In this document: piece by piece, positions 1-64,000 of the stretch | How positions within the stretch are numbered: the first letter of the stretch is position 1 | Layout: each line of letters starts with the position of its first letter | Assembly (NCBI GenBank): GCA_951406725.2 | Contig: OX597823.1 | Span: 70,494,001-70,558,000 of the forward strand | DNA from: Octopus vulgaris | Lineage: Eukaryota | Direction: 5' to 3' | Length of the DNA: 64,000 nt | The notes under the pieces: model-generated | Database searches by the model: none | What the model saw: the letters and a program-made list of their open reading frames with translations, nothing else | Told to the model about the DNA's origin: nothing | Translations under genes and position numbers: made by a program

Positions 1-209
1 GAGATAGTAGACCCCTTCATCCCACCATATAAAAGAATTTCAATTTAAATACTTACTACTTATATTTAAATTAAAATTCTAAATGAAAATATATATTTCC
101 TCATTGAGAATAATTTGAACCCCTGTTATGCCGGAATTTTTATTCCCTAACAAATTAAATATATATATATATATGTATATATAAGCATTTTTTGTTTTTG
201 TTTTTGTAG

Positions 210-395
210 AACAATCCTCGACCAGAGTCAGCAAAATGCGTTCCACCCAGGCCTGCATATGGTCGGCGTCAGTTTAACAATATAATGAACAACTCTTCTG
301 TTGGTGTAGCCAAGTATACTTTCGGCAGTTATTCTCAGGCATATGGGACAATTACTGCAAGCGGCCTAGCTGCTTTGAATAAGAAAAAATATTGA
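210..395 (+). CDS. MAPK15: Terminal coding exon of a probable MAPK15/ERK7-like kinase (upstream exons outside window)
   Basis: Polypyrimidine tract plus AG at 208-209, then 61 open codons NNPRPESAKCVPPRPAYGRRQF...FGSYSQAYGTITASGLAALNKKKY and TGA at 393-395. The GRRxF...GxYSQAYGT motif matches my recollection of the MAPK15 C-terminus (GRRMF...GGYSQAYGTV). Confidence 0.7.
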   Translation, partial: NNPRPESAKCVPPRPAYGRRQFNNIMNNSSVGVAKYTFGSYSQAYGTITASGLAALNKKKY

Positions 396-612
396 TGTTT
401 ATTTTATATTTATTCTACTTCATTTTTGTGTGAGAAGCTTTGAAAGCAGAATATTTTATTGATTTCTCTATACCATTACATTATATTCATAAAAAAGATA
501 TCTTTTAAGACTGTAATTATAACTGTAAACAATAATCTTGTGTACTTGTACTCAAAACATCTTGCATTTTATTTTGAATTAATATTGAATCAAGTTATAT
601 ATATACTACAGA

Positions 613-618
613 AATAAA
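613..618 (+). promoter_or_regulatory. Candidate polyadenylation signal for the MAPK15-like gene
   Basis: AATAAA about 220 nt after the stop codon, followed by T/GT-rich sequence. Confidence 0.4.
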
Positions 619-924
619 TCTGTGTTACATTGGTTTTTATTCGTCATATTGACCAATCAAAAAAACAAAAAAGTTGTTTTGTTTTGATAAGTAGTATCAT
701 TACATATATAAACGCACTCCTCTGCCATCAATCAAGGCCTTAAATCTAAACTACCAACAGCTGGTACAATGTGGACATAGACCTTGGAAAGGAGTCACTC
801 TCTGTCAACAATTCACCATCACAATATCTATAGACAGCTATAACAAGGTGGTTGGTGTTGGGAAGGGCATTCAGCCATGGAAACCAAGTCAAACCAGATT
901 GGAACCTGGTGTGGCTCTCCTGCT

Positions 925-1290
925 TGCCTACACTCGCCTCCTTATGAGAGCTCAAAATCTCTCGTGGAAGCGCCATCCAACCAAAATGCAAATATATGGG
1001 AAACTACCACCTGTGTCATCTCTTGTGAAAGGTAGGAGAGTCCAGTTTGCTGGACATTGTTGTAGAGCTGAAAAAGAAGTAATTTCTACTTTTCTCCTCT
1101 GGAAGCCATCTACTTGCAATACCAGAGGGCGCACACTCTCCTACCCTGATGTAATCTCCAGGGATACAGGCATCCAGCAACAGGACCTCCGTAATGCCAT
1201 GATGGACCGTGAAGTCTGGCGTAGCATGGTAAATTCCATTGTCTCGACCACGGTTGAACAATGATGATGAGGACGATGAAGGTGATAAAG
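925..1290 (+). mobile_element. 5'-truncated RTE-clade LINE 3' end
   Basis: LLMRAQNLSW...RRVQFAGHCCR...DREVWRSMV is a typical RTE ORF C-terminus; a (TGA)n-like tail follows the stop codon. Confidence 0.8.
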
Positions 1291-1440
1291 AAATGTGGAG
1301 AATTCTTTTATGCATTGCACAGAGTCTGCAAACCCTCTTGCTTCCCAAATTTAAACAGTACTTTTTGATGACCTTGCTGACAGTGCTAGCTCTCAACCTA
1401 TCTCATTCATGTCCAACACCTCGAAGTTGAGGAAGCAGTT

Positions 1441-1833
1441 ACTCTTTTACTTGTTTCAGTCATTTGACTGTGGCCATGCTGGAGCACCACCTTTAGTCGA
1501 GCAAATCGACCCCAAGACTTATTCTTTGTAAGCCCAGTACTTATTCTATCGGTCTCTTTTGCCGAACTGCTAAGTTATGGGGATGTAAACACACCAGCAT
1601 TGGTTGTCAAGTGGTGGGGACAAACATAGACACACAAACATATACACACACATACATATATATATACATATAAAAGATGGGCTTCTTTCAGTTTCTGTCT
1701 ACCAAATTTACTCATAAGGCTTTGGTCGACTCGAGGCTCTAGTAGAAGACACTTGCCCAAGGTGCCACGCAGTGGGACCGAACCTGGAACCATGTGGTTC
1801 GTAAGCAAGCTACTTACCACACAGCCACTCCTG
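1441..1833 (-). mobile_element. SINE family A (tRNA-like head, CORE-like CCTTGGGCAAG, internal TA/TG microsatellite)
   Basis: Near-full copy; homologous copies at 2322-2610, 36466-36830 and 54963-56510, with decayed ones near 19340-19520 and 38600-38747. Confidence 0.85.
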
Positions 1834-2321
1834 TTCATAATCACATTCTTTCTTTCTCACAATTTCTGTTTTTCTCCATCTGTTGCTCTCCCCTACACTT
1901 CATATGATAATGTATGGATACATACATACATACATACATACATACATACATACATACATACATACATACATAATACATGCACACATGCATGCTTACACAC
2001 ACACACACACATGCACACATACCTACACACTGCCAAAGTACCAGTCACAAAACCAGAAAAATAATATTAACCACAAGTTCACAGCTACAAGTTTCCAAAA
2101 GCACTGTCAAAATATGTAAACAATTAAAAAATCTAACAAGTTATAGAATCAACACATGCAATGACTTTCATGCCTACATTAATGTGTCCATGTACATATG
2201 TATATGTATATACATTCTTATATGCATGCCTGTGTGAATGCATGTGAGCATACATACAAATGCTTATTCACATATACATGCATTTCTGTCTGTCCGCCCC
2301 CCCCTCTCTCAAATTGCCGAT

Positions 2322-2610
2322 CAAAGCCTTGTGAGTGGATTTGGAAGATGGAAACTGGAAGAAGCCCGTCGTATACACACACACACACACACACACATAT
2401 TTTTGTGTGTGTGTGCTTGTGTTTGTCCATCCACCATCGCTTGACAACTGATGCTGGTGTGTTTATATCCTCATAACTTAGCGTTTCGGCAAAAGGGAGT
2501 GATAGACTACATACTAGGCTTACAAAGAATAAGTCCAGGTGTCGCTTTCTTTGACTAAAAGGCATTGCACCAGCATGGCCACAGTCAAAATGACTGAAAC
2601 GAGTAAAAAA
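2322..2610 (+). mobile_element. SINE family A, 5'-truncated
   Basis: Matches the 3' two-thirds of the 1441-1833 copy. Confidence 0.8.
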
Positions 2611-2642
2611 TAAAAGAATCAAAGAATATATATATATATATA

Positions 2643-4164
2643 AAATGAGACAACAAAGTCAAGGCTGTGTGGAATTTTCAGGACATTTATAAAGAGAAAG
2701 TTAGTCTTACAGCTGTTTTTGGGATATTAGGGATATCCCTTCACCAGAGACGATGTGAGATAGTTAAATGGAGGGAAATTTTAGAGTTCAATATCAGCAG
2801 TTATTTTGGAAAAGGAAGCAAATAAGGAGTATATAGGGAAACAAGAGAATGATTGTAGAAATAAAAATAAAAATATATACAAATGTTATAGTTGCAGTTT
2901 CATACCATAAAACGGATCACTTCATCATCTAAATTGCACATTTTCTCTGATGAAACGGGAAATATGTACCCTATTACTATCGAGGAATACAACAAATTCA
3001 TCAAGAAGGAATTCTACAAGTCTTATAAACTAGCACTGACATCTGCCTTTGACAACATCAACACCAACCATTGCAGGCTTATGAACAAATTACATGTGAC
3101 GACTGCACAGAACCCTACTGCCCTACATCTCCACACTTCAACCATAAAAATCATAAGATGGACTTCATAACTAAACCATCGATACACTTCATACTGGGAA
3201 GAATAAGCAAAAATATTTTAGATAAAATAATACCAATTGTCAAGGAAAAATTGAAGTCAACTTATGGTCCTGTACAGGTGAAGTTATAACATGGTTCTAT
3301 CTCTTAAACAACAAAAACTCTTCTTCTTTCCTACAATTCGATATAAATAATTACTACACTTCTATTTTCCCCAAACTTCTTAATCAAACGCTCCTTCTAG
3401 CTAGGAATCTAACTAACCTAGTCCTACTAGAAATTAACATAATCATTAATGCCCATAAACCCTTATTTCTTTTGAGGGCACACTTTGGTGCCGGGCCAAC
3501 CACGATAGCAATAACAATAACCATAACAAATTATTTGACATTTCTATGGGATCATCCAACTCCGCCCAAGTTACCGACTTCGTCGGACTATACATACTCC
3601 ACCAGCTCCAAATACATTTCTCTAACATCAAGGGAAGCCTCTACAGAGATGACGCCTTGCTAGTGACCAAGAGCGCAAATAAATCCTCTTTAGAACGAAA
3701 TAGGAAAGATCTACACAAATTTTTCTCTAGCCTCAACCTATCTATTACTTTTGAAAATTCCCATAAAATCACTAATTTTTAAGCCGAAAGTTTAAACTTA
3801 GAAACCTACCAATACTCTCCCTATCACAAACCTAAAGTATATGAAAGGATATCCTTTCATATTTCCTCTGCTACTCTCTAAATTATTGTAGGCTTAATAA
3901 GCTATGCATTATTTTCTAAACTCATTCTTCCACAGATATAACAAAAAAGAAACAATGTAAATATTTTGGTTTCCATTATTGATGGAAATTTGTTTAAAAA
4001 ATGGTTTATCCTTTATGTTTGAAGTCTATGCAGTCATCTGACGAGAACGGTTCCTTTCAAATTGATGTAATGTTTTCATTCAATGTTCAAATAATATTGT
4101 TGGGGTGTGCAGATTATACCGAATTAGCAAGGTGCCTCAATTTAAGTATCTATTCATCTGAATC

Positions 4165-4170
<6 letters not shown>
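2643..4170 (+). mobile_element. Decayed Penelope-like element with an inverted 5' pLTR-like segment, flanked by (TA)n
   Basis: Frameshifted RT: LQFDINNYY, FDISMGSSNSAQVTDFVGLYIL, GSLYRDDALL. An antisense HHR-like motif lies at 2704-2751. (TA)n tracts at ~2626-2642 and 4170-4202. Confidence 0.75.
2704..2751 (-). ncRNA. Degenerate minimal hammerhead ribozyme motif
   Basis: Minus strand GTCT-CTGGTGA-A-GGGATAT/ATATCCC-AAAAA-C.AGCT.G-TA-AGAC. Stems I, II and III pair, but the core has two substitutions. Confidence 0.6.
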
Positions 4171-4204
<34 letters not shown>

Positions 4205-4208
<4 letters not shown>

Positions 4209-4557
4209 GATTAGATTAGGTAGCCATCTATCGGTCTCGAAAGACCATAGATCTGTGCCTGGAGAATTTTGCGTTAGCTGCTGATGGGTGCAAGGCCTGG
4301 TGTAGCTATATAGGCACACACGGGAGTGGCAGTCTTGCATCTGCTGACTGCATTTAAAGATACTTTAAAGATGCTTCGAGCGCGCTTTTCTTCGGTGGCA
4401 AATCTCTCTTTCTCTGCCCATCGCTCCATCCCCTTTTGCATCATCAGCATGGGCGATCATTTACGACCTCCTTCCATCTCAGGACGTCCAGATCTATTGA
4501 CTTCCTATTTGTTTTGCAGACGTCCTTGAAACGAAGATAAGGTCGTCCTCCTGCTCA
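4205..4557 (-). mobile_element. RTE (BovB-like) LINE 3' fragment
   Basis: GRPYLRFKDVCK and a CHSRVCLYSYTRPC zinc-finger-like C-terminus; short (CTAAT)n tail. Confidence 0.7.
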
Positions 4558-4561
4558 TGTA

Positions 4562-4614
<53 letters not shown>

Positions 4615-4615
<1 letters not shown>

Positions 4616-5110
4616 GAATGATAGTGGTTGTAAAGGTTGTGCTGTTGAAATTTTTCTTACATGTTTTGTATTTTCCATAGCAACTTTTACTGGTTTAAAT
4701 CGATTGACGTTACACGTGTTAAAATCATTGGACAATGAAAGACTTGTCGTTGAAGTGGTGTAGCTGCGAATGGGGTTTAAATTTGGATGAAATTTGTTCG
4801 AGAATTTCTTTAATCGTTTCGTATCGACAATAGAATTTTTATGGCTGTTTGATAGCACCGGAATAGACATAGTAATTGGACATATCCTCAGGAGACAAAA
4901 GTAATTTTGATAAATTCTATAATTTTAATAATTTGACTAATGATGAATTTGTGTTGCATGGTATTTGATAAAACTGGTATTTGATAAAACGATCGTACTG
5001 CATTACCTCTGGATATCCTTGTTGCTTATTTTGATTATAATCACCTAATTTTAAATTATATGGATAATACCATACTAAATTCTGGTGCCTTCAACTTAAC
5101 TACCACATTC
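4615..5110 (-). mobile_element. Highly decayed Penelope-like fragment (RT C-terminus to Cys-rich linker)
   Basis: Broken frames give HPYNLKLG, IQR*CS and CYGKYKTC. Confidence 0.35.
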
Positions 5111-5237
5111 ATATGAATTTTTATATATACATATACATAGTAAATAAAAATAATCAAGAACAGACAGAAGAAATAATAACAACGCAAGGACGTGGTATAT
5201 GCAAAGTATTAGCAGACGCTCAGGGAAAGAAATGTGA

Positions 5238-5270
5238 TTTTACGTTTTGAGCAAAGCTCTTCTTCAGAAA
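5238..5270 (-). ncRNA. Degenerate minimal hammerhead motif in a pLTR-like segment between (TA)n tracts
   Basis: TTT-CTGAAGA-A-GAGC.TTT.GCTC-AAAA-CG-TA-AAA; the GAAA box is mutated to AAAA. Confidence 0.55.
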
Positions 5271-5423
5271 CAGGAGACAGAGGAAAATCCAAGAAAAAAG
5301 GAAGACGGAGAACAAAGATCGCCAACGATTCACATGTGGTTACATTTCGAAATGACCGGAAGGGAATAGTATTCATAAAATAAAATAGTATTGATAAAAT
5401 ATTGATAAAATAGGAGATGGAAT

Positions 5424-5471
5424 GTGTGATGGAATGTGTTTCGACCTGTTTTAAGGTCTCTTCAGGTACAC
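5424..5471 (-). ncRNA. Hammerhead-like motif
   Basis: GTGTAC-CTGAAGA-GACCT.TAAAAC.AGGTC-GAAA-CACATTCCA-TC-ACAC. Core boxes and stem II are intact; stem III is disturbed, possibly by the overlapping 12-bp tandem duplication. Confidence 0.5.
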
Positions 5472-5668
5472 CAATAAAAGGTATCACCAGAGATTTCTCG
5501 AGTTGGCGCGAAGTACCGTTATCTATATATATATATCATCGTCATCATCACTATCATTATCATCATCATCATCATCATTTAGCGTCTGGTTTCCCTACTG
5601 ACATGGATTACAGTATTTGACTGAAAGTGGAAAGCCGGAGAGCTGTACCCGGTTTCAGCCTGATTTAT

Positions 5669-5701
<33 letters not shown>

Positions 5702-5864
5702 CACGTATTCCGCATTGATATAAAAGATTGTGGTCAGTGGTATCTTTGGGAATAATTACTGAAGATTGCCGTCTAGTAGAATGTTCTCTTCTACTCGAGG
5801 CACAAGGCCCGAAAGATTTTGGGAAGGGACCAGACGATTAGATCGACCCCAGTACGCAAATGTT

Positions 5865-6800
5865 GAATGCCAGATGAGATCTCCCTGCATCCCCCGTCGT
5901 TCGAATGAAGGTAGTGCCAGCCGTTGGAGTTGTTCCTCTTATGCAAGCTTAGACAAGCCCGCGCCCATTCGGGTGGGGGGCAAGTGCTGAACCCGTTCCA
6001 GGTGCTGAATGTCTTTCTGGAGATATGGGTTTGAGGTATGGATGTAATATTCAAGGATGGGTCGAACAAGAGTGACGTATACCGGCCTAAAGACGTCCAT
6101 TGAAAGGTTGGCAAAGGATCGGTGAATGAGGAAAAGATTCCTTCTGGTTTTGTTCGCCACCTCGATACCCTGCCGCGGTGGTCTGAAAGTAGTATCGATC
6201 ATTATGCCGAGATCCTTTTCTTCAGTGACCATCTTAAGATGTTGATGTTTGTGGCCATTAGTCAAGGGAGAGTTTGGAGGTGAACCTATTGGCAAATGGC
6301 TGCATTTTGAAGCGTTCAAGGGCAGATCCCATTCTTCCGCCCAATTCCAAGCTCGGTTCAGCGACGATTGGAGTATGTCGTGTTGATTCCTAGGCGAGAC
6401 AAGTTTGACGTCGTCTGCAAATAGGAGAACTCTTCCATCAAGAAAATCTTGCAGGTCGTTGATATAGAGAAGGAAAAGTAGTGGCCCCAGCACCGACCCC
6501 TGGGGAACGCAGCTGCATGCATTCGTCTCCGCGGAGATCTCTCCATTTATCTGCACCCAAAAGGTTCGATAGCTCAAGAAGGAAGAAATCCACGAAGTCA
6601 CCAATGAATGAATCTTGAATGCTCGAAGTTTGCGCTAGAGAAGTCGGTGATCAACGGAGTCAAACGCCTTTGCGAAGTCCAAAAATACCACGCCAATCGA
6701 GTCTTTTTCATCCATGGTCCTTGTAATCCATTCTTCAAGAAGGAGAAGATTTGTTAGGCAAGATCTTCGGGGTAGAAATCCATGCTGCGAGTAGGATATA
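5865..6800 (-). mobile_element. CR1-clade LINE reverse transcriptase fragment
   Basis: FLDFAKAFDSVDH, VPQGSVLGPLLFLLYINDL, LFADDVKL, LVRPILEY and LERVQ, with in-frame stops. Confidence 0.9.
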
Positions 6801-6929
6801 TCTTTGTACCAATACAGATAATTGTATAATACTTTGGTTGGAAATAGCTGTGGGAATGACCTGAACGTTGTGAATAAAGATAAAGTCGAGTACGTTATTT
6901 TCCCCTAATTGGACGGGTAATGATTTGTT

Positions 6930-7480
6930 GAACTCCTCCATACTCTACCTGGATATGCTTCAACGTTTGTCTCCATTGATACTACCATCGACGAACATGC
7001 TGTTGTTAAGTACCCAGATGAATTTCTCAACTCTCTACAACCCACAGGTCTGCCAGCTCAGAAGTCGTTCCTAAAGAAAAGTGCACCTATCATGCACTTG
7101 AAGAATTTGAACCCACCACGACTATGCAATGGTACAAGATTGTCTGTAACTACATTGACAAGTCATGTCCTAGAAGCCACCATTATTGCCAGCTGCCTTT
7201 GAGGAGAGATCGCATACAGTCCACGCATGCCCCTTATTCCCTCAAATGTGCTCTTTCAATTCAAGCACTTCCAGTTCCTAGTGCCATTGTGCTATGACAA
7301 TCAACAAAGCTCAGGTTCAAAATTGTTGGTCTCAATTAACAAATACCCTGCTTTTCCCATATGTCACATGGTCTCATATGTCACATGCTCTCATATGTCA
7401 CATGGTCTCGAGTTAGCAGCGCAGATGACTTGCATATTTATTCTGCCAACACTGGACTTACGCAAAATATAGTTTACTCA
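6930..7480 (+). mobile_element. Helitron PIF1-like helicase fragment (pseudogenised)
   Basis: YPDEFLNSLQPTGLP...PIMHLKNLNPPRLCNGTRL...PRMPLIPS...AMTINKAQ, with a stop codon and frameshift. Confidence 0.85.
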
Positions 7481-7770
7481 GAAGCATTGTTGACTTCACT
7501 TAAACATATGTTGAAGTGTGCAGTCTGTCCAAACATTACAGGGATGGTGCTTTTCACAATGAAGAATCTTTCTTTCTATGTACCTTAGCTTCTGCAAAAT
7601 GGATACCTCTACGTCCTCATACATCATCCAATTCTTTACATCCGTAAGTCTAGGTCATTTTGAGGGCAATGTTAGGATTTAATTCTAATCTAAGTTGCTA
7701 TTCTACATGCTTTTAGTGTCAACAATATCAGCATTATTCATCACAAAATTACCGAAACACATGTTTCTAA

Positions 7771-7773
<3 letters not shown>

Positions 7774-7861
<88 letters not shown>
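7774..7861. repeat. (GA)n microsatellite
   Basis: Read directly. Confidence 0.95.
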
Positions 7862-7863
<2 letters not shown>

Positions 7864-8199
7864 CGAGGGAGATATAACCGAACTCTGTGACAAACCAGAG
7901 TCGACAATCCGTGAGTCAGATTGAACCCTTTTAATGTAGTCTTTCAGGAAACTACCAAGCCAAGAGTTGCAAAACGGACGAAAGCTATAGGTTGTTGTGA
8001 TTATCTTTATTATTGATGTTTATCCTCGGGTGAACCCTATTATCAGCGACCTTCAAATCTTTTCAAATATATTTTACTTTAGATTACATAACCCAATGTC
8101 ATTATTTTTTAAAAATACGGTATACGAACATAAGAATTATTTAGTTGCTACGTTAAGCTGATTAAGCAAGAACGTAAAATATTCCTCATTGAATTAAAG

Positions 8200-9280
8200 T
8201 CATGGGTTTAAGGAGGAGGGCTTTTATGATATCAAGTGTAATAATATTGCTTTCGCAGAGCTTAACAAGAGCGAGAAGCCACTGGTATGTAACATAGAAA
8301 AAGTCAAGAAGATGGAGTAAGAGATAATTACCGACCGTTTCTATTACCTTTTAAATGCTGAGAGTGAGATTGATAGACCTATAATTGGTGGAGATTGATC
8401 TTCTTGGAGATGGGACGGACAAGCATGTTTCCAAAATCTAGTGTAGATTATATGCCTGTAAAGACTTTACAGAAACACTGAAGAATATGGTGAGGATAAG
8501 GGCACACAGAGTGAATGATCTTGTTGATTTGAAGTAATAAAACCGTTTTCGCACATTAAGTGTATTTGTGATGGCTGGCGTGACAAGGTAGAGAAGTAAA
8601 GTAATGGAAGAGTTTTGATTCTAAACAAAATAAATAGTAAATGTGGAAGTTAAGATGGTTGTTTCAGTCATCAGTTTAGCTGTCTCTTATGGATCAAGTG
8701 CTAAATGCGTCCTCTGTTAGGGATAGTCAGCGTAAAATTAATTTGAGACGACATTGAGGTCAGGAAACCGGCATGTTTTGCTGAATGTGAGTATGTTCTG
8801 AAAAGCTTTGGTAGAGTAATGGTCAGATGATTTTATTAGTGCAGGGACGACGATAGTTTGGTAAACGTTAAGTTTGGTGCAGAGAAAAAAGAGCGTTATA
8901 GGAGTGTTAGATTCTAGATAAATTGTGAAGATTGTGAGAATGATGACTTCACAGTGAGGTTACATGAGATAATGTTCTCGATGCAGGAGATAGTTGAGTA
9001 GTTATTGTTCTTTGGCCAAGAGTAAATGGAAGTCTTTGTTGTTGATATCTCGCTGAGTAAGGAAAGCGGAGCGAAGAATGGATTCTAATCACCTTTCTGA
9101 GAAAAGTTGGAATACTGGATGTAGATGGGACAGCCGTTATAGGCTTTAAAAGTAAGCGACGTTGGATTTGTGATTTGGAGAAATGCGTATTAATTAGAAG
9201 GTAATGATCATGGGCTCAAATCGGAATGAAGTCCACAGATGTTGATATATAAAGGATTGATCATGATTTATATTTGTTTT
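8200..9280 (-). mobile_element. Decayed LINE (AP-endonuclease region, CR1/L2/Jockey-like)
   Basis: YINICGLHS (NIRGL-like) near 9230-9250; the rest is heavily degenerate. Confidence 0.4.
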
Positions 9281-10559
9281 CATCTTTCAAAATTTGAAGA
9301 AGTATTGGTGGTAGAATGCATTATGCTTATCAACACAGAACATAGCCAAATCAATCAGAGTTTACTGCTTCTTCTTATGATAACGGTATACCAATTGACA
9401 TGAATTTTCCCACATCACGTTACAAAAAAATGAAATTACCCAATGCACAACTTCAAATTGCTATGTCTTCCATCTCATGAGTTAATACGATCTACCCCGT
9501 CGATCCCCATGAGTAGCCATCTGGAAGTCATTGATTGAGAAGAAACAGCTTTAAACCCTGTGCTCACTGTGTGGGACGCCTGTTGTGATCTGGTGGAAAA
9601 TAGGATACAGGATTAAGCGTACAATTTAATTCGAAAGTATGTTACACCAAAACTGATGAGTTTCAAGTAGATCGAACCCCCCCAATCTTCATGCTCTCAC
9701 ATTCTTTTTATTAGTTCAAACGAGGACAATACACTGAGATAAAATTTTGCGATTGGCAAAATGGTACAGGCGGTCAGTTTTAAGAACTTCGGTGTTTATA
9801 TTTACATTTAGTTTGTGGGTTTTGTTAGAAAGTTTCAAGAATTTTGAGTTTTCTTTCTAGTCCTGTTGCATGTTTTGCTGAACTATTATTGATGTCTGTT
9901 CTAGAATAGTCATTATGTTGTTGTTTGATGTGTCTTCTTCTTTTCTGCTTACATACTATAATCTATTTTCAATGTGATTTTATAGGGAATTTAAGAACTG
10001 CAGGTATTTGATTAGATATGATTTAAGTTTACCGACTGGATAGTCATTATTTGGCCGTCTCCCGCCTCAAATGATAAAACGCATCCACAGATAAATTGCT
10101 TAGTACTTGTTGAAAAGTAGCATTCTGAAGGCTTAAGTAACATTCAAAAATCAGCTTTCTTTCTGTTTACTGTGCTGTGCTGAATAGCTAGCCAAATTTG
10201 AAGAAGGAATGATACAGTCAGTTAAATCGACTCCACGGCACTAAAGTTTAATAGTATACTTGTAGGATTTTGGATACTGAAAATAAGTTTAGTCAGTTAA
10301 AGTTTGTAGCTACAGAGTTTATATAGTCTCTAGTAGGCTAATAGTTGCATAAAGTTTAAATTTGAATGCTGACTGAATGGGCGGCAATCGAAGGGGAATA
10401 TATAGCTCTCTATATAAAGCTGAAGTTGTCTGTGTATGGCAGGTTTGGTAGCCTTCAACTAACACTATCTCCTCCGAGACCCTGCGGCGCAAGTTGATCA
10501 AAATTGAGAGTATGATAGAAGAAGGCTTGCTCTTCCTTCCGTAGAAGAAAGAATTCAAA

Positions 10560-10788
10560 TCGGACCATGTTAACACCAAAAATTATTTACATCAAAAAGG
10601 TGCTTTTTTTCTATGAAAATCCCTATTTTTTACGATTTTTTCACTGCTGTGTCACCGTTTTTCGGTGTATTTCAACCAGAAAAATGTTCGCTTAAAGAGA
10701 ATAACAAGCTACATAATGCAAAAGTTTTACTTTTCAAAAATTCTAAAGGGTCGAAACAAACCCGAGCAACGCCGGGCGATACTGCTAG
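10560..10788 (+). mobile_element. Non-autonomous Helitron 3' end
   Basis: GC-rich hairpin CCCGAGCAACGCCGGG (10761-10776), then CTAG (10785-10788) followed by host T. The 5' boundary is approximate. Confidence 0.65.
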
Positions 10789-12099
10789 TTTAATGATAAA
10801 TTAAAATTATAACTTATTGACCATTATGTGTATTTATGTAATTTATTCTTTGTTGCTGTTTAGTTCCCAATCAATCCTGAACAAGAATCCTATGATCATT
10901 CCGACCTCTTTGTTTAGATTACATTTTTAATGTAAAACCGAAAGGAAATATCTATTTTCTAACGAAATATATATTATCTAATATTTTGTCAACATGACAG
11001 TGTGTGATTTGAGGAGGATTTGTTAGCCGTTTCTGGCAGGTCCAGTAACCACTGAGAAAATCTCTTTAAATCAAATTTTACTCTATATTTCAATATGGCG
11101 GAGTTTGTACTGTAGAACGTTGGATTTTTTCTTAATTCAACGTCTACAGAAAATTTATGAAATAAATATCGTTAATATCTTAGATTAATTCAATTGAAAC
11201 ACTTCATATCCATAAAAAAATTGGCCAATACAAAAGAAAACATTTGTTTTGTGGTTTTATTCGAAATAAATAAGCTTATGTTCAAATAAGACAATCGAAA
11301 CGTTTTACATGTCTTCACACTTTCAGTTATTATAATCTAATAACCACTTTATTGAAGTATCACGTCATCATTTCTTGATTTTAAGCATGTTAATATATTA
11401 AGAACTGGTTTCTAGATGGATGCAGCTGAAATGAAAGAAAGAGATAACATGGTTTTACAATACTGTTCTCAGGTTAAGAAAGCAGGCACTTCATTTGACT
11501 TAATCTAAAACGGATGCATCTAATCCCATTGAAATAGTCACAAATCGAAGCATGCGTGTACTGCACAGCTGAATAGACTATTATCTTAAGACTTAATCTC
11601 TGAACATTTTATGATTGCTTGCAAAGAATACACTCTTTGTTGAGGATTTACTCATAATTCCTTTCGATTTGTGAAAACTATCTAGAATCAAGTTTTTAAT
11701 GTAAAATCGAAAGGAAATATCTATTTGCAAACCAAATATATATTCTGAATAAAGAGTTTTAAGATTAAGTTATTGAACCATATATATCATTATTTTTCTT
11801 AAAAACCAGCTCAAGTTAAAAAAATGATTTAGTTCGTCACTTTTATTAAAGGAATATTACGATAGCTCTTGAATGACAGTAAACGGCTTTTTAGGATCAC
11901 TATCATATATAACTTATACATAATTTTTCCTGTACATTTGTAAATGCCTTGATAGAAAATGCCGTGATTTAATACTTTGGAAAATTCAGAAGCTATTAAA
12001 TAAGGATAATCTAATCCACCGCTTTTGCAATTGTATCACAACTGTTTCCATACAGAAAAGTAGAAATTGCCGTGAAGTCATAAACTTGTAGGTAATTCT

Positions 12100-13278
12100 G
12101 TAACAATTTCTTTTTAAAATTATTTAGTCACCAGGTTGTGGAGGATGTGCAGCTCATCGCTTTTATAATTTCTGCTAGACTGGTGAGGTCATTAATTGTA
12201 CTGTAAAACCTGGGAGGCGCAATGGCCCAGTGGTTAGGGCAGCGGACTCACGGTCATAGGATCGCGGTTTCGATTCCCAGACCGGGCGTTGTGAGTGTTT
12301 ATTGAGCGAAAACACCTAAAAGCTCCACGAGGCTCCGGCAGGGGATGGTGGTGATCCCTGCTGTACTCTTTCACCACAACTTTCTCTCACTCTTACTTCC
12401 TGTTTCTGTTGTACCTGTATTTCAAGGGGCTGGCCTTGTCACTCTCTGTGTCACGCTGAATATCCCCGAGAACTACGTTAAGGGTGCACGTGTCTGTGGA
12501 GTGCTCAGCCACTTACACGTTAATTTCACGAGCAGGCTGTTCCGTTGATTTGGATCAACCGGAACCCTCATCGTCGTAACCGACGGAGTGCTTCCAATCC
12601 ACTGTAAAACCTTTGTATGTAGACACCTGCGGGAAAGATATGAGTTGAGAAGAAATTCCCGCTGGCCGGTGTTCTGTAAAGGAAGGGCTGAGCCGAGTGA
12701 TTAGTGTGCGGTCTTGTGGATTGGACACAATCAAAATGAAGGGATATGGCTCATGGTTAAAGAGGGCGTGGTGCGATGATGCTTTCTTGGATATGAGTAC
12801 TGTTTGTGTTTTCTTGCTGTTGAAAGGAGACAAGATAGGTGTATCTCCATTGGTAGATGTTTTTTGCCTCTGGTCATGAAGTCAGCGTGCATTTGGTGTG
12901 CGGTGTCTCGGTTACGGATGGATCATGCATGACTGGAAAATGTTAGGAAGACGTGAAAAGTAGTTTCACCTGCGTCAGAGGAATATTGTCGGATGTGGCG
13001 GCAAGTCATTGATGTATAGAAGTAAGAAAGTGGGGGGGGGGGACACACACAAAAACTGGATACTTGGGGTAAGCTGGAATTGATAGAATGAGGAACAGAA
13101 AGAGCTCCGTCAACATACGTGGCAATTATGCGATCTGATAGGAAGCTTCTGATCCATGAGGGTGAGAGACGGATGGAGATACGCATGATAGGCACGGTCA
13201 AAAGCTTTGCTTTTCATCAAATTATTCCAAGACGAGAGTACACTAGCAGGTGGAAGAGGAAACTGTACTGATGCTCAT

Positions 13279-13348
<70 letters not shown>

Positions 13349-13930
13349 GAGAGAGAGAGAAGTTGTGAGAGGACGACCTTATTAATGGTTGTCCCCATTA
13401 CCGGAGAAATATTAGAAGTGAGTGCAATAGGGTGATAGGTGGCAGGTTACTTTCCTGAGGATGCGACACGCTGCAGAGAGAAAAAAATCGAAAAGCTTGA
13501 TGAGTCAGGGCATACCTCTGGGGTGCGATGTTTGAGAATAATGGAGGAGGAGACACCATCAGAATTGATGTCCTTGGTTTGAAGTGACCAAGGGTACTTT
13601 TGCATTTGCTGTCTGTGTATGTAAGATGGTGGACTTGAAGGAGTTGAAAGGGGGATAAAACTAGAGGAAATTTATCAAGTGTGTGCAATTTGAAGGTGAC
13701 TGAAAAGTAGAGAGGGAAAGTAGATGCTTTCTCAGGGGCTGCTGCTCACAGAACCGTTATTGTTGTGAAGTGGAACGAAAGAGGATTCTATAAAATTACA
13801 GTTTGGAAGGCGAGATAGTTTCGAAGTCATTTTTCGCAGTTCAGACAATGGCTTTGCATTTGTTGCGTTGCTAGGTAAAAACCACTTAGTTTTGAGGAGT
13901 GGAGGGATTTTGTCAGGTCTGCGTACCAAT
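12100..13930 (-). mobile_element. Decayed CR1/L2-like LINE interrupted by a SINE and (GA)n
   Basis: Remnant peptides WIRSFLSDR, INSSLPQVS and FNSKKTQ. Confidence 0.55.
12212..12600 (+). mobile_element. SINE family B (tRNA-derived head 1 + tail X), full length
   Basis: A-box TGGCCCAGTGG and B-box-like GGTTTCGATTCCC; 12-bp TSD ACTGTAAAACCT at 12200-12211 and 12601-12612. Confidence 0.92.
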
Positions 13931-15470
13931 CATTTTCGGGACTTGGGATACTGGATTTTGTTGTGTGTGGGATGCCTTAGAGAGAAAATCTTAGTCATCC
14001 GCCGACCTATTTCAAATAACACATAGACAAGATAAAAATTTCTGATTATTCAGTTTATTTGAATAGCTCTAACAGAATGCTAAATCTGAAGTTTCTCTAT
14101 AGAAAGTGTGTGTTCAGATGATATGTGTGTTTGGATAACTGTGTTTAAAATTGGTTTCGGTGTTAAAGTATATTTGGTTATATTTACAAATGTTTACTTT
14201 CCAAACAGCCAGACCTTAGTATTACATGATACATTTCAGATAGTCCTTTGCATGCACTGGGGCATTCGTACATTTTGGATAGATTCTATATTTATTTCGT
14301 GTTTCACAGTTCTGTTATATTGCTGTTTAAATGTGTGTGTTTGCTTCTAGAAAATATATTCACAGTATTATTTTTGTGTAACATTTAGTAATGATAATCA
14401 ACATGTTTTCTGTACAGAACTCATTTTAAAACCCAAATATGAATAAATATTCTCTTCAATTTGTTAAATTCAATGAACACGCTTAAACATTTAGAATTTA
14501 TAAACTGGTTTCCAGAGTTTACAATTAAAAGAAAGTATAACAGAAATCTGTTCCAGCTGTCGTTTTCGTTTCAAAGCGATATTTGAAATTTAAATTTTAT
14601 ATTTGGCAAATTTTGTTACAGAGATTGTGTTCACACCAAAACAACATATTTTTTTTTTATTCTTGCATCATTATCAAATCATTTTTAACGCAAACACTTG
14701 ATATAATTTCAATTCCTTTATTAAGATCGAATCAGATTGGAGTTTTCAAAGAGCAATACTGTATATTTATTCCTAGAAGACAATTTTCAATCCGTATAAA
14801 GCTTATTAAATCTGGATAAACATTGCTGTACATACTTAAATTATAAAAATACTTGCCACGAGAGAAGTCATACCTATATAAACGTTATATTGTTGATTTA
14901 TAAATGTTATTTTTTGTTTGAATACTCTTGCCTTTTGCAGTGACAGATTGCAGTAAGAAATGAGAAAAAAACAAAACAAAAACAAAACAAAACAAAAAAC
15001 AAAAACAAAACAAAAAATTATTTGATCATGCTTCATTAATTGTTTGGCTGCTGTTTCTGATGATAAGTCATTAATCATATTTGAGGAAATAGAGGACAAC
15101 CGTTGAATTCAAGAACACTAACCGAGTTGGAATAAGGGAAAACTGCGATAATATTTAATTAAATAAAAAGTATGGATGTGTGGAAAGCATGAAGAAAGTT
15201 ATTTGTAAGAGAAAATGTTCTGAGAAGCACATAGAACGTATTGTAGAAAGAAGGTAGAATATGCTTGTCTATTGAAGCACATGACGGAGTTCACGGGCAT
15301 CCAGCACAACAAAGGATGTTAAAGTGAGAATAGGAAAAAGTACGGTTCTACAGTGGATCAGCAGTTGGAAGTAGTTTGAATCTGAATGTCGCTTTCTTCG
15401 GTTCATTTCAAAAATTTGGGCCACTCAGAGGCATCTTTATAATTATAAGGATAATTCTCCATATAATACT

Positions 15471-15681
15471 GATTTCAAATTTTGGCACAAGGCCAGTAAT
15501 TTCGAGAGAGGGGTGTAAGTCGATTACACTGACCCCCCCAGTGCTCAACTGGTACTTATTATCGAACCCGATAGGATGAAAGGTAAAGTCGACCTCTGCA
15601 GAATTTGAACTCAGAACGTAAAGACGAACGAAATGCCGCTTAGCATTTTGTCTGGCATGCAAACGATTCTACCAGCCCACC
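15471..15681 (-). mobile_element. SINE family C
   Basis: tRNA-like head with GAGTTCAAATTC and a central GACTTT.CCTTTCATCCT.TCGGG.TCGATAA.TAAGTACCAG block shared with at least 8 other copies in the window. Confidence 0.8.
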
Positions 15682-15844
15682 TTCCTAATGCTCCTTATAA
15701 TATTTTTTGTGATCTTTACTCGTTCACTTGTAAAACATTTTAAGCCTCTTCATGTACCACCACGCCCAACCACATGTGTGTGTATGTATGCATGTATATA
15801 TATATATGGTCATGGGTTCAAATCGGACTGGTCTACAGATGCAA

Positions 15845-15879
<35 letters not shown>

Positions 15880-15883
<4 letters not shown>

Positions 15884-16250
15884 GCAGAGTCTTCAAGCAT
15901 ACTTTCTATAGGGTCTTGTCTGATGCAATCTCTCTTGTTGATCCGCCTGAATCCTCAAGCGAGATCAACCGAGCTTATGGATCTTATTAAACCAGCTGGT
16001 TCATGGCCTACTTCTGGGTCTCTGACCGGTTTTGATTTTGCCTGTAAAACCTGTCCAGCGATTTTTTCCGGAGACATTCTTACAACATGTTTGCGGCATC
16101 GGAGCTGTGATCTCTCGGTTCAGAGAAGCAGCGACTCTACGTGAGGGCGCTCTTCTGATCTCCATGCTATGCACTTTATCGAGTAACGTTACTTCAAAGT
16201 CTCTTTGGAGGAACCTCATCTCGGCCGCTTGTATTCGCGACCAAGCTTCA
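15880..16250 (-). mobile_element. RTE LINE 3' fragment
   Basis: VTLLDKVHSMEIRRA...GQRPRSRP..W, a decayed RTE C-terminus. Confidence 0.6.
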
Positions 16251-16495
16251 CGACCATGTGTGTTATTTATTAATTTTTTGCAATGAAAAGACCACTCCTA
16301 GTTAGAAACTTAGGCTGGCATGAAAATTGCTTAAATTTTTCATAGAATTACCTAAACGCCCGTAAAATTTTTCAGCTAGAAAAAACCCAAGCCAATCACT
16401 AGATCCTTACATTTCTGACAGAAAGTGACAAGGATGTATCATAGAAATTTCGGTTTCTGAGCGATGTTTAAATCTTTCAGCGAAAGAAAGATGCG

Positions 16496-16748
16496 TACCT
16501 ACCTACCTACCTACCTACCTACTTACCTACCTACCTACCTACCTACCTGACTACCTACCTACCTACCTGACTACCTACCTGCCTACCTACCTACCTACCT
16601 ACCTACCTACCTACCTACCTACCTACCTACCTACCTACCTACCTACCTACCTACCTACCTACCTACCTACCTACCTACCTACCTACTTGCCTACCTACCT
16701 ACCTACCTACCTACCTACCTACCTACCTACCTACCTACCTACCTACCT
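16496..16748. repeat. (ACCT)n tetranucleotide array
   Basis: Read directly. Confidence 0.95.
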
Positions 16749-16789
16749 GTGTTCATACATACATTGCAGGAGTCAACTCGTGTTCGGAT

Positions 16790-17600
16790 ATTATCATTTC
16801 TTAGACACAATACTTAGCAAATGTTTTCTTGTCGCAGATGATGTTTGCAACGACTTCAGTCAACAAATCATGTCAATAAGTTGGACAATTCAGTTTATCT
16901 GCTGGAATTTGTTCATTTGGGTGGTATGCTTTGAACTGGCGTTTTAACTCAGCTTCCGAGCAGCATACTTTATTATACAAGCCACATGCAAAATCAAACC
17001 AGAATATTATATCGATTTTCTACATTATGTGTTGCATCATGCCGTTTGAAACTGCTTTAAATTCTTTTCAGGGAATGATTCTGCAGTCTCCATACATCAT
17101 GCAAAAAAGTTTTAGTTCAGTATACACTCAAACCACAAACAATCGGACTTCTCCAATGGCTTGACATTATTTTTTTACTGCATTTTTCAGTCAATCTTTA
17201 CGCCCTTCCTAACGCTTTCCCTGATTCAGAACGTCATTGTTTCGGTAATCTACTATGTTTCAGATGAATTACATGACCAAACCACCCAAGCCTTTGTTTA
17301 ATGAAATCTACATTTGACAAATGATCTCATTGCAGCACTTTGAAAATATTATCATATTGTACCGCGAGCATTGCTGGTGAAAACGTTCTAGAAGCTGAAG
17401 ATATCTGTTACATGTTGTCCACGTCTCACACACGTATAACGATACTATAAGCACACATGCTTGATACACAGCTATTCTTGTGCTGGTTTTGAAATCTGAC
17501 TGTGGCAAAAAACCTTTTTCTAACTCACTGAATGCATCTGCAGCCTTTGAAATCCTGAAGCTGATTTCTTTACCAAGGATTGCAAAAGTGTATTACCGTG
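16790..17600 (-). mobile_element. Decayed RTE LINE fragment
   Basis: KTSTRIAVYQACVLIVSLYVCETWT...LERFHQQC. Confidence 0.65.
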
Positions 17601-17762
17601 GTATACAGACTTATTAGGGATATATATATACTAACGGAATTCATAAATTATTGGAATGGCAATTCTGTAAGATGCTGTACCAGATGTATCTTTACAACTA
17701 AACTAAGACTAGCTTCTCGACGTTCATTATAAGACCTTCCTTTATAATATACCGTATAAGAG

Positions 17763-17845
17763 CATGTTCTTCTATCTGGCTTCATGTTCTTCTATCTGGC
17801 TTCATGTTCTTCTATCTGGCTTCATGTTCTTCTATCTGGCTTCAT
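17763..17845. repeat. 20-bp tandem repeat x4 (TTCATGTTCTTCTATCTGGC)
   Basis: Read directly. Confidence 0.95.
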
Positions 17846-17948
17846 CAGACAACCTTGTTTCAAATAAAGTAGCTATATCTATATTGTAGAACACTAATTC
17901 TGTGACAATATGAACAGTTCACTACTTTGTTCGATCTAAATTTAAGTT

Positions 17949-18104
17949 AAGTTATATAAAATCTTTAAGCGCGAGATAAACAGTAACAGTACGGAATCGT
18001 AAAATATATTTTCCAACTAAATGTGGCCACATTTTGTTGGCAAATATATTTTGCGATTTTGTACAGTTACTGTTTATCTCTCGCTCAGATATTTAATATA
18101 ACTT
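17949..18104. repeat. 156-bp imperfect palindrome (fold-back MITE-like)
   Basis: Arms pair around the centre TGG|CCA at 18026/18027 with no spacer. Confidence 0.8.
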
Positions 18105-19944
18105 ACCTCTCTCTTTACGAGATCAGAGACAGCGTGTCGCTAGAAAAAGGATGTAGTATTTTGCGATTGGAATGAGTTCTTCATCACTAGCCAGCGATTA
18201 ACGCACATTTTATTTAGTTTATTGGTATATTTTTTGGTCTCTTTTTTTACTTCGTCCGCGTGTAAGAAGACAACTGCTAGTTGCAGGTTCGCTGGTCAGT
18301 TTCAAATCAGGCAAGCTTTGTTTGGGCCACCTCTTTTAGGTCCTTTCAAATTAATAGATGATAAACGTTATACTTAAAAAGAACAGTTCGGTAATTGCAG
18401 ATGCTGCCAAACCTGCCAATTTCCAGACTTTAGAGAAGACGCGACTAGTATCCAAAGCTTACGCACAGGTTTGCAATTAAATGTTCCCAGTTTGTCAAGC
18501 CCTTATAATTCAAGACTCATCACCGCTTCTATTTGTGTTCTACGAAGTCCCGGACAGGAAATTAATTATAATGAATGAAGCATGAACAGAACTGCACTCA
18601 CTTTTCAGAAAGAACGGTTTCTTTTGAATGAGCCAACATTGATTAGGAAGAGCAGAAACTGAGTGATTCCCACGCTTAATATTAGAATACCCTTCTCCTA
18701 AACAGATATTCTGAAAAGAACTTAGGATGTATCCCTCTCAAGCACGTTCGCCATTTCTAGATAGTCACTGACCCCAATGCTATTTTGAATGGTCCTTTTG
18801 TCAGATGCCTGGTTTCTGAATGAATGAATGAATATCGTCGTAGTTGAACAACCGATCCTAACCAGTTGGGATTCACAGTACGGGTTGTAGCATTTATCCT
18901 TTCGATCGCTAAATACGAAACGTGGCTCGCCAGTTTTGAATCAACATCTCACCCATGTACGCCGATTTACCACAAAGTTACCCATTTGCAGCTGAGTCGA
19001 CTGGAGCTACGCAAACGTACAAACAGTCTGGGAATCAAAATCATGATCTCACTAGGCCACTCGCCTTCACCTACTAGGTTTCTAGTCTTTGGGTTTCGAG
19101 CAGCCTTTCTTACCAGATTGCTCCGGCCAAGGGAACGGTTTAATTGCCAACGGCCTGATTATGTGACATTGTACGAGATTATATTAGTAATAGCATTGTT
19201 ATATGACAGGCATGCAAGCATGATGCAATGTGAGCGATCGTACATACATGCATGCATACATACACGCATTCACACACACACACACACACACACGTACACA
19301 CGTACATACACGCATATATGTGTGTGCGTGTGCGGTACATACGTGTATATCTGTGGCGGCTTCCTATACAGTTTACGTCTACCAAATTCCATTACAAAAT
19401 ATTGATTATCGATTGACCCAAGAATTCACCCAAGGCTGGAGATACTTTCCCAAGCTGTATCGCAATGGAATTGAACCCGGAACCAAATGTTACGGAACAA
19501 ACTTCATGAACACATAGCCATAGTTGATGGAAGTTACACTTTGAATATTTCTCAACACCATGTTATTAATTTCCGAACGTAAAATACGCTAAAATATGCC
19601 TGGAACTTTCTGTATGCATTGAAAGAAAATAACCACAAGAACACCCCCAATGCTATAAATATATGTGAAGTTCTTATGTTTTATTATTAACTCGCTTCCC
19701 AACTCTTTGTGTCTCTCTTTTTCTTCCTATCTCTTTCTATATATATTTGTACACACAACCCTTCCACACACAGACACACACACACAGATATGGATTAGAA
19801 GTGCTAAGCTGTGATTTATATAAACTTATTTTTTTCGGGTAACCAGTTCAAATACGTTCGAGACATATTCGAACCCTAAGAAGTCCATTCACTGCATTTG
19901 GTCACGGAAAAATATTCTCGAGGAAGGAGATATCTAACTGTGTA

Positions 19945-20014
<70 letters not shown>

Positions 20015-20060
20015 TTTAATGTCGATAAAATATGTATTCATTCAATATTAACACAGGATA

Positions 20061-20386
20061 GTGAAGGCGCGTGGCTTAGTGGTTAGGGCATTCGGCTCAC
20101 GATTGTAAGGTCGTGAGTTCGATTCCCGGCGACGCGTTGTGTCCTTGAGCAAGACACTTTATTTCACGTTGCTCCAGTCTACTCAGCTGGCAAAAATGAG
20201 TTGTACCTGTATTTCAAAGGACCGGCCTTGTCACACTCTGTGTCACGCTGAATCTCCCTGAGAACTACATTAGGGGTACACGTGTCTGTGGATTGCTCAG
20301 TCATTTGCACGTTAATTTCACAAGCAGGTTGTTCCGTTGATCGTATCAGCTGGGACCCTCATCGTCGTAACCGACGGAGTGTTCCT
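20061..20386 (+). mobile_element. SINE with head 2 (tRNA + CORE-like) and the same tail X as family B
   Basis: TGGCTTAGTGG and GAGTTCGATTCCC boxes, then GTCCTTGAGCAAGACACTT; 13-bp TSD TTAACACAGGATA at 20048-20060 and 20387-20399. Confidence 0.9.
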
Positions 20387-21231
20387 TTAACACAGGATAT
20401 AGAAGTTCTATTTAAGTTCTGCGCAAATATACCGACTGTACTCAGAAGGAGTACATTCTTTGATGGCATCTGTTGTACCGAACGTTTCGTTCCTTCAGTA
20501 TGCTTTAATTGGCTAGCATCATAGAATTCTTGTTGAGGTTTCTTAAATATGTGCTTTGGTTATAAAAGAATATTGTTAAAGTTTTTATAAGCTTTCATAA
20601 GTGCAGCACATCTTTCGACAATTCCAAGATGCCAAGACTCGAATCAGATAAAGGATTCTTCAAAAATCATGACCATACGTCAACAGATTAAAAAATACAA
20701 GCTTTGCACAACAGGAGGGGGGCACATATTTTATGGGTTTTACAATGCCTAGTATCTGAACATTAGAACGGAAATACTTAGAAGGCGACGTCATGCAGAT
20801 AAATATATCATTGCTCAGTAGAAAATTCTGCCATCGCTAGATTTCTACTCTGACAGACACTGGCAAACCTCCACTATGGATACACACGCATACATTTGAT
20901 AGTTATTCCACTGATCTTTCTACAATTTGATACTGAAATTTATATATTCAAACACTCGGGTTAAATACATACATACATAAGTACGGACGTAGGTACGTGT
21001 GTGTATATGTGTGTGTGTATGTATTTTATTGTGTATACATGACCACGTGCTCGTGAGTATAAATATCCATTTCATTGAAATTTTTATGAAAGTATATTCT
21101 TTAGAATTCAACAAATGTAACTTTTAAAGTAAATGAGTTATCATCCCTTGTTCACGTTTTTTTTCGTTTATAGCCTTATATTTTGTGATGCATCTGCCCT
21201 TCATGTCAAATTTGGCAAGATTTCTAGCCCC

Positions 21232-21234
<3 letters not shown>

Positions 21235-21304
<70 letters not shown>

Positions 21305-21324
21305 TGTATGTATGTATGTATGTA

Positions 21325-21407
<83 letters not shown>
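21235..21407. repeat. Compound (TA)n(TATG)n(TG)n microsatellite
   Basis: Read directly. Confidence 0.95.
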
Positions 21408-21409
<2 letters not shown>

Positions 21410-21689
21410 AGCCAGAAAGCTTAAGAAGACAAGCAAAAGACAAGAGCACTGAAAACACATTGTGTTAGTAGTTTGAAATATATTTGAATTACTCAAGTTT
21501 AAAAACCACAAAAAAAAGCATGCCCCTGATCGTTCAATATACTGACTCTATGTTGTGAGACAACCACAGCTTCTAAACAAAGCTATTATAACACCAAGCT
21601 CTCGTCTAACAGCTGATTTCTTCACACAATCCAAATTAATACAGATAAGACTTATACCTTATTACTTGACAACCAGCCTTATTTAGAAA

Positions 21690-21895
21690 CGTTAAACAAA
21701 TGGCTCTCAATCCTAAGATCGTAGTTTCAATTCCCGGCCAAGGAGGCGCTTTGTGTCTTTGTGTAAGACATTTTACTTCACGTTGCTCCAATTAACTCAG
21801 ATGAAATGAGCGAATTCTGCGACGGACTGGCGTTCCGTTTCGGGAAAAAAGTATTGCGCTCTCTTCATTTTTATGCCATGGAAAACCGAGTTAAT
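21690..21895 (+). mobile_element. Decayed head-2 SINE with a different 3' part
   Basis: TTCAATTCCCGG...TTCACGTTGCTCCA resembles the 20061 head and continues into CTGCGACGGACTGGCG. Confidence 0.5.
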
Positions 21896-22005
21896 TCCAG
21901 CCTAATTATCCTAACTAGCGACAAGCACACACACATCTCTACTTATCTCTATCTCCATCTATCAATCAATCTATCCCCCCTCTCGACCCTTCTCCCTCCC
22001 CACCC

Positions 22006-22046
<41 letters not shown>

Positions 22047-22744
22047 CTTTTCTTTTTTTTCTTTTTCTTTTTTCTTTTTTCTTTTATTTATTTATTTTTT
22101 TGTTCTTTTCTTCCCTTTTACGATCCCTCTTGATCGAAAACCTACGCCACCCCTTTTTTTGTTTCTTTTGTTTTTTGTTTTTTTCATCCCCCAAAAGAAA
22201 AGCTCTACCTTGTAACTTGTCCCATCTGTGTGCAGCCCTGTGTGGCCAATAAAAAAACTTATCTATCTATCTATCATACATGAAAAGTTAAGAAAACATT
22301 ATTCTGAACTTCACTTGTCAATCTTCGGATCTACCGTCCCGAAGATCGGTAATGAGAGACTAGGAGTAACAGTTACTAAAATTTCCAGCTTCTAATGAAT
22401 AAGAAAGAACTCTGTGGTTCATTTTGAGGTCTTACTTTTACATATCTTGTTCACACAATCTTTTGCTGCAGAAACATATATCCATAAATGCGCTGTGTGC
22501 AATTAAGAGTCAACAGCTCCTTCGTAGACAAGCTTCACGTGGGATTTTGCCAACATGGCTAATTTATTGTTTTCTGTTTTTCTTCACGTTTCCTCCTCTG
22601 TTTCCACTTTACACTAATTTCAGAAGAAAGACAATGTCGAAGCATAACTAATTATTACCGTTTCTCTGAGTCTAATAATTTTGATCTTGAAATCATCCCA
22701 TGTTCTTGTTTCTTGTTATGTGTTTTTTTAATTCTTTTGTCATC

Positions 22745-22778
<34 letters not shown>

Positions 22779-22799
22779 CATACAAACATATATATATAT

Positions 22800-23068
22800 A
22801 ACTATAAATTAGGGTATCTGAGAGATACCACCATGCTGAAATAGCAGTCAAAACCCTGACCCTGTCTCTCTGCCTTCTCTCCTGGCGCGATATGAACATT
22901 TAAGGTGGCTTTAGGGTCAGGGTTTTGACTGCTATTTCAGCATGGTGGTATCTCTCAGATACCCTAATTTATAGTTTTAAATAATTATTACTTTTGTATG
23001 GTATTTATTCCCATGGTCACCACTTGATAAGATCGATATTTAAATATCGATATTATCCTAATTTATAA

Positions 23069-23072
<4 letters not shown>
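22800..23072 (+). mobile_element. Fold-back element in (TA)n: 64-bp perfect inverted repeat plus unique 3' extension (PLE-type junction)
   Basis: 22800-22863 is the reverse complement of 22913-22976; (TA)n lies on both sides. Confidence 0.75.
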
Positions 23073-23138
<66 letters not shown>

Positions 23139-23175
23139 AAACACACAAGCACTCACTCACGAATACACACATCTG

Positions 23176-23181
23176 TTTATT
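23176..23181 (-). promoter_or_regulatory. Candidate polyadenylation signal of VGAT
   Basis: AATAAA on the minus strand about 620 nt after the stop codon, followed by GT-rich GTGTGTATTCGTGAGTGAGTGCTTGTGTGTTTT. Confidence 0.5.
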
Positions 23182-23802
23182 TATGACAGTACACGACCTT
23201 CACAATGCACATCTGGTAATCGAGGTATTTAGTCGCTGAGTGTGCCGTACAACTAAGTAGAAATTAGTTGGGCCTATGACTAGCGCCTATGTACAAATAT
23301 ATAAGCGGAAATAATGGCTCTCGAATATAGCTAAATAAAGAATAAACAAACAAACTTCTAAATGTTTGTTGAATATTCACATTAATATGATAATTAATGT
23401 GAAAGTGTATTTAAAAACTATGCAGGCCACTGATAATCTACATATGATAATTAAAGATCGCATTCAAGATATCTAAGCCGAATTTTTCTTTCAAAAAACC
23501 AAAGCAATAATTTAACATCATCTAGAATTAATGAAATTTCTTTTTAACAATTTGTTATTACTATTGAGTGTTCAGTATTCATTTTCATCTCAGAGGAGGG
23601 ATTGCAGGATATAAAATGCATAGAGCTGTCTCTTGATTTTGACAAAAATATAGAAACTCTATTCTATACATCTTTTGAAGAACATGACATATCAATAAAT
23701 AACAGCAACATCAATATTCAAAGTTAAAATGCTTGAAACCAAAATATCATTTTAAAAACAGACGTATTTTGGAACAGCAATAACATATGTAAAATCCTAA
23801 TC

Positions 23803-24817
23803 TTATAGACTTTTGTGAAAGTCCCTCGCATGAAATGGTGTTGTTGGTATACCACGGAAAGCTAGACTAAGTGCCCTGAAAGAATAATATATTCCAATGG
23901 AACCTACAACAACGCCGATTATAATGATACTAATATCTAATACTTTTGTGTACCATGGAAGTATTTTGCCTTTAATTCTGATATGAAAGAAACACGGCCA
24001 AACAAAAGAAAGCATAGTACCAGTGAAGCTACCGATCAAACCCATAAGTATTGCGAAATGAGGAATAAATATAGCCATTGCCATTGTAGCTAGGACAAGA
24101 CCAATTCTCAGACATCCTGCCCATATTTTGAGGCGACAGTTCTCGTCAAAACAAGAAGGAAAATAAGTCGAAGGTTTTCCGTTGAAATATGTAGTCTGAA
24201 TCATCTCCACGGCTGCATAGTATGGAAGTGGATAGGAAAGAGTGGATTTTGCTACAAGAATTAAATTGACGACAATCTTTAGGCTCTGAGTTGGTAAATT
24301 ATTTGTGATCACTTCCTGCGTTCCATTTCCCCATGTTAAGAAACAGATATACGAGAACAACACTTTGAAAAATGCTGCTGCTATGTGAGTCCAATGCATC
24401 ATGCAGTGAAACCGGGAACGATCTTCCATGTTTTCTTCTAGTGTTGGTAGAAATATCTGTGAGGTATAGCTGAAAACTACAATACCTATGGAAATGGGGA
24501 ATGTCCAAACATCAACTTTAATCTGGACTGATTTCCACTGCCATTCGGTGGCCCGTGTAAAGCAAAAAATTAAAATAAATGCATTAATTGCCATATGAGC
24601 CATGGTGCACCAAAAACTGAGCCAAGAGACACCACGCAAGGACTTTAAAAAAGCGTAGCTCAGTAGCGGAGTTGTTGCGATCATTATCCAGAATGTGAGA
24701 CTGATAGGCGACTCAGGGAAACTTCCCAAAATCAGTTCCCCGCTGAGTAATACGTACAGAATGCAAGTCATTAGTAATTCTATCAGCTGAGCGACGTTGA
24801 CGATCTTACCACCGAAT
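23803..24817 (-). CDS. SLC32A1: Vesicular inhibitory amino acid (GABA/glycine) transporter, last coding exon
   Basis: Acceptor TTTGTTTCAG| before 24817, completing an Arg codon split by a phase-2 intron. FGGKIVNVAQLIELLMTCILY, GIVVFSYTSQIFLPTLE, LSYPLPYYAA and PHFAILMGLIGSFTG are hallmark VGAT/UNC-47 motifs. Ends at TAA. Confidence 0.95.
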
Positions 24818-25007
24818 CTGAAACAAAAATATTAAAATATAAGGATTTGGTATAAACGAAAAATAATTATTAGAACGTTCAGAAATTGGTTTTTAAAAGC
24901 AAGTTAAATTTGAAGACAAGAATACAATTTCTTTCAGCTGCCTTAGGAATAAAATTAATTTCTTTTCTCTATGCTTAAAACACACACTCACACACATACA
25001 CACACAA

Positions 25008-25059
<52 letters not shown>

Positions 25060-25291
25060 CACACACACACAAAACACACACACACACACGCACACACGCG
25101 CACGCACACACACACACACACACACGCACACACGCACACACGCACACACACACAGAGTTATAGAAGGAGTTGGGGCGGAAAGGCAATCGCTTATACGTTT
25201 CCATGGAGCTTCAAAAATTAGTGATCTGATATAGCTTTAATAGGAATCGTAACCGGCGCAGTACTAACTTAACTGTATTCGCCAACGCTCA

Positions 25292-25332
<41 letters not shown>

Positions 25333-25338
<6 letters not shown>

Positions 25339-26635
25339 AGTGGGCAGAAAAGTTCATCATCTAACTTTGAATGAGTGATGCTAGAGCTGTGAAATCTTGC
25401 ATGCATTAATTTCAAGTTTCCTTAATAATAACCGCATTGTTTCTTTCTAGGTAACTTGAAATCTTACTATTCAAAGAAGACTTCAAAAGTAACTCGTAGC
25501 GACTTCTCTTGAAAATGGACAAAATTTAGCATCGTGGTGTTACGAAGCACCGACAGAAAAATGGTTTAGCCCCCCCCCAGGACATGCATGCTGACAAGGC
25601 TGCTATATTAGGGAATGACACGCTAGCGTTATCAACAAGGCAAAAATGGGCAGCTTAAATTAGGAGGGGAAGGGAGAGTCTTGCAGATAACTCAAGGTCC
25701 GGACGTCCTGCGACTACCACCACCAAGGAAAACATTGATCGTGTTCAGCACATGGTGATGGATGGCAGTCGTTTGACTATAAATCAAATAACCAAAGCTA
25801 TGAGCATATCTCATGAAAATGTTGAGAATATTTTGCCCAATGAACTTGGCATGACGAACGTTTCTGTTCGGTGGATACTACACCTGACATCTGATCAAAA
25901 GCGTATTGGGCTGATACATCACAAGGAAATCTGACATTGTTTGAAGCAGATCCACTGGTTTCGTTGAAAGTTTCCTAACCCAAGATGAGTGTTGAGTTCT
26001 TCACTTTGAGCCAGACAAAGAGACAATCCATTCAGTAGGAACACTCCGCTTCACCGGCTCCAAAGAATGCCAAGGTCGTTTCATTTGCTGGGAAGGTGAT
26101 GAGCTAAGTTTTTATGGATGTAAAAGATATCGTGTTTATTGACTGTCTTCAAGAGGTATACACCATCCACAGAGAGTACTATGCCAACTTGCTGAGGTAG
26201 TTACGAAAGGCTATCAAAACCAAACACCTAGAAAAACTGACGAAAAAGGTTTTGTTTTATCAGGACAATTCTCCAGTACACAAGTCTTTTGTTTCAATGG
26301 CTGCTGTTCGTAACTGGGGCTTTGATCTGGTTGAGAACATTCCCTATTCTTCCGATTTGGCCCCATCTGACTATCATCTGTTTCCCAACAGGAAAAAACA
26401 AAACAAAACACTTGGTTGGGAATCAGCATCGCAGTGATGACATCGTATCAGCTGTTGATGACGTTTTTGACCAAAAAGATGAGAGCTTCTTCACCAACAG
26501 GATCCAAGCACCGCAACATCGATGGAAGAAGTGTGTGGACCACAAGAGGACTATGTTAAAAAAAAATCATACTCATTTGATCACTTTCCATGAAAGTGCC
26601 TGGGTTAGCATATGAATTTTTCGGCCGACCTCGTG
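25333..26635 (+). mobile_element. Near-full-length decayed mariner transposon in a VGAT intron
   Basis: Imperfect TIRs CACGAG.GT.GGC.GAAAA.TTCAT. Broken transposase with TQDEC, AGKVM, QDNSPVH and PYSSDLAPSDYHLFP. TA at the right end. Confidence 0.9.
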
Positions 26636-27200
26636 TATATATGATTAGATATTGAATAGTTTTGGGGAGGAATATATTTTTAAACAGAAGTGTCTTATCG
26701 ATAACTCCAACCATATGTATCTTGCATACCATAATCAATAAATTATGTTAATTGAACCTGGTTATGGGTAGGATTTAACTTAGTTATTTTGTTGACCGTC
26801 TTAACATAAAAATCATGCACTGGTGTATTTAAATTGGACTGCGTCTGCAAAGAAATGGATGTTCCTTGCATAGTTACTTAGATGTGAATAAATGGGTTTG
26901 TACCTTCAGTACACACTACTCCTTGAATAGCATTTTTTAGGAGCAAAGACATAGTTACCCTTTCAAACTGCTTATAATTGTTCGAAATCGCTCAGCTCAT
27001 ATCAAATAATTATCATTGAGTTGAGTTATCATTTATAGTAATTTCGGTAAACTGTTGTGATTTTTAAAAAAAATACACATCAAAGAAGGTGTACTTTGTT
27101 TGTACCAGTCACATTTAAAAAAATCTATTTTCTAATGAATTGCATATTAGCAGTTGACAGCTCAACTGATTCTAAGCCAACTCAGATAGTTTAGAAACGG

Positions 27201-27870
27201 AAATGAAAAATATTGGTTTCAAATTTTGGCACAAGGCCAGCAAGTTCGGAGGAGGGGGTAAGTCGATTACTTCGACTCCAGTCCTCAACTGATACTTAAT
27301 TTGTCAACCCCGAAAAGATGAAAGGCAAAGTCGACCTTGGTGGATTTGAACTCAGAACTGTTGAATACCGCAAAGCATTGTGCCCAGCGTGGCAGCTCGC
27401 CGACTTTATGAAATGAAAAAATATTGGTTACAAATTTTGGCATAAGGCCAGCAATTTCGGAGGAGGGGGTAAGTCGATTACTTCGACTCCAGTCCTCAAC
27501 TGATACTTAATTTGTCAACCCCGAAAGGATGAAAGGCAAAGTCGACCTTGGTGGATTTGAACTCAGAACTGTCGAATACCGCAAAGCATTGTGCCCAGCG
27601 TGGTAGCTCGCCGACTTCATGAAATGAAAAATATTAGTTTCAAATTTTGGCATAAGGCCAGCAATTTTGGGTGAGTGGTTAAGTCAATTACATTGACCTC
27701 AGTGCTCAACTGGTACTTATTTTATCAACCCCGAAAAGGGACGAAAAGTAAAGTCGACGCCGGCGGAATTTGAACTCAGAATACAAGGACGGATAAAATG
27801 CCACGTGGCATTTATCCCAGCGGGAAAACGATTCTGCCAACTCGCCGCCTTAAGGTAATGAAAAATTATT
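27201..27870 (-). mobile_element. Three tandem SINE family C copies (~210-bp period)
   Basis: Units start near 27201, 27411 and 27622; an AATGAAAAA(A)T(T)ATT motif occurs at all four junctions. Confidence 0.85.
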
Positions 27871-27946
27871 AAAAATGTTTTTCAAAGTATTTTTTTTATT
27901 TCAGTTATGGGCAACAACTTTATTGTGCATTAGTTGGTTCAGTTCG

Positions 27947-28308
27947 ACCTTTAACCTTTGCATCTATGGTAATAATACATGCGTCGAGAAAATCTGAGAA
28001 AAGTTTACCAAACAAAACGTATGTGAATTTTGATATGGATCGCTGAACATTGGTCAAAAATTCAAGAATCAATCACTATTTGCATCTCAGAATAAACTGC
28101 CGAAATGAACGAGACACCTATACACCCAGAAACGTTTAAAGCAAATTAAAACTGAAAACTTGAAAGCATGTTGGCGGAAACCCAACTGCAACCTAGGAGA
28201 AAGTTGGTTCAGCGCTCCATATCAAAGTTCACATGTTCTTTGTTCGATAAACTTTTTTCAGAAAGTCTCGATGCATATATTCCCACCATAAATGCAATGG
28301 TTAATGGT
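27947..28308. mobile_element. MITE-like element with ~100-bp imperfect TIRs
   Basis: 27947-28048 pairs with 28207-28308. Confidence 0.7.
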
Positions 28309-28794
28309 ATATGAGACGTAGCCGATCATCTCATATACATTATGTAATGGTCTTAGTATCTATTGCGAAGGGATTTAGATTTTTTTTATAGAATACTCTA
28401 TAAATACTAGAGCTAGCAATGCCAAAGTTCTTTGTAATGTTTGACTACCAGACAAGTAACATAAACAACGACCCTTTATCAGTTGTCGGCTGCCTATCTA
28501 CCCCTCATTTCAAGCATTGAACAATAATATGAGTCTTCGAAGGCAGTTGCTCCCAAAAATACTAAAATAAAATTTTCGGATTTATGGAGAGTCAAAGTTG
28601 GGAACAAAAACAGGACAGTGGAGATATACAAGGAACCGAACGAAAACAAACATGGGGAGTCGATAGATCAGAACGAGGGTAAAATAACGAACGCTGGAGA
28701 AAAAATTTTTTGATAAGAGAAAAGATAGAAGCGCAAGATAGCTAGGACACGTCCAGCCTCTTATTATATTATTTATATTATCATTTGATTATAA

Positions 28795-29270
28795 TATTGC
28801 AATCTGGGGGGTTGGGTGGCCAGATGCTAGGGGTAATGTAGTTGCAGAAATTGTTTGACAGTCATGACTGCGTTCTTCTGCTTGTGTGGCAAGGTGCAGA
28901 GTCCTGTTGCCAGACATAGGGTCTTCCAGCAGCCACCCTCTTGATCCAGAACAGCATTACTTCCTCCAGGCACTTGAAGTAGGCCTCCGTGTTGGGTCTG
29001 AGGCCGTGTGGGCAGATGAATGGAGACAACATCACCATTACTAGTGATAATTTAAAACACCATGATGTTGACTGGATGTTTGATTTTTATCACTCTCGGT
29101 ACATGTCCTCAGATTCTACTGTCCTCAGATTGACACCCAAATACTCTGAAATATTCGTATTGGAGCTTCCGGCGGGAATGCCAAGCAGTACAGCATGTCG
29201 TTTCCAAATTTTTGGCAGAGTGAATTGCGTCATGATACTGTTTATCTCACAGACGGTGCCCAACTGATCC
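28795..29270 (-). mobile_element. Tc1/mariner-superfamily transposase fragment (probably DD37D/DD41D-like)
   Basis: KHPVNIMVF...GRPYVWQQDSAPCHTS...WPPNPPDCN. Confidence 0.75.
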
Positions 29271-29944
29271 TACTATTTATATTTTTATAAGAAACAGTTT
29301 ATAAGATGCCCTAGATTCCTTGATCTGACCCATTAACATTTCCCTGATCTGATCCTTAACATTATTTTTCTTAGTAAAGAAACATTTTTAACTGTGACAC
29401 AGAATGTAAAGTGTTGTACCTGCCCTTATTATTTTATTTTTCATTCTGAATTCATTTACTACAAAGATTTAATCTACGTCTCATTTCACCAAAGTCGCGA
29501 AAATTTATAATCGTGAACATGGGTCGATTTAGTAAATTAAGAGAAATCAATATTTTTAACTGTAAAGATGTGTCTGCAAAAACCTAAAGCTTCAGATTCA
29601 ATTCTTGCAGAATTCAGCTGTACTTTTCCACTTCTTCACCTTTTCAGTTAAAATTACAAGATTTTCATTCTTGTGAGGTTTATAAAATGCAATATATTTA
29701 TTAATTAATTCAATTAACTATGCAAAATTAGGCTTGGTGCTTTATCGAAAGAAATGTTTAACCGTAAGTAACATTTAAGTCAGTACCGAATTATATAAAG
29801 AATAAAAATTATTAGTATAATGATTTGGTTATAGAATATATATATCTGGGAATCATTTAATTTAAAAATACAAGGTTTAAAGATTCTATTAAATTTTGAG
29901 CAAAACAAAACTGATATTTAAGAAATATATTACCAAATACTGAC

Positions 29945-30144
29945 CTTTTTCCCATGGCTTCTTCAGCAATTTCCACGTAGCTGTGTCTGACACGTACTAA
30001 ATAACCATTTGAATCTACTTCATATAGACATTCCACCAATATTTTACCGGTATGACAACAAATGTAGGCCACAACAATCATAGACACGAGAGCCCAGTAA
30101 CCTCCTTGGACAACAGTGTAGGGAAAACTAACTATGAACATTCC
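29945..30144 (-). CDS. SLC32A1: VGAT internal coding exon (200 nt)
   Basis: Acceptor TTTGTAG|GGA ATG; GMFIVSFPYTVVQGGYW...ICCHTGKILVECLYE...SYVEIAEEAMGK; donor AG|GTCAGT, in phase with the 24817 acceptor. Confidence 0.93.
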
Positions 30145-30364
30145 CTACAAAGAAACAAAACAAATATAAGCAAAAGAGTAAGTAAAGAAAAACAATTTTT
30201 TTTTCTTAATAACAATTTATATCAGCGATAGCTTCACAAGAAAAACAATAGGACTTAACAGTATTAAAAATATTGGAAATTTATGCTTACATTAAGTTGC
30301 TATCATGAAATTTAAAGCTCGAACTGCTTGAATCGTGGACGTTTTAGAAGTACTTTGATCATAG

Positions 30365-30688
30365 TAGTAGAAGCACTCCGTCGGTTACAACGACGAGGGT
30401 TCCGGTTGATCCGAATCAACGGAACAGCCTGCTCGTGAAATTAACGTGTAAGTGGCTGAGCACTCCACAGACACGTGTACCCTTAACGTAGTTCTCGGGG
30501 ATATTCAGCGTGACACAGAGAGTGACAAGGCCGGCCCTTTGAAATACAGGTACAACAGAAACAGGAAGTAAGAGTGAGAGAAAGTTGTGGTGAAAGAGTA
30601 CAGCAGGGATCACCACCATCCCTGCCGGAGCCTCGTGGAGCTTTAGGTGTTTTCGCTCAATAAACACTCACAACGCCCGGTCTGGGAA
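30365..30688 (-). mobile_element. SINE family B, 5'-truncated
   Basis: Near-identical to the 12212 copy; 14-bp TSD TACTTTGATCATAG at 30351-30364 and 30689-30702. Confidence 0.92.
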
Positions 30689-30958
30689 TACTTTGATCAT
30701 AGCTACACTGCATCAAACGCATACATTCGCACTTGCACATATTAACGAACGAACGCCCCCACCCACAATATTACCTTTAAACCCGGTAAACGCAATAGAG
30801 GCAGTATCAAATTTAAGTAGCCATTGAATATGCGGCATTGAAAAAGTCCCAAAGGCCGTAATGCATTTGGTGGTCTCGCTGGTCATTGCTGGGACGAATA
30901 CTTGTCTTTCTGATACTTACTGTTTAGGTTGTTTAGGTTTAGTCGCTTTAACTGGAGC

Positions 30959-31034
<76 letters not shown>

Positions 31035-31064
31035 CAAATTTGGGGATAGAATAGATAAAATTCA

Positions 31065-31148
31065 GCCCAGATATGTTTCATAGCTAGAAGAACCTCGAAA
31101 GTGGTAGTTACCCAAACGAGGGGTAACCCGCTAGCTACTCTTCAGGTC
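31065..31148 (-). ncRNA. Degenerate hammerhead-like motif with a long branched stem II
   Basis: GAC-CTGAAGA-GTAGCTAG...(GTTACCC/GGGTAAC hairpin)...CTAGCTAT-GAAA-CATAT; stems I and III are decayed. Confidence 0.4.
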
Positions 31149-33557
31149 AAAGATACCTTAGTCGAATGAAAGTTACATTGTCGTCAAGAGGTCTCATGTT
31201 AACTGGTAGGAGAACTGATCGAAAATGTGTGGAATGCACACATTTTTATTATCATACACAGCAACCCCAGCTACTAACCGTGAACTATGAAATAACTTTT
31301 TTCAGTTTCCCGAACTTCGATATGAGAAAAGTTTACAACGATCTACGTCAATAAACAACAATTGTTCCTGAAAGTTGTTTTTATACCTTCTACAGATTGC
31401 TTGAAGCTTATTAACCTCTTACACCTTGATCCTTGGATCTTACTGTTTATGCAGAAATGACTTCTAACCTTAGTCCGTTCAAAGAAGGGGTACCATTCAG
31501 AACGACTAAGAAAGGATTTATTTAATACGTTCAAAAGTTGCGACTTTAAGATTGCTGTAGACTTTAAGACTACTAATATAGTCAAATTGTTAAGACATTA
31601 CACTCAATCGAAATGCAGACATTTAGAGCCGATATAGAAGACCAAGCAAATTTTCAAAATTTCGCCCCACTATTCTTTAAAATTTACCTAGGAAATTTCA
31701 GAGAAATTTCAGAATATCTACTGATTCAGAGACATATAACTGTTCAACTGTATTTTGCAATGACGCTTTAATCAGAAGCAGCTTCACCGATAGGATAGAT
31801 TTCATTCCTCCACGCAACGAAAGCTATATAATTTAACTCTCCTTTCAGTTTAAATATCAGTTCTAACATTATCCGATCATTTCTAATTGAAAAGTTCCCG
31901 GCTTGTCATAAGTTACATTAAAACCTTAAACAAGTAACAGTGCACCGATAGTTTCACGTCCTCATTTGCTTGTATTAATCAAAAGAAATTAGCTTGCATA
32001 TTTTCAAAATTATTGACAGGCATAGATTATATTTAAGATTTAGAATAATAAGGTTGTTATGGTGTTGTTTCCTTTCAGGCTTTTATAGATAATTTTATTT
32101 TTCCTTATAATTTTTCTCCTTATACCTTTCCTCCACTTAGACAAACCATTTTAAATTAAAGTAATCGCGTCAGTATTCAGTTTGAAATCAATGCCATTAC
32201 GGGCAGGTATTTTTCTTTTGCATTATCTAATCCTTTATAAGACTCTCAGGAGGAGAGGAAGTACTCTGGAGAAAATGAAAGAATCGAATAGATGGGAAGG
32301 GCTTACAGTAGATAATTTATCAATCTTTTTACCTTTCCTTATTCTTCCTCACCTCATCACTTTACTGATTAATCAATTATTTATTTTTCATCATGATTGG
32401 CCAAACCATCGGTTCTTATGTTCATTATTTCGTGTAAATTGGTTTCATAAGATATGTTTGATCGTCTTTCTTCTAAAATTCAAATACTTGTTCACACATT
32501 TGTATATCACGGAGAAGCATGGGAATTTTTCGTCTCTTTGTAAGTTGAAAATTCCAAAGATGTTTTTGAAGTGAATCAAGTTTTCCTTAGAAAAATTTCA
32601 GCTACTTGTTACAAATAGAATTCAAAGCGAATATTTTTCCTTTCAGTTTTAAATTTAGAAATCATCTTAGTAATAAATAACGAAGTGTTGATGACGAATA
32701 GGAAAAAGCAATGCTAGAAAAGCAAAACAGAAAAGAAAAGAAAAATGAATTTCAAATACAGTAACAAGAGGCAATAGCAAGAAAAGGAATAAATTCAATT
32801 TTTATTACTATTACCGCCTTGTCTTGAATATCAGAAATTGCAGGGTGTAGAATTCATAGGTATTGCTTCTCTACAAATCATATAAAGGTTTCTTTTCATC
32901 ACATTTACATGTGTCATCGTATGTATTTCTTACGAATTATCATATATCTATTGCGACACACACACGTAGACACACACACATACAAGTATATGTATATCCA
33001 ACTACATATATAAATATAAAGACACAAGGATGTACACACACACACACAGACACACACACACACACACGTGCTGTGTCGCTATAACATATGTTATTTTCAC
33101 AGATGAAGCCCAGGAGGCGAGTAAGTTAATATCAAATAAACAATTAGATATTCCTTTATCATAAATTAGTAAATAACCGGATTTCCTCGTCTAAATTGTT
33201 TATGTAACTTTGAGTTGTTTCGAACCTCTACACAAGGACTTCCAGTGGAAACTGGGGTGTATATAATAAGTACAAGTTCTATACTTTGCTGTCACTTACA
33301 AGCAAGTATGTACTGGTAGTAGAGGGTCTTTGTTCGCAGACATTGGCCCACCCACACTTGAATCAGCGGAAGGGAGAAGAGAGATAGTCATCTGCAAATG
33401 AGTTGATTGGCATTCATTTACAACTGAATAAAACGGAAATGATGTGCCTTAAGCAAAGATATAATGCCTGGTTCTGGAATCGAACTCATGACCTTAAGGT
33501 CAGGAACCTAACACCCTTAACCACTAGGCTACACATCATCACAACAATTAACTATTA

Positions 33558-33951
33558 ATAATAAATCTCAGAGCGAGTTATAAACAGTAGCTACAACACA
33601 TCGTGACGTATATTTGCCATTGAAATATGGCTCACCCCTAAGGGTGGATGCTACAGTAGTTTGTAGCCCCAGGAGGCCACCGCATCCAGCTGGCTATAGA
33701 CACACTTTCTGTGCCCTATCAGTATTTGCAAAGGGAAGTTATCCTTCCCGTCTTCAACTTATGATACACACGGACTCGAGTTTCTGGGTATTGACCCGTC
33801 ATCGGAGTGTGACAATCACAGATGTCGATGAGAAGTAGATTCCCTAAGTGTGTCTATAGCCAGCTGGAGGCGGTGGCCTCCTGGGGCTACAAACTACTGT
33901 AGCATCCACCCTTAGGGGTTAGCCATATTTCAATGGCAAATATACGTCACG
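33558..33951 (-). mobile_element. Non-coding fold-back PLE-type element with an HHR motif and TSD
   Basis: 106-bp inverted arms 33602-33707 and 33846-33951 (2 mismatches); 12-bp TSD AATTAACTATTA at 33546-33557 and 33952-33963. Confidence 0.85.
33767..33811 (-). ncRNA. Hammerhead ribozyme-like motif (CCGAUGA variant core)
   Basis: CACACT-CCGATGA-C-GGGT.CAAT.ACCC-A-GAAA-CTCGAG-TC-CGTGTG, with a palindromic stem III. Confidence 0.65.
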
Positions 33952-34999
33952 AATTAACTATTAGTTCTATAGTAAAGTTGATTCGATCGCCTATACTTTA
34001 TCTTACACAATTGTGATCATGTAATAATGGGGAAAATCAATATTAAACTAAAATTAAACAAAAGACGAATTCATTACGATGACGACGAATGAAAAAGAAA
34101 ATACTCGCTTTCAATTCTATTTAGAGCACATAGCTGGAAATTTTTTTCGGAAAACTCAATTCATTTTAAAGCACCTTTGGAATTTTCAGCTTACAATGGG
34201 ATGAAAAATTCCCATGCTTCTCTATAATACACAAATGTGTGAACAGGTTTACGAATGTTTGAAGAAAAACCATCAAATACATCTCGTTAGACCGATTTAA
34301 ACGAAATTATGTGAAATCACAAATTGCAACAATACTCACTATTGCTACAATTTGGAAAGGGAAAACTTAGGGGAATATTTACAATTTGAACTCAGATATT
34401 GTACGTTTACGCAGAGCGCGCGAGTGTGTATGTGTGTGTGTGTGGGTGGGTGGTGGTGGGGGGAAGATAGATAGAGGGAGAGGGAGAGAGAGAGAGAGTA
34501 AATATTTCAATGAATAGGCTAAAAAATTGCAATTCCTATACCTGAAATGCGCTAATTTAATTTTAGAACAATTTTTAATAAAGTACGGCTACATTTTATT
34601 TTATCACAAACAATTTACTGAAAAAGAACTCAACTCAGCACTATACAATATCGATAATCAAAAATAACAATACACATATACAAATTTTAATAAAGAATAC
34701 AAATTTTTATCTTGAGTGGGAACTTATAATAGAAGGAAGCCAATATAGATTCTTTTAAAATATTGAGTAGAATGCTTAAAGGATAAGAATTAGTTTTCTT
34801 ATTTAGACGAGATACAATGCATTGTATTTTATTAATTTGAGGCAATGGAAGAGTGTAACTGAAGATTTTTTTCGTCAACTGTTGTATGCTTACGCAATTC
34901 ATATGATTTTCAAAAGATTTTTTTAACTAACAGGACCATTGTACTTGGCAATCACAGAACGATTGCAACTGCAAGTGAATAATCTACTCGTAAAAGAAG

Positions 35000-36100
35000 T
35001 AATGGAGCTGCTCAAACATCTGCTAATCAACAAAATATTCTCGGAAAAAAAAATCAATAACGGAACATTAGAATTTGGCTGCAGAACATTTGATTAGTCG
35101 AGTCTTTGATAATAAAATAATGCATGTTTATTATAATGCTGATTATACAACAATATGCATATATGTGACCAAAACCCTCCCCAGCTATCCGCCCCTCCTT
35201 AACTGAGTAAAACAAACAAGAGATTTTGTTAAGTAATAATTTCAAGAACAAAAGAGAACTTCATCGATGAGCCAAACCTTGGGATTGAACCAGCAAATTC
35301 CAGCCTAACGCTCTTTTACATGGGGTATTTTACAGTCCAAGTTTTATTGTTCCGTGTGAGCTGAGGAATGAGAAGAAATATAGTATGGAGCTTCAAAGAA
35401 GCATTTAGAATTAATATAAGAAGTATAGTATTTGAGCTGTCTCTTCCTGAAACCGTGGGTCTTTTAATTGGTTTTGTTTTACCTGGATTGTTTTGGGTAG
35501 ACAATCTGTCCAATGTGGAGGATGCATTCTTAAAAATCAACGCTCTGATACTTCTCATTGAAATGCATTCGGATCTTACTGGTTCATTGATTCTTTCTCA
35601 ACAGTGTGACAACATTCGCAGACTGTTTAGAAATGAAGACTGATGACGTCATTCAGATTATGAAAGACTATTTCTAAGATATTTCCTCCTGCAATGCTTA
35701 ATGTGATTTCCAGATCACATGTATGTATGTATGTATGTATGTATGTATGTATGTATGTATGTATGTATGTATGTATGTGTGTATGTATGTTCTGCTTCTC
35801 TTTTAAATTTAGAATAAACTTTGATCGGCCACCCACTTCGTGGCAAGGTTGTCAAGGAAAGCATCTTGTTTTGTTCATCACCCTTTAAATCTTAAGGTCT
35901 TACAGATTTTTATGGTCCCAGATATCTGGATCATTTATAGTGTATGGATTATATTAACCATATCACCCTACATGTTTGGCAGCTTTCATTCTTACATTAT
36001 AGTTTCCTCTCTCCCTATACCGATTGGCTTAAGTTTTCAGTGCTGCCACAAATGTAAAAGATATTCTCTCTGAAGAAATAATTTTCTCGAATCGTCAGTA
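35000..36100 (-). mobile_element. Highly decayed Penelope-like RT relic
   Basis: AFLDNLATK (PFLD-like) and IKVYSK (VYRK-like) remnants in broken frames. Confidence 0.35.
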
Positions 36101-36465
36101 TTTCCGTCTTTGCACTTGATTTAAATATACAAAAATTTGCGATTATTATATGTAAAAACGCAACAAACGTGAGCTTACACGATATTTTTTGTGAATAGAT
36201 TTTTCTGTACTCGACAAAAAAGTACAGGCTGTTCGATTATATTGTGAGTGATTTTACTTCTGGATGTTTATCTATCGTGTCTATATTAGTCGTAGAAATC
36301 TTTTTCGTATATGTCACCGTGGTAGTAAAAAGCCAAAACCAAATTTTCTAAATTTTCCAAGACGCTGCTTTTAATATAAAATAAGTTCTATTCCAGAACT
36401 ACGGACAATTCAGCGGATTATTCTCGCCACCAAGTTAATCTTTATATCTTTAATCTTTTAATTGA

Positions 36466-36830
36466 TTCAGTCATTTGACTGTGGCCATGCTGGAGCAACG
36501 CCTTTAGTCGAGCAAATCGACACCAGGACTTATTCTTTGGATTCCTAGTACTTATTCTATCGGTCTCTTTTGCCAAACCGCTAAGTTACGGGGACGTAAA
36601 CACACCAGCGTCGGTTGTCAAGCGATGTTGTGGGAACAGACACACAAACACACACACACATATATACATATATACGACGGGCTTCTTTCAGTTTCCGTCT
36701 ACCAAATCCACTCACAAGGCTTTGGTCGGCCCGAGGCTATAGTAGAAGACACTTGCCCAAGGTGCCACGCAGTAGAACTGAACCCGCAAGCATGTGGTTG
36801 GTAAGCAAGCTACTTACTACACAGCCACTG
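36466..36830 (-). mobile_element. SINE family A
   Basis: Homologous to 1441-1833 over its length. Confidence 0.85.
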
Positions 36831-37299
36831 CAGCACTTAAGTTGTGGACGTGTGTTAATACTACAAATCCTTACTTTTTGTTACTAGGTTATTATCATGT
36901 TATTGCCACTTGCAAAATTTCCGACTTGGAGCCCTAGCACATTTTTGGCGTCAGTTCGAAAGTCATAAATATCCCATTTCTCCCACTTTCCTTCCACAAT
37001 TATATTTGACTACATATCTGTACTTAGGGGACGATCCAGCGAACTAGACCATTATTCAAATCCGCTATTTAGATTAAACTGTTTCGCCTTCGTGTCTGTT
37101 TCTCTACAGAACATCATGAGACTCACAGCTTCCCAGTTTTCGCTCGTCACGATGCTATTGTATTTTATAAGTACATAGTGACATAAATAACTATACCGAT
37201 AATATTCAGCACACTACAAACAACAATATTTCTAGTTCTATTGGTGCAAATTCTCTCCTCCTCGTTTTCCCATTACCTTCTTGTTGGACCTCCTCCTTT

Positions 37300-37301
37300 T
37301 A

Positions 37302-37378
<77 letters not shown>

Positions 37379-37388
37379 GCTGCTGCTG

Positions 37389-37444
<56 letters not shown>

Positions 37445-37463
37445 GCTGCTGCTGCTGCTGCTG

Positions 37464-37537
<74 letters not shown>

Positions 37538-37540
37538 GTT
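37300..37540. repeat. Compound (ACT)n/(GCT)n microsatellite
   Basis: Read directly. Confidence 0.95.
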
Positions 37541-38749
37541 GTGCGAGAGAATCCTGATACAGAATGACAGTTACCACAGAATACGACATTGATCCCAGTT
37601 GATCTACTCAACTCCGATGTGAATATCTCCTTAACGACTAATGCTATTCTTCAATTAATCTTGGCCTGAAGATATTTTCTCTTCATTTATTGATCAAGTA
37701 TTTGTTCCATCCCTGTTTCTACTACTGACCAATCAAATTAAAGATATCGATTTGCAAACAACTTTCTTGTCTTGCTGTAACAGCTGGAAGCCAATATTAA
37801 TTTCTCGACTTAAAGATTGGTAATAATGGATATTTGTGTCAACGTATAGCGTGTGTCAAGCAAACCGATAAAGGGTTGGGTGAGACTGACTAGGAAGAGA
37901 ATTAAAAGAAATCGGTGTTGAAAGGGAGCTGGAAGTATATATGTAATAGCATATAGCATTAAGGAAAATGTAGTATTAATTTTGTCAGATCAGTAAATTT
38001 ATTAGTTATTAAATGTCAAAGAAAAAAGAAAAAAACTCAACTCAACAAATCTATGCTGTACTTCTAAAAATATATCTTTCTCCTCTTTTTCTTTTCTACA
38101 TCTCTATTTTCTGTTATTCAATACTAACTTCTCCTCATCAACCCTCAACACCTACTTATGTCAGTCAATTGGTTTTTGACTAAGGCAATACTATTATCGT
38201 TTATCGAACTAATTCCATTCATTCTTAGAAACGTCCATTAAAGACTGTCAATTCTTCCTTCGAAACCAATAGCCCATTTTAAGTGACATTCTAAGCAGTT
38301 CTAAATTTTCTTGCATACATTTAAACAAAAATAAAACGAACAAAGAACAGATAGGAGAGGATAAAAATCTGAGTAGTTTGTAGTACATCAAGCTAGATCT
38401 ACATGGTTACACACCTGTATGATATATCTGTTCACGCGTATATTATATCTACTCTTCGAAACACACCTCTCTTTCTATCAGCATACCTCATTCTTTTTTG
38501 AAATCGTATTAATCTTAGGTCAAGGCACTGGTTGTGTTTTGCTCTTTTCATTTGAGACAAATTGCACACGCATGATTTCAAATAAGTGATGAACAGACGC
38601 AAGCAAGCCTGTGTGGTTCAGAGGCTCTGTTTTTCAACCACATAGTTTCCAGTTTAGTTCCACTTCGCGTACTTTTGGGTAAGAATCATCTACTAAAGCA
38701 TAAGCTGACCAATGCTTTTTGAATGAATTTTGTAGACAGAAACTGTGCA

Positions 38750-39127
38750 GGCGGCGAGCTGGCAGAAACGTTAGCACGCCGGGCGAAATGCGTAGGAGTA
38801 TTTCGTTCTGAGTTCAAATTCCGCCGAGGTTGACTTTGCCTTTCATCCTTTCGGGGTAGATAGATTAAGTACCAGTTACGCACTGGGGTCGATGTAATCG
38901 ACTTAATTCGTTTGTCCCCTCTGTGTTTAGCCCCTTGTGGGTAGTAAAGAAATAGGTATTTCGTCTGTCTTTACGTTCTGAGTTCAAATTCCGTCGAGGT
39001 CGACTTCGGGGTCGATTAAATAAGTACCAGTTACGCACTGGGGTCGATATAATTGACTTAATCCGTTTGTCTGTCCTTGTTTGTCCCCTCTGCGCGGAGC
39101 CCCTTGTGGGCAATAAAGAAATAAGAA
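38750..39127 (+). mobile_element. SINE family C partial dimer with CCTTGTGG..AATAAA tail
   Basis: Two tandem units; the second lacks the 5' head. Confidence 0.8.
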
Positions 39128-40162
39128 ACTGTGCAAAAGTCTACTATATATAGGATGCCGCCTAGAATATATTTATATGCATCACTCCAAGTTAAGTGAG
39201 CAGCATTACAACGAAAGACTCCGTTATGTAGAACCTTGTCTGGCCCCGAGAAGGAAGCCTGATATCTCGTAAGCAATTTGGAAATGTTGATGATAATTGA
39301 TAAACAGAGATTGCAAGAAGAGTTCAATAGTGTCGATATAGGAGGTGTGCGATAACTAGAAAGAGATGCATATATTGAAATCAGTGAGGATGATGATTTC
39401 AGAGAAAAATGAAATGACATTGAATTCCTCAATTAAGAAAGAGATAGTTGTTAGAAGGAATTCGGAAATCGTTAGAGGTAGCAAGAACGTGAAAGAAAGA
39501 ATCTAAGTTGGAGTAACCGGAAGGTTTTGTTGCATTTAAATGGATCACACATATATGCAGACATCACCAATCAAAATGGCGTCGGCATATAGCGTAGTCT
39601 GACAGCAGAGACAATGGATGAGGAATGCATGTCTCTGGGAAAAATAGTTGTGTTATTTATAAGTTTTTGTGATGCAAATTGGCCAGCGAAATGATCATAT
39701 TCTTTTTTCTTAATTTCATTGTACTCAGTGATGTTGCATCAATTTAAAATCTTATTAAAATTTACTACGAAGGCAAAACAATTTACACCGTATTGAAAAT
39801 ACCATTACCGAATTAATATTTAAAAAGATTGTTAAAGCCGATGCTAGCCGTGAGATTTGTATCACATTTTATATATTCTGTCTAATATTTACTGTAAATC
39901 CTGAACTGTTCTTTGTTTGCAGCATCGCCTTCTGTCGTGCTGGAGTTAAACATCTTGATATGCATACACTGCTTTCATAACGAGTTTTAAAAATATTTGT
40001 TTCTAGTAACTTCCGTTAAAGTAAATGTTGTTTCTCCCTTTTCATTAACACTTTCTACAATTTTTTTATATATATATTTTTCTTGAAATTTCATTTTATC
40101 TTTCTTTTATTCTTTCAATTCTCTTGGGTCGTCGTTTTGCACACAAAAATCTTCCTTCACGC

Positions 40163-40208
40163 TCCTCCTCCTCCTCCTCCTCTCCCCCATCTCTCTCCCT
40201 CTCCCTCT

Positions 40209-40244
<36 letters not shown>

Positions 40245-40482
40245 TCCCCTCTCTCTCTCTCCCTCTCCCCTCTCTCTCTCTCTCCCTCTCCCCTCTCTCT
40301 CTCCCTCTCCGCTCTCTCTCTCCCTCTCCGCTCTCTCTCTCTCCCTCTCTCCTCTCTCTCCCTCTCCCCTCTCTCTCTCTCTCCCTCTCCCCTCTCTCTC
40401 TCCCTCTCCCCTCTCTCTCTCCCTCTCCCCTCTCTCTCTCCCTCTCCCCTCTCTCTCTCCCTCTCCCCTCTCTCTCTCTCTG
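40163..40482. repeat. Long polypyrimidine (CT/CCCT) low-complexity tract
   Basis: Read directly. Confidence 0.95.
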
Positions 40483-40623
40483 CTTTCTCTGTCACTCATT
40501 CCTATACCTTTCTCACAACTATTTTTCTTTGCTCATTGACTCCTTATTTAGCTTTCCTTTTCGTATTTCTTTGTGTCACTTTCCCCAATCAAGTATTGTT
40601 CCCTCTCCACTCTCTCTCTTTCT

Positions 40624-40661
<38 letters not shown>

Positions 40662-41466
40662 CCTTCATTCTTCTTCTTTCATCCCTCTTCTTTTATATGC
40701 CATACTATGTAAATAAACTTCATGATGTTTCCAGTCAATTCATGCAGCAGCTGCTGTAGTTTGTAGACATGTGCGTTATATTCTTTATTCAGTAATGTGT
40801 GTGTTCAAGTAAGTTAACATGCTTTCCAACTAGTGTCCCCTCTTTTTCAATACACGACAAATTTATGTTAGTAGTTATAAATATCTTGGTTCTTTCATTT
40901 CTACCGGATAGAATAATGGAAGTAAAACACACTAATCCCAAAGCCATTCATACACATTTATAGTGGGTGTTGAAGTAGGAAACTTGGTGAAAATCGTTTC
41001 GAGTGACAACAATTCACAAAATTGGGAGTGATAAATTGCGAGTTGTTAATGGCACAGACAATCAGATTAGCTGTATTGAAGCAGGTGTCAAAATATTTGC
41101 AATAATGTGATGCAAATGAAGATGATCATCAGAAAAAACAGTCCGGTATTACGTAGTAATGTAGGAAAAAAAAAAAAAAAGAAGAGTAATGCAGCAGAGC
41201 ACCAGAATAAACATCTGCCACACCATAATTGATAGATTTATACTTCTATAATTCCGTAGAACTAGAAAATAGAAAACTTATTTCATGCTTCAGTACATGT
41301 TCAGACTTGATAAGACGTAAACAAAGAATGTAACTGAAAAGTTGAGAAGCAAAAGAAATTTTGGATCGAGCATTCAACTCTTTTCTGTCAATACCATATT
41401 ATTATTATTATCACCACCACTACCACCACCATCATCATCATCACCACCACCACCACCACCACCACC

Positions 41467-41500
<34 letters not shown>

Positions 41501-41517
41501 ACATCATCATTATTATT

Positions 41518-41553
41518 GAGTGAGAGAGCAGTGCATGCCATCAAAGTGACACT
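41518..41553 (-). mobile_element. Family D (AAT-associated retroposon), 36-bp 3' stub
   Basis: GAGTGAGAGAGCAGTGCATGCCATCAAAGTGACACT between (ATT)n tracts. Confidence 0.8.
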
Positions 41554-42011
41554 ATTATTATTATTATTATTATTGTTGCTGTTGTTGTTATTATTATTAT
41601 TGTGTTTTGGCTTTGCTTAAACTTTATACAAGCTGCACACAAGACTCAACCAAAAACGTCAAGCGACAACAAAATTCTGCACCAAAGATGTTAACAGGTG
41701 AAATGCCATGTAGTCGAAAAAAACAAACTGATCTCTGTGTGTTAAAAAACAAAAATAACACCGAAGAAATATGATTGCATTTACATGGAAGGGAATTAAA
41801 GCAAAAAATGCGAGATTTCCTTATAAACGATCATTTGCAATTCACTTATTTTGGGGCTGCCAGTAATTTGATATCTGATTGCTCCCTTTGTTATCAGTCC
41901 AATAGCTGTTAGTAATGTTGGTGATTTGAGAAATCACATTCTTCTCAAGTCCTTATAATTTGCGAGTCTTCAAGTCCTTACATTTGCTCAAACTTGCAAA
42001 CGGTTTCAGAG

Positions 42012-42012
42012 T

Positions 42013-42110
<98 letters not shown>

Positions 42111-42201
42111 CTTCTTCTTCTTCTTCTTCTTCTTCTTCTTCTTCTTCTTCTTCTTCTTCTTCTTCTTCTTCTTCTTCTTCTTCTTCTTCTTCTTCTTCAC
42201 T

Positions 42202-42273
<72 letters not shown>

Positions 42274-42387
42274 TTTTTCATCCGCCTCCTCCTCCTCCTC
42301 CTCCTCTTCTTCTTCTTCTTCTTCTTCTTCTTCTTCTTCTTCTTCTTCTTCTTCTTCTTCTTCTTCTTCTTCTTCTTCTTCTTCTTC
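42012..42387. repeat. Compound (GTT)n(CTT)n(CAT)n(CCT)n(CTT)n microsatellite
   Basis: Read directly. Confidence 0.95.
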
Positions 42388-42394
42388 GCAAGAC

Positions 42395-42572
42395 TGTGAG
42401 CTGACAGAATCGTTAGCACGCCAGGCAAAATGCTTCGCGGCATTTCCTCCGTCTTTACGTTCTGAGTTCAAATTCCACCGTGGTCGACTTTGCCTTTCAT
42501 CTTTTCGAGGTCGATAAAATAAGTACGAGTTGGGCACTGGGGTCGATGTAATCAACTTACCTCTACCCTGAA
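42395..42572 (+). mobile_element. SINE family C
   Basis: Homology to other family C copies. Confidence 0.8.
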
Positions 42573-43052
42573 ATGCTCTTCTCAATACGTGTAATGTATC
42601 AGTTAAGACAATCTTTTACACTTCCTGCATGGATGGTAAACAAGGGATCATCCTCAAATAGTTCCTTTTCTTGATCATTCTAAATGCACCTACAATCACT
42701 GGTATTGTAACCGTCTGAGCTTATCAAATTCTTTTGCCGAGATATTATGATCACAAGGTATACTCCTGTCAATCAATAAACAGACCTTATTGTTTTGGTC
42801 TTTCACAGCAATATCTGGTTCATTAGCTTTGATGGTCCGCTCTATATGTACTGGAAAGTCCCAAAGAATCGTTATAGTTTCTCCCTCAGTTACAGCCTCA
42901 GAGTGGTGCTTGTACCATTTGTCAGGAGCTTTGATTTTATAACGCCGACATATTATTCACTGTAGATATTCATCAGTTTAACTCTGTAATGTCTTGATTT
43001 ATACTCTACAGGTGTTAAAATCTTACAACCAGAGATTAGGTGGTCCATTGTT
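42573..43052 (-). mobile_element. R4/Dong-like LINE restriction-like endonuclease fragment
   Basis: TMDHLISGCKILTPVEYKSRH...ILWDFPV...ANEPDIAVKD...IPVIVGA...HVLRRAF (zinc knuckle plus PD-D/ExK region). Confidence 0.8.
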
Positions 43053-43440
43053 GCTAAAGTCAGACACTTTCCTCTTTGGCCAAACCCTCATCAACTTTTT
43101 CAGGTTTCACTTGTAAAGGAAGTTGAGGGCGGAGCGGGAAGTGTTGCCCTCTAGCAAGTTTGTTGAAGGGTGGGTGAATGTTGGAAGAATGGGCAGTGTG
43201 AAAAGACAAATTCTGAGCCTACACCTGTGAAAAAAAGTAAAGGAGAAGGGCTCTTGCCCTGTTGATCAGGCACCCGTGGCTTTTGTGGGTTTTTCCACGA
43301 GGACCTACAAACACCCTTTTGGGAGTTTACGCTGTTTAATTATTATTATTTTTTATTGTTTACATGATGAAAATCCTTTATCTTCTTTTGTGTTGCCTTT
43401 TATGCTGTGTTATGTAAGTCCTTGTGGCTAATAAAATAAT
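43053..43440 (+). mobile_element. L1/Tx1-like LINE 3' end
   Basis: LINFFRFHL*RKLRAERE...KFVEGW C-terminus. The 3' UTR ends CCTTGTGGCTAATAAA; similar ends occur at ~45370-45630 and ~22100-22258. Confidence 0.5.
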
Positions 43441-43445
43441 GAATT

Positions 43446-43532
<87 letters not shown>

Positions 43533-44082
43533 GAGTAAGAGAACAGTGCATGCCAGCAAAGTGACACTGGGGTAAAATATACGAAACCCAGTATACCCAT
43601 CATGACTACCCGTCCGATAAGGGTACACTAGGCACATGCATCACAACCATATGTGCGCGAATGGTGATCTTATATGAAGATAAACAGCACGTTACCTTGC
43701 AGGTGGGGCTCCGAATTTTCTTCTGGTCGAGTAACCAATCTTGCTCAAAAGGTCCCTGAATAAGGGTTATTTAAGGATGTTGAACGAAACACCCATGTTT
43801 CCAGAAGTGAATTATTCAAACCCCAAAGATTCCCTCTCAACACATGGCTATGATGCTCCCCCACTACTTCTGCTCGTTATCAGAGATGCACATATCGTCA
43901 GCCACTAAGGGACATGCTCAACTGGTTAAGGTCAAACAACTGACAAGCAAATCTGTGGTATTGAGCAGAATATTTGCTGTAGCCCATCTTTTATACCAAG
44001 ACAAAACAATGCGCATGATAACACTTCCAATCAGTTAAGATCAGAAGCCACGAGAGCCACTGCCTGATATTGCATCAGGGCA
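43533..44082 (-). mobile_element. Family D, full length (550 bp), in (AAT)n
   Basis: Same two ends as the 58581-59160 copy; (ATT)n on both sides. Confidence 0.88.
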
Positions 44083-44098
44083 TTTATTATTATTATTA

Positions 44099-44160
<62 letters not shown>

Positions 44161-44497
44161 GAGTGAGAGAGCAGTGAATGCCAACAAAGTGACACTGGGG
44201 TAAAATATACGGAGCCCAGTATACCCATCATGACTACCCGTCTGATAAGGGTACACCAGGCACATGCATCACAACCATGTATGCGCGACGTGTTGATCTC
44301 ATATGAATATAAACAGCGCATGACCTTGCAGGTGGAGCCCTGTTAGAATTTTCTTCAGGTCGAGTAGCCCATCCCGCTCAAAAGATCTCTGAATAAGGGT
44401 TGTTTAAGGATGATGAACGAACCACCCATGTTTCCGAGGATGAATTATCCAAATCCCAAAGAATTCCTCTCAACACATGGCTATGATGCTCCCCCAC

Positions 44498-44498
<1 letters not shown>
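44161..44498 (-). mobile_element. Family D, 5'-truncated
   Basis: Shared 3' end; (ATT)n on both sides. Confidence 0.88.
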
Positions 44499-44573
<75 letters not shown>

Positions 44574-44579
44574 CATTTA

Positions 44580-44797
44580 GGCGGCAAGCTGGCAGAATTG
44601 TTTGCTTGCTGACTGGACAAAATGCTTAGCGGTATTTCGCCCATCGCCATTTGCTAAGTTCAAATTCTGCTAAGGTCGTCTTAGCCTTTCTTCCTTTCGG
44701 GGCCGATACAATAAGTACCAGTGAAATACTGGGGTCGATGTAATCGACTTGTCCACTGCCCTTAAATTTGATGCCTTGTGCTTCCAGTTGATAGGAT
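44580..44797 (+). mobile_element. SINE family C
   Basis: Homology to other family C copies. Confidence 0.75.
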
Positions 44798-44832
44798 TAT
44801 TATTATTATTATTATTATCATTATTATTATTA

Positions 44833-44900
<68 letters not shown>

Positions 44901-45358
44901 GAGTGAGAGAGCACTGCATGCCATCAAAGTGACACCGGAGTAAAATATACGAAGCCCAGTATAACCATCATGACTACCCGTCTGATAAGGGTACACTAGG
45001 CACATGCATCACAACCATATGTGCGCGACATGTTGATCTCATATCAAGATAAACAGCGCTTGACCTTGCAGGTGGAGCCCAGTTACAATTTTCTTCTGGT
45101 CGAGTAACCCATCCCGCTCAAAAGGTCCCCGAATAAGGATTGTTTAAGGATGTTGAACGAACCACCCATGTTTCCAAAGGTGAATTATCCAAACCTCCAA
45201 GAATTCCTTTCAACACATGGCTATGAGGCTCCCCCACTACTTCTGCTCATGATCAGGGATGCACATATTGTCAGCCACTAAGGGAAATGCTCAGCTGGTT
45301 ATGGTCAAACAACTGACAAGCAAATCTGTGGTATTGAGCAGAATATTTGCTGTAGCCC
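44901..45358 (-). mobile_element. Family D, 5'-truncated
   Basis: Shared 3' end; (ATT)n on both sides. Confidence 0.88.
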
Positions 45359-45635
45359 TATTATTATTATTCAAAAGGAGAAAAAAAGGGGACTCTCTAC
45401 ACCCCCTTTTTTTTTTGACCAGGCTCCCGTTGGCTTTTGTAGGGTTTTTCCACCAGGAACCTTTCGAAACGTCTCCCCCTTTTGGGAGTTTTTCATTGTT
45501 GAATTTTATAAGTTGTTATAAAGATTTTTACTCAATGTTTTTCATAAACGGCAAAACCCTTTGTAACCTTTCGTCCTGTCTTGTCCCTTTATGTAATCAT
45601 GCGTGTCAGCCCTTGTGGCCAATAAAAAAGAATTG

Positions 45636-45694
<59 letters not shown>

Positions 45695-45752
45695 CATTAT
45701 TATCATCATTATTATTATTATTATCATTATTATTATTATTATCATTATTATA

Positions 45753-45960
45753 TGGCTGTGAGCTGGAAGAATCGTTAGCACACCGGGCAAAATGCATAAC
45801 GGCACTTCGTCCGTCTTTAGGTTCTGATTTCAGACTCTGCCGAGGTGGACTTTGCCTGTCATCCTTTCAAGGTCGATAAATTAAGTATCAGTTTCGCACC
45901 GAGGTCGATGTAATCGATTAGTCCCCTCTCCGCAAATTTCAGGCCTTTAGTAGAAAGGAT
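45753..45960 (+). mobile_element. SINE family C followed by a long (CTT)n tract
   Basis: Homology to other family C copies. Confidence 0.75.
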
Positions 45961-47809
45961 TCTTCTTCTTCTTCTTCTTCTTCTTCTTCTTCTTCTTCTT
46001 CTTCTTCTTCTTCTTCTTCTTCTTCTTCTTCTTCTTCTTCTTCTTCTTCTTCTTCTTCTCCTTCTTCTCCTTCTTCTTCTTCTTCTTCTTCTTCTTCTTC
46101 TTCTTCTTCTTCTTCTTCTTCTTCTTCTTCTTCTTCTTCTTCTCCTCCTCCTCCCCTCCCCACCCCTCCTCATCGTCCCTCCCTCCTCTCCCTCGTCCCT
46201 CTCGTCCCTCGTCCCTCTCGTCCCTCGTCCCTCTCGTCCCTCGTCCCTCTTCTCCTCCCCCTCCAGCAAAATTTCACCTCTTTCTAGAATATATTCACTT
46301 CTTGTCATAAAGGTAATAATAACAGACAACAACTCTCAAAACAGAAGAGGTGACAAGTGTATGATGAAGTGTTAGTTTTTTTAAAAGATGTTATGCGCAA
46401 AGGCTGCACCTCGATAAATAGTTCTCAATAAACTGCTAACAATCTCATAGTTTATAAAATAACCGTGAAATGTCCATGTGGTGTTTAAATGTATTTTAAT
46501 GTAATAGAATCCAAATCCAGCATAAAACTCTTTTGACAATTAAATTAATCACGATTCAATCGTTGCTTAAATTTTCAACAAGTTTGCGTAATCTGTGACA
46601 TATGTACGATTGTTCATAGAAAACCAATATAATTAGAAATCATTATAATATATATCTTAGCATTATGAATTGAAACCCCACAGGGGTTCTAATTGGTCCT
46701 TACCTCTTCATTATCTGTAAAGCAAAATACTTGTTAGAGAAAATAAATTCTATTTAGCAAAATAAATCATTATTATTATTTATTATTGTGTTCGAAATTT
46801 CAATTGTTTTATGATATTTTCTCTACCAAGAGTATTTTCTTCAGTCAAGTAAGAATATCTCTTTATTCTGCCTCATTACTCCATTCACTATCACTTCATC
46901 AAAAATAGACGGCAACGGCTGTGGCAGTTGGTTCTTCTACAAGGGCAGCTATAGACATTTGCTGCAGAATTTCGCGTCAATAAATATTGCAGCTAATACT
47001 TTGAGTAATTTTTCATCGCGCAGCTGTTACAAATCTCAGCGAAAGTATCGCGCAATTATCGTTCAATATGTCACCTACATCATTCTCCAAGACATTTAAA
47101 TGCCTTAACTCTCCTCACTTGTAACATTCTGTTTTCTATTTTATTGATTTCCTCTCCTCCTTCTCCTCCATCTAAATTTACTTTTTATTCGCTCTTCAGA
47201 AAAAGAAAGCTTTTTATATTCTTGTAGTATTCTTTTTCTTCTCTTTAGTTGCAGAAGGAACCAATTCCTTTGTTCAGGACCGATATTCGGTTTGGTTTTC
47301 AATTTCTCTTACTTACTCTCCCATTTCTCCTCCATTTCGAAATATTTTATCACTTTATCTGTTTTTACATTCGTTCGCACATTTCTTACAAAATCAATTC
47401 TTCCATCCTATGAACCTTAATTCTTTCTGTCAGTCACAAGCTGTTAATTTATCTGGAATTATAACTAAGTAGAAAAAAATGATGGATAGAAAGCTGACGA
47501 CAAAATTAAGCCGACTTTTTTGCCGTCTTGTATTTCCTTCTCGATATCTTGTTTTATTTATATTTAATTTTCACAAACCATTTCTCTGTACACTGCTTTT
47601 GTAAACAAGTTCATTAATCAAGATTTGATTTGGTTATTTACTTCTAACGACTAAATTAAGGATCTTGTTTAAGTGCTCATAATATCTGAATAATTTGGCA
47701 GAATGTTTTCTCGTACTTTATAATAATTTTTCATTAAAATATCAAATGAATAACTTTAAATTTTAAGAAAAAATCCTTAGTACCAAATATTTAACCTCAC
47801 ACATCCCAT

Positions 47810-48331
47810 ATGAAAATACCCTCCATCAGGCATTTGCCATATTCTGAACGTCTTACTTCCCTGGGCATGGATACATTGAAACTCCGACGTCTGGCAGCTG
47901 ACTTGGCAGACACCCATAAAATTATTAACTATCTTACAAACAATAACTCTGAGCACCTTTTCAAACTCTATCTGTTTAACACCCGTGGACATGTTTACAA
48001 AGTCAGAAAACAGCACAGCTCCCATGACTTTCGGAAATATTTTTTCACGCTAAGAGTTGCTGAAGCATGGAACAAGCTGCCGGCATCAGTTGTTAGTTGT
48101 CGGAGCACTGCATCCTTCAAAACTTCCATGCTTCCTGAGATTCGCCAACACCACACCTGATTTTCTCCCCTCCATACACACGCAAGCATGTATCTGACTC
48201 ATACACTGTTCACTTCCCAGACATTTGTACATTATTGCATATGCTTTATACGCACTTTCTGACAAGTTGTGGTGCACCTGAGCACTGTATACAATAATTT
48301 CATTATTATTATTATTTTTATTATTATTATT
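47810..48331 (+). mobile_element. CR1-clade LINE 3' end with 3' UTR and (ATT)n tail
   Basis: LPYSERLTSLGMDTLKLRRLAADL...TRGH...FFTLRVAEAWNKLP...SFK. Confidence 0.88.
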
Positions 48332-48434
48332 GAATGAGAGAGCAGTTCATGCCATCAAAGTGACACTGGGGTAAAATATACGAAGCCCAATATACCCATC
48401 ATGACTACCCGTTCTGATAAGGGTACACCAGGCA

Positions 48435-48436
<2 letters not shown>
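48332..48436 (-). mobile_element. Family D, 105-bp 3' stub inserted in the CR1 (ATT)n tail
   Basis: Shared 3' end; (ATT)n on both sides. Confidence 0.85.
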
Positions 48437-48498
<62 letters not shown>

Positions 48499-49731
48499 TT
48501 AATTGAAAACCAGACATTATATTCCTTGGCGCAAATCAGTGTGCTATTAAGGCAAAGGGTGGAACAGCAGAAATGGTAGTGTTGCAATTCTAAGTGATAC
48601 CCTTGAACGTAACTGCACTTAAAACATTCAATGGTTGAGTTTCAAATATTCGAGATTAATAAGTTACGTTTGTGGGTTCGATAAAATGGGCTACAAATTT
48701 CCTTGAAGCATTTGTGGCTTCTTCACATGTTAGCACTCGTTATTATGGTTGTGTGAGAATCAGGAAGTGATAGAAGTGGGTATAGCACCTTTTGGTGTTT
48801 AGTTGCATCTCCTAGTTCGAATCTTGCTGGGCAACTTTCCCACATCCCATCAAAAGCCTAGCTGAAGTAGCACCGTACATATATATCACTATTTTATGTT
48901 GACGTTAAAAATTATAGCAGAATCTATCCTATTCAAATCACTAACAAATATTACACTAAAACACGATGGCTTCAATAATAACAACAACCTCACTCCAACC
49001 CCAATACTTTATCTAACATCGACATTCACAAAGCTTTTGATTCCATTTCCGATTGCCCACTTTAAATTAAAATATTGATCAATTCAAGAAGCAAAATAGA
49101 ATAATGACAGTTTCCTGCATGAGACACATGGGCCTGTTCTCTTACCAATTCATTTGACCTACATCTACACGACCTTCACACACACAGCTTCATTTGTAGA
49201 TGACATCTCACTAACATTCTTCTACATTTTATATATACAATCGCACAAATTCTCCAACCTTACATCCATCAACTAGAAACTAGGCTCCAAAATTAAGAGT
49301 AACACTTAATAAATCCAATATCTTTCATTTTACCACTTGGAAAATTACCACCCATCGCACTCACTAATACAAACATATAATGCACATACAAAGAACATAA
49401 AAAAGTATTTGGAGGTTTTTAAAATACACAACCTCACCTACTCTCGTCATCCCCAATCTTTCCCAGTTTTTTCTCTCTCTCCAGTACATCATCCTTCTAG
49501 TCTATGATTTTCACGTAGCAGTCGTCTTGTAGTTGTTTAAGAGAAAACAACCGAGTCGATCTCAACAGGGTCTTCCTCCAGAAGAATCGTTAGAAAAACA
49601 GAGGAAACATATCCACAAAACAGATAGGAGGCACAAAAAAGAAAAAGAAAAGGATGCCATAATTCTCCGTATTCACTATCAGAATTTATACTCATACGGA
49701 AATATACTGAGGGAATAGAACATGTGTAGAT

Positions 49732-49801
49732 TATGACACTGCACTTCATATGACACTGCACTTCATATGACACTGCACTTCATATGACACTGCACTTCAT
49801 A
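49732..49801. repeat. 17-bp tandem repeat x4 (TATGACACTGCACTTCA)
   Basis: Read directly. Confidence 0.95.
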
Positions 49802-49882
49802 CGAATAACAAAAGCATGTCAGAAGATGCAATGTAGTTCATGGTAAGGTGGAAGCATGTTATATCGGAAACAATTATGGTAT

Positions 49883-50280
49883 GGGATGGAAGCACTCCGT
49901 CGGTTACGAAGACGAGGGTTCCGGTTGATCCGAATCAACGGAACAGCCTGCTCGTGAAATTAACGTGTAAGTGGCTGAGCTGAGCACTCCACAGACACGT
50001 GTACCCTTAACGTAGTTCTCGAGGATATTCAGCGTGACACAGAGAGTGACAAGGCCGGCCCTTTGAAATACAGGTACAACAGAAACAGGAAGTAAAAGTG
50101 AGAGAAAGTTGTGGTGAAAGAGTACAGCAGGGATCACCACCATCCCCTGCCGGAGCCTCGTGGAGCTTTAGGTGTTTTCGCTCAATAAACACTCACAACG
50201 CCCGGTCTGGGAATCGAAACCGCGATCCTATGAAAGCGAGTCCGCTGCCCTAACCACTGGGCCATTGCGCCTCCATCCTC
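49883..50280 (-). mobile_element. SINE family B, full length
   Basis: 12-bp TSD CAATTATGGTAT at 49871-49882 and 50281-50292. Confidence 0.92.
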
Positions 50281-50972
50281 CAATTATGGTATAATATACA
50301 AGTGAAAATATTTTATGTGGCTAGACAATTTAGCGTCCAGTTTTCAGCTGCTCAATCCGGGGAGAGTGGTGTTTTACATTTGCTACAAATTTCGTACCTG
50401 GAATTATGTTGTTCTGTTAACATCTGTTCTATTAAGCGGGCTTTTCTATCGGCTCAAAACTCCAAACTCCGTGATTTCTGCTCTGGTGTCTCGTGTTTGC
50501 TCAAGCTGGTTTGTCTATCGACTTGAGACTCCATTATCCGTCGTTTCAGCTCTGGTGTATTTTGTTCCTTCAAGCCGGCTTGCCTGGTTGTTTGAAACTG
50601 AAGTTTTACTTCTCGTTGTTCTTGTGTCTCCACGGCATTTCGTTGCCTATGAGATGGGAGTCTGTCCTGCTTTCTTCTTATATTTTCCTAGCCCTTCGAC
50701 TTCTGGAGCGTCGGACTTCAGTGGATTGAAAAGTATTATGCTGTCTTCTATGCATCATATTGAATGTTCTAAAGTAAGATATCTAAAAAATCAAAAATAA
50801 ATCCCGCAACATTTAACTCATTTTTGTTGTTGTTTCTAAATCCAATCATGTAACTTTATTTCATCCAGCTACCAAACTTCATAGAAATTAGTTCAGTATA
50901 ACAATTATACCTTTTATATAAACCAGCAAACTTCATCTCCCAAAACGAAAATATAATCGCTTCGAATCGTAG

Positions 50973-51039
<67 letters not shown>

Positions 51040-51577
51040 TTATATAAATGTAAGATCCAGGGATCGAGGTGTAGGAAGAAAGTTAGCTTCCGACCCCGCA
51101 GTCGAATGGTGCAATATTGCTGACCGTATTTTAATTAAAGCAACGGTTTTAATAAGACTGTCTTCGGTATTTCGCGTTCGTAACGGCTAAACATGTAGAA
51201 ACACAGCGTCCGGGAATCCGATAAGGGGATGCATTGGACAGATATAGTGATTTTACACATTTTCACCATAAGAGAGAATTTTTTGTGCACAGTAATTGCA
51301 GTGAATTTGCCTCTAGAACTTGAGATATGTCGCAAACATATCTTGACTAACCTAAAGTTCGCTTATGCCTAAACATTGCTTAGCACTGATACTGCTGTAA
51401 TATACATATACATATATACAGTTAGGCTATCACGAAGTATACATACATACATACATACATACATGCATACATACATACATACATACATACATACATACAT
51501 ACATACATACATACATACATACATACATACATACATACATACATACATACATACATACGTACATACATATGCATGTA

Positions 51578-51622
<45 letters not shown>

Positions 51623-52079
51623 TAATAATCAAAGGGTAATCTGAGATATTAGAAATTTCCATTACCAGTGGCCTAGCATGTAAAAATTTAGTCAATAGAC
51701 AATATATTAATCATATAAATACAGTGTACATTTAAACACATAAGAGGCATCCATCATAGGACTACCTACACGCTAGAGAGGACAGTTAAATTCCAAACCA
51801 CTTTATACATACACACACACATATATCCATTTACTTCTCTATTTCTCTCTCTCTCTCTACACACACACATATATACGTGTGTGTGTGTGTGTGTGCACAC
51901 TCATACATACACATACATATTTATATACACCTATGCATGTGTATACATATGCATGTGAGCAAGTTCCTAGTCTTTTATTCAGTTCTTGTAAGTCTGTCAT
52001 TGTTCACTTTAAAAACAGAAGCAGAGTATCTCAATGTTGGCATAATCCATGCATTTATTGTCTGGATGAGATTAGCTCC

Positions 52080-53650
52080 ACTTAGGTTTTTTTCAAGCTC
52101 TTTCTCACACTTCCCTTGTACATTTTAAAGACCATCTTATTTCTCTTTCCGTTACCTTTTCTTCCTGCAGCACCCTAGGTACTTTATCCTTCATTATCCC
52201 CCCACTAATCTAACGATATTATATCAAGTGGCATCTTTATACCATCAGATTTCATTTTTCAACCTCTCTTCATAGTTAAAACTGCCCTCTTATTCGTTCT
52301 AAATATATTAATAATAGTCTATTCAACCAACTGCTAAGTTCTATTTTATTTGTACATTACTGTATCGTGCTATGAGCAGATTTCCTTCTGTGTCAATTTT
52401 CCTCTTCCGGTAATAGATCGTTAAGTTTAAAAAGTTATACAATTCATCTGCTCTGAAACTAGTTAGTAATTTCCAGAGAAATGGTAAGCATGTAATAGAT
52501 CTTTTATTTTTCTTTATCCTTCTGCATTGATACTGTTCTTCTATTTGCAATCCATATTAGTGTACCATTCCTATGCAATCAGTAAACGGTTGTATATAGC
52601 CGCGAATGTTTGTGAGATTTTTGAATTAGAATCCCTGTACACACACCATCAGGTTCAGAAGCTTTCTAGTTTGATATTTTTGAAATGACTTTTTCAGTTT
52701 TTCTTCAGTAATATTTATACTCTGTTATCTTGGCCTATTTTCCATTTCCTTTTCAAATTTCAGTAATATTGCTGTGTTGAACATCTTTTCTTCTTGCTGC
52801 TTCTGCATTTGGTGTATAATTCTCCTTACACCCATCTTTATTGTTCAACTGTTAGTAAAACTTCCTTTCATTGTTTCTGAAGAACCTCTTCTGATTAATT
52901 CTTTTAATTTTTAATCGGACTTTGCTTTAACCGTTTCGTCTTATCCCTTAAGCAACTTGTAATCCTGTGTACAATATCAGTTATTTCTTTGGAGCTCGCT
53001 CCTCTGTCTTTTCTCTACCTTATTCTCCACTCATAGTAAACATCCTTCCAAGATCGCTATTAAGCTGCTTAGCATAATTTTTAAGTTTTCATGTGTTCTG
53101 GCCCTTATTTTCTGCTTAATAATTAACCCCAAGAATTCCTACAGCAACCGAGGCTGCGTTTTATATGGAGTTCACTTGCACCTGCTATATTCTTCATTCT
53201 CAACTTTAATTTTCGTTAAAGATTTATTCATTATCTTTACTTCTTTTTACACTGTTTCCAGCTTCAATTCCTTTCAGAACTGATAATCTCGTTTCATCCT
53301 TAATCTGTGTCTCATGTAAATGTTGGATTAAGTTCCTTCCTTCTGTAATATCCTTTTTACAGCGGAGTAAAACTTACTTTCACTTTCACTACAGCTGTTT
53401 TCTTTCTGATGATTCATTGCTATTTCTTGTTCAATTTTCCCTTCTACATGGCCATATTCTCCATCATTCACTATTTCGACAATTTCTTCCAAATCCAGCT
53501 GGGATAGCTTTTATCGTTTCGTGATTTGATTTTTCTGATAAAACTGTAGTGTTAAAGTGATACAACCACCGGATGTGTCACGTTAATACCATAATCCTCT
53601 TTATGAGTATAATTTTAGATAATATTTTAAATCATAATTGCAGTAAAGAG
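52080..53650 (-). mobile_element. Decayed R4/Dong-like LINE (N-terminal part of RT)
   Basis: RSITCLPFLWKLLTS (YRPITCL motif); many stops; boundaries approximate. Confidence 0.55.
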
Positions 53651-55087
53651 ACTGTATTCTCAGGTGAAGATCTCTCGCACAGCAAGTATCCCACTGCACA
53701 GCAGGACGGGCTTCACTGTTACTTAAGTGACAACAATTTGTTATGAACTGTTATTACAGGTTCGCTCCTGACAGCATTGTTATGTGGTAGTAGAAGTCAT
53801 TTGAGACTGTTTTTCTTAGAGGAACTGGAAAAGCTTGAAAGCTAGAAATGCCGAAAAGAGAGAAAAGCAAAGGAGATCAGCTGTGGTAAGCAATAAGAAT
53901 CCTTCAGTTTCAGCTTAGAGGCCTGTACTTCTTAGCTAGTGTTGCAAGTTTTCCTTGGTTACCTTCAACCGTTCAGCCTTCTCAGGTATTTGAAACGTAG
54001 GCAGTTTCTTGCTATTGCTTTATCATAGCAATATTGGGACAACTAGAATATTGATGCCTGTTATTGCATTTTACGCACTTTACTGTTTTAAGTATTAACC
54101 TAATGTATTTATAATATTCTTTCATTTAACCTTATATTTCATTTGTATGTATTTATCATTTTCTGGTGTATTGATTCTTAAGTAATTGTATGCTGTTGTC
54201 TGGTCAAAATCTCTTATCTCATGTTTCTTTACAAATCACTATAAGTTCTGATTAACTTTTCATATCTTCAAGGTTGCCGCAGCATATTTTATTGAAATTC
54301 GAAACTCATTTCAATTTCTCTTGTAAATCCATGTACCATCTGCAGTGGTGTTTTTAGTTGTTTAATATCTGCAGCGTATATATTCACGTTGCCCATATAC
54401 ACAGTATGGGTGACTGTTCTGCCATAAACTTCGTAGGCGAATCCACTCCAATTTGGTTTGTCTCATGTTGTTCTTAGTCATGTGAACTTCTTATCCACCT
54501 CGGGGGAACAGTCTCAATGGGTTTGATACCTGTAACTGTAATATTATATTGCTTTCTAAGGACAGAAGAGATACACTTGTTTGTGAGTGTGAATAACAGA
54601 TTAGAAGGGTCAGCAGGCAGTTTATTCCTTATACCTGCTACTTTCTTCTTCAAGTCTAAATTAATTATTTTGAAATTATTTTCACAATATTTAACAGAGG
54701 TTGTTTAGGAAATTCATTTTGTGGTCGTGAAAAACTGATGGTGACTTCTTCGATAGTTCCCTAGTCACCCCCAGAAAACAAATTTTGGTGGACCGAAGTA
54801 GCTTAGTGACATTTCTTTGGGCTCTTTATGTTCTGAGTTCGAATTCCGCGAGGTCGCCTTTGACTTCCACCCTTTCGGAGGTCAATGAAGTACAGGGTGT
54901 TCGGGCTAAATTGGAAGTTTGCATAAAAGTAAAAGAAAACACAATATCACCTATCACAATTAGCGCAGGAGTGGCTGTATGGCAAGAAACTTGCTTCCCA
55001 ACCACATGGTTCCGGGTTCAGTCCCACTGCGTGGTATCAAAGCCTTTCGAGCGGATTTGGTAGATGAAAACTGAAAGAAGCCCGTCG

Positions 55088-55113
<26 letters not shown>

Positions 55114-55124
<11 letters not shown>

Positions 55125-55539
55125 ATTCGAGACAAAACCACTATTTTGCAAAACAAACAAGGAAAGACTTAATCAATACATAAAAATTTTTAATATAAAG
55201 AAATAAACCGCCACTACAATCGTTTCATGTCTTCAATGACATTCGTCAGGTGGATTTTCGATCTCCTAATCTGTTTTAACTTCATAAATTAAAACAGATT
55301 AGGAGATCGAAAATCCACCTGACGAATGTCATTGAAGACATGAAACGATTGTAGTGGCGGTTTATTTCTTTATATTAAAAATTTTTATGTATTGATTAAG
55401 TCTTTCCTTGTTTGTTTTGCAAAATAGTGGTTTTGTCTCGAATTATATTATATAATATTTTACTATAAAATTGGTTTTAATCCTAAATCTGATTTTTCTC
55501 TGTAAATTTGGATTTATTCCTAATATTTATTATTATTAA

Positions 55540-55545
<6 letters not shown>
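55114..55545 (+). mobile_element. Fold-back HHR element in (TA)n
   Basis: 166-bp arms 55114-55279 and 55289-55454 (no mismatch seen), 9-nt loop, ~90-bp unique 3' extension. Confidence 0.9.
55315..55357 (+). ncRNA. Minimal type I hammerhead ribozyme with intact core (mirror copy at 55211-55253, minus strand)
   Basis: CCAC-CTGACGA-ATGTC.ATTGAA.GACAT-GAAA-C.GATT.G-TA-GTGG; predicted cleavage after GUA at 55353. Confidence 0.85.
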
Positions 55546-55607
<62 letters not shown>

Positions 55608-55613
<6 letters not shown>

Positions 55614-56200
55614 TAGTAATGCAATGGAGGTAAGACAATTTTTTTCAAGTTTGTTGCACTCACGCATTTTTGCTAGTACATACGCGGTGAAGCTATACAT
55701 TAGCGTCGTATTATTACGTTTGCTATTTCCAGTAAATATCGGTACTTCGTTGTGCCATATATTTACATCTTTGTATATTTTTCCCTCACGGGCTATTCTT
55801 TACGGGAAAGCAATACTCTAGTATTGCATTACTAATTTATTGAAACTTCTTCACCGTTCTCGTTCTGTTAGCGTTTCGGCGTTTCAGTCGAGTGTATTGG
55901 CATTAATGTGGTAACATCTGAAATGTTGTCGTGGTATATGTTTGGCTGATGAAGATAGATCAAGTATATGTGTGCAGGCATATCTTGAAAAATCTGAAAC
56001 CGGCGCCGGTCCCACATTATCCTTTTCTAGGTATTTCATCTTTCAGATGTTCTCCCTGGAGGTAAGACAATTTTTTTCAAGTTTGTTGCACTCACGCATT
56101 TTTGCTAGTACATACGCGGTGAAGCTATACATTAGCGTCGTATTATTACGTTCGCTATTTCCAGTAAATATCGGTACTTCGTTGTGCCATATATTTACTT

Positions 56201-56204
<4 letters not shown>
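55608..56204 (+). mobile_element. Retrozyme/pLTR-like element: 432-bp unit with 148-bp terminal direct repeats and an 18-bp inverted 5' tag
   Basis: 55625-55772 matches 56057-56204 (2 mismatches); 55608-55625 is the reverse complement of 55823-55840; (TA)n on both sides. Confidence 0.85.
55938..56017 (+). ncRNA. Type I hammerhead ribozyme with intact core and extended stem II
   Basis: TGG-CTGATGA-AGAT..TCAAG.ATATG/CATAT.CTTGA..ATCT-GAAA-CCGGCGCCGG-TC-CCA; predicted cleavage after GUC at 56011. Confidence 0.85.
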
Positions 56205-56281
<77 letters not shown>

Positions 56282-56559
56282 TAAATATATATATGTATGT
56301 ATGTATGTATTTGTGCGTCTGTGTTTGTCCCCCACCATCGCTTGACAACTGATGTTGATGCGTTTACGTCCCCGTTAACTAGCAGTTCGGCAAAAGAGAT
56401 CGATAGAATAAGTACTAGACTTACAAAGAACAAGTCCTGGGGTCGATTTGTTTGACTAAAAGGCGGTGCTGCAACATAGTCGTAGTCAAATGACCGAAAC
56501 AAGTAAAAGAAATAAAAGAAATCCCATCCAAAATAAAAACATTAAAAAAATGAAAAAAT

Positions 56560-57560
56560 GTCAACTAGATTATTCAAAGTAGCCGCCCTCAGCTTCCACC
56601 ACGCCCTCAAGACGGCTCTTGGAACCTGGTGCAAGTTTTCCTCACCGTGTTCCTGGGAAGATCTTCAAATACCTCCTTGATGGGGGACACTAGCTCGGCC
56701 TTGCAGTTTCAGGCAAAGTGGTTGGTGTCTTTCTCAACTGCGCCCCATGCATAATAATCTATGAGATTACAATTGGGAGTTTTAAAAGGTCTGAAATTGG
56801 GCTGACGAAATCGTAGAAATTCTCCGATAACACCTTCTGAGGCTTTCTGGAATTATGACAAGGAACCTAATCCTGCTGCTACACATATAGCCTACCAACA
56901 GAAATCCTCTCCAGCCAGAGTTTGACCATAGTTTCCATCTACTTCACATCGCCGTCTGAATTGAGTCTAAGGCCCTGTTTAAAGCCGTGGAGTGGCATGA
57001 TGTCATCATTATGGGAGATACACATAAATATCATTACAGTTTAGGAGAACTTGGCTTTCATGATACGTGGGACATCACATAGATTGTAGGCAGGTCACCT
57101 ACAGTTCGTTGTGTTGTGCAACTTGTCCTAGTAGAAACTATTTTCATCTGAGAAGAACCAGATCAGCCTTTGCTCAACAGGATGCCTCAGATTGTTTAGG
57201 TACTTCTTCGCCTTTGTCAAGCGGTTCTCCTTGACCTTGGCTGTCAGAATTTATCCATTGTGTCTCTTATACAAGTGGTAGCAAAGGTCCTCGTTTAGGA
57301 CCAGCTTCATGGTGGCAACTTTAACACTCATCTCTTTCACCAAAGCTCAGAATCCTTTGCTCGAATCTTTCATCACTTTGTCTTGCATTTGAGAAAAATC
57401 CCAACGTGTGGACGCAGTCAGAACACTTGCTGTGTCTCTTCCTGCTGGCTATGGCTTCGAAATTTCCGTTGCAGCTGTCCATGTCATGTCATACAGACTT
57501 TACAGTCTTCGCAGGGCATTGAGCAGCAGTCATGATATCGGGATTTTAATATCCAGCGCG
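56560..57560 (-). mobile_element. Decayed Tc1/mariner-superfamily transposase, related to 28795-29270
   Basis: WFFSDEN...QQD*VPCHNS...PNCNLIDYYAWGAVE. Confidence 0.8.
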
Positions 57561-58119
57561 AATCATCATGATACAAGTAATTCTTTTTCGATATTCAGAT
57601 GGCTTCCAGTCCTCTATGTCGGCAAAGCTTTTCTCAAATACGACTTTAATCTTTACGCCCTCGAAAGCCGTTGACTGTTTACCATAACATCAAGCTGCTT
57701 TGGGTCTTCGTTTTCTTCCAACCACAAATTTTAATCTGAAAATTTTCCCAAAAATGTACTTTGATATATTTCTGTATGCTAATAACGAATAGGGTATTCA
57801 TTATTTTGGAAAATTTGCAACAAAGACGCATTTAAGTTATTTTTAGCCAATGAATTTTAAACCACTGTCTTCACAGTGGAATTCAAAACTGTTTGCTGTC
57901 ATGGCTTCTCCGCTTCATTAATTACTTTGGAGAAAATATCGAGAGTCTGTGATCGTTAGGAGAGGTACTTGGTTGGAAGGGGGAACCCTTCCACTTAGAA
58001 GTTTAATTTTATTTTTCTCTACTGCTGGGTCAAAGAGTTGACCAGTAGGTTTTGTAAGAATGAACTATGGATTGGTGCGACTGTAACAGTTGATTATAAA
58101 AATTATTAACGGGAGTAAC

Positions 58120-58547
58120 TACAAGAAATTAGAAAATAATAGACCGGACATAACAATTATAGAGAAAGAAGAGTGAAGTTGCTTACTGATCGACCCATCA
58201 TGCCTGTTTGATTCCAGGATCGTAAAGAGAGAGGGTGAAAAACAAAAAAATATACAATCCCTTAAAATTGGAAATTGGAAAAATTTGAAGCATGAGAACA
58301 ATAAAGGTCGTGCCTATAATAATTGGTGCGTTTGGAACAGTAAACAAAGATATAGACAAATGCTCGAAGGAGATTGGAACAGAATGCCAGGTAGAGCTCC
58401 TTCAGAAAGTTTCTCTTTTAGGAATAGCTAGGATTATCAGGAGACCGCTAAGCATTTGAAAGACCACTGAATACCTAAGGTTACAGGTAGTGAACCGCTA
58501 GCCACATAAATCCTACTAGGAATAACACAGAACCCTAGTCAAGCCAA
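58120..58547 (+). mobile_element. R4/Dong-like LINE 3' end followed by (AAT)n
   Basis: NNRPDITII...VVPIIIGAFGTV...LLQKVSLLGIARIIRRPLSI*, then a short 3' UTR. Confidence 0.8.
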
Positions 58548-58580
58548 AATAATATTAATAATAGTAATAATAATAATAAA

Positions 58581-59160
58581 TGCCCTGATGTAGTACCAGG
58601 CAGTGGCTCTCATGGCTTCTGATCTTAACTGATTGGAAGTGTTATCATGTACTTTGGTATAAAAGTACAATACCATATAATATCAAGTTTTGGTATAAAA
58701 ATGGGCTACAGCAAATATTCTGCTCAATACCACAGATTTTCTTGCCAGTTACTTAAGCTTGACCAGTTGAGCATGTCCCTTAGTGGCTGACGATACGTGC
58801 ATCTCTAATCACGAGTAGAAGTAGTGGGGGAGCATCATAGCCATGTGTTGAGAGGAATTCTTTGGGGTTTGGATAATTCACCTTTGAAAACGTGGGTATT
58901 CTGTTCATCATCGTTAAACAACCCTTATACAAGGACCTTTTGAGCGGGATGGGCTACACGTCCTGAAGAAAATTCTAACTGGGCCCTACCTGCAAGGTCA
59001 TGTGCTATTTATCTTGATACGAGATCACCATGACGCGCACATATGGTTGTGATGAATGTGCCTGGTGTATCCCTGTCAGGCGAGTAGTCATAATGGGTAT
59101 ACTGGGCTTCGTTTATTTTACTCCAGTGTCACTTTGATGGCATGCACTGCTCTCTCACTC
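58581..59160 (+). mobile_element. Family D, full length, in (AAT)n
   Basis: Begins TGCCCTGATG and ends CTCTCTCACTC(AAT)n; carries a small internal insertion near 58660-58690. Confidence 0.88.
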
Positions 59161-59283
<123 letters not shown>

Positions 59284-59298
59284 AATAATAATAATAAT

Positions 59299-59836
59299 GT
59301 AGGTAGTAACTCTCATGGCTTTTGATCTCAACTGATTGGAAATGTTAGGTGCATGTTTTGTCTTGGTGTAAAAATATGAGCTACGACAAATGTTCTGGTC
59401 AATATCACAGATTTACTTGTCAGTTGCTTGACTTTAACCAGTTGAGCATGTCTCTTAGTGGCTGGCTATATGTGCGTCTCTGGTCATGAGCAGTATTGAG
59501 AGGGCACCATAAACATGTGTGGAGGAATTGTTTGAGGTTTGAATAATTTACCTCTGGAAACATGGGTGTTTCGTTCATCATCCTTAGACAATCCTTATTC
59601 AAGGACCTTTTGGATGGGTTGGGCTACTCGATCTGAAAAAAAATTCTAACAGGGTTCGTTCCAACTGCAAGGTCATGTGATATGCATCTTGATATGAGAT
59701 CACCATGTCACGGATATATGGTTGTGATGCATATGCCTGGTGCACTCTTATCAGACGGGTAGTCATGATGGGTGTAATGGGCTTCGTATATTTGTACCCC
59801 AGTGTCACTTTGATGACATACGCTGCTCGCTCGCTC
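59299..59836 (+). mobile_element. Family D, near full length
   Basis: Homologous to other copies; (AAT)n on both sides. Confidence 0.85.
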
Positions 59837-59944
<108 letters not shown>

Positions 59945-59949
59945 AATTT

Positions 59950-61045
59950 GTTTCTTTCAATTTTGTATCTATTTCTTGACGAGTGTCATCCCGACACCTA
60001 GGGTAAAGAAACAGACTGTGTAGGCCATTAAAATAAGCACACCAGATTGTTTATTTACAAAATCAAATGAAGTTATGAATAGAAAATATTTACACGGGTT
60101 GCACTCGTTCTCACAACGACAACACTCTTTTCAGTACGTATGACCTACCAGTTAAAATAATCTTTTGCACTTCTTACCGGGATGGTAAACAAGGGATCAT
60201 TCTCAAATAATTTTTAATTCTCTTTTTGATCATTCCAAGTGCTCCTACAATTACTGGTATTGTAACCGCCTCGAGATACCGCAGTTTTTCGATTTCAATT
60301 AGCAAGTCTTTATATTGTCTGAACTTGTCAAATTCTTTTTGCGAGATTTTATTGATTGCAAAGAATACTTATGTCGATCAATAAACAGACTTTATTATTT
60401 TGGCCTTTCACAACAATATCCAATATATTAGCTGTGATGGTTCTCATTGTATGTACTGGAGAGTCTCAAAGAATTGCAGCATTTTCTCCCTCAGTTACAA
60501 CCCCAGGGTGGTGTTTATACTTTATAATACCATTTTGTCTTTATAATGCCGACATATTAACTTAACAAATGTAGATATTGGCCATCTCTGTGATGTCTTG
60601 ATTTATACTCTTCTGGTGTTAAAACTTTACATCCAGAGATAAGGTGGTTCACCATTTCAATCTCATCATTACAGAATCGTGACTTTTAATCTACTCCATT
60701 TTCATCACAATGACCTTGTAGTTCCGGGTCAATAAACTTTAGTCTTGAGCAACTTAGATGAAACCTTCGCTCTCTGCTTTTAACCATGAGCTCCGTAGCA
60801 ACTCACGGGAATGCTTCTGATCAACATCAGTTTGTTTGCTACGGGCCACATTTTTGCCATGCAGAGGTTTCTGCTCCCATCCTGCTAGCCAACTATTCAT
60901 ACGATTTCTTCTTTGTCATTAATTTTATCTTCTTTGCAATAGCAGTTGCCGCATGAAATTAATAGCAATTCTTTTGCTCTCCTTCAAGACAGGATAAAGC
61001 TTTTTACGCCTCACGAGATTTTCAACGAGTTTTAGCATCCAGTCT
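59950..61045 (-). mobile_element. R4/Dong-like LINE C-terminal fragment (same family as 42573-43052)
   Basis: WEQKPLHG...LKAESEGFI*VAQD...HLISGCKVLTPEEYKSRH...VCLLID...YKDLLIEIEKL..IPVIVGALGMIKK. Confidence 0.85.
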
Positions 61046-61103
61046 TTAGTTGTTGCTGTTATTTTTGCTGTTGCTGTTATTTTTGCTGTTGCTATTATTA
61101 TTA

Positions 61104-61174
<71 letters not shown>

Positions 61175-61608
61175 GAGTGAGCGAGCAGCGTATGTCATCA
61201 AAGTGACACTGGGGTACAAATATACGAAGCCCATTACACCCATCATGACTACCCGTCTGATAAGAGTGCACCAGGCATATGCATCACAACCATATATGCG
61301 TGACATAGTGATCTCATATCAAGATGCATAGCACATGACCTTTAGTTGGGACGAACCCTGTTAGAATTTTTTTCAGGTCGAGTAGCCCATCCCGCTCAAA
61401 AGGTGCCTGAATAAGGATTGTTTAAGGATGTTGAACAAACCACTCATGTTTCCAAAGGTGAATTATCCAAGTCTCTAAGAGTTCCTTTCAACACACGGCT
61501 ATGATGCTCCCCTACTGCTTCTGCTCATGATCAGAGATGCACATATCGTCAGCCACTAAGAGACATGGTCAACTGGTTAAGGTCAAACAACTGACAAGCA
61601 AATCTGTG
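61175..61608 (-). mobile_element. Family D, 5'-truncated
   Basis: Shared 3' end; ATT/GTT repeats on both sides. Confidence 0.85.
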
Positions 61609-61630
61609 ATTATTGTTGTTGTTGTTGTTG

Positions 61631-61681
<51 letters not shown>

Positions 61682-62044
61682 GCTGCTGAATTTTCAAGTC
61701 ACTCTTCGAAGTAAAGGATTTTTAAAAGATGGAATAGTTTTTATAAAAACTGCTCGGAAAGTCTATCCGTATTCAGACGACAAAAGGAGAAAAAAAAAAT
61801 TCTTTACGTTGCCTGCATACAAAGAAATTGGTTTCAAAACCTTTGAGCCGCACCCTCTCAAAAGAAAACCAGATCTGAATAACTCACTTCACAAACAACA
61901 AATAAATAAAAGAGAATTGTAATTTAATTGTGCAACAAAATATTAATGTTGAGCATGAATAAAAAAAGAAAACATTAATATTTTAACAACCACTTTGAAT
62001 ACCTGATTGAAAATGCTGTCATCATCATCATCATCATCATCATC

Positions 62045-62095
<51 letters not shown>

Positions 62096-62993
62096 AACAA
62101 CAACAACAACAACAGCAGCAGCAGCAGAACCGTCACACACACACGTTCTTTATCAAACGAAAAATATTTCCGCTCTTTCACAATACAACAACAGTTTTGC
62201 TGCTATTTTGAGCAATTCCCGATGTCCAAATATGAAACTCTTTCTCCAAGGAAAGAAGCAGTAAGAACTAGACATGTTTCACGAAACGGCTTCTCTCTGC
62301 TGGCCACTATATATAGAATCAAATAAAGAATAAAAATATTTATAACTGTCTTCAAAAAAAAAAAAAAAAAGAAAAAAATGAAGAAGGATTTCAGCCATCA
62401 TCAAATCCTTATAAGAACAGCTAGAAGAAGCTTTGTTATATGATGTGTGGTGGAAATCGTCTCTCTGGAGAAGGGAAGATTGTATGAATCCGTTTGCATA
62501 ATTTTGATATTGAACGCACAGCCCAAATATAGGCTAAAGGGGTTAAGGCACATATCCACACCGACAGGTATGCTTCAATATTTAGGCCAAAGAGATACAG
62601 GCGGGGTGGTGTAAGTCAAGGGTACCGGCAACGTTTGTGACTTCTGGTTTGTTGAGTATCACAGGACTAGAAGGTGATCAGTGTGTGACAAAGGACGATG
62701 AGTAATTAGGAGGAGTTAGAATGAATTTGCAGGAACTAATGACCTCGAAAGCAATAGGGCCATTCTGGAGCAATGCCTTATTGCAAGAGCAGAACCTTTG
62801 AGAGCCGCTGTAAAAGGTTTAGTTGTTAACCTGTGGAAGCAAGGGACATCTGGAGGTCATTTGCCCTGAAGAACTAGAGAAGGTAAGAAGAAAGGTAAAT
62901 TGTAAAGAGCAAAAGAAGCAACGACAACAACATCAGGTCCAATCTCTGAGACACGTTCTGCTTCATCAGCTGCACAATCAACATGAACAGCAA

Positions 62994-63375
62994 GTGGAGG
63001 CTCAATGGCCCAGTGGTTAGGGCAGCGGACTCGCTGTCGGAGGATCGCGGTTTCGATTCCCAGACCGGGCGTTGTATGTGTTTATTGAGCGAAAACACCT
63101 AAAGCTCCACGATGCTCCGGCAGGGAGTAGTGGCGACCCCTGTTGTACTCTTTCGCCCCAACTTTCTCTCACTCATTCATCCTGTTTCTTGTCCCCGACT
63201 TCCTACGCAACCGCTGAGCCTTGATGCGCATTCATCTATCCGTCGATGATCTCGGTGTCGGGGGTTGACCCGCTTTCTCTTCTGCGGGTCTTACGAATAG
63301 CAAAGGACCACGTTTCGGACTTCTGCCATCTTGCGAGCTCTGGGACGAAGACCGTTCGCTCAACAGCAGTAACAG
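62994..63375 (+). mobile_element. SINE with family B head 1 but an unrelated tail Y
   Basis: The first ~190 bp match family B and then diverge completely; 15-bp TSD CAACATGAACAGCAA at 62979-62993 and 63376-63390. Confidence 0.9.
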
Positions 63376-64000
63376 CAACATGAACAGCAACAGCGGTGTA
63401 TCGCTCTGCTATAACCACCCTTACCACTACACTAATGATTTTCGCTGAAGTAAGGGATACCAGTATTACAAACATTGACAACACTATCACTACCATAATC
63501 ACAACAGCCATTGCTAAATATAGCACTAAATACAATTCAGTTAAACCGATAGACGGGGAATCCTTAATGAGGGCGAGGAAAATTGTATAACAAAACAGCC
63601 AATGCGCATTTTTGTTAGTGTCGAGAAAGTATTATTGTTTACAAATGCACCGTAAGTTGCAGAAACATCAACACCAAGACTGGTTCTATAGTAAACTTGA
63701 CGCATTGACAAGATAGAAATATTCGAGAAGCATACAAAATCACAAAACTTTTGCGTTTCGTGGCAATCGTTTTGAAACAATAGATGTAAGATTTACTTTC
63801 AAAGAAGAGACGCGTACCCACTCTCTCACCTTTTTAAAATATGAACAATGTTTCTTAATTTCTTCCCATATAGAGAGAAGGCTGGCAGAGGTGACATTGA
63901 AAGATGTTCTGCCAGAAATAGACATATGGGGGCTGATAGTGACATAGTAGGTGATGATGAAGAGATCATTCCAACACACAGAAAAGCTTCACCAGAAGAG

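Follow-up and report, generated by a model that had tools for sequence, protein, structure and literature searches.

Head-to-head copies of a decayed Hydra-clade Penelope-like element (PLE) and of small ribozyme-bearing repeats in Octopus vulgaris probably arise when a PLE enzyme nicks the two target strands ~10–12 bp from each other and makes two cDNAs of a single RNA, one per nick. We place the probability of this reading at about 0.68. It draws on the elements of one 64,000-nt stretch of DNA (the window) and on their relatives elsewhere in the genome, in which families, end sites, one site per arm, target duplications, non-contained arms and shared alleles are seen directly. The element types are already known, namely a Hydra-group PLE and small non-coding ribozyme repeats, and their shared plan (inverted arm, tail, hammerhead ribozyme (HHR), (TA)n targeting) is a published PLE trait and no new architecture. 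What is new is the evidence on mechanism that comes from the copies.

Inverted elements of the window

A sequence-only reading of the window had described five unrelated small elements, each with one inverted end and most of them in (TA)n. The inverted arms are real: nt 22800–22863 are the reverse complement of 22913–22976 (64 bp), 33846–33952 of 33601–33707 (107 bp), 55114–55282 of 55286–55454 (169 bp) and 55608–55625 of 55823–55840 (18 bp). Between the five elements, blastn returned simple repeats only. Four do lie in (TA)n, and the fifth, E3, has a 12-bp AT-rich target duplication. Junctions singled out near 55454 and 55772 proved to be family-wide end sites with TATA-like sequence. What had been taken for a single element at 2643–4170 is actually two, a Hydra PLE remnant (2643–3835) and a member of a second family (3860–4170). 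The features are listed in Table 1.

Table 1. Arms, target duplications and other elements mapped in the window
Feature	Position	Strand	Description
E1A second arm	2643..2903	-	3' end of old Hydra-clade PLE; damaged HHR ~2704-2750; adjoins (AT)8
E1A main arm	2901..3835	+	frameshifted RT remnant (MGSS, YRDD, YHKP)
E1B	3860..4170	+	separate repeat family; ~240 bp internal deletion; ends in (TA)17
E6a	5140..5365	-	old PLE-type 3' end; HHR ~5229-5271, G12A in window copy
E6b	5405..5520	-	second HHR segment; window copy lacks 16 nt of stems III/I
E2 short arm	22800..22863	-	ends at upstream end site, unit position ~69
E2 long arm	22864..23072	+	482-bp tandem HHR unit, 5'-truncated below HHR; ends in (TA)36
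E7 arm	31036..31240	-	damaged HHR ~31058-31145; ends at upstream end site
E7 other arm	31242..31443	+	starts where first arm stops
E3 left target-site duplication	33546..33557	.	12 bp
E3 long arm	33558..33845	-	353-bp tandem unit; U4C HHR ~33767-33812
E3 short arm	33846..33952	+	107 bp; ends 43 nt upstream of other end site
E3 right target-site duplication	33952..33963	.	12 bp
E4 short arm	55114..55282	-	169 bp; mirror HHR 55211-55253; outer end in (TA)n
E4 long arm	55286..55545	+	intact HHR 55315-55357; tail ~79 nt; ends in (TA)n
E5 short arm	55608..55625	-	18 bp; ends at unit position 216
E5 long arm	55625..56203	+	1.35 copies of 432-bp unit; intact HHR 55943-56014

Three of the small families are built of tandem HHR units of 353–482 bp (E3, 353; E5, 432; E2, 482 bp), with E3 arrays of 9+ units; no tandem E4 copy was found among the loci fetched. 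E3 and E5 fit the retrozyme definition of a non-coding tandem unit of 150–450 bp with one type I HHR, and E2 is slightly longer. As non-coding tandem HHR units, all three appear retrozyme-like, and their RNAs may self-cleave and form circles. The E5 long arm ends at unit position ~154, in (TA)n, and contigs of four runs (presumed RNA, carrying no strand, end or circle information) cover most of this element. Every E5 copy has its own differences between repeats 1 and 2, and these give no clue as to which of the two the short arm was copied from. Of the other elements, E1B has a 24-bp hairpin (3839–3862) and a non-canonical HHR-like motif near 4036, with the minimal type I core in 0 of 24 copies. 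The arms of E7 correspond to template positions 138–352 and 351–557, an inversion without overlap. The E6b family was judged from five segments only.

Hammerhead motifs

HHR-like motifs had been noted at seven places. All seven come from genome-wide families, yet in the window just two are undamaged: those at 55315 and 55943 have the CUGAnGA / GAAA / UH core and stems I–III. The copies at 2704, 5238, 5424 and 31065 are damaged, the majority of each family being a canonical minimal type I HHR. At 33767 (E3), the core is CCGAUGA (U4C) family-wide and canonical in only 1 of 46 copies. The window copy at 22800–23072 has no HHR, whereas 11 of 16 copies of the E2 family have one. A strict scan of the window gave four matches (55319+, its mirror 55249-, 55946+ and 61552-) where 40 local shuffles averaged 0.05; the match at 61552- was judged chance-like. 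Allowing one core mismatch added no further match (4 versus 0.42, 12 shuffles). The Rfam scan of the window found no HHR at gathering score, the only hit being 5426–5471 (E 4.6, below threshold), and its hairpin matches to miRNA families were dismissed as artefacts. Minimum free energy folding of the seven HHR copies, a method uninformative for minimal HHRs, did no better than shuffles except at 2704 (z -2.3).

Each arm ends at its own fixed site

Two-armed copies have two fixed end sites, A and B. Arm pairs were A+B in 86 of 88 classifiable rows (41 E4, 23 E3, 13 E5 and 9 E2), a count that leaves out 21 further rows with a truncated end. Two rows were A+A, both in one complex locus, and none was B+B. 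In an E3 set found by pattern search, 47 of 47 pairs were A+B, with 15 further rows unclassifiable and outside the 47. The two search routes were biased, by similarity towards long arms that end at A and by pattern towards B ends, so that one set has too few A+A pairs and the other too few short A arms. The A–B spacing is 43–95 nt, or ~200 nt in E7. Alternating-AT runs at seven start sites rank in the top 1–16% of positions, and the 8-mer score is unremarkable in three of the seven, so the sites are not always TA-like.

Origin of the inverted arms

The sequence-only reading called the elements fold-backs, a term that matches their appearance and misses their origin, since most of the mirrored ends were not copied one from the other. 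In self-priming, one cDNA folds on itself and is extended along its own sequence until a TATA-like site pairs with the opposite end of the target; a version with an antisense template has already been published for PLE inversions of the head-to-head kind (Arkhipova et al. 2013, PMC3846280, in the text available). Self-priming would account for the near-perfect hairpins of the window (169 bp with a 3-nt loop in E4), for the short overlap that 81 of 109 inner junctions show and for alleles shared between arms. But it needs one arm to lie inside the other, and in 30 of 47 rows of the E3 pattern set (27 of 43 distinct sites), as in 7 of 13 E5 rows inspected manually, each arm has sequence that the other lacks. 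A simple fold-back fails for this reason. Moreover, 11 of 47 E3 A arms fall short of site B. A-arm 5' ends exactly at B form a pile-up in E7, which is query-selected, and number only 2 of 47 in E3. Some non-contained pairs could be fold-backs that lost sequence at their inner junction; unless large deletions of this kind are common, self-priming is already contradicted for most E3 copies, and we consider it improbable. Terminal-inverted-repeat DNA transposons (MITEs or foldback elements) inserting at TA, suggested by the inverted ends and TA flanks of the window copies, deserve still less credence, close to none: hardly any two copies have the same arm lengths and inner junctions, the arm is missing from many, units form head-to-tail arrays, target-site duplications (TSDs) are 10–18 bp, and HHRs lie on one strand. 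Variable 5' truncation refutes this reading.

Allele sharing bears on whether one RNA or two were copied. At a common A/AA polymorphism in E4, both arms have the same allele in 29 of the 31 pairs that could be scored, where 55% agreement would be expected (P = 3e-6); across E4 arm pairs, 15 variants are shared and 56 are arm-specific. Such sharing is also compatible with one donor locus or with later homogenisation between arms. Two RNA molecules from the same donor locus, one per nick and each in its own enzyme–RNA particle, would thus explain shared alleles if one donor dominates in a cell, and would explain TSDs and non-contained arms as well. By itself, however, this gives no reason why the two arms hardly ever share an end site, and we regard it as unlikely, though to be taken seriously. 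A non-PLE reverse transcriptase (RT), such as a LINE with microsatellite targeting, might instead move the non-coding families, since E2–E5 have no sequence identity to an autonomous PLE and twin priming is reportedly known from L1. Against this, the families have no poly(A) or 3' repeat tail, and their two internal end sites, one-ended tail and HHR agree with autonomous Hydra copies; we think it very improbable.

Targets

TSDs and microhomology were testable in E3 only. TSDs of 10–18 bp flank 35 of 39 two-armed E3 insertions outside (TA)n. Five of these 35 rows were left out of the microhomology set (three duplicates of one site, one poly-A slippage and one ambiguous 18-mer), and in the 30 retained sites TSD length was 12–13 bp in 22. 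Junction microhomology averaged 1.30 nt, versus 0.75 on permutation (0 of 5000) and 0.81 for random flank (p = 0.0006). The proposal that the elements prime by pairing with (TA)n therefore stands in part: microhomology exceeds chance, yet 20 of 60 junctions have none. Nor is (TA)n a needed target, as 39 of 68 two-armed E3 insertions lie outside it. These data show that target pairing is a weak bias, not a requirement. In vitro, Poseidon is reported to initiate without homology to the target (Frangieh et al. 2024, PMC11167929, available text), which would likewise count against a pairing step.

A Hydra-clade enzyme as candidate mobiliser

The RT remnant noted in the window, with MGSS..YRDD, is present at 2946–3833 (tblastn E 3e-47 against an intact ORF in the genome). 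Judged by the motifs of its family, it is a decayed Hydra-clade PLE, not Naiad, an affinity that had been put forward for testing. The main arm stops before the thumb end and endonuclease; in genome copies L139 and L149, the counterpart of the second arm follows the RT in sense orientation. E1A copies L126 and L147 have RMRWK and FSDKTG motifs, autonomous copies L201–L207 have RWK/DKT, and other families have RWA, RWL or RWR with DKT. By motif scan and eye, the Hydra relatives have a C-terminal GIY-YIG region, a CxCx5C linker (absent from the L212–L214 family), CxxC and CxH, and no CCHH. Naiad has an N-terminal endonuclease and no canonical HHR, whereas here endonuclease motifs follow the RT and an HHR is present. 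A scan of 20 autonomous loci, which end in (TA)n, found an HHR in 10, and the E1A family HHR (sense strand, 3' end) has an intact core in 9 of 15 segments. One autonomous family ends at two TATA-like sites ~118 nt apart. Intact ORFs of 778–1091 aa with Hydra motifs occur elsewhere in the genome; for one, L213, the top eight fold matches of the predicted structure were all TERT, making it most like telomerase RT. Pfam, run on fragments of the window and of the families and on four intact ORFs, gave nothing significant and no GIY-YIG profile match; a PDB sequence search likewise gave nothing significant, and a protein homologue search returned 10 relatives, none with a clade label.

DNA similarity across 40 autonomous loci revealed no link between E2–E5 and the pLTRs of autonomous PLEs; the only links were 5040–5122 and the E1B 3' end. 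Matches to E2–E5 inside autonomous loci look like neighbouring insertions. The idea of a PLE-driven population of HHR-bearing non-autonomous elements has structural support (tail, head-to-head arm, 10–18 bp TSD, intact PLE ORFs with like ends), while the mobilising enzyme is one that we infer.

Proposed mechanism

A PLE protein, possibly a dimer, would be supplied in trans by intact Hydra copies and would nick the two strands of (TA)n or AT-rich DNA at staggered positions. cDNA would initiate at both sites of the sense RNA, nudged by 1–3 nt of target pairing. The downstream cDNA would halt within the tail or continue past the upstream start, and the two cDNA 3' ends would be joined head to head, often via a few shared bases. 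The HHR might serve in monomer release and circle formation. A bolder version, on which we are evenly divided, holds that obligate two-site twin priming is the source of both PLE head-to-head inversion and the one-sided tail. Here a dimeric RT–endonuclease would hold one RNA at two fixed start sites, each primed from one end of the staggered cut, and copy it twice without RNase H; octopus retrozymes would each have gained such a site pair, making them direct parasites of active Hydra elements.

Comparison with known systems

As described in the available text of Craig et al. (2021, PMC8557442), the Hydra clade of C-terminal EN+ PLEs, which includes Hydra-1_Obim, shares with the octopus PLEs RWK, DKT, the CxCx5C linker, a C-terminal GIY-YIG region, a canonical HHR, (TA)n targets, an inverted 5'-truncated copy and a one-ended tail. 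The printed N-terminal half of Hydra-1_Obim agrees by eye with the E1A family, motif by motif. That text lists octopus Hydra as one family without a pLTR, whereas we find several intact families, with 778–1091 aa, N-rich inserts and pLTRs, alongside numerous non-coding companions. Tails measure 43–200 nt here versus 30–40 there. The same paper also names the origin of tandem and inverted structures and the microsatellite bias as open. The octopus genome combines intact enzymes with candidate copies in the thousands, their end sites mapped, which makes the mechanism directly testable.

In L1 twin priming, the second target strand is said to prime internally on the same RNA, yielding a 5' inversion with a TSD. 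The second site in L1 is reportedly variable and the arms lack overlap, whereas in the octopus families the site is fixed and the arms usually overlap. Our search of the open-access literature turned up no paper in which twin priming is used to explain PLE inversions; antisense self-priming was the only proposal found in print (PMC3846280, available text). It was made for Adineta Pen2a, which has direct and inverted pLTRs, a tail and a TSD (8–10 bp) like the octopus elements, and for which mobilisation in trans by pLTR is described; the non-contained octopus arms argue against self-priming here.

Metazoan non-LTR retrozymes, in the text available (Cervera and de la Pena 2020, PMC7229834), are similarly non-coding tandem units of 350–480 bp with one type I HHR each. 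They are also low in GC and dispersed, with a PLE as proposed mobiliser (PMC7229834; Li, Clavereau, Pollet 2026, 10.64898/2026.07.22.740005). Cleavage and circular RNA are demonstrated for them and putative in the octopus families. Unlike them, E3 has the U4C core and E4 lacks a tandem copy among loci fetched; head-to-head arms and two end sites are octopus features undescribed in the portions of these papers examined. Our data add structural support to the view that PLEs move animal retrozymes, earlier argued from co-occurrence and phylogeny.

A biochemical parallel described in the text available is the in vitro target-primed reverse transcription of the PLE Poseidon_Ac, which nicks and extends both strands from two internal start sites (Frangieh et al. 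2024, PMC11167929). Its start sites are reported to show no strand difference, while the two arms of one octopus insertion use different sites with weak microhomology. A dimer is predicted for Poseidon_Ac and only proposed here. In both systems targets are AT-rich, and the nicking and extension of both strands, with two internal start sites defining the tail, is what we propose for the octopus elements.

Elements and families in the window

The sequence-only reading had described five mutually dissimilar elements with inverted arms. Comparison among the five confirmed the dissimilarity, and arms of 64, 107, 169 and 18 bp were found in four elements. E2–E5 each represent a dispersed family, with 1506–2806 first-look candidates per family; 40 candidates were scored for each. 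Arrays of E3 reach nine or more units, and no tandem copies of E4 were seen among the copies examined. Read on the strand of the hammerhead (HHR), small-element copies have variable 5' ends and 3' ends fixed at two sites per family (here A and B). Microsatellites are abundant in the window; (TA)4+ tracts adjoin the ends of three families as tabulated, versus 2% of window positions. Judged by sequence, the tandem non-coding units fit non-LTR retrozymes. At one locus (L099), an E2 copy harbors a nested E5 copy, one family having inserted into another.

Features of the window and of their genomic families (end sites are unit positions, except for E4)
Feature	Window position (strand)	Unit (bp)	End sites	(TA)4+ at ends	HHR motif	Intact HHR segments in family
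E1A, RT remnant	2643–3835				2704	9/15
E1A–E1B junction	3836–3862					
E1B, second family	3860–4170				4020–4085 (+), HHR-like	
PLE 3' end	5040–5122 (+)					
E6a/E6b	5140–5520				5238; 5424	9/20; 4/5
Old fragment, 3' end of an E3 relative (74% identical)	18026–18099					
E2	22800–23072	482	69; 152–163	37/47		
Open frame, 342 aa	23803–24831 (-)					
E7	31036–31443				31065	4/17
E3	33558–33952	353	311; 353		33767–33812 (-)	
E4	55114–55545		259; 338	105/109	55315	18/24
E5	55608–56203	432	154; 216	46/57	55938	48/50
Presumed LINE RT-like fragments	695–1264 (+); 5939–6634 (-)					
Dispersed repeats, 200–560 bp	43443–45358; 58697–61608					

The 342-aa frame resembles an exon of a multi-pass amino-acid transporter. 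The dispersed repeats, several in number, carry (ATT)n/(ATC)n tracts and occur in both orientations.

Origin of the inverted arms

Many insertions consist of two head-to-head arms. Among 109 such rows, some of them segmental duplicates, 86 were A+B, two A+A, none B+B and 21 unclassifiable. In E3 loci picked out with a short sequence pattern instead of by length, A+B was seen in 47 of 47 classifiable rows. Because each sample is biased to one site, the informative result is the lack of insertions with both arms ending at one site. Target-site duplications (TSDs) were analyzed in the E3 family. Of 68 two-armed insertions, 29 lie in (TA)n, and a TSD was present at 35 of the other 39. Its length was 12–13 bp at 22 of the 30 sites retained (5 of 35 rows were excluded from the microhomology set), and mostly 10–11 bp once microhomology was subtracted. 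The outer end of each arm is an element 3' end, which is what priming from both nicks would give.

The arms had been read earlier as fold-backs, which would place one arm within the other. Yet neither arm contains the other in 30 of 47 E3 rows (27 of 43 distinct sites), and 11 A arms in these rows end before or at site B. Containment also fails in 7 of 13 E5 rows, scored by hand with a one-unit shift allowed, and the arms of E7 in the window overlap nowhere. A fold-back origin is thus not borne out in these cases. In 29 of 31 pairs the two E4 arms carry the same allele of a common polymorphism (P = 3 × 10^-6), with 15 variants found in both arms and 56 arm-specific; this agreement implies that a single RNA or a single donor gave rise to both arms, or that they were homogenized afterwards. 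Taken together, the end-site rule, TSDs, non-contained arms and shared alleles favor twin priming, in which both target nicks would prime and copying would start from two fixed end sites. Antisense self-priming, proposed as the source of such inversions in the available part of PMC3846280, is less favored.

Pairing with the target was likewise analyzed in E3. At 60 junctions of known target, template–target overlap averaged 1.30 nt, versus 0.75 after shuffling starts between copies (0 of 5000 permutations) and 0.81 at random flank positions (P = 0.0006). Overlap was zero at 20 of the 60. Above chance yet often absent, pairing appears to adjust the exact start, so the earlier idea of priming by (TA)n pairing holds to that extent and leaves (TA)n targeting unexplained. 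That targeting has been tentatively attributed in print to the endonuclease linker. The alternating-AT rank of start sites was high in E5, E2 and E4, and lower in E3.

Hammerhead motifs

Of seven HHRs claimed from the sequence, those of E4 and E5 are intact in the window and the other five are not. A strict descriptor matched four window sites, versus 0.05 per shuffle (40 local dinucleotide shuffles): two are E4 mirror copies, one is E5, and one, at 61552, looks like a chance match. Allowing one core mismatch still recovered none of the five non-intact motifs at the threshold used. In alignments of the E1A, E6a/E6b and E7 families, majority cores are canonical. The E3 family (L061–L090, L261–L275), large and tandem-forming, has a fixed CCGAUGA (U4C) core, with a canonical core in 1 of 46 segments; PMC3088659 describes U4C as a natural variant, slow yet viable. 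The E1B motif lacks G12 in 24 of 24 segments.

The reverse transcriptase element and its relatives

Positions 2643–4170, previously taken as one element, are a composite of an RT element and another family. Genome copies align to positions 259–1193 of this query and, separately, to 1–261. At L139 and L149, the 1–261 segment lies 3' of the RT and its HHR is on the sense strand; the window copy of this segment is therefore a 3' end in inverted orientation. At the E1A–E1B junction, a 24-bp perfect palindrome links the RT remnant to the different family, and the remainder of the first element is absent; either a nested insertion with deletion or a template switch could be responsible.

E1A family copies encode RMRWK and FSDKTG, then CNCx5C, YIGST and CxxC C-terminal to the RT. 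This set defines the Hydra clade in the sections available of PMC8557442, which also tabulate Hydra-1_Obim with an HHR and (TA)n preference; the E1A family is close to this published element. Affinity to Naiads, raised as a check, was rejected, because Naiads lack a canonical HHR and carry their endonuclease at the N terminus, whereas here endonuclease motifs follow the RT and an HHR is present.

A genome protein search for RT relatives, with 150 of 5371 candidates scored, revealed many uninterrupted RT frames among those scored. Twenty loci hold ORFs of 660–1091 aa; these fall into several families, whose members are almost identical to one another. Intact ORFs had no significant match in Pfam or among PDB sequences; the predicted structure of one (mean pLDDT 77) was nearest telomerase RT. 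Like the small elements, one autonomous family ends at two sites; these are TATA-like and ∼118 nt apart. E2–E5 showed no sequence link to 40 autonomous loci, so we infer their mobilizing enzyme rather than link it by sequence.

In intact Hydra ORFs (L201–L207, L215, L216), long inserts rich in asparagine separate the RT from the endonuclease, resembling those described for Adineta Penelopes in PMC3846280. The Penelope-like element (PLE) 3' end at 5040–5122 shows 80% identity across 61 bp with the pLTR of intact Hydra families, and the E1B end has the same motif. In the autonomous family A1 (L196, L202, L204, L302, L306–L308, L312, L315), 9 of 16 termini at the upstream end site have G just before (TA)n, against T in the internal template; downstream-site termini mostly have T in place of the template's A. 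These changes could reflect an initiation mismatch, addition of an untemplated base, or some feature of the target.

Comparison with known elements

The element types and structural plan are already known: published PLEs have a partial tandem, an inverted 5'-truncated copy and a tail on one side. A recent octopus repeat annotation (PMC13282606) reports active Penelope-like families, with hammerheads unmentioned in the passages available. We did not find twin priming given as the cause of PLE inversions in the open-access literature searched. The octopus insertions thus offer a useful mechanistic footprint within known element kinds. Our twin-priming reading agrees with the in vitro behavior of Poseidon_Ac, for which the available portion of PMC11167929 describes nicking and extension of both strands, two internal starts and a predicted dimer.

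Follow-up and report, generated by a model that had tools for sequence, protein, structure and literature searches.

Head-to-head, intron-less leader copies of a putative Hydra-clade Penelope-like element within a predicted transporter gene of Octopus vulgaris

Anatomy of the locus

The window analyzed in this study is a stretch of 64,000 nucleotides from Octopus vulgaris (GenBank assembly GCA_951406725.2, contig OX597823.1, positions 70,494,001 to 70,558,000 of the forward strand), and it contains a hairpin inserted between a left (TA)n run at 55091..55119 and a right one at 55546..55610. Positions 55114-55279 and 55289-55454 are exact reverse complements over 166 bp with 9 nt between them, just as the first-pass annotation of this DNA had described, and a repeat search gave the same inverted repeat as 169 nt at 99%. 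The 60 nt beyond each arm have no mirror symmetry. The left arm passes straight into its (TA)n run, which merges with the outer end of the arm, while the right arm extends about 85 nt beyond the equivalent of the left one (55455 to ~55540) before its (TA)n run begins. Both ends of the insertion are therefore (TA)n, the target microsatellite, and because the target is (TA)n there is no countable target site duplication. No empty target site was seen among the listed contig pieces of four sequencing runs.

Comparison with copies of the parent element, which are described below, gives each part of the hairpin an identity. The left or short arm (55114..55279, minus strand) is a spliced leader that runs from position 10 of the element unit to a short end site at unit 175-179; its exon 1 portion occupies 55263..55279 and, by comparison with the copy at locus L061, meets exon 2 between 55263 and 55262. 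The right or long arm (55280..55540, plus strand) is the entire spliced leader up to a long end site at unit 254-265. Its exon 1 (55280..55305) is joined to exon 2 at 55305|55306, where L061 and five other copies (L153-L157) have a GT donor and an AG acceptor. The 1,095-bp GT-AG intron is precisely absent from both arms. The one-sided tail (55455..55540, plus strand) lies between the two end sites and is element 5' UTR from ahead of the ORF, as seen in L061 and L141. It had been annotated that a 9-nt loop closes the hairpin, and 9 nt do separate the arms, but they are the first 9 nt of element exon 1, neither spacer nor target DNA. This identity of the loop was overlooked in the first-pass annotation, as were the spliced-cDNA nature of the arms and the two different fixed end sites. 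In sum, the locus is a promoter-less stub in a (TA)n run that consists of two intron-less leader copies placed head to head.

Each arm carries the same minimal type I hammerhead ribozyme (HHR), with the conserved core, three helices and an NUH cut site all present. One lies on the plus strand of the long arm (55315..55357, predicted cut after 55353), with the anatomy of Hydra-clade hammerheads and a predicted dimer fold, and the other on the minus strand of the short arm (55211..55253), where it is sense in the host pre-mRNA; hammerhead words were found at both of these places, in line with the earlier annotation. An Rfam scan of the window locus returned no hammerhead family at E≤1, and the sub-threshold miRNA matches in that scan were rejected as artefacts of the hairpin.

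When 113 minus-strand frames were scanned with Pfam, those at 30144-29860 and 24831-23806 matched Aa_trans. These would be two downstream coding exons of the host gene (23806..30144, minus strand), with the hairpin in the intron upstream of 30144. The next upstream exon, which is in frame and has a GT donor, lies 5.3 kb past the window end, which places the hairpin in a predicted 39-kb intron with its antisense arm transcribed first, at distances of about 14 kb and 25 kb from the exons on either side. Both the intronic position and the arm order had been anticipated. The sole structure match of the predicted protein was a proton-coupled amino-acid transporter, and the gene is presumably VGAT-like, a label assigned from a motif. 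This gene model was drawn from DNA alone.

The parent element and its family

A genome search with the window arm gave 1,106 first-look candidates, 40 of which were scored, and 70 matches. The exact 43-nt hammerhead core has 298 copies genome-wide and its reversed control none, which excludes a chance origin; a loose form of the core pattern occurred 2,798 times compared with 52 times for its control. Of 120 loci fetched, 103 distinct ones were retained after duplicates and one 37-bp region (L106) were removed, and the set was enlarged by 27 loci picked by the exon joint, to give 130, and by 12 picked by one recurrent junction. One caveat is that the loci were selected for an intact core or a spliced joint and come mostly from contigs C1-C10, so the proportions given here describe this set and not the genome as a whole. 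Among the 130 loci there are 94 head-to-head pairs and 36 single arms, and the fold-back can thus be regarded as a normal product of the family. A special or regulatory character of the ribozyme on both strands was not supported: an exact core on both strands was found in 35 of 130 loci, which makes it the usual family product.

The earlier suggestion that the insertion is recent held up better. Among the 40 scored candidates, 8 arms from other loci match the window arm at 100% identity, and the two arms of a locus are identical in only 7 of the 53 loci whose arms overlap by at least 100 bp. By the length of its perfect arm the window hairpin ranks 7 among the 94 pairs, 13 of which reach at least 140 bp, and its junction sequence occurs once in the 2.8-Gb genome.

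Two same-strand cores 2.1 kb apart led to locus L061, which has exon 1, an intron of 1,095 bp bounded by GT and AG, exon 2 including the hammerhead, a leader of 288 nt and an RT ORF. Fuller copies (L142, L146 and L149, and L061 likewise) are arranged as exon 2, ORF, 3' UTR, promoter region, exon 1, intron and exon 2. Open frames of 821 (L123) and 841 (L136) residues from stop to stop were present among 20 loci fetched with the RT region. The 840-aa ORF of L136 has RIKWK at residue 41, DKT at 128, YRDD at 359, CxCx5C at 691, a C-terminal GIY-YIG (VVY..YIG at 710), CxxC at 797 and CxH at 826, and no CCHH motif as judged by eye. A Pfam scan of the element ORF gave neither an RT nor a GIY-YIG match, and the domains were assigned by these motifs. 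By its motifs and its C-terminal GIY-YIG the parent is assigned to the Hydra clade of Penelope-like elements (PLEs), and finding it bears out the proposal that the hairpin derives from the inverted pLTR of a PLE. A Naiad PLE was ruled out, since Naiad elements have an N-terminal endonuclease (EN) and no canonical HHR, whereas the octopus element carries its EN at the C-terminus and does have a canonical HHR. The family also has a (TA)n insertion preference: TA-rich DNA follows the short end in 86 of 98 cases and the long end in 75 of 79. Taken together, the window locus is a real, young, ordinary and dead processed stub of this putative Hydra-clade element.

Some copies have features of their own. 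The L136 ORF (L136:622-3141) has an Asn-rich stretch between RT and EN, with 42% N over residues 481-600; its length differs between copies, and it resembles inserts described in Adineta Penelope ORFs. Five 5'-truncated copies (L153, L154, L155, L156 and L157) keep the promoter region, exon 1, intron, exon 2 and both end sites, have no ORF in the fetched stretch and are candidate sources of the short spliced RNA; the closest to the window is L154, at 98.7%. In L061, an internal deletion (L061:3375-3870) fuses the ORF to the last 342 bp of the intron plus a second hammerhead, so that L061 is a shortened non-autonomous copy with one frameshift. At L026:760-1229 a spliced hairpin of an older subfamily (~89% identical) directly adjoins a young one, and these neighbours suggest that the same (TA)n target was used repeatedly. 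Between the arms of seven loci (L001, L006, L044, L068, L071, L101 and L187) 100-410 bp of unrelated or microsatellite DNA has been caught, for which template jumps during joining are a possible cause.

Intron loss and the start of the arms

The absence of the intron is common among the stubs. Of 103 loci, 76 have the exon1|exon2 joint (in 103 arms), 17 the acceptor and 1 the donor, and when exon 1 was matched genome-wide, 94 spliced copies and 6 with the donor were counted among the matches listed (100 of 231). In two more subfamilies, which have a different exon 1, the stubs show the same exact joint and the long copies a GT donor; at L208 the donor is 4 nt further downstream. Both of these observations point to a spliceosomal origin of the joint and not to one DNA deletion. 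Since neither arm at the window has the element intron, both would have been copied from spliced RNA.

[quoted passage not shown] They kept the acceptor in 14 of 14 cases, although part of these 14 may be tandem joints and not true 5' introns. When the ORF condition was dropped, the acceptor was present in 35 of 100 copies by hand count, among the matches listed of 1,968 (Fisher p 2e-6). A first test of the spliced-plus-ORF pattern was underpowered, with 0 matches compared with 1, and was redone across subfamilies. Retention of the intron, absent from the window arms, was thus confined to the ORF-linked copies.

The 5' ends of the arms also carry information about their template. Of 188 arms, 117 begin no more than 10 nt from an Inr-like start. 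Twenty-four spliced arms start at the +1 A with no upstream genomic sequence, and in 13 of them the A is preceded by a G where the parent has a C; this G is shared with the opposite arm in 10 cases and is not explained by the opposite arm in the other 3. The extra G is probably a copied cap, a reading that leans on the behaviour of other reverse transcriptases. Three loci (L006, L073 and L174) are spliced yet reach 7-67 nt upstream of the start, and an intron-less source copy next to a promoter is a possible alternative. Transcription, splicing, capping and non-cleavage of the template are all inferred here from genomic DNA.

The hammerhead as a likely passenger

Across 12 subfamily variants 97% of cells are paired, and the stems and core are nearly invariant while the loops vary. 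Covariation in the stems amounted to one pair with a two-sided change, which was not above shuffles (93 and 474 of 500). Helix III is palindromic, and two copies are predicted to co-fold as a double hammerhead at -21.8 kcal/mol; for the monomer, the predicted minimum free energy structure (-8.3) differs from the active fold (-5.6). The whole hairpin, in either transcript, has a predicted fold of about -279 kcal/mol. It had been suggested that the antisense arm could mask the ribozyme, and thermodynamically this stands; however, masking is probably of no consequence, as folding predicts an incorrect structure for a single copy and ribozymes of this class depend on another sense copy. Single minimal PLE hammerheads do not cut in vitro, according to the available text of PMC4209133.

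A start exactly at the ribozyme cut is compatible with only one of the 188 arms (L016). Arm starts were considered as a signal of cleavage, since 5 of them fall near unit 71-75, but this was rejected because equal clusters occur at ~33, 50-54 and 61-63 and most of the starts near unit 71-75 include bases upstream of the cut. Most arms cross the cut site, and their RNA templates would therefore have been uncut. The ribozyme is likely a passenger, one that would need a second sense copy or the protein of the element to cut.

Two end sites and the origin of the stubs

When the two arms of each locus were compared, 93 of 94 pairs consisted of one short-ended and one long-ended arm (73 of 74, and then 20 of 20 newly fetched), a pairing for which a 50% null is rough because 16 of the 29 single arms in the first set are intron-bearing ends of longer copies. 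The split was placed at unit 200; short ends lie nearly all at 175-179, with a few earlier, and long ends nearly all at 254-265. Among single arms, 19 end at the short site and 17 at the long one, and the short site is also used by the 3' ends of long copies (L061, L146). In 50 of 52 loci the two arms agree in their allele at a common indel, where 0.54 would be expected if they were independent, a concordance that could also reflect subfamilies active at different times. In 22 of the 94 pairs the short arm reaches further 5' and the long arm holds the tail, so that each has sequence the other lacks; the long arm reaches further 5' in 39 pairs and neither does in 33. At 5 loci the long arm goes no further than the short site, with its stop at unit 165-202, and has little beyond the tail. 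A variant at unit 104 was dropped as evidence for two templates, since it falls on the minus strand of the assembly in 10 of 12 cases; this T-to-G change, found at 12 loci, is possibly a polishing artefact in repeats.

The reading that we consider likely is that one RNA, capped, spliced and uncleaved, was reverse transcribed from two fixed sites, with the two cut strands of the target as primers. The use of two primers on one RNA is suggested by the short-plus-long pairs, the shared indel allele, the non-nested arms and the use of both sites by single arms. Under this model, a promoter in the pLTR would make a Pol II RNA that is capped and spliced, and the GIY-YIG endonuclease of the element would cut both strands within (TA)n. 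One 3' end would then prime at unit 175-179 and the other at 254-265, and both cDNAs would extend toward the cap, with the downstream cDNA displacing the upstream one or stalling on it. In the last step, microhomology of 0-8 nt would connect the 3' ends of the cDNAs, in many cases following a short snap-back. For the long, intron-bearing copies, the likely template would be read-through RNA initiated upstream of the promoter.

The junctions suggest that snap-back at least takes part in the joining. The commonest junction has 20 copies genome-wide, and among the fetched loci that have it the long arm carries the cap end 19 times, compared with 2 for the short arm; short fold-back pieces are also found at the junctions of L052, L071, L159, L165 and L167. 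It can then be asked if priming from one strand is enough, with a cDNA begun at the long site folding back, copying itself to the short site and joining the other target end. Such a route would account for the bias in those 19 of 21 copies, the short fold-back inserts, the 39 loci with a longer 5' reach of the long arm, and identical arms like those in the window. However, it is unable to make the 22 loci with sequence private to each arm or the inverted arms that are only tail, and the short site is used without a partner by single arms and by long copies. As a general explanation, single priming is unlikely, though snap-back may be the route for some loci, the window locus included. The window's own junction sequence fits either twin priming or the snap-back of one cDNA.

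A published explanation for head-to-head pLTRs has an antisense RNA prime itself, with the resulting hairpin inserted afterwards (Arkhipova 2013). The head-to-head geometry and palindromic junctions reported in the available text of PMC3846280 match those seen here, and long copies do keep the intron. However, the arms share a sense start, where they end with an additional G, and both are precisely intron-less in three subfamilies; an antisense RNA could not be spliced at sense GT-AG sites, which disfavours self-priming for the stubs. To judge from these sequences, the explanation does not fit the spliced copies and is very improbable here. Also very unlikely is a role for the hairpin as a riboregulator of the transporter pre-mRNA, be it as a masked ribozyme, a source of dsRNA or an editing target. 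The hairpin is intronic, has its antisense arm first and would form a 166-bp duplex, but it is young, is one among many equivalent stubs and lies far from both flanking exons, and the monomer ribozyme is predicted to misfold. Passive editing or small-RNA output without function is possible, and this single hairpin probably has no role for the host gene.

Even less probable is that the hairpin is itself mobile, as a fold-back mini-element or a retrozyme copied whole. One junction does recur 20 times genome-wide, but the arms around it come in either order and it appears again in a subfamily that has a different exon 1 of its own, the window junction is unique, there are dozens of different junctions among the 94 loci, and no tandem array of the 266-bp unit was found among the 130 loci. 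It is very unlikely that the hairpin is a fold-back of reads or assembly: in the short contigs of four sequencing runs the flank and family words are covered and no listed piece spans the junction, but the flanks are unmirrored, the two ends are asymmetric and fall at family-wide sites, and the junction anatomy is that of 94 sister loci with many different junctions.

A further, tentative reading concerns the intron retained in the ORF-linked copies. PLEs may not avoid spliced templates at all: capped and spliced RNA initiated at the promoter may often be copied but give only stubs that are twin-primed at two leader sites, with viable long copies coming from read-through RNA. In such RNA the short first exon would not be beside the cap, and the intron would for that reason be kept.

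Comparison with known systems

L1 twin priming and processed pseudogenes offer parallels for individual steps, namely two target-primed cDNAs, microhomology joints, intron loss and a cap-derived G. L1 twin priming inverts the 5' part of the element without duplicating it; in the octopus family both primers are downstream of the same leader, and the leader is duplicated.

The likeness to the Hydra clade covers several features reported for that clade (Craig 2021, PMC8557442, as available in part): RWK and DKT motifs, of which the octopus element has an RWK-like form, a CxCx5C linker, a C-terminal GIY-YIG EN with CxxC and CxH, and insertion in (TA)n. To these can be added the canonical minimal HHR, whose layout is that of the Hydra-clade hammerheads in the part of file S2 of Craig 2021 that was available. 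The supplement of PMC8557442, again in its available part, lists an inverted 5'-truncated copy of the Hydra-clade element Penelope-13_HM with HHRs on both strands, and it places an octopus family, Hydra-1_Obim, in the clade; the HHR sequence found here differs from that of Hydra-1_Obim. The unit here is ~5.5 kb with a 2.5-kb ORF and an Asn-rich insert, whereas the Hydra families reported in the same material are mostly below 3 kb, and unlike those families it has a long pLTR that holds a 1.1-2.4-kb intron. The available text of PMC8557442 has no mention of intron-less stubs for Hydra-clade families that could be found.

The units described in the available part of Arkhipova 2013 (PMC3846280) resemble the stubs in their head-to-head inverted pLTRs, the optional tail on one arm, the Inr-like start, the palindromic junctions and the captured host DNA. 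The tail is longer here (~85 nt compared with 30-40), and the arms are spliced, which the antisense self-priming model in that text does not predict.

The in vitro work on PAc, a Poseidon element of Anolis (Frangieh 2024, PMC11167929, as available in part), found that both target strands are cut and extended, that two internal RT start sites bound a tail and that uncleaved RNA is the main substrate. In PAc these sites fall within the ORF and share no homology with the target; in the octopus family, in contrast, they are in the 5' UTR, at AT-rich patches that could base-pair with a (TA)n target. The available text of the PAc study was found to offer no model that accounts for inverted repeats or for splicing.

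For Penelope of D. virilis, the accessible portions of PMC2377424 and PMC4209133 describe a promoter in the 3' pLTR, a short first exon, a 5'-UTR intron that ends just before HHR helix I and mostly spliced transcripts, all of which have a likeness here. The genomic copies of D. virilis Penelope keep the intron, which those reports explain by selection. In the octopus family, by comparison, intron-less copies are the majority class, yet they account for 0 of 14 ORF-linked copies. Chlamys-3_cRei is a further PLE family that has a 5'-UTR intron.

The metazoan non-LTR retrozymes (bioRxiv 10.64898/2026.07.22.740005, from the part of the preprint that was available) are also short, non-coding and pLTR-derived and have a type I HHR. 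However, they consist of tandem direct repeats, whereas a stub is either one arm or an inverted pair and gives no indication of having been copied onward; a retrozyme-type tandem of the short unit was found at none of the 130 loci.

Earlier work had thus already described inverted pLTRs in which one side has a tail, insertion into (TA)n and minimal HHRs, as well as two RT starts and the priming of both strands in vitro. Relative to the literature that was found, what appears to be new is that the inverted arms are spliced and probably capped in origin while the ORF-linked copies keep the intron. A literature search gave no prior report of spliced or intron-less PLE copies, of twin priming or of cap-derived G in PLEs, with older subscription literature outside its scope, and found nothing on point for octopus PLE hammerheads. 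How PLEs retain introns through an RNA stage and why their ends are found head to head are presented as open questions in the available texts of PMC3846280 and PMC8557442. If true, the proposal that viable long copies come from read-through RNA would explain both with sense RNA alone and would retire the antisense self-priming model. The octopus family provides a countable record for these questions, as one joint tells spliced from unspliced templates and the priming sites are fixed. With these properties and with open ORFs in the same genome, the models can be told apart by their predictions in a single in vitro system, and head-to-head stubs give a testable handle on PLE insertion.

Other features of the window

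Three further features were noted. Between two (TA)n runs at 55612-56210 there is an element of ~600 bp in which a direct repeat of 154 bp recurs at a distance of 432 bp and hammerhead core words occur from 55946 onward at wide spacing; it may be another PLE-related end or a retrozyme-like unit. A second hammerhead-like core, with a 4-bp stem II, lies on the minus strand at 5465, about 500 bp downstream of broken RVT_1 frames at 5942-6904 (minus strand). Directly left of the target (TA)n, a very high-copy short repeat occupies 54950-55090 and resembles a tRNA-derived SINE.
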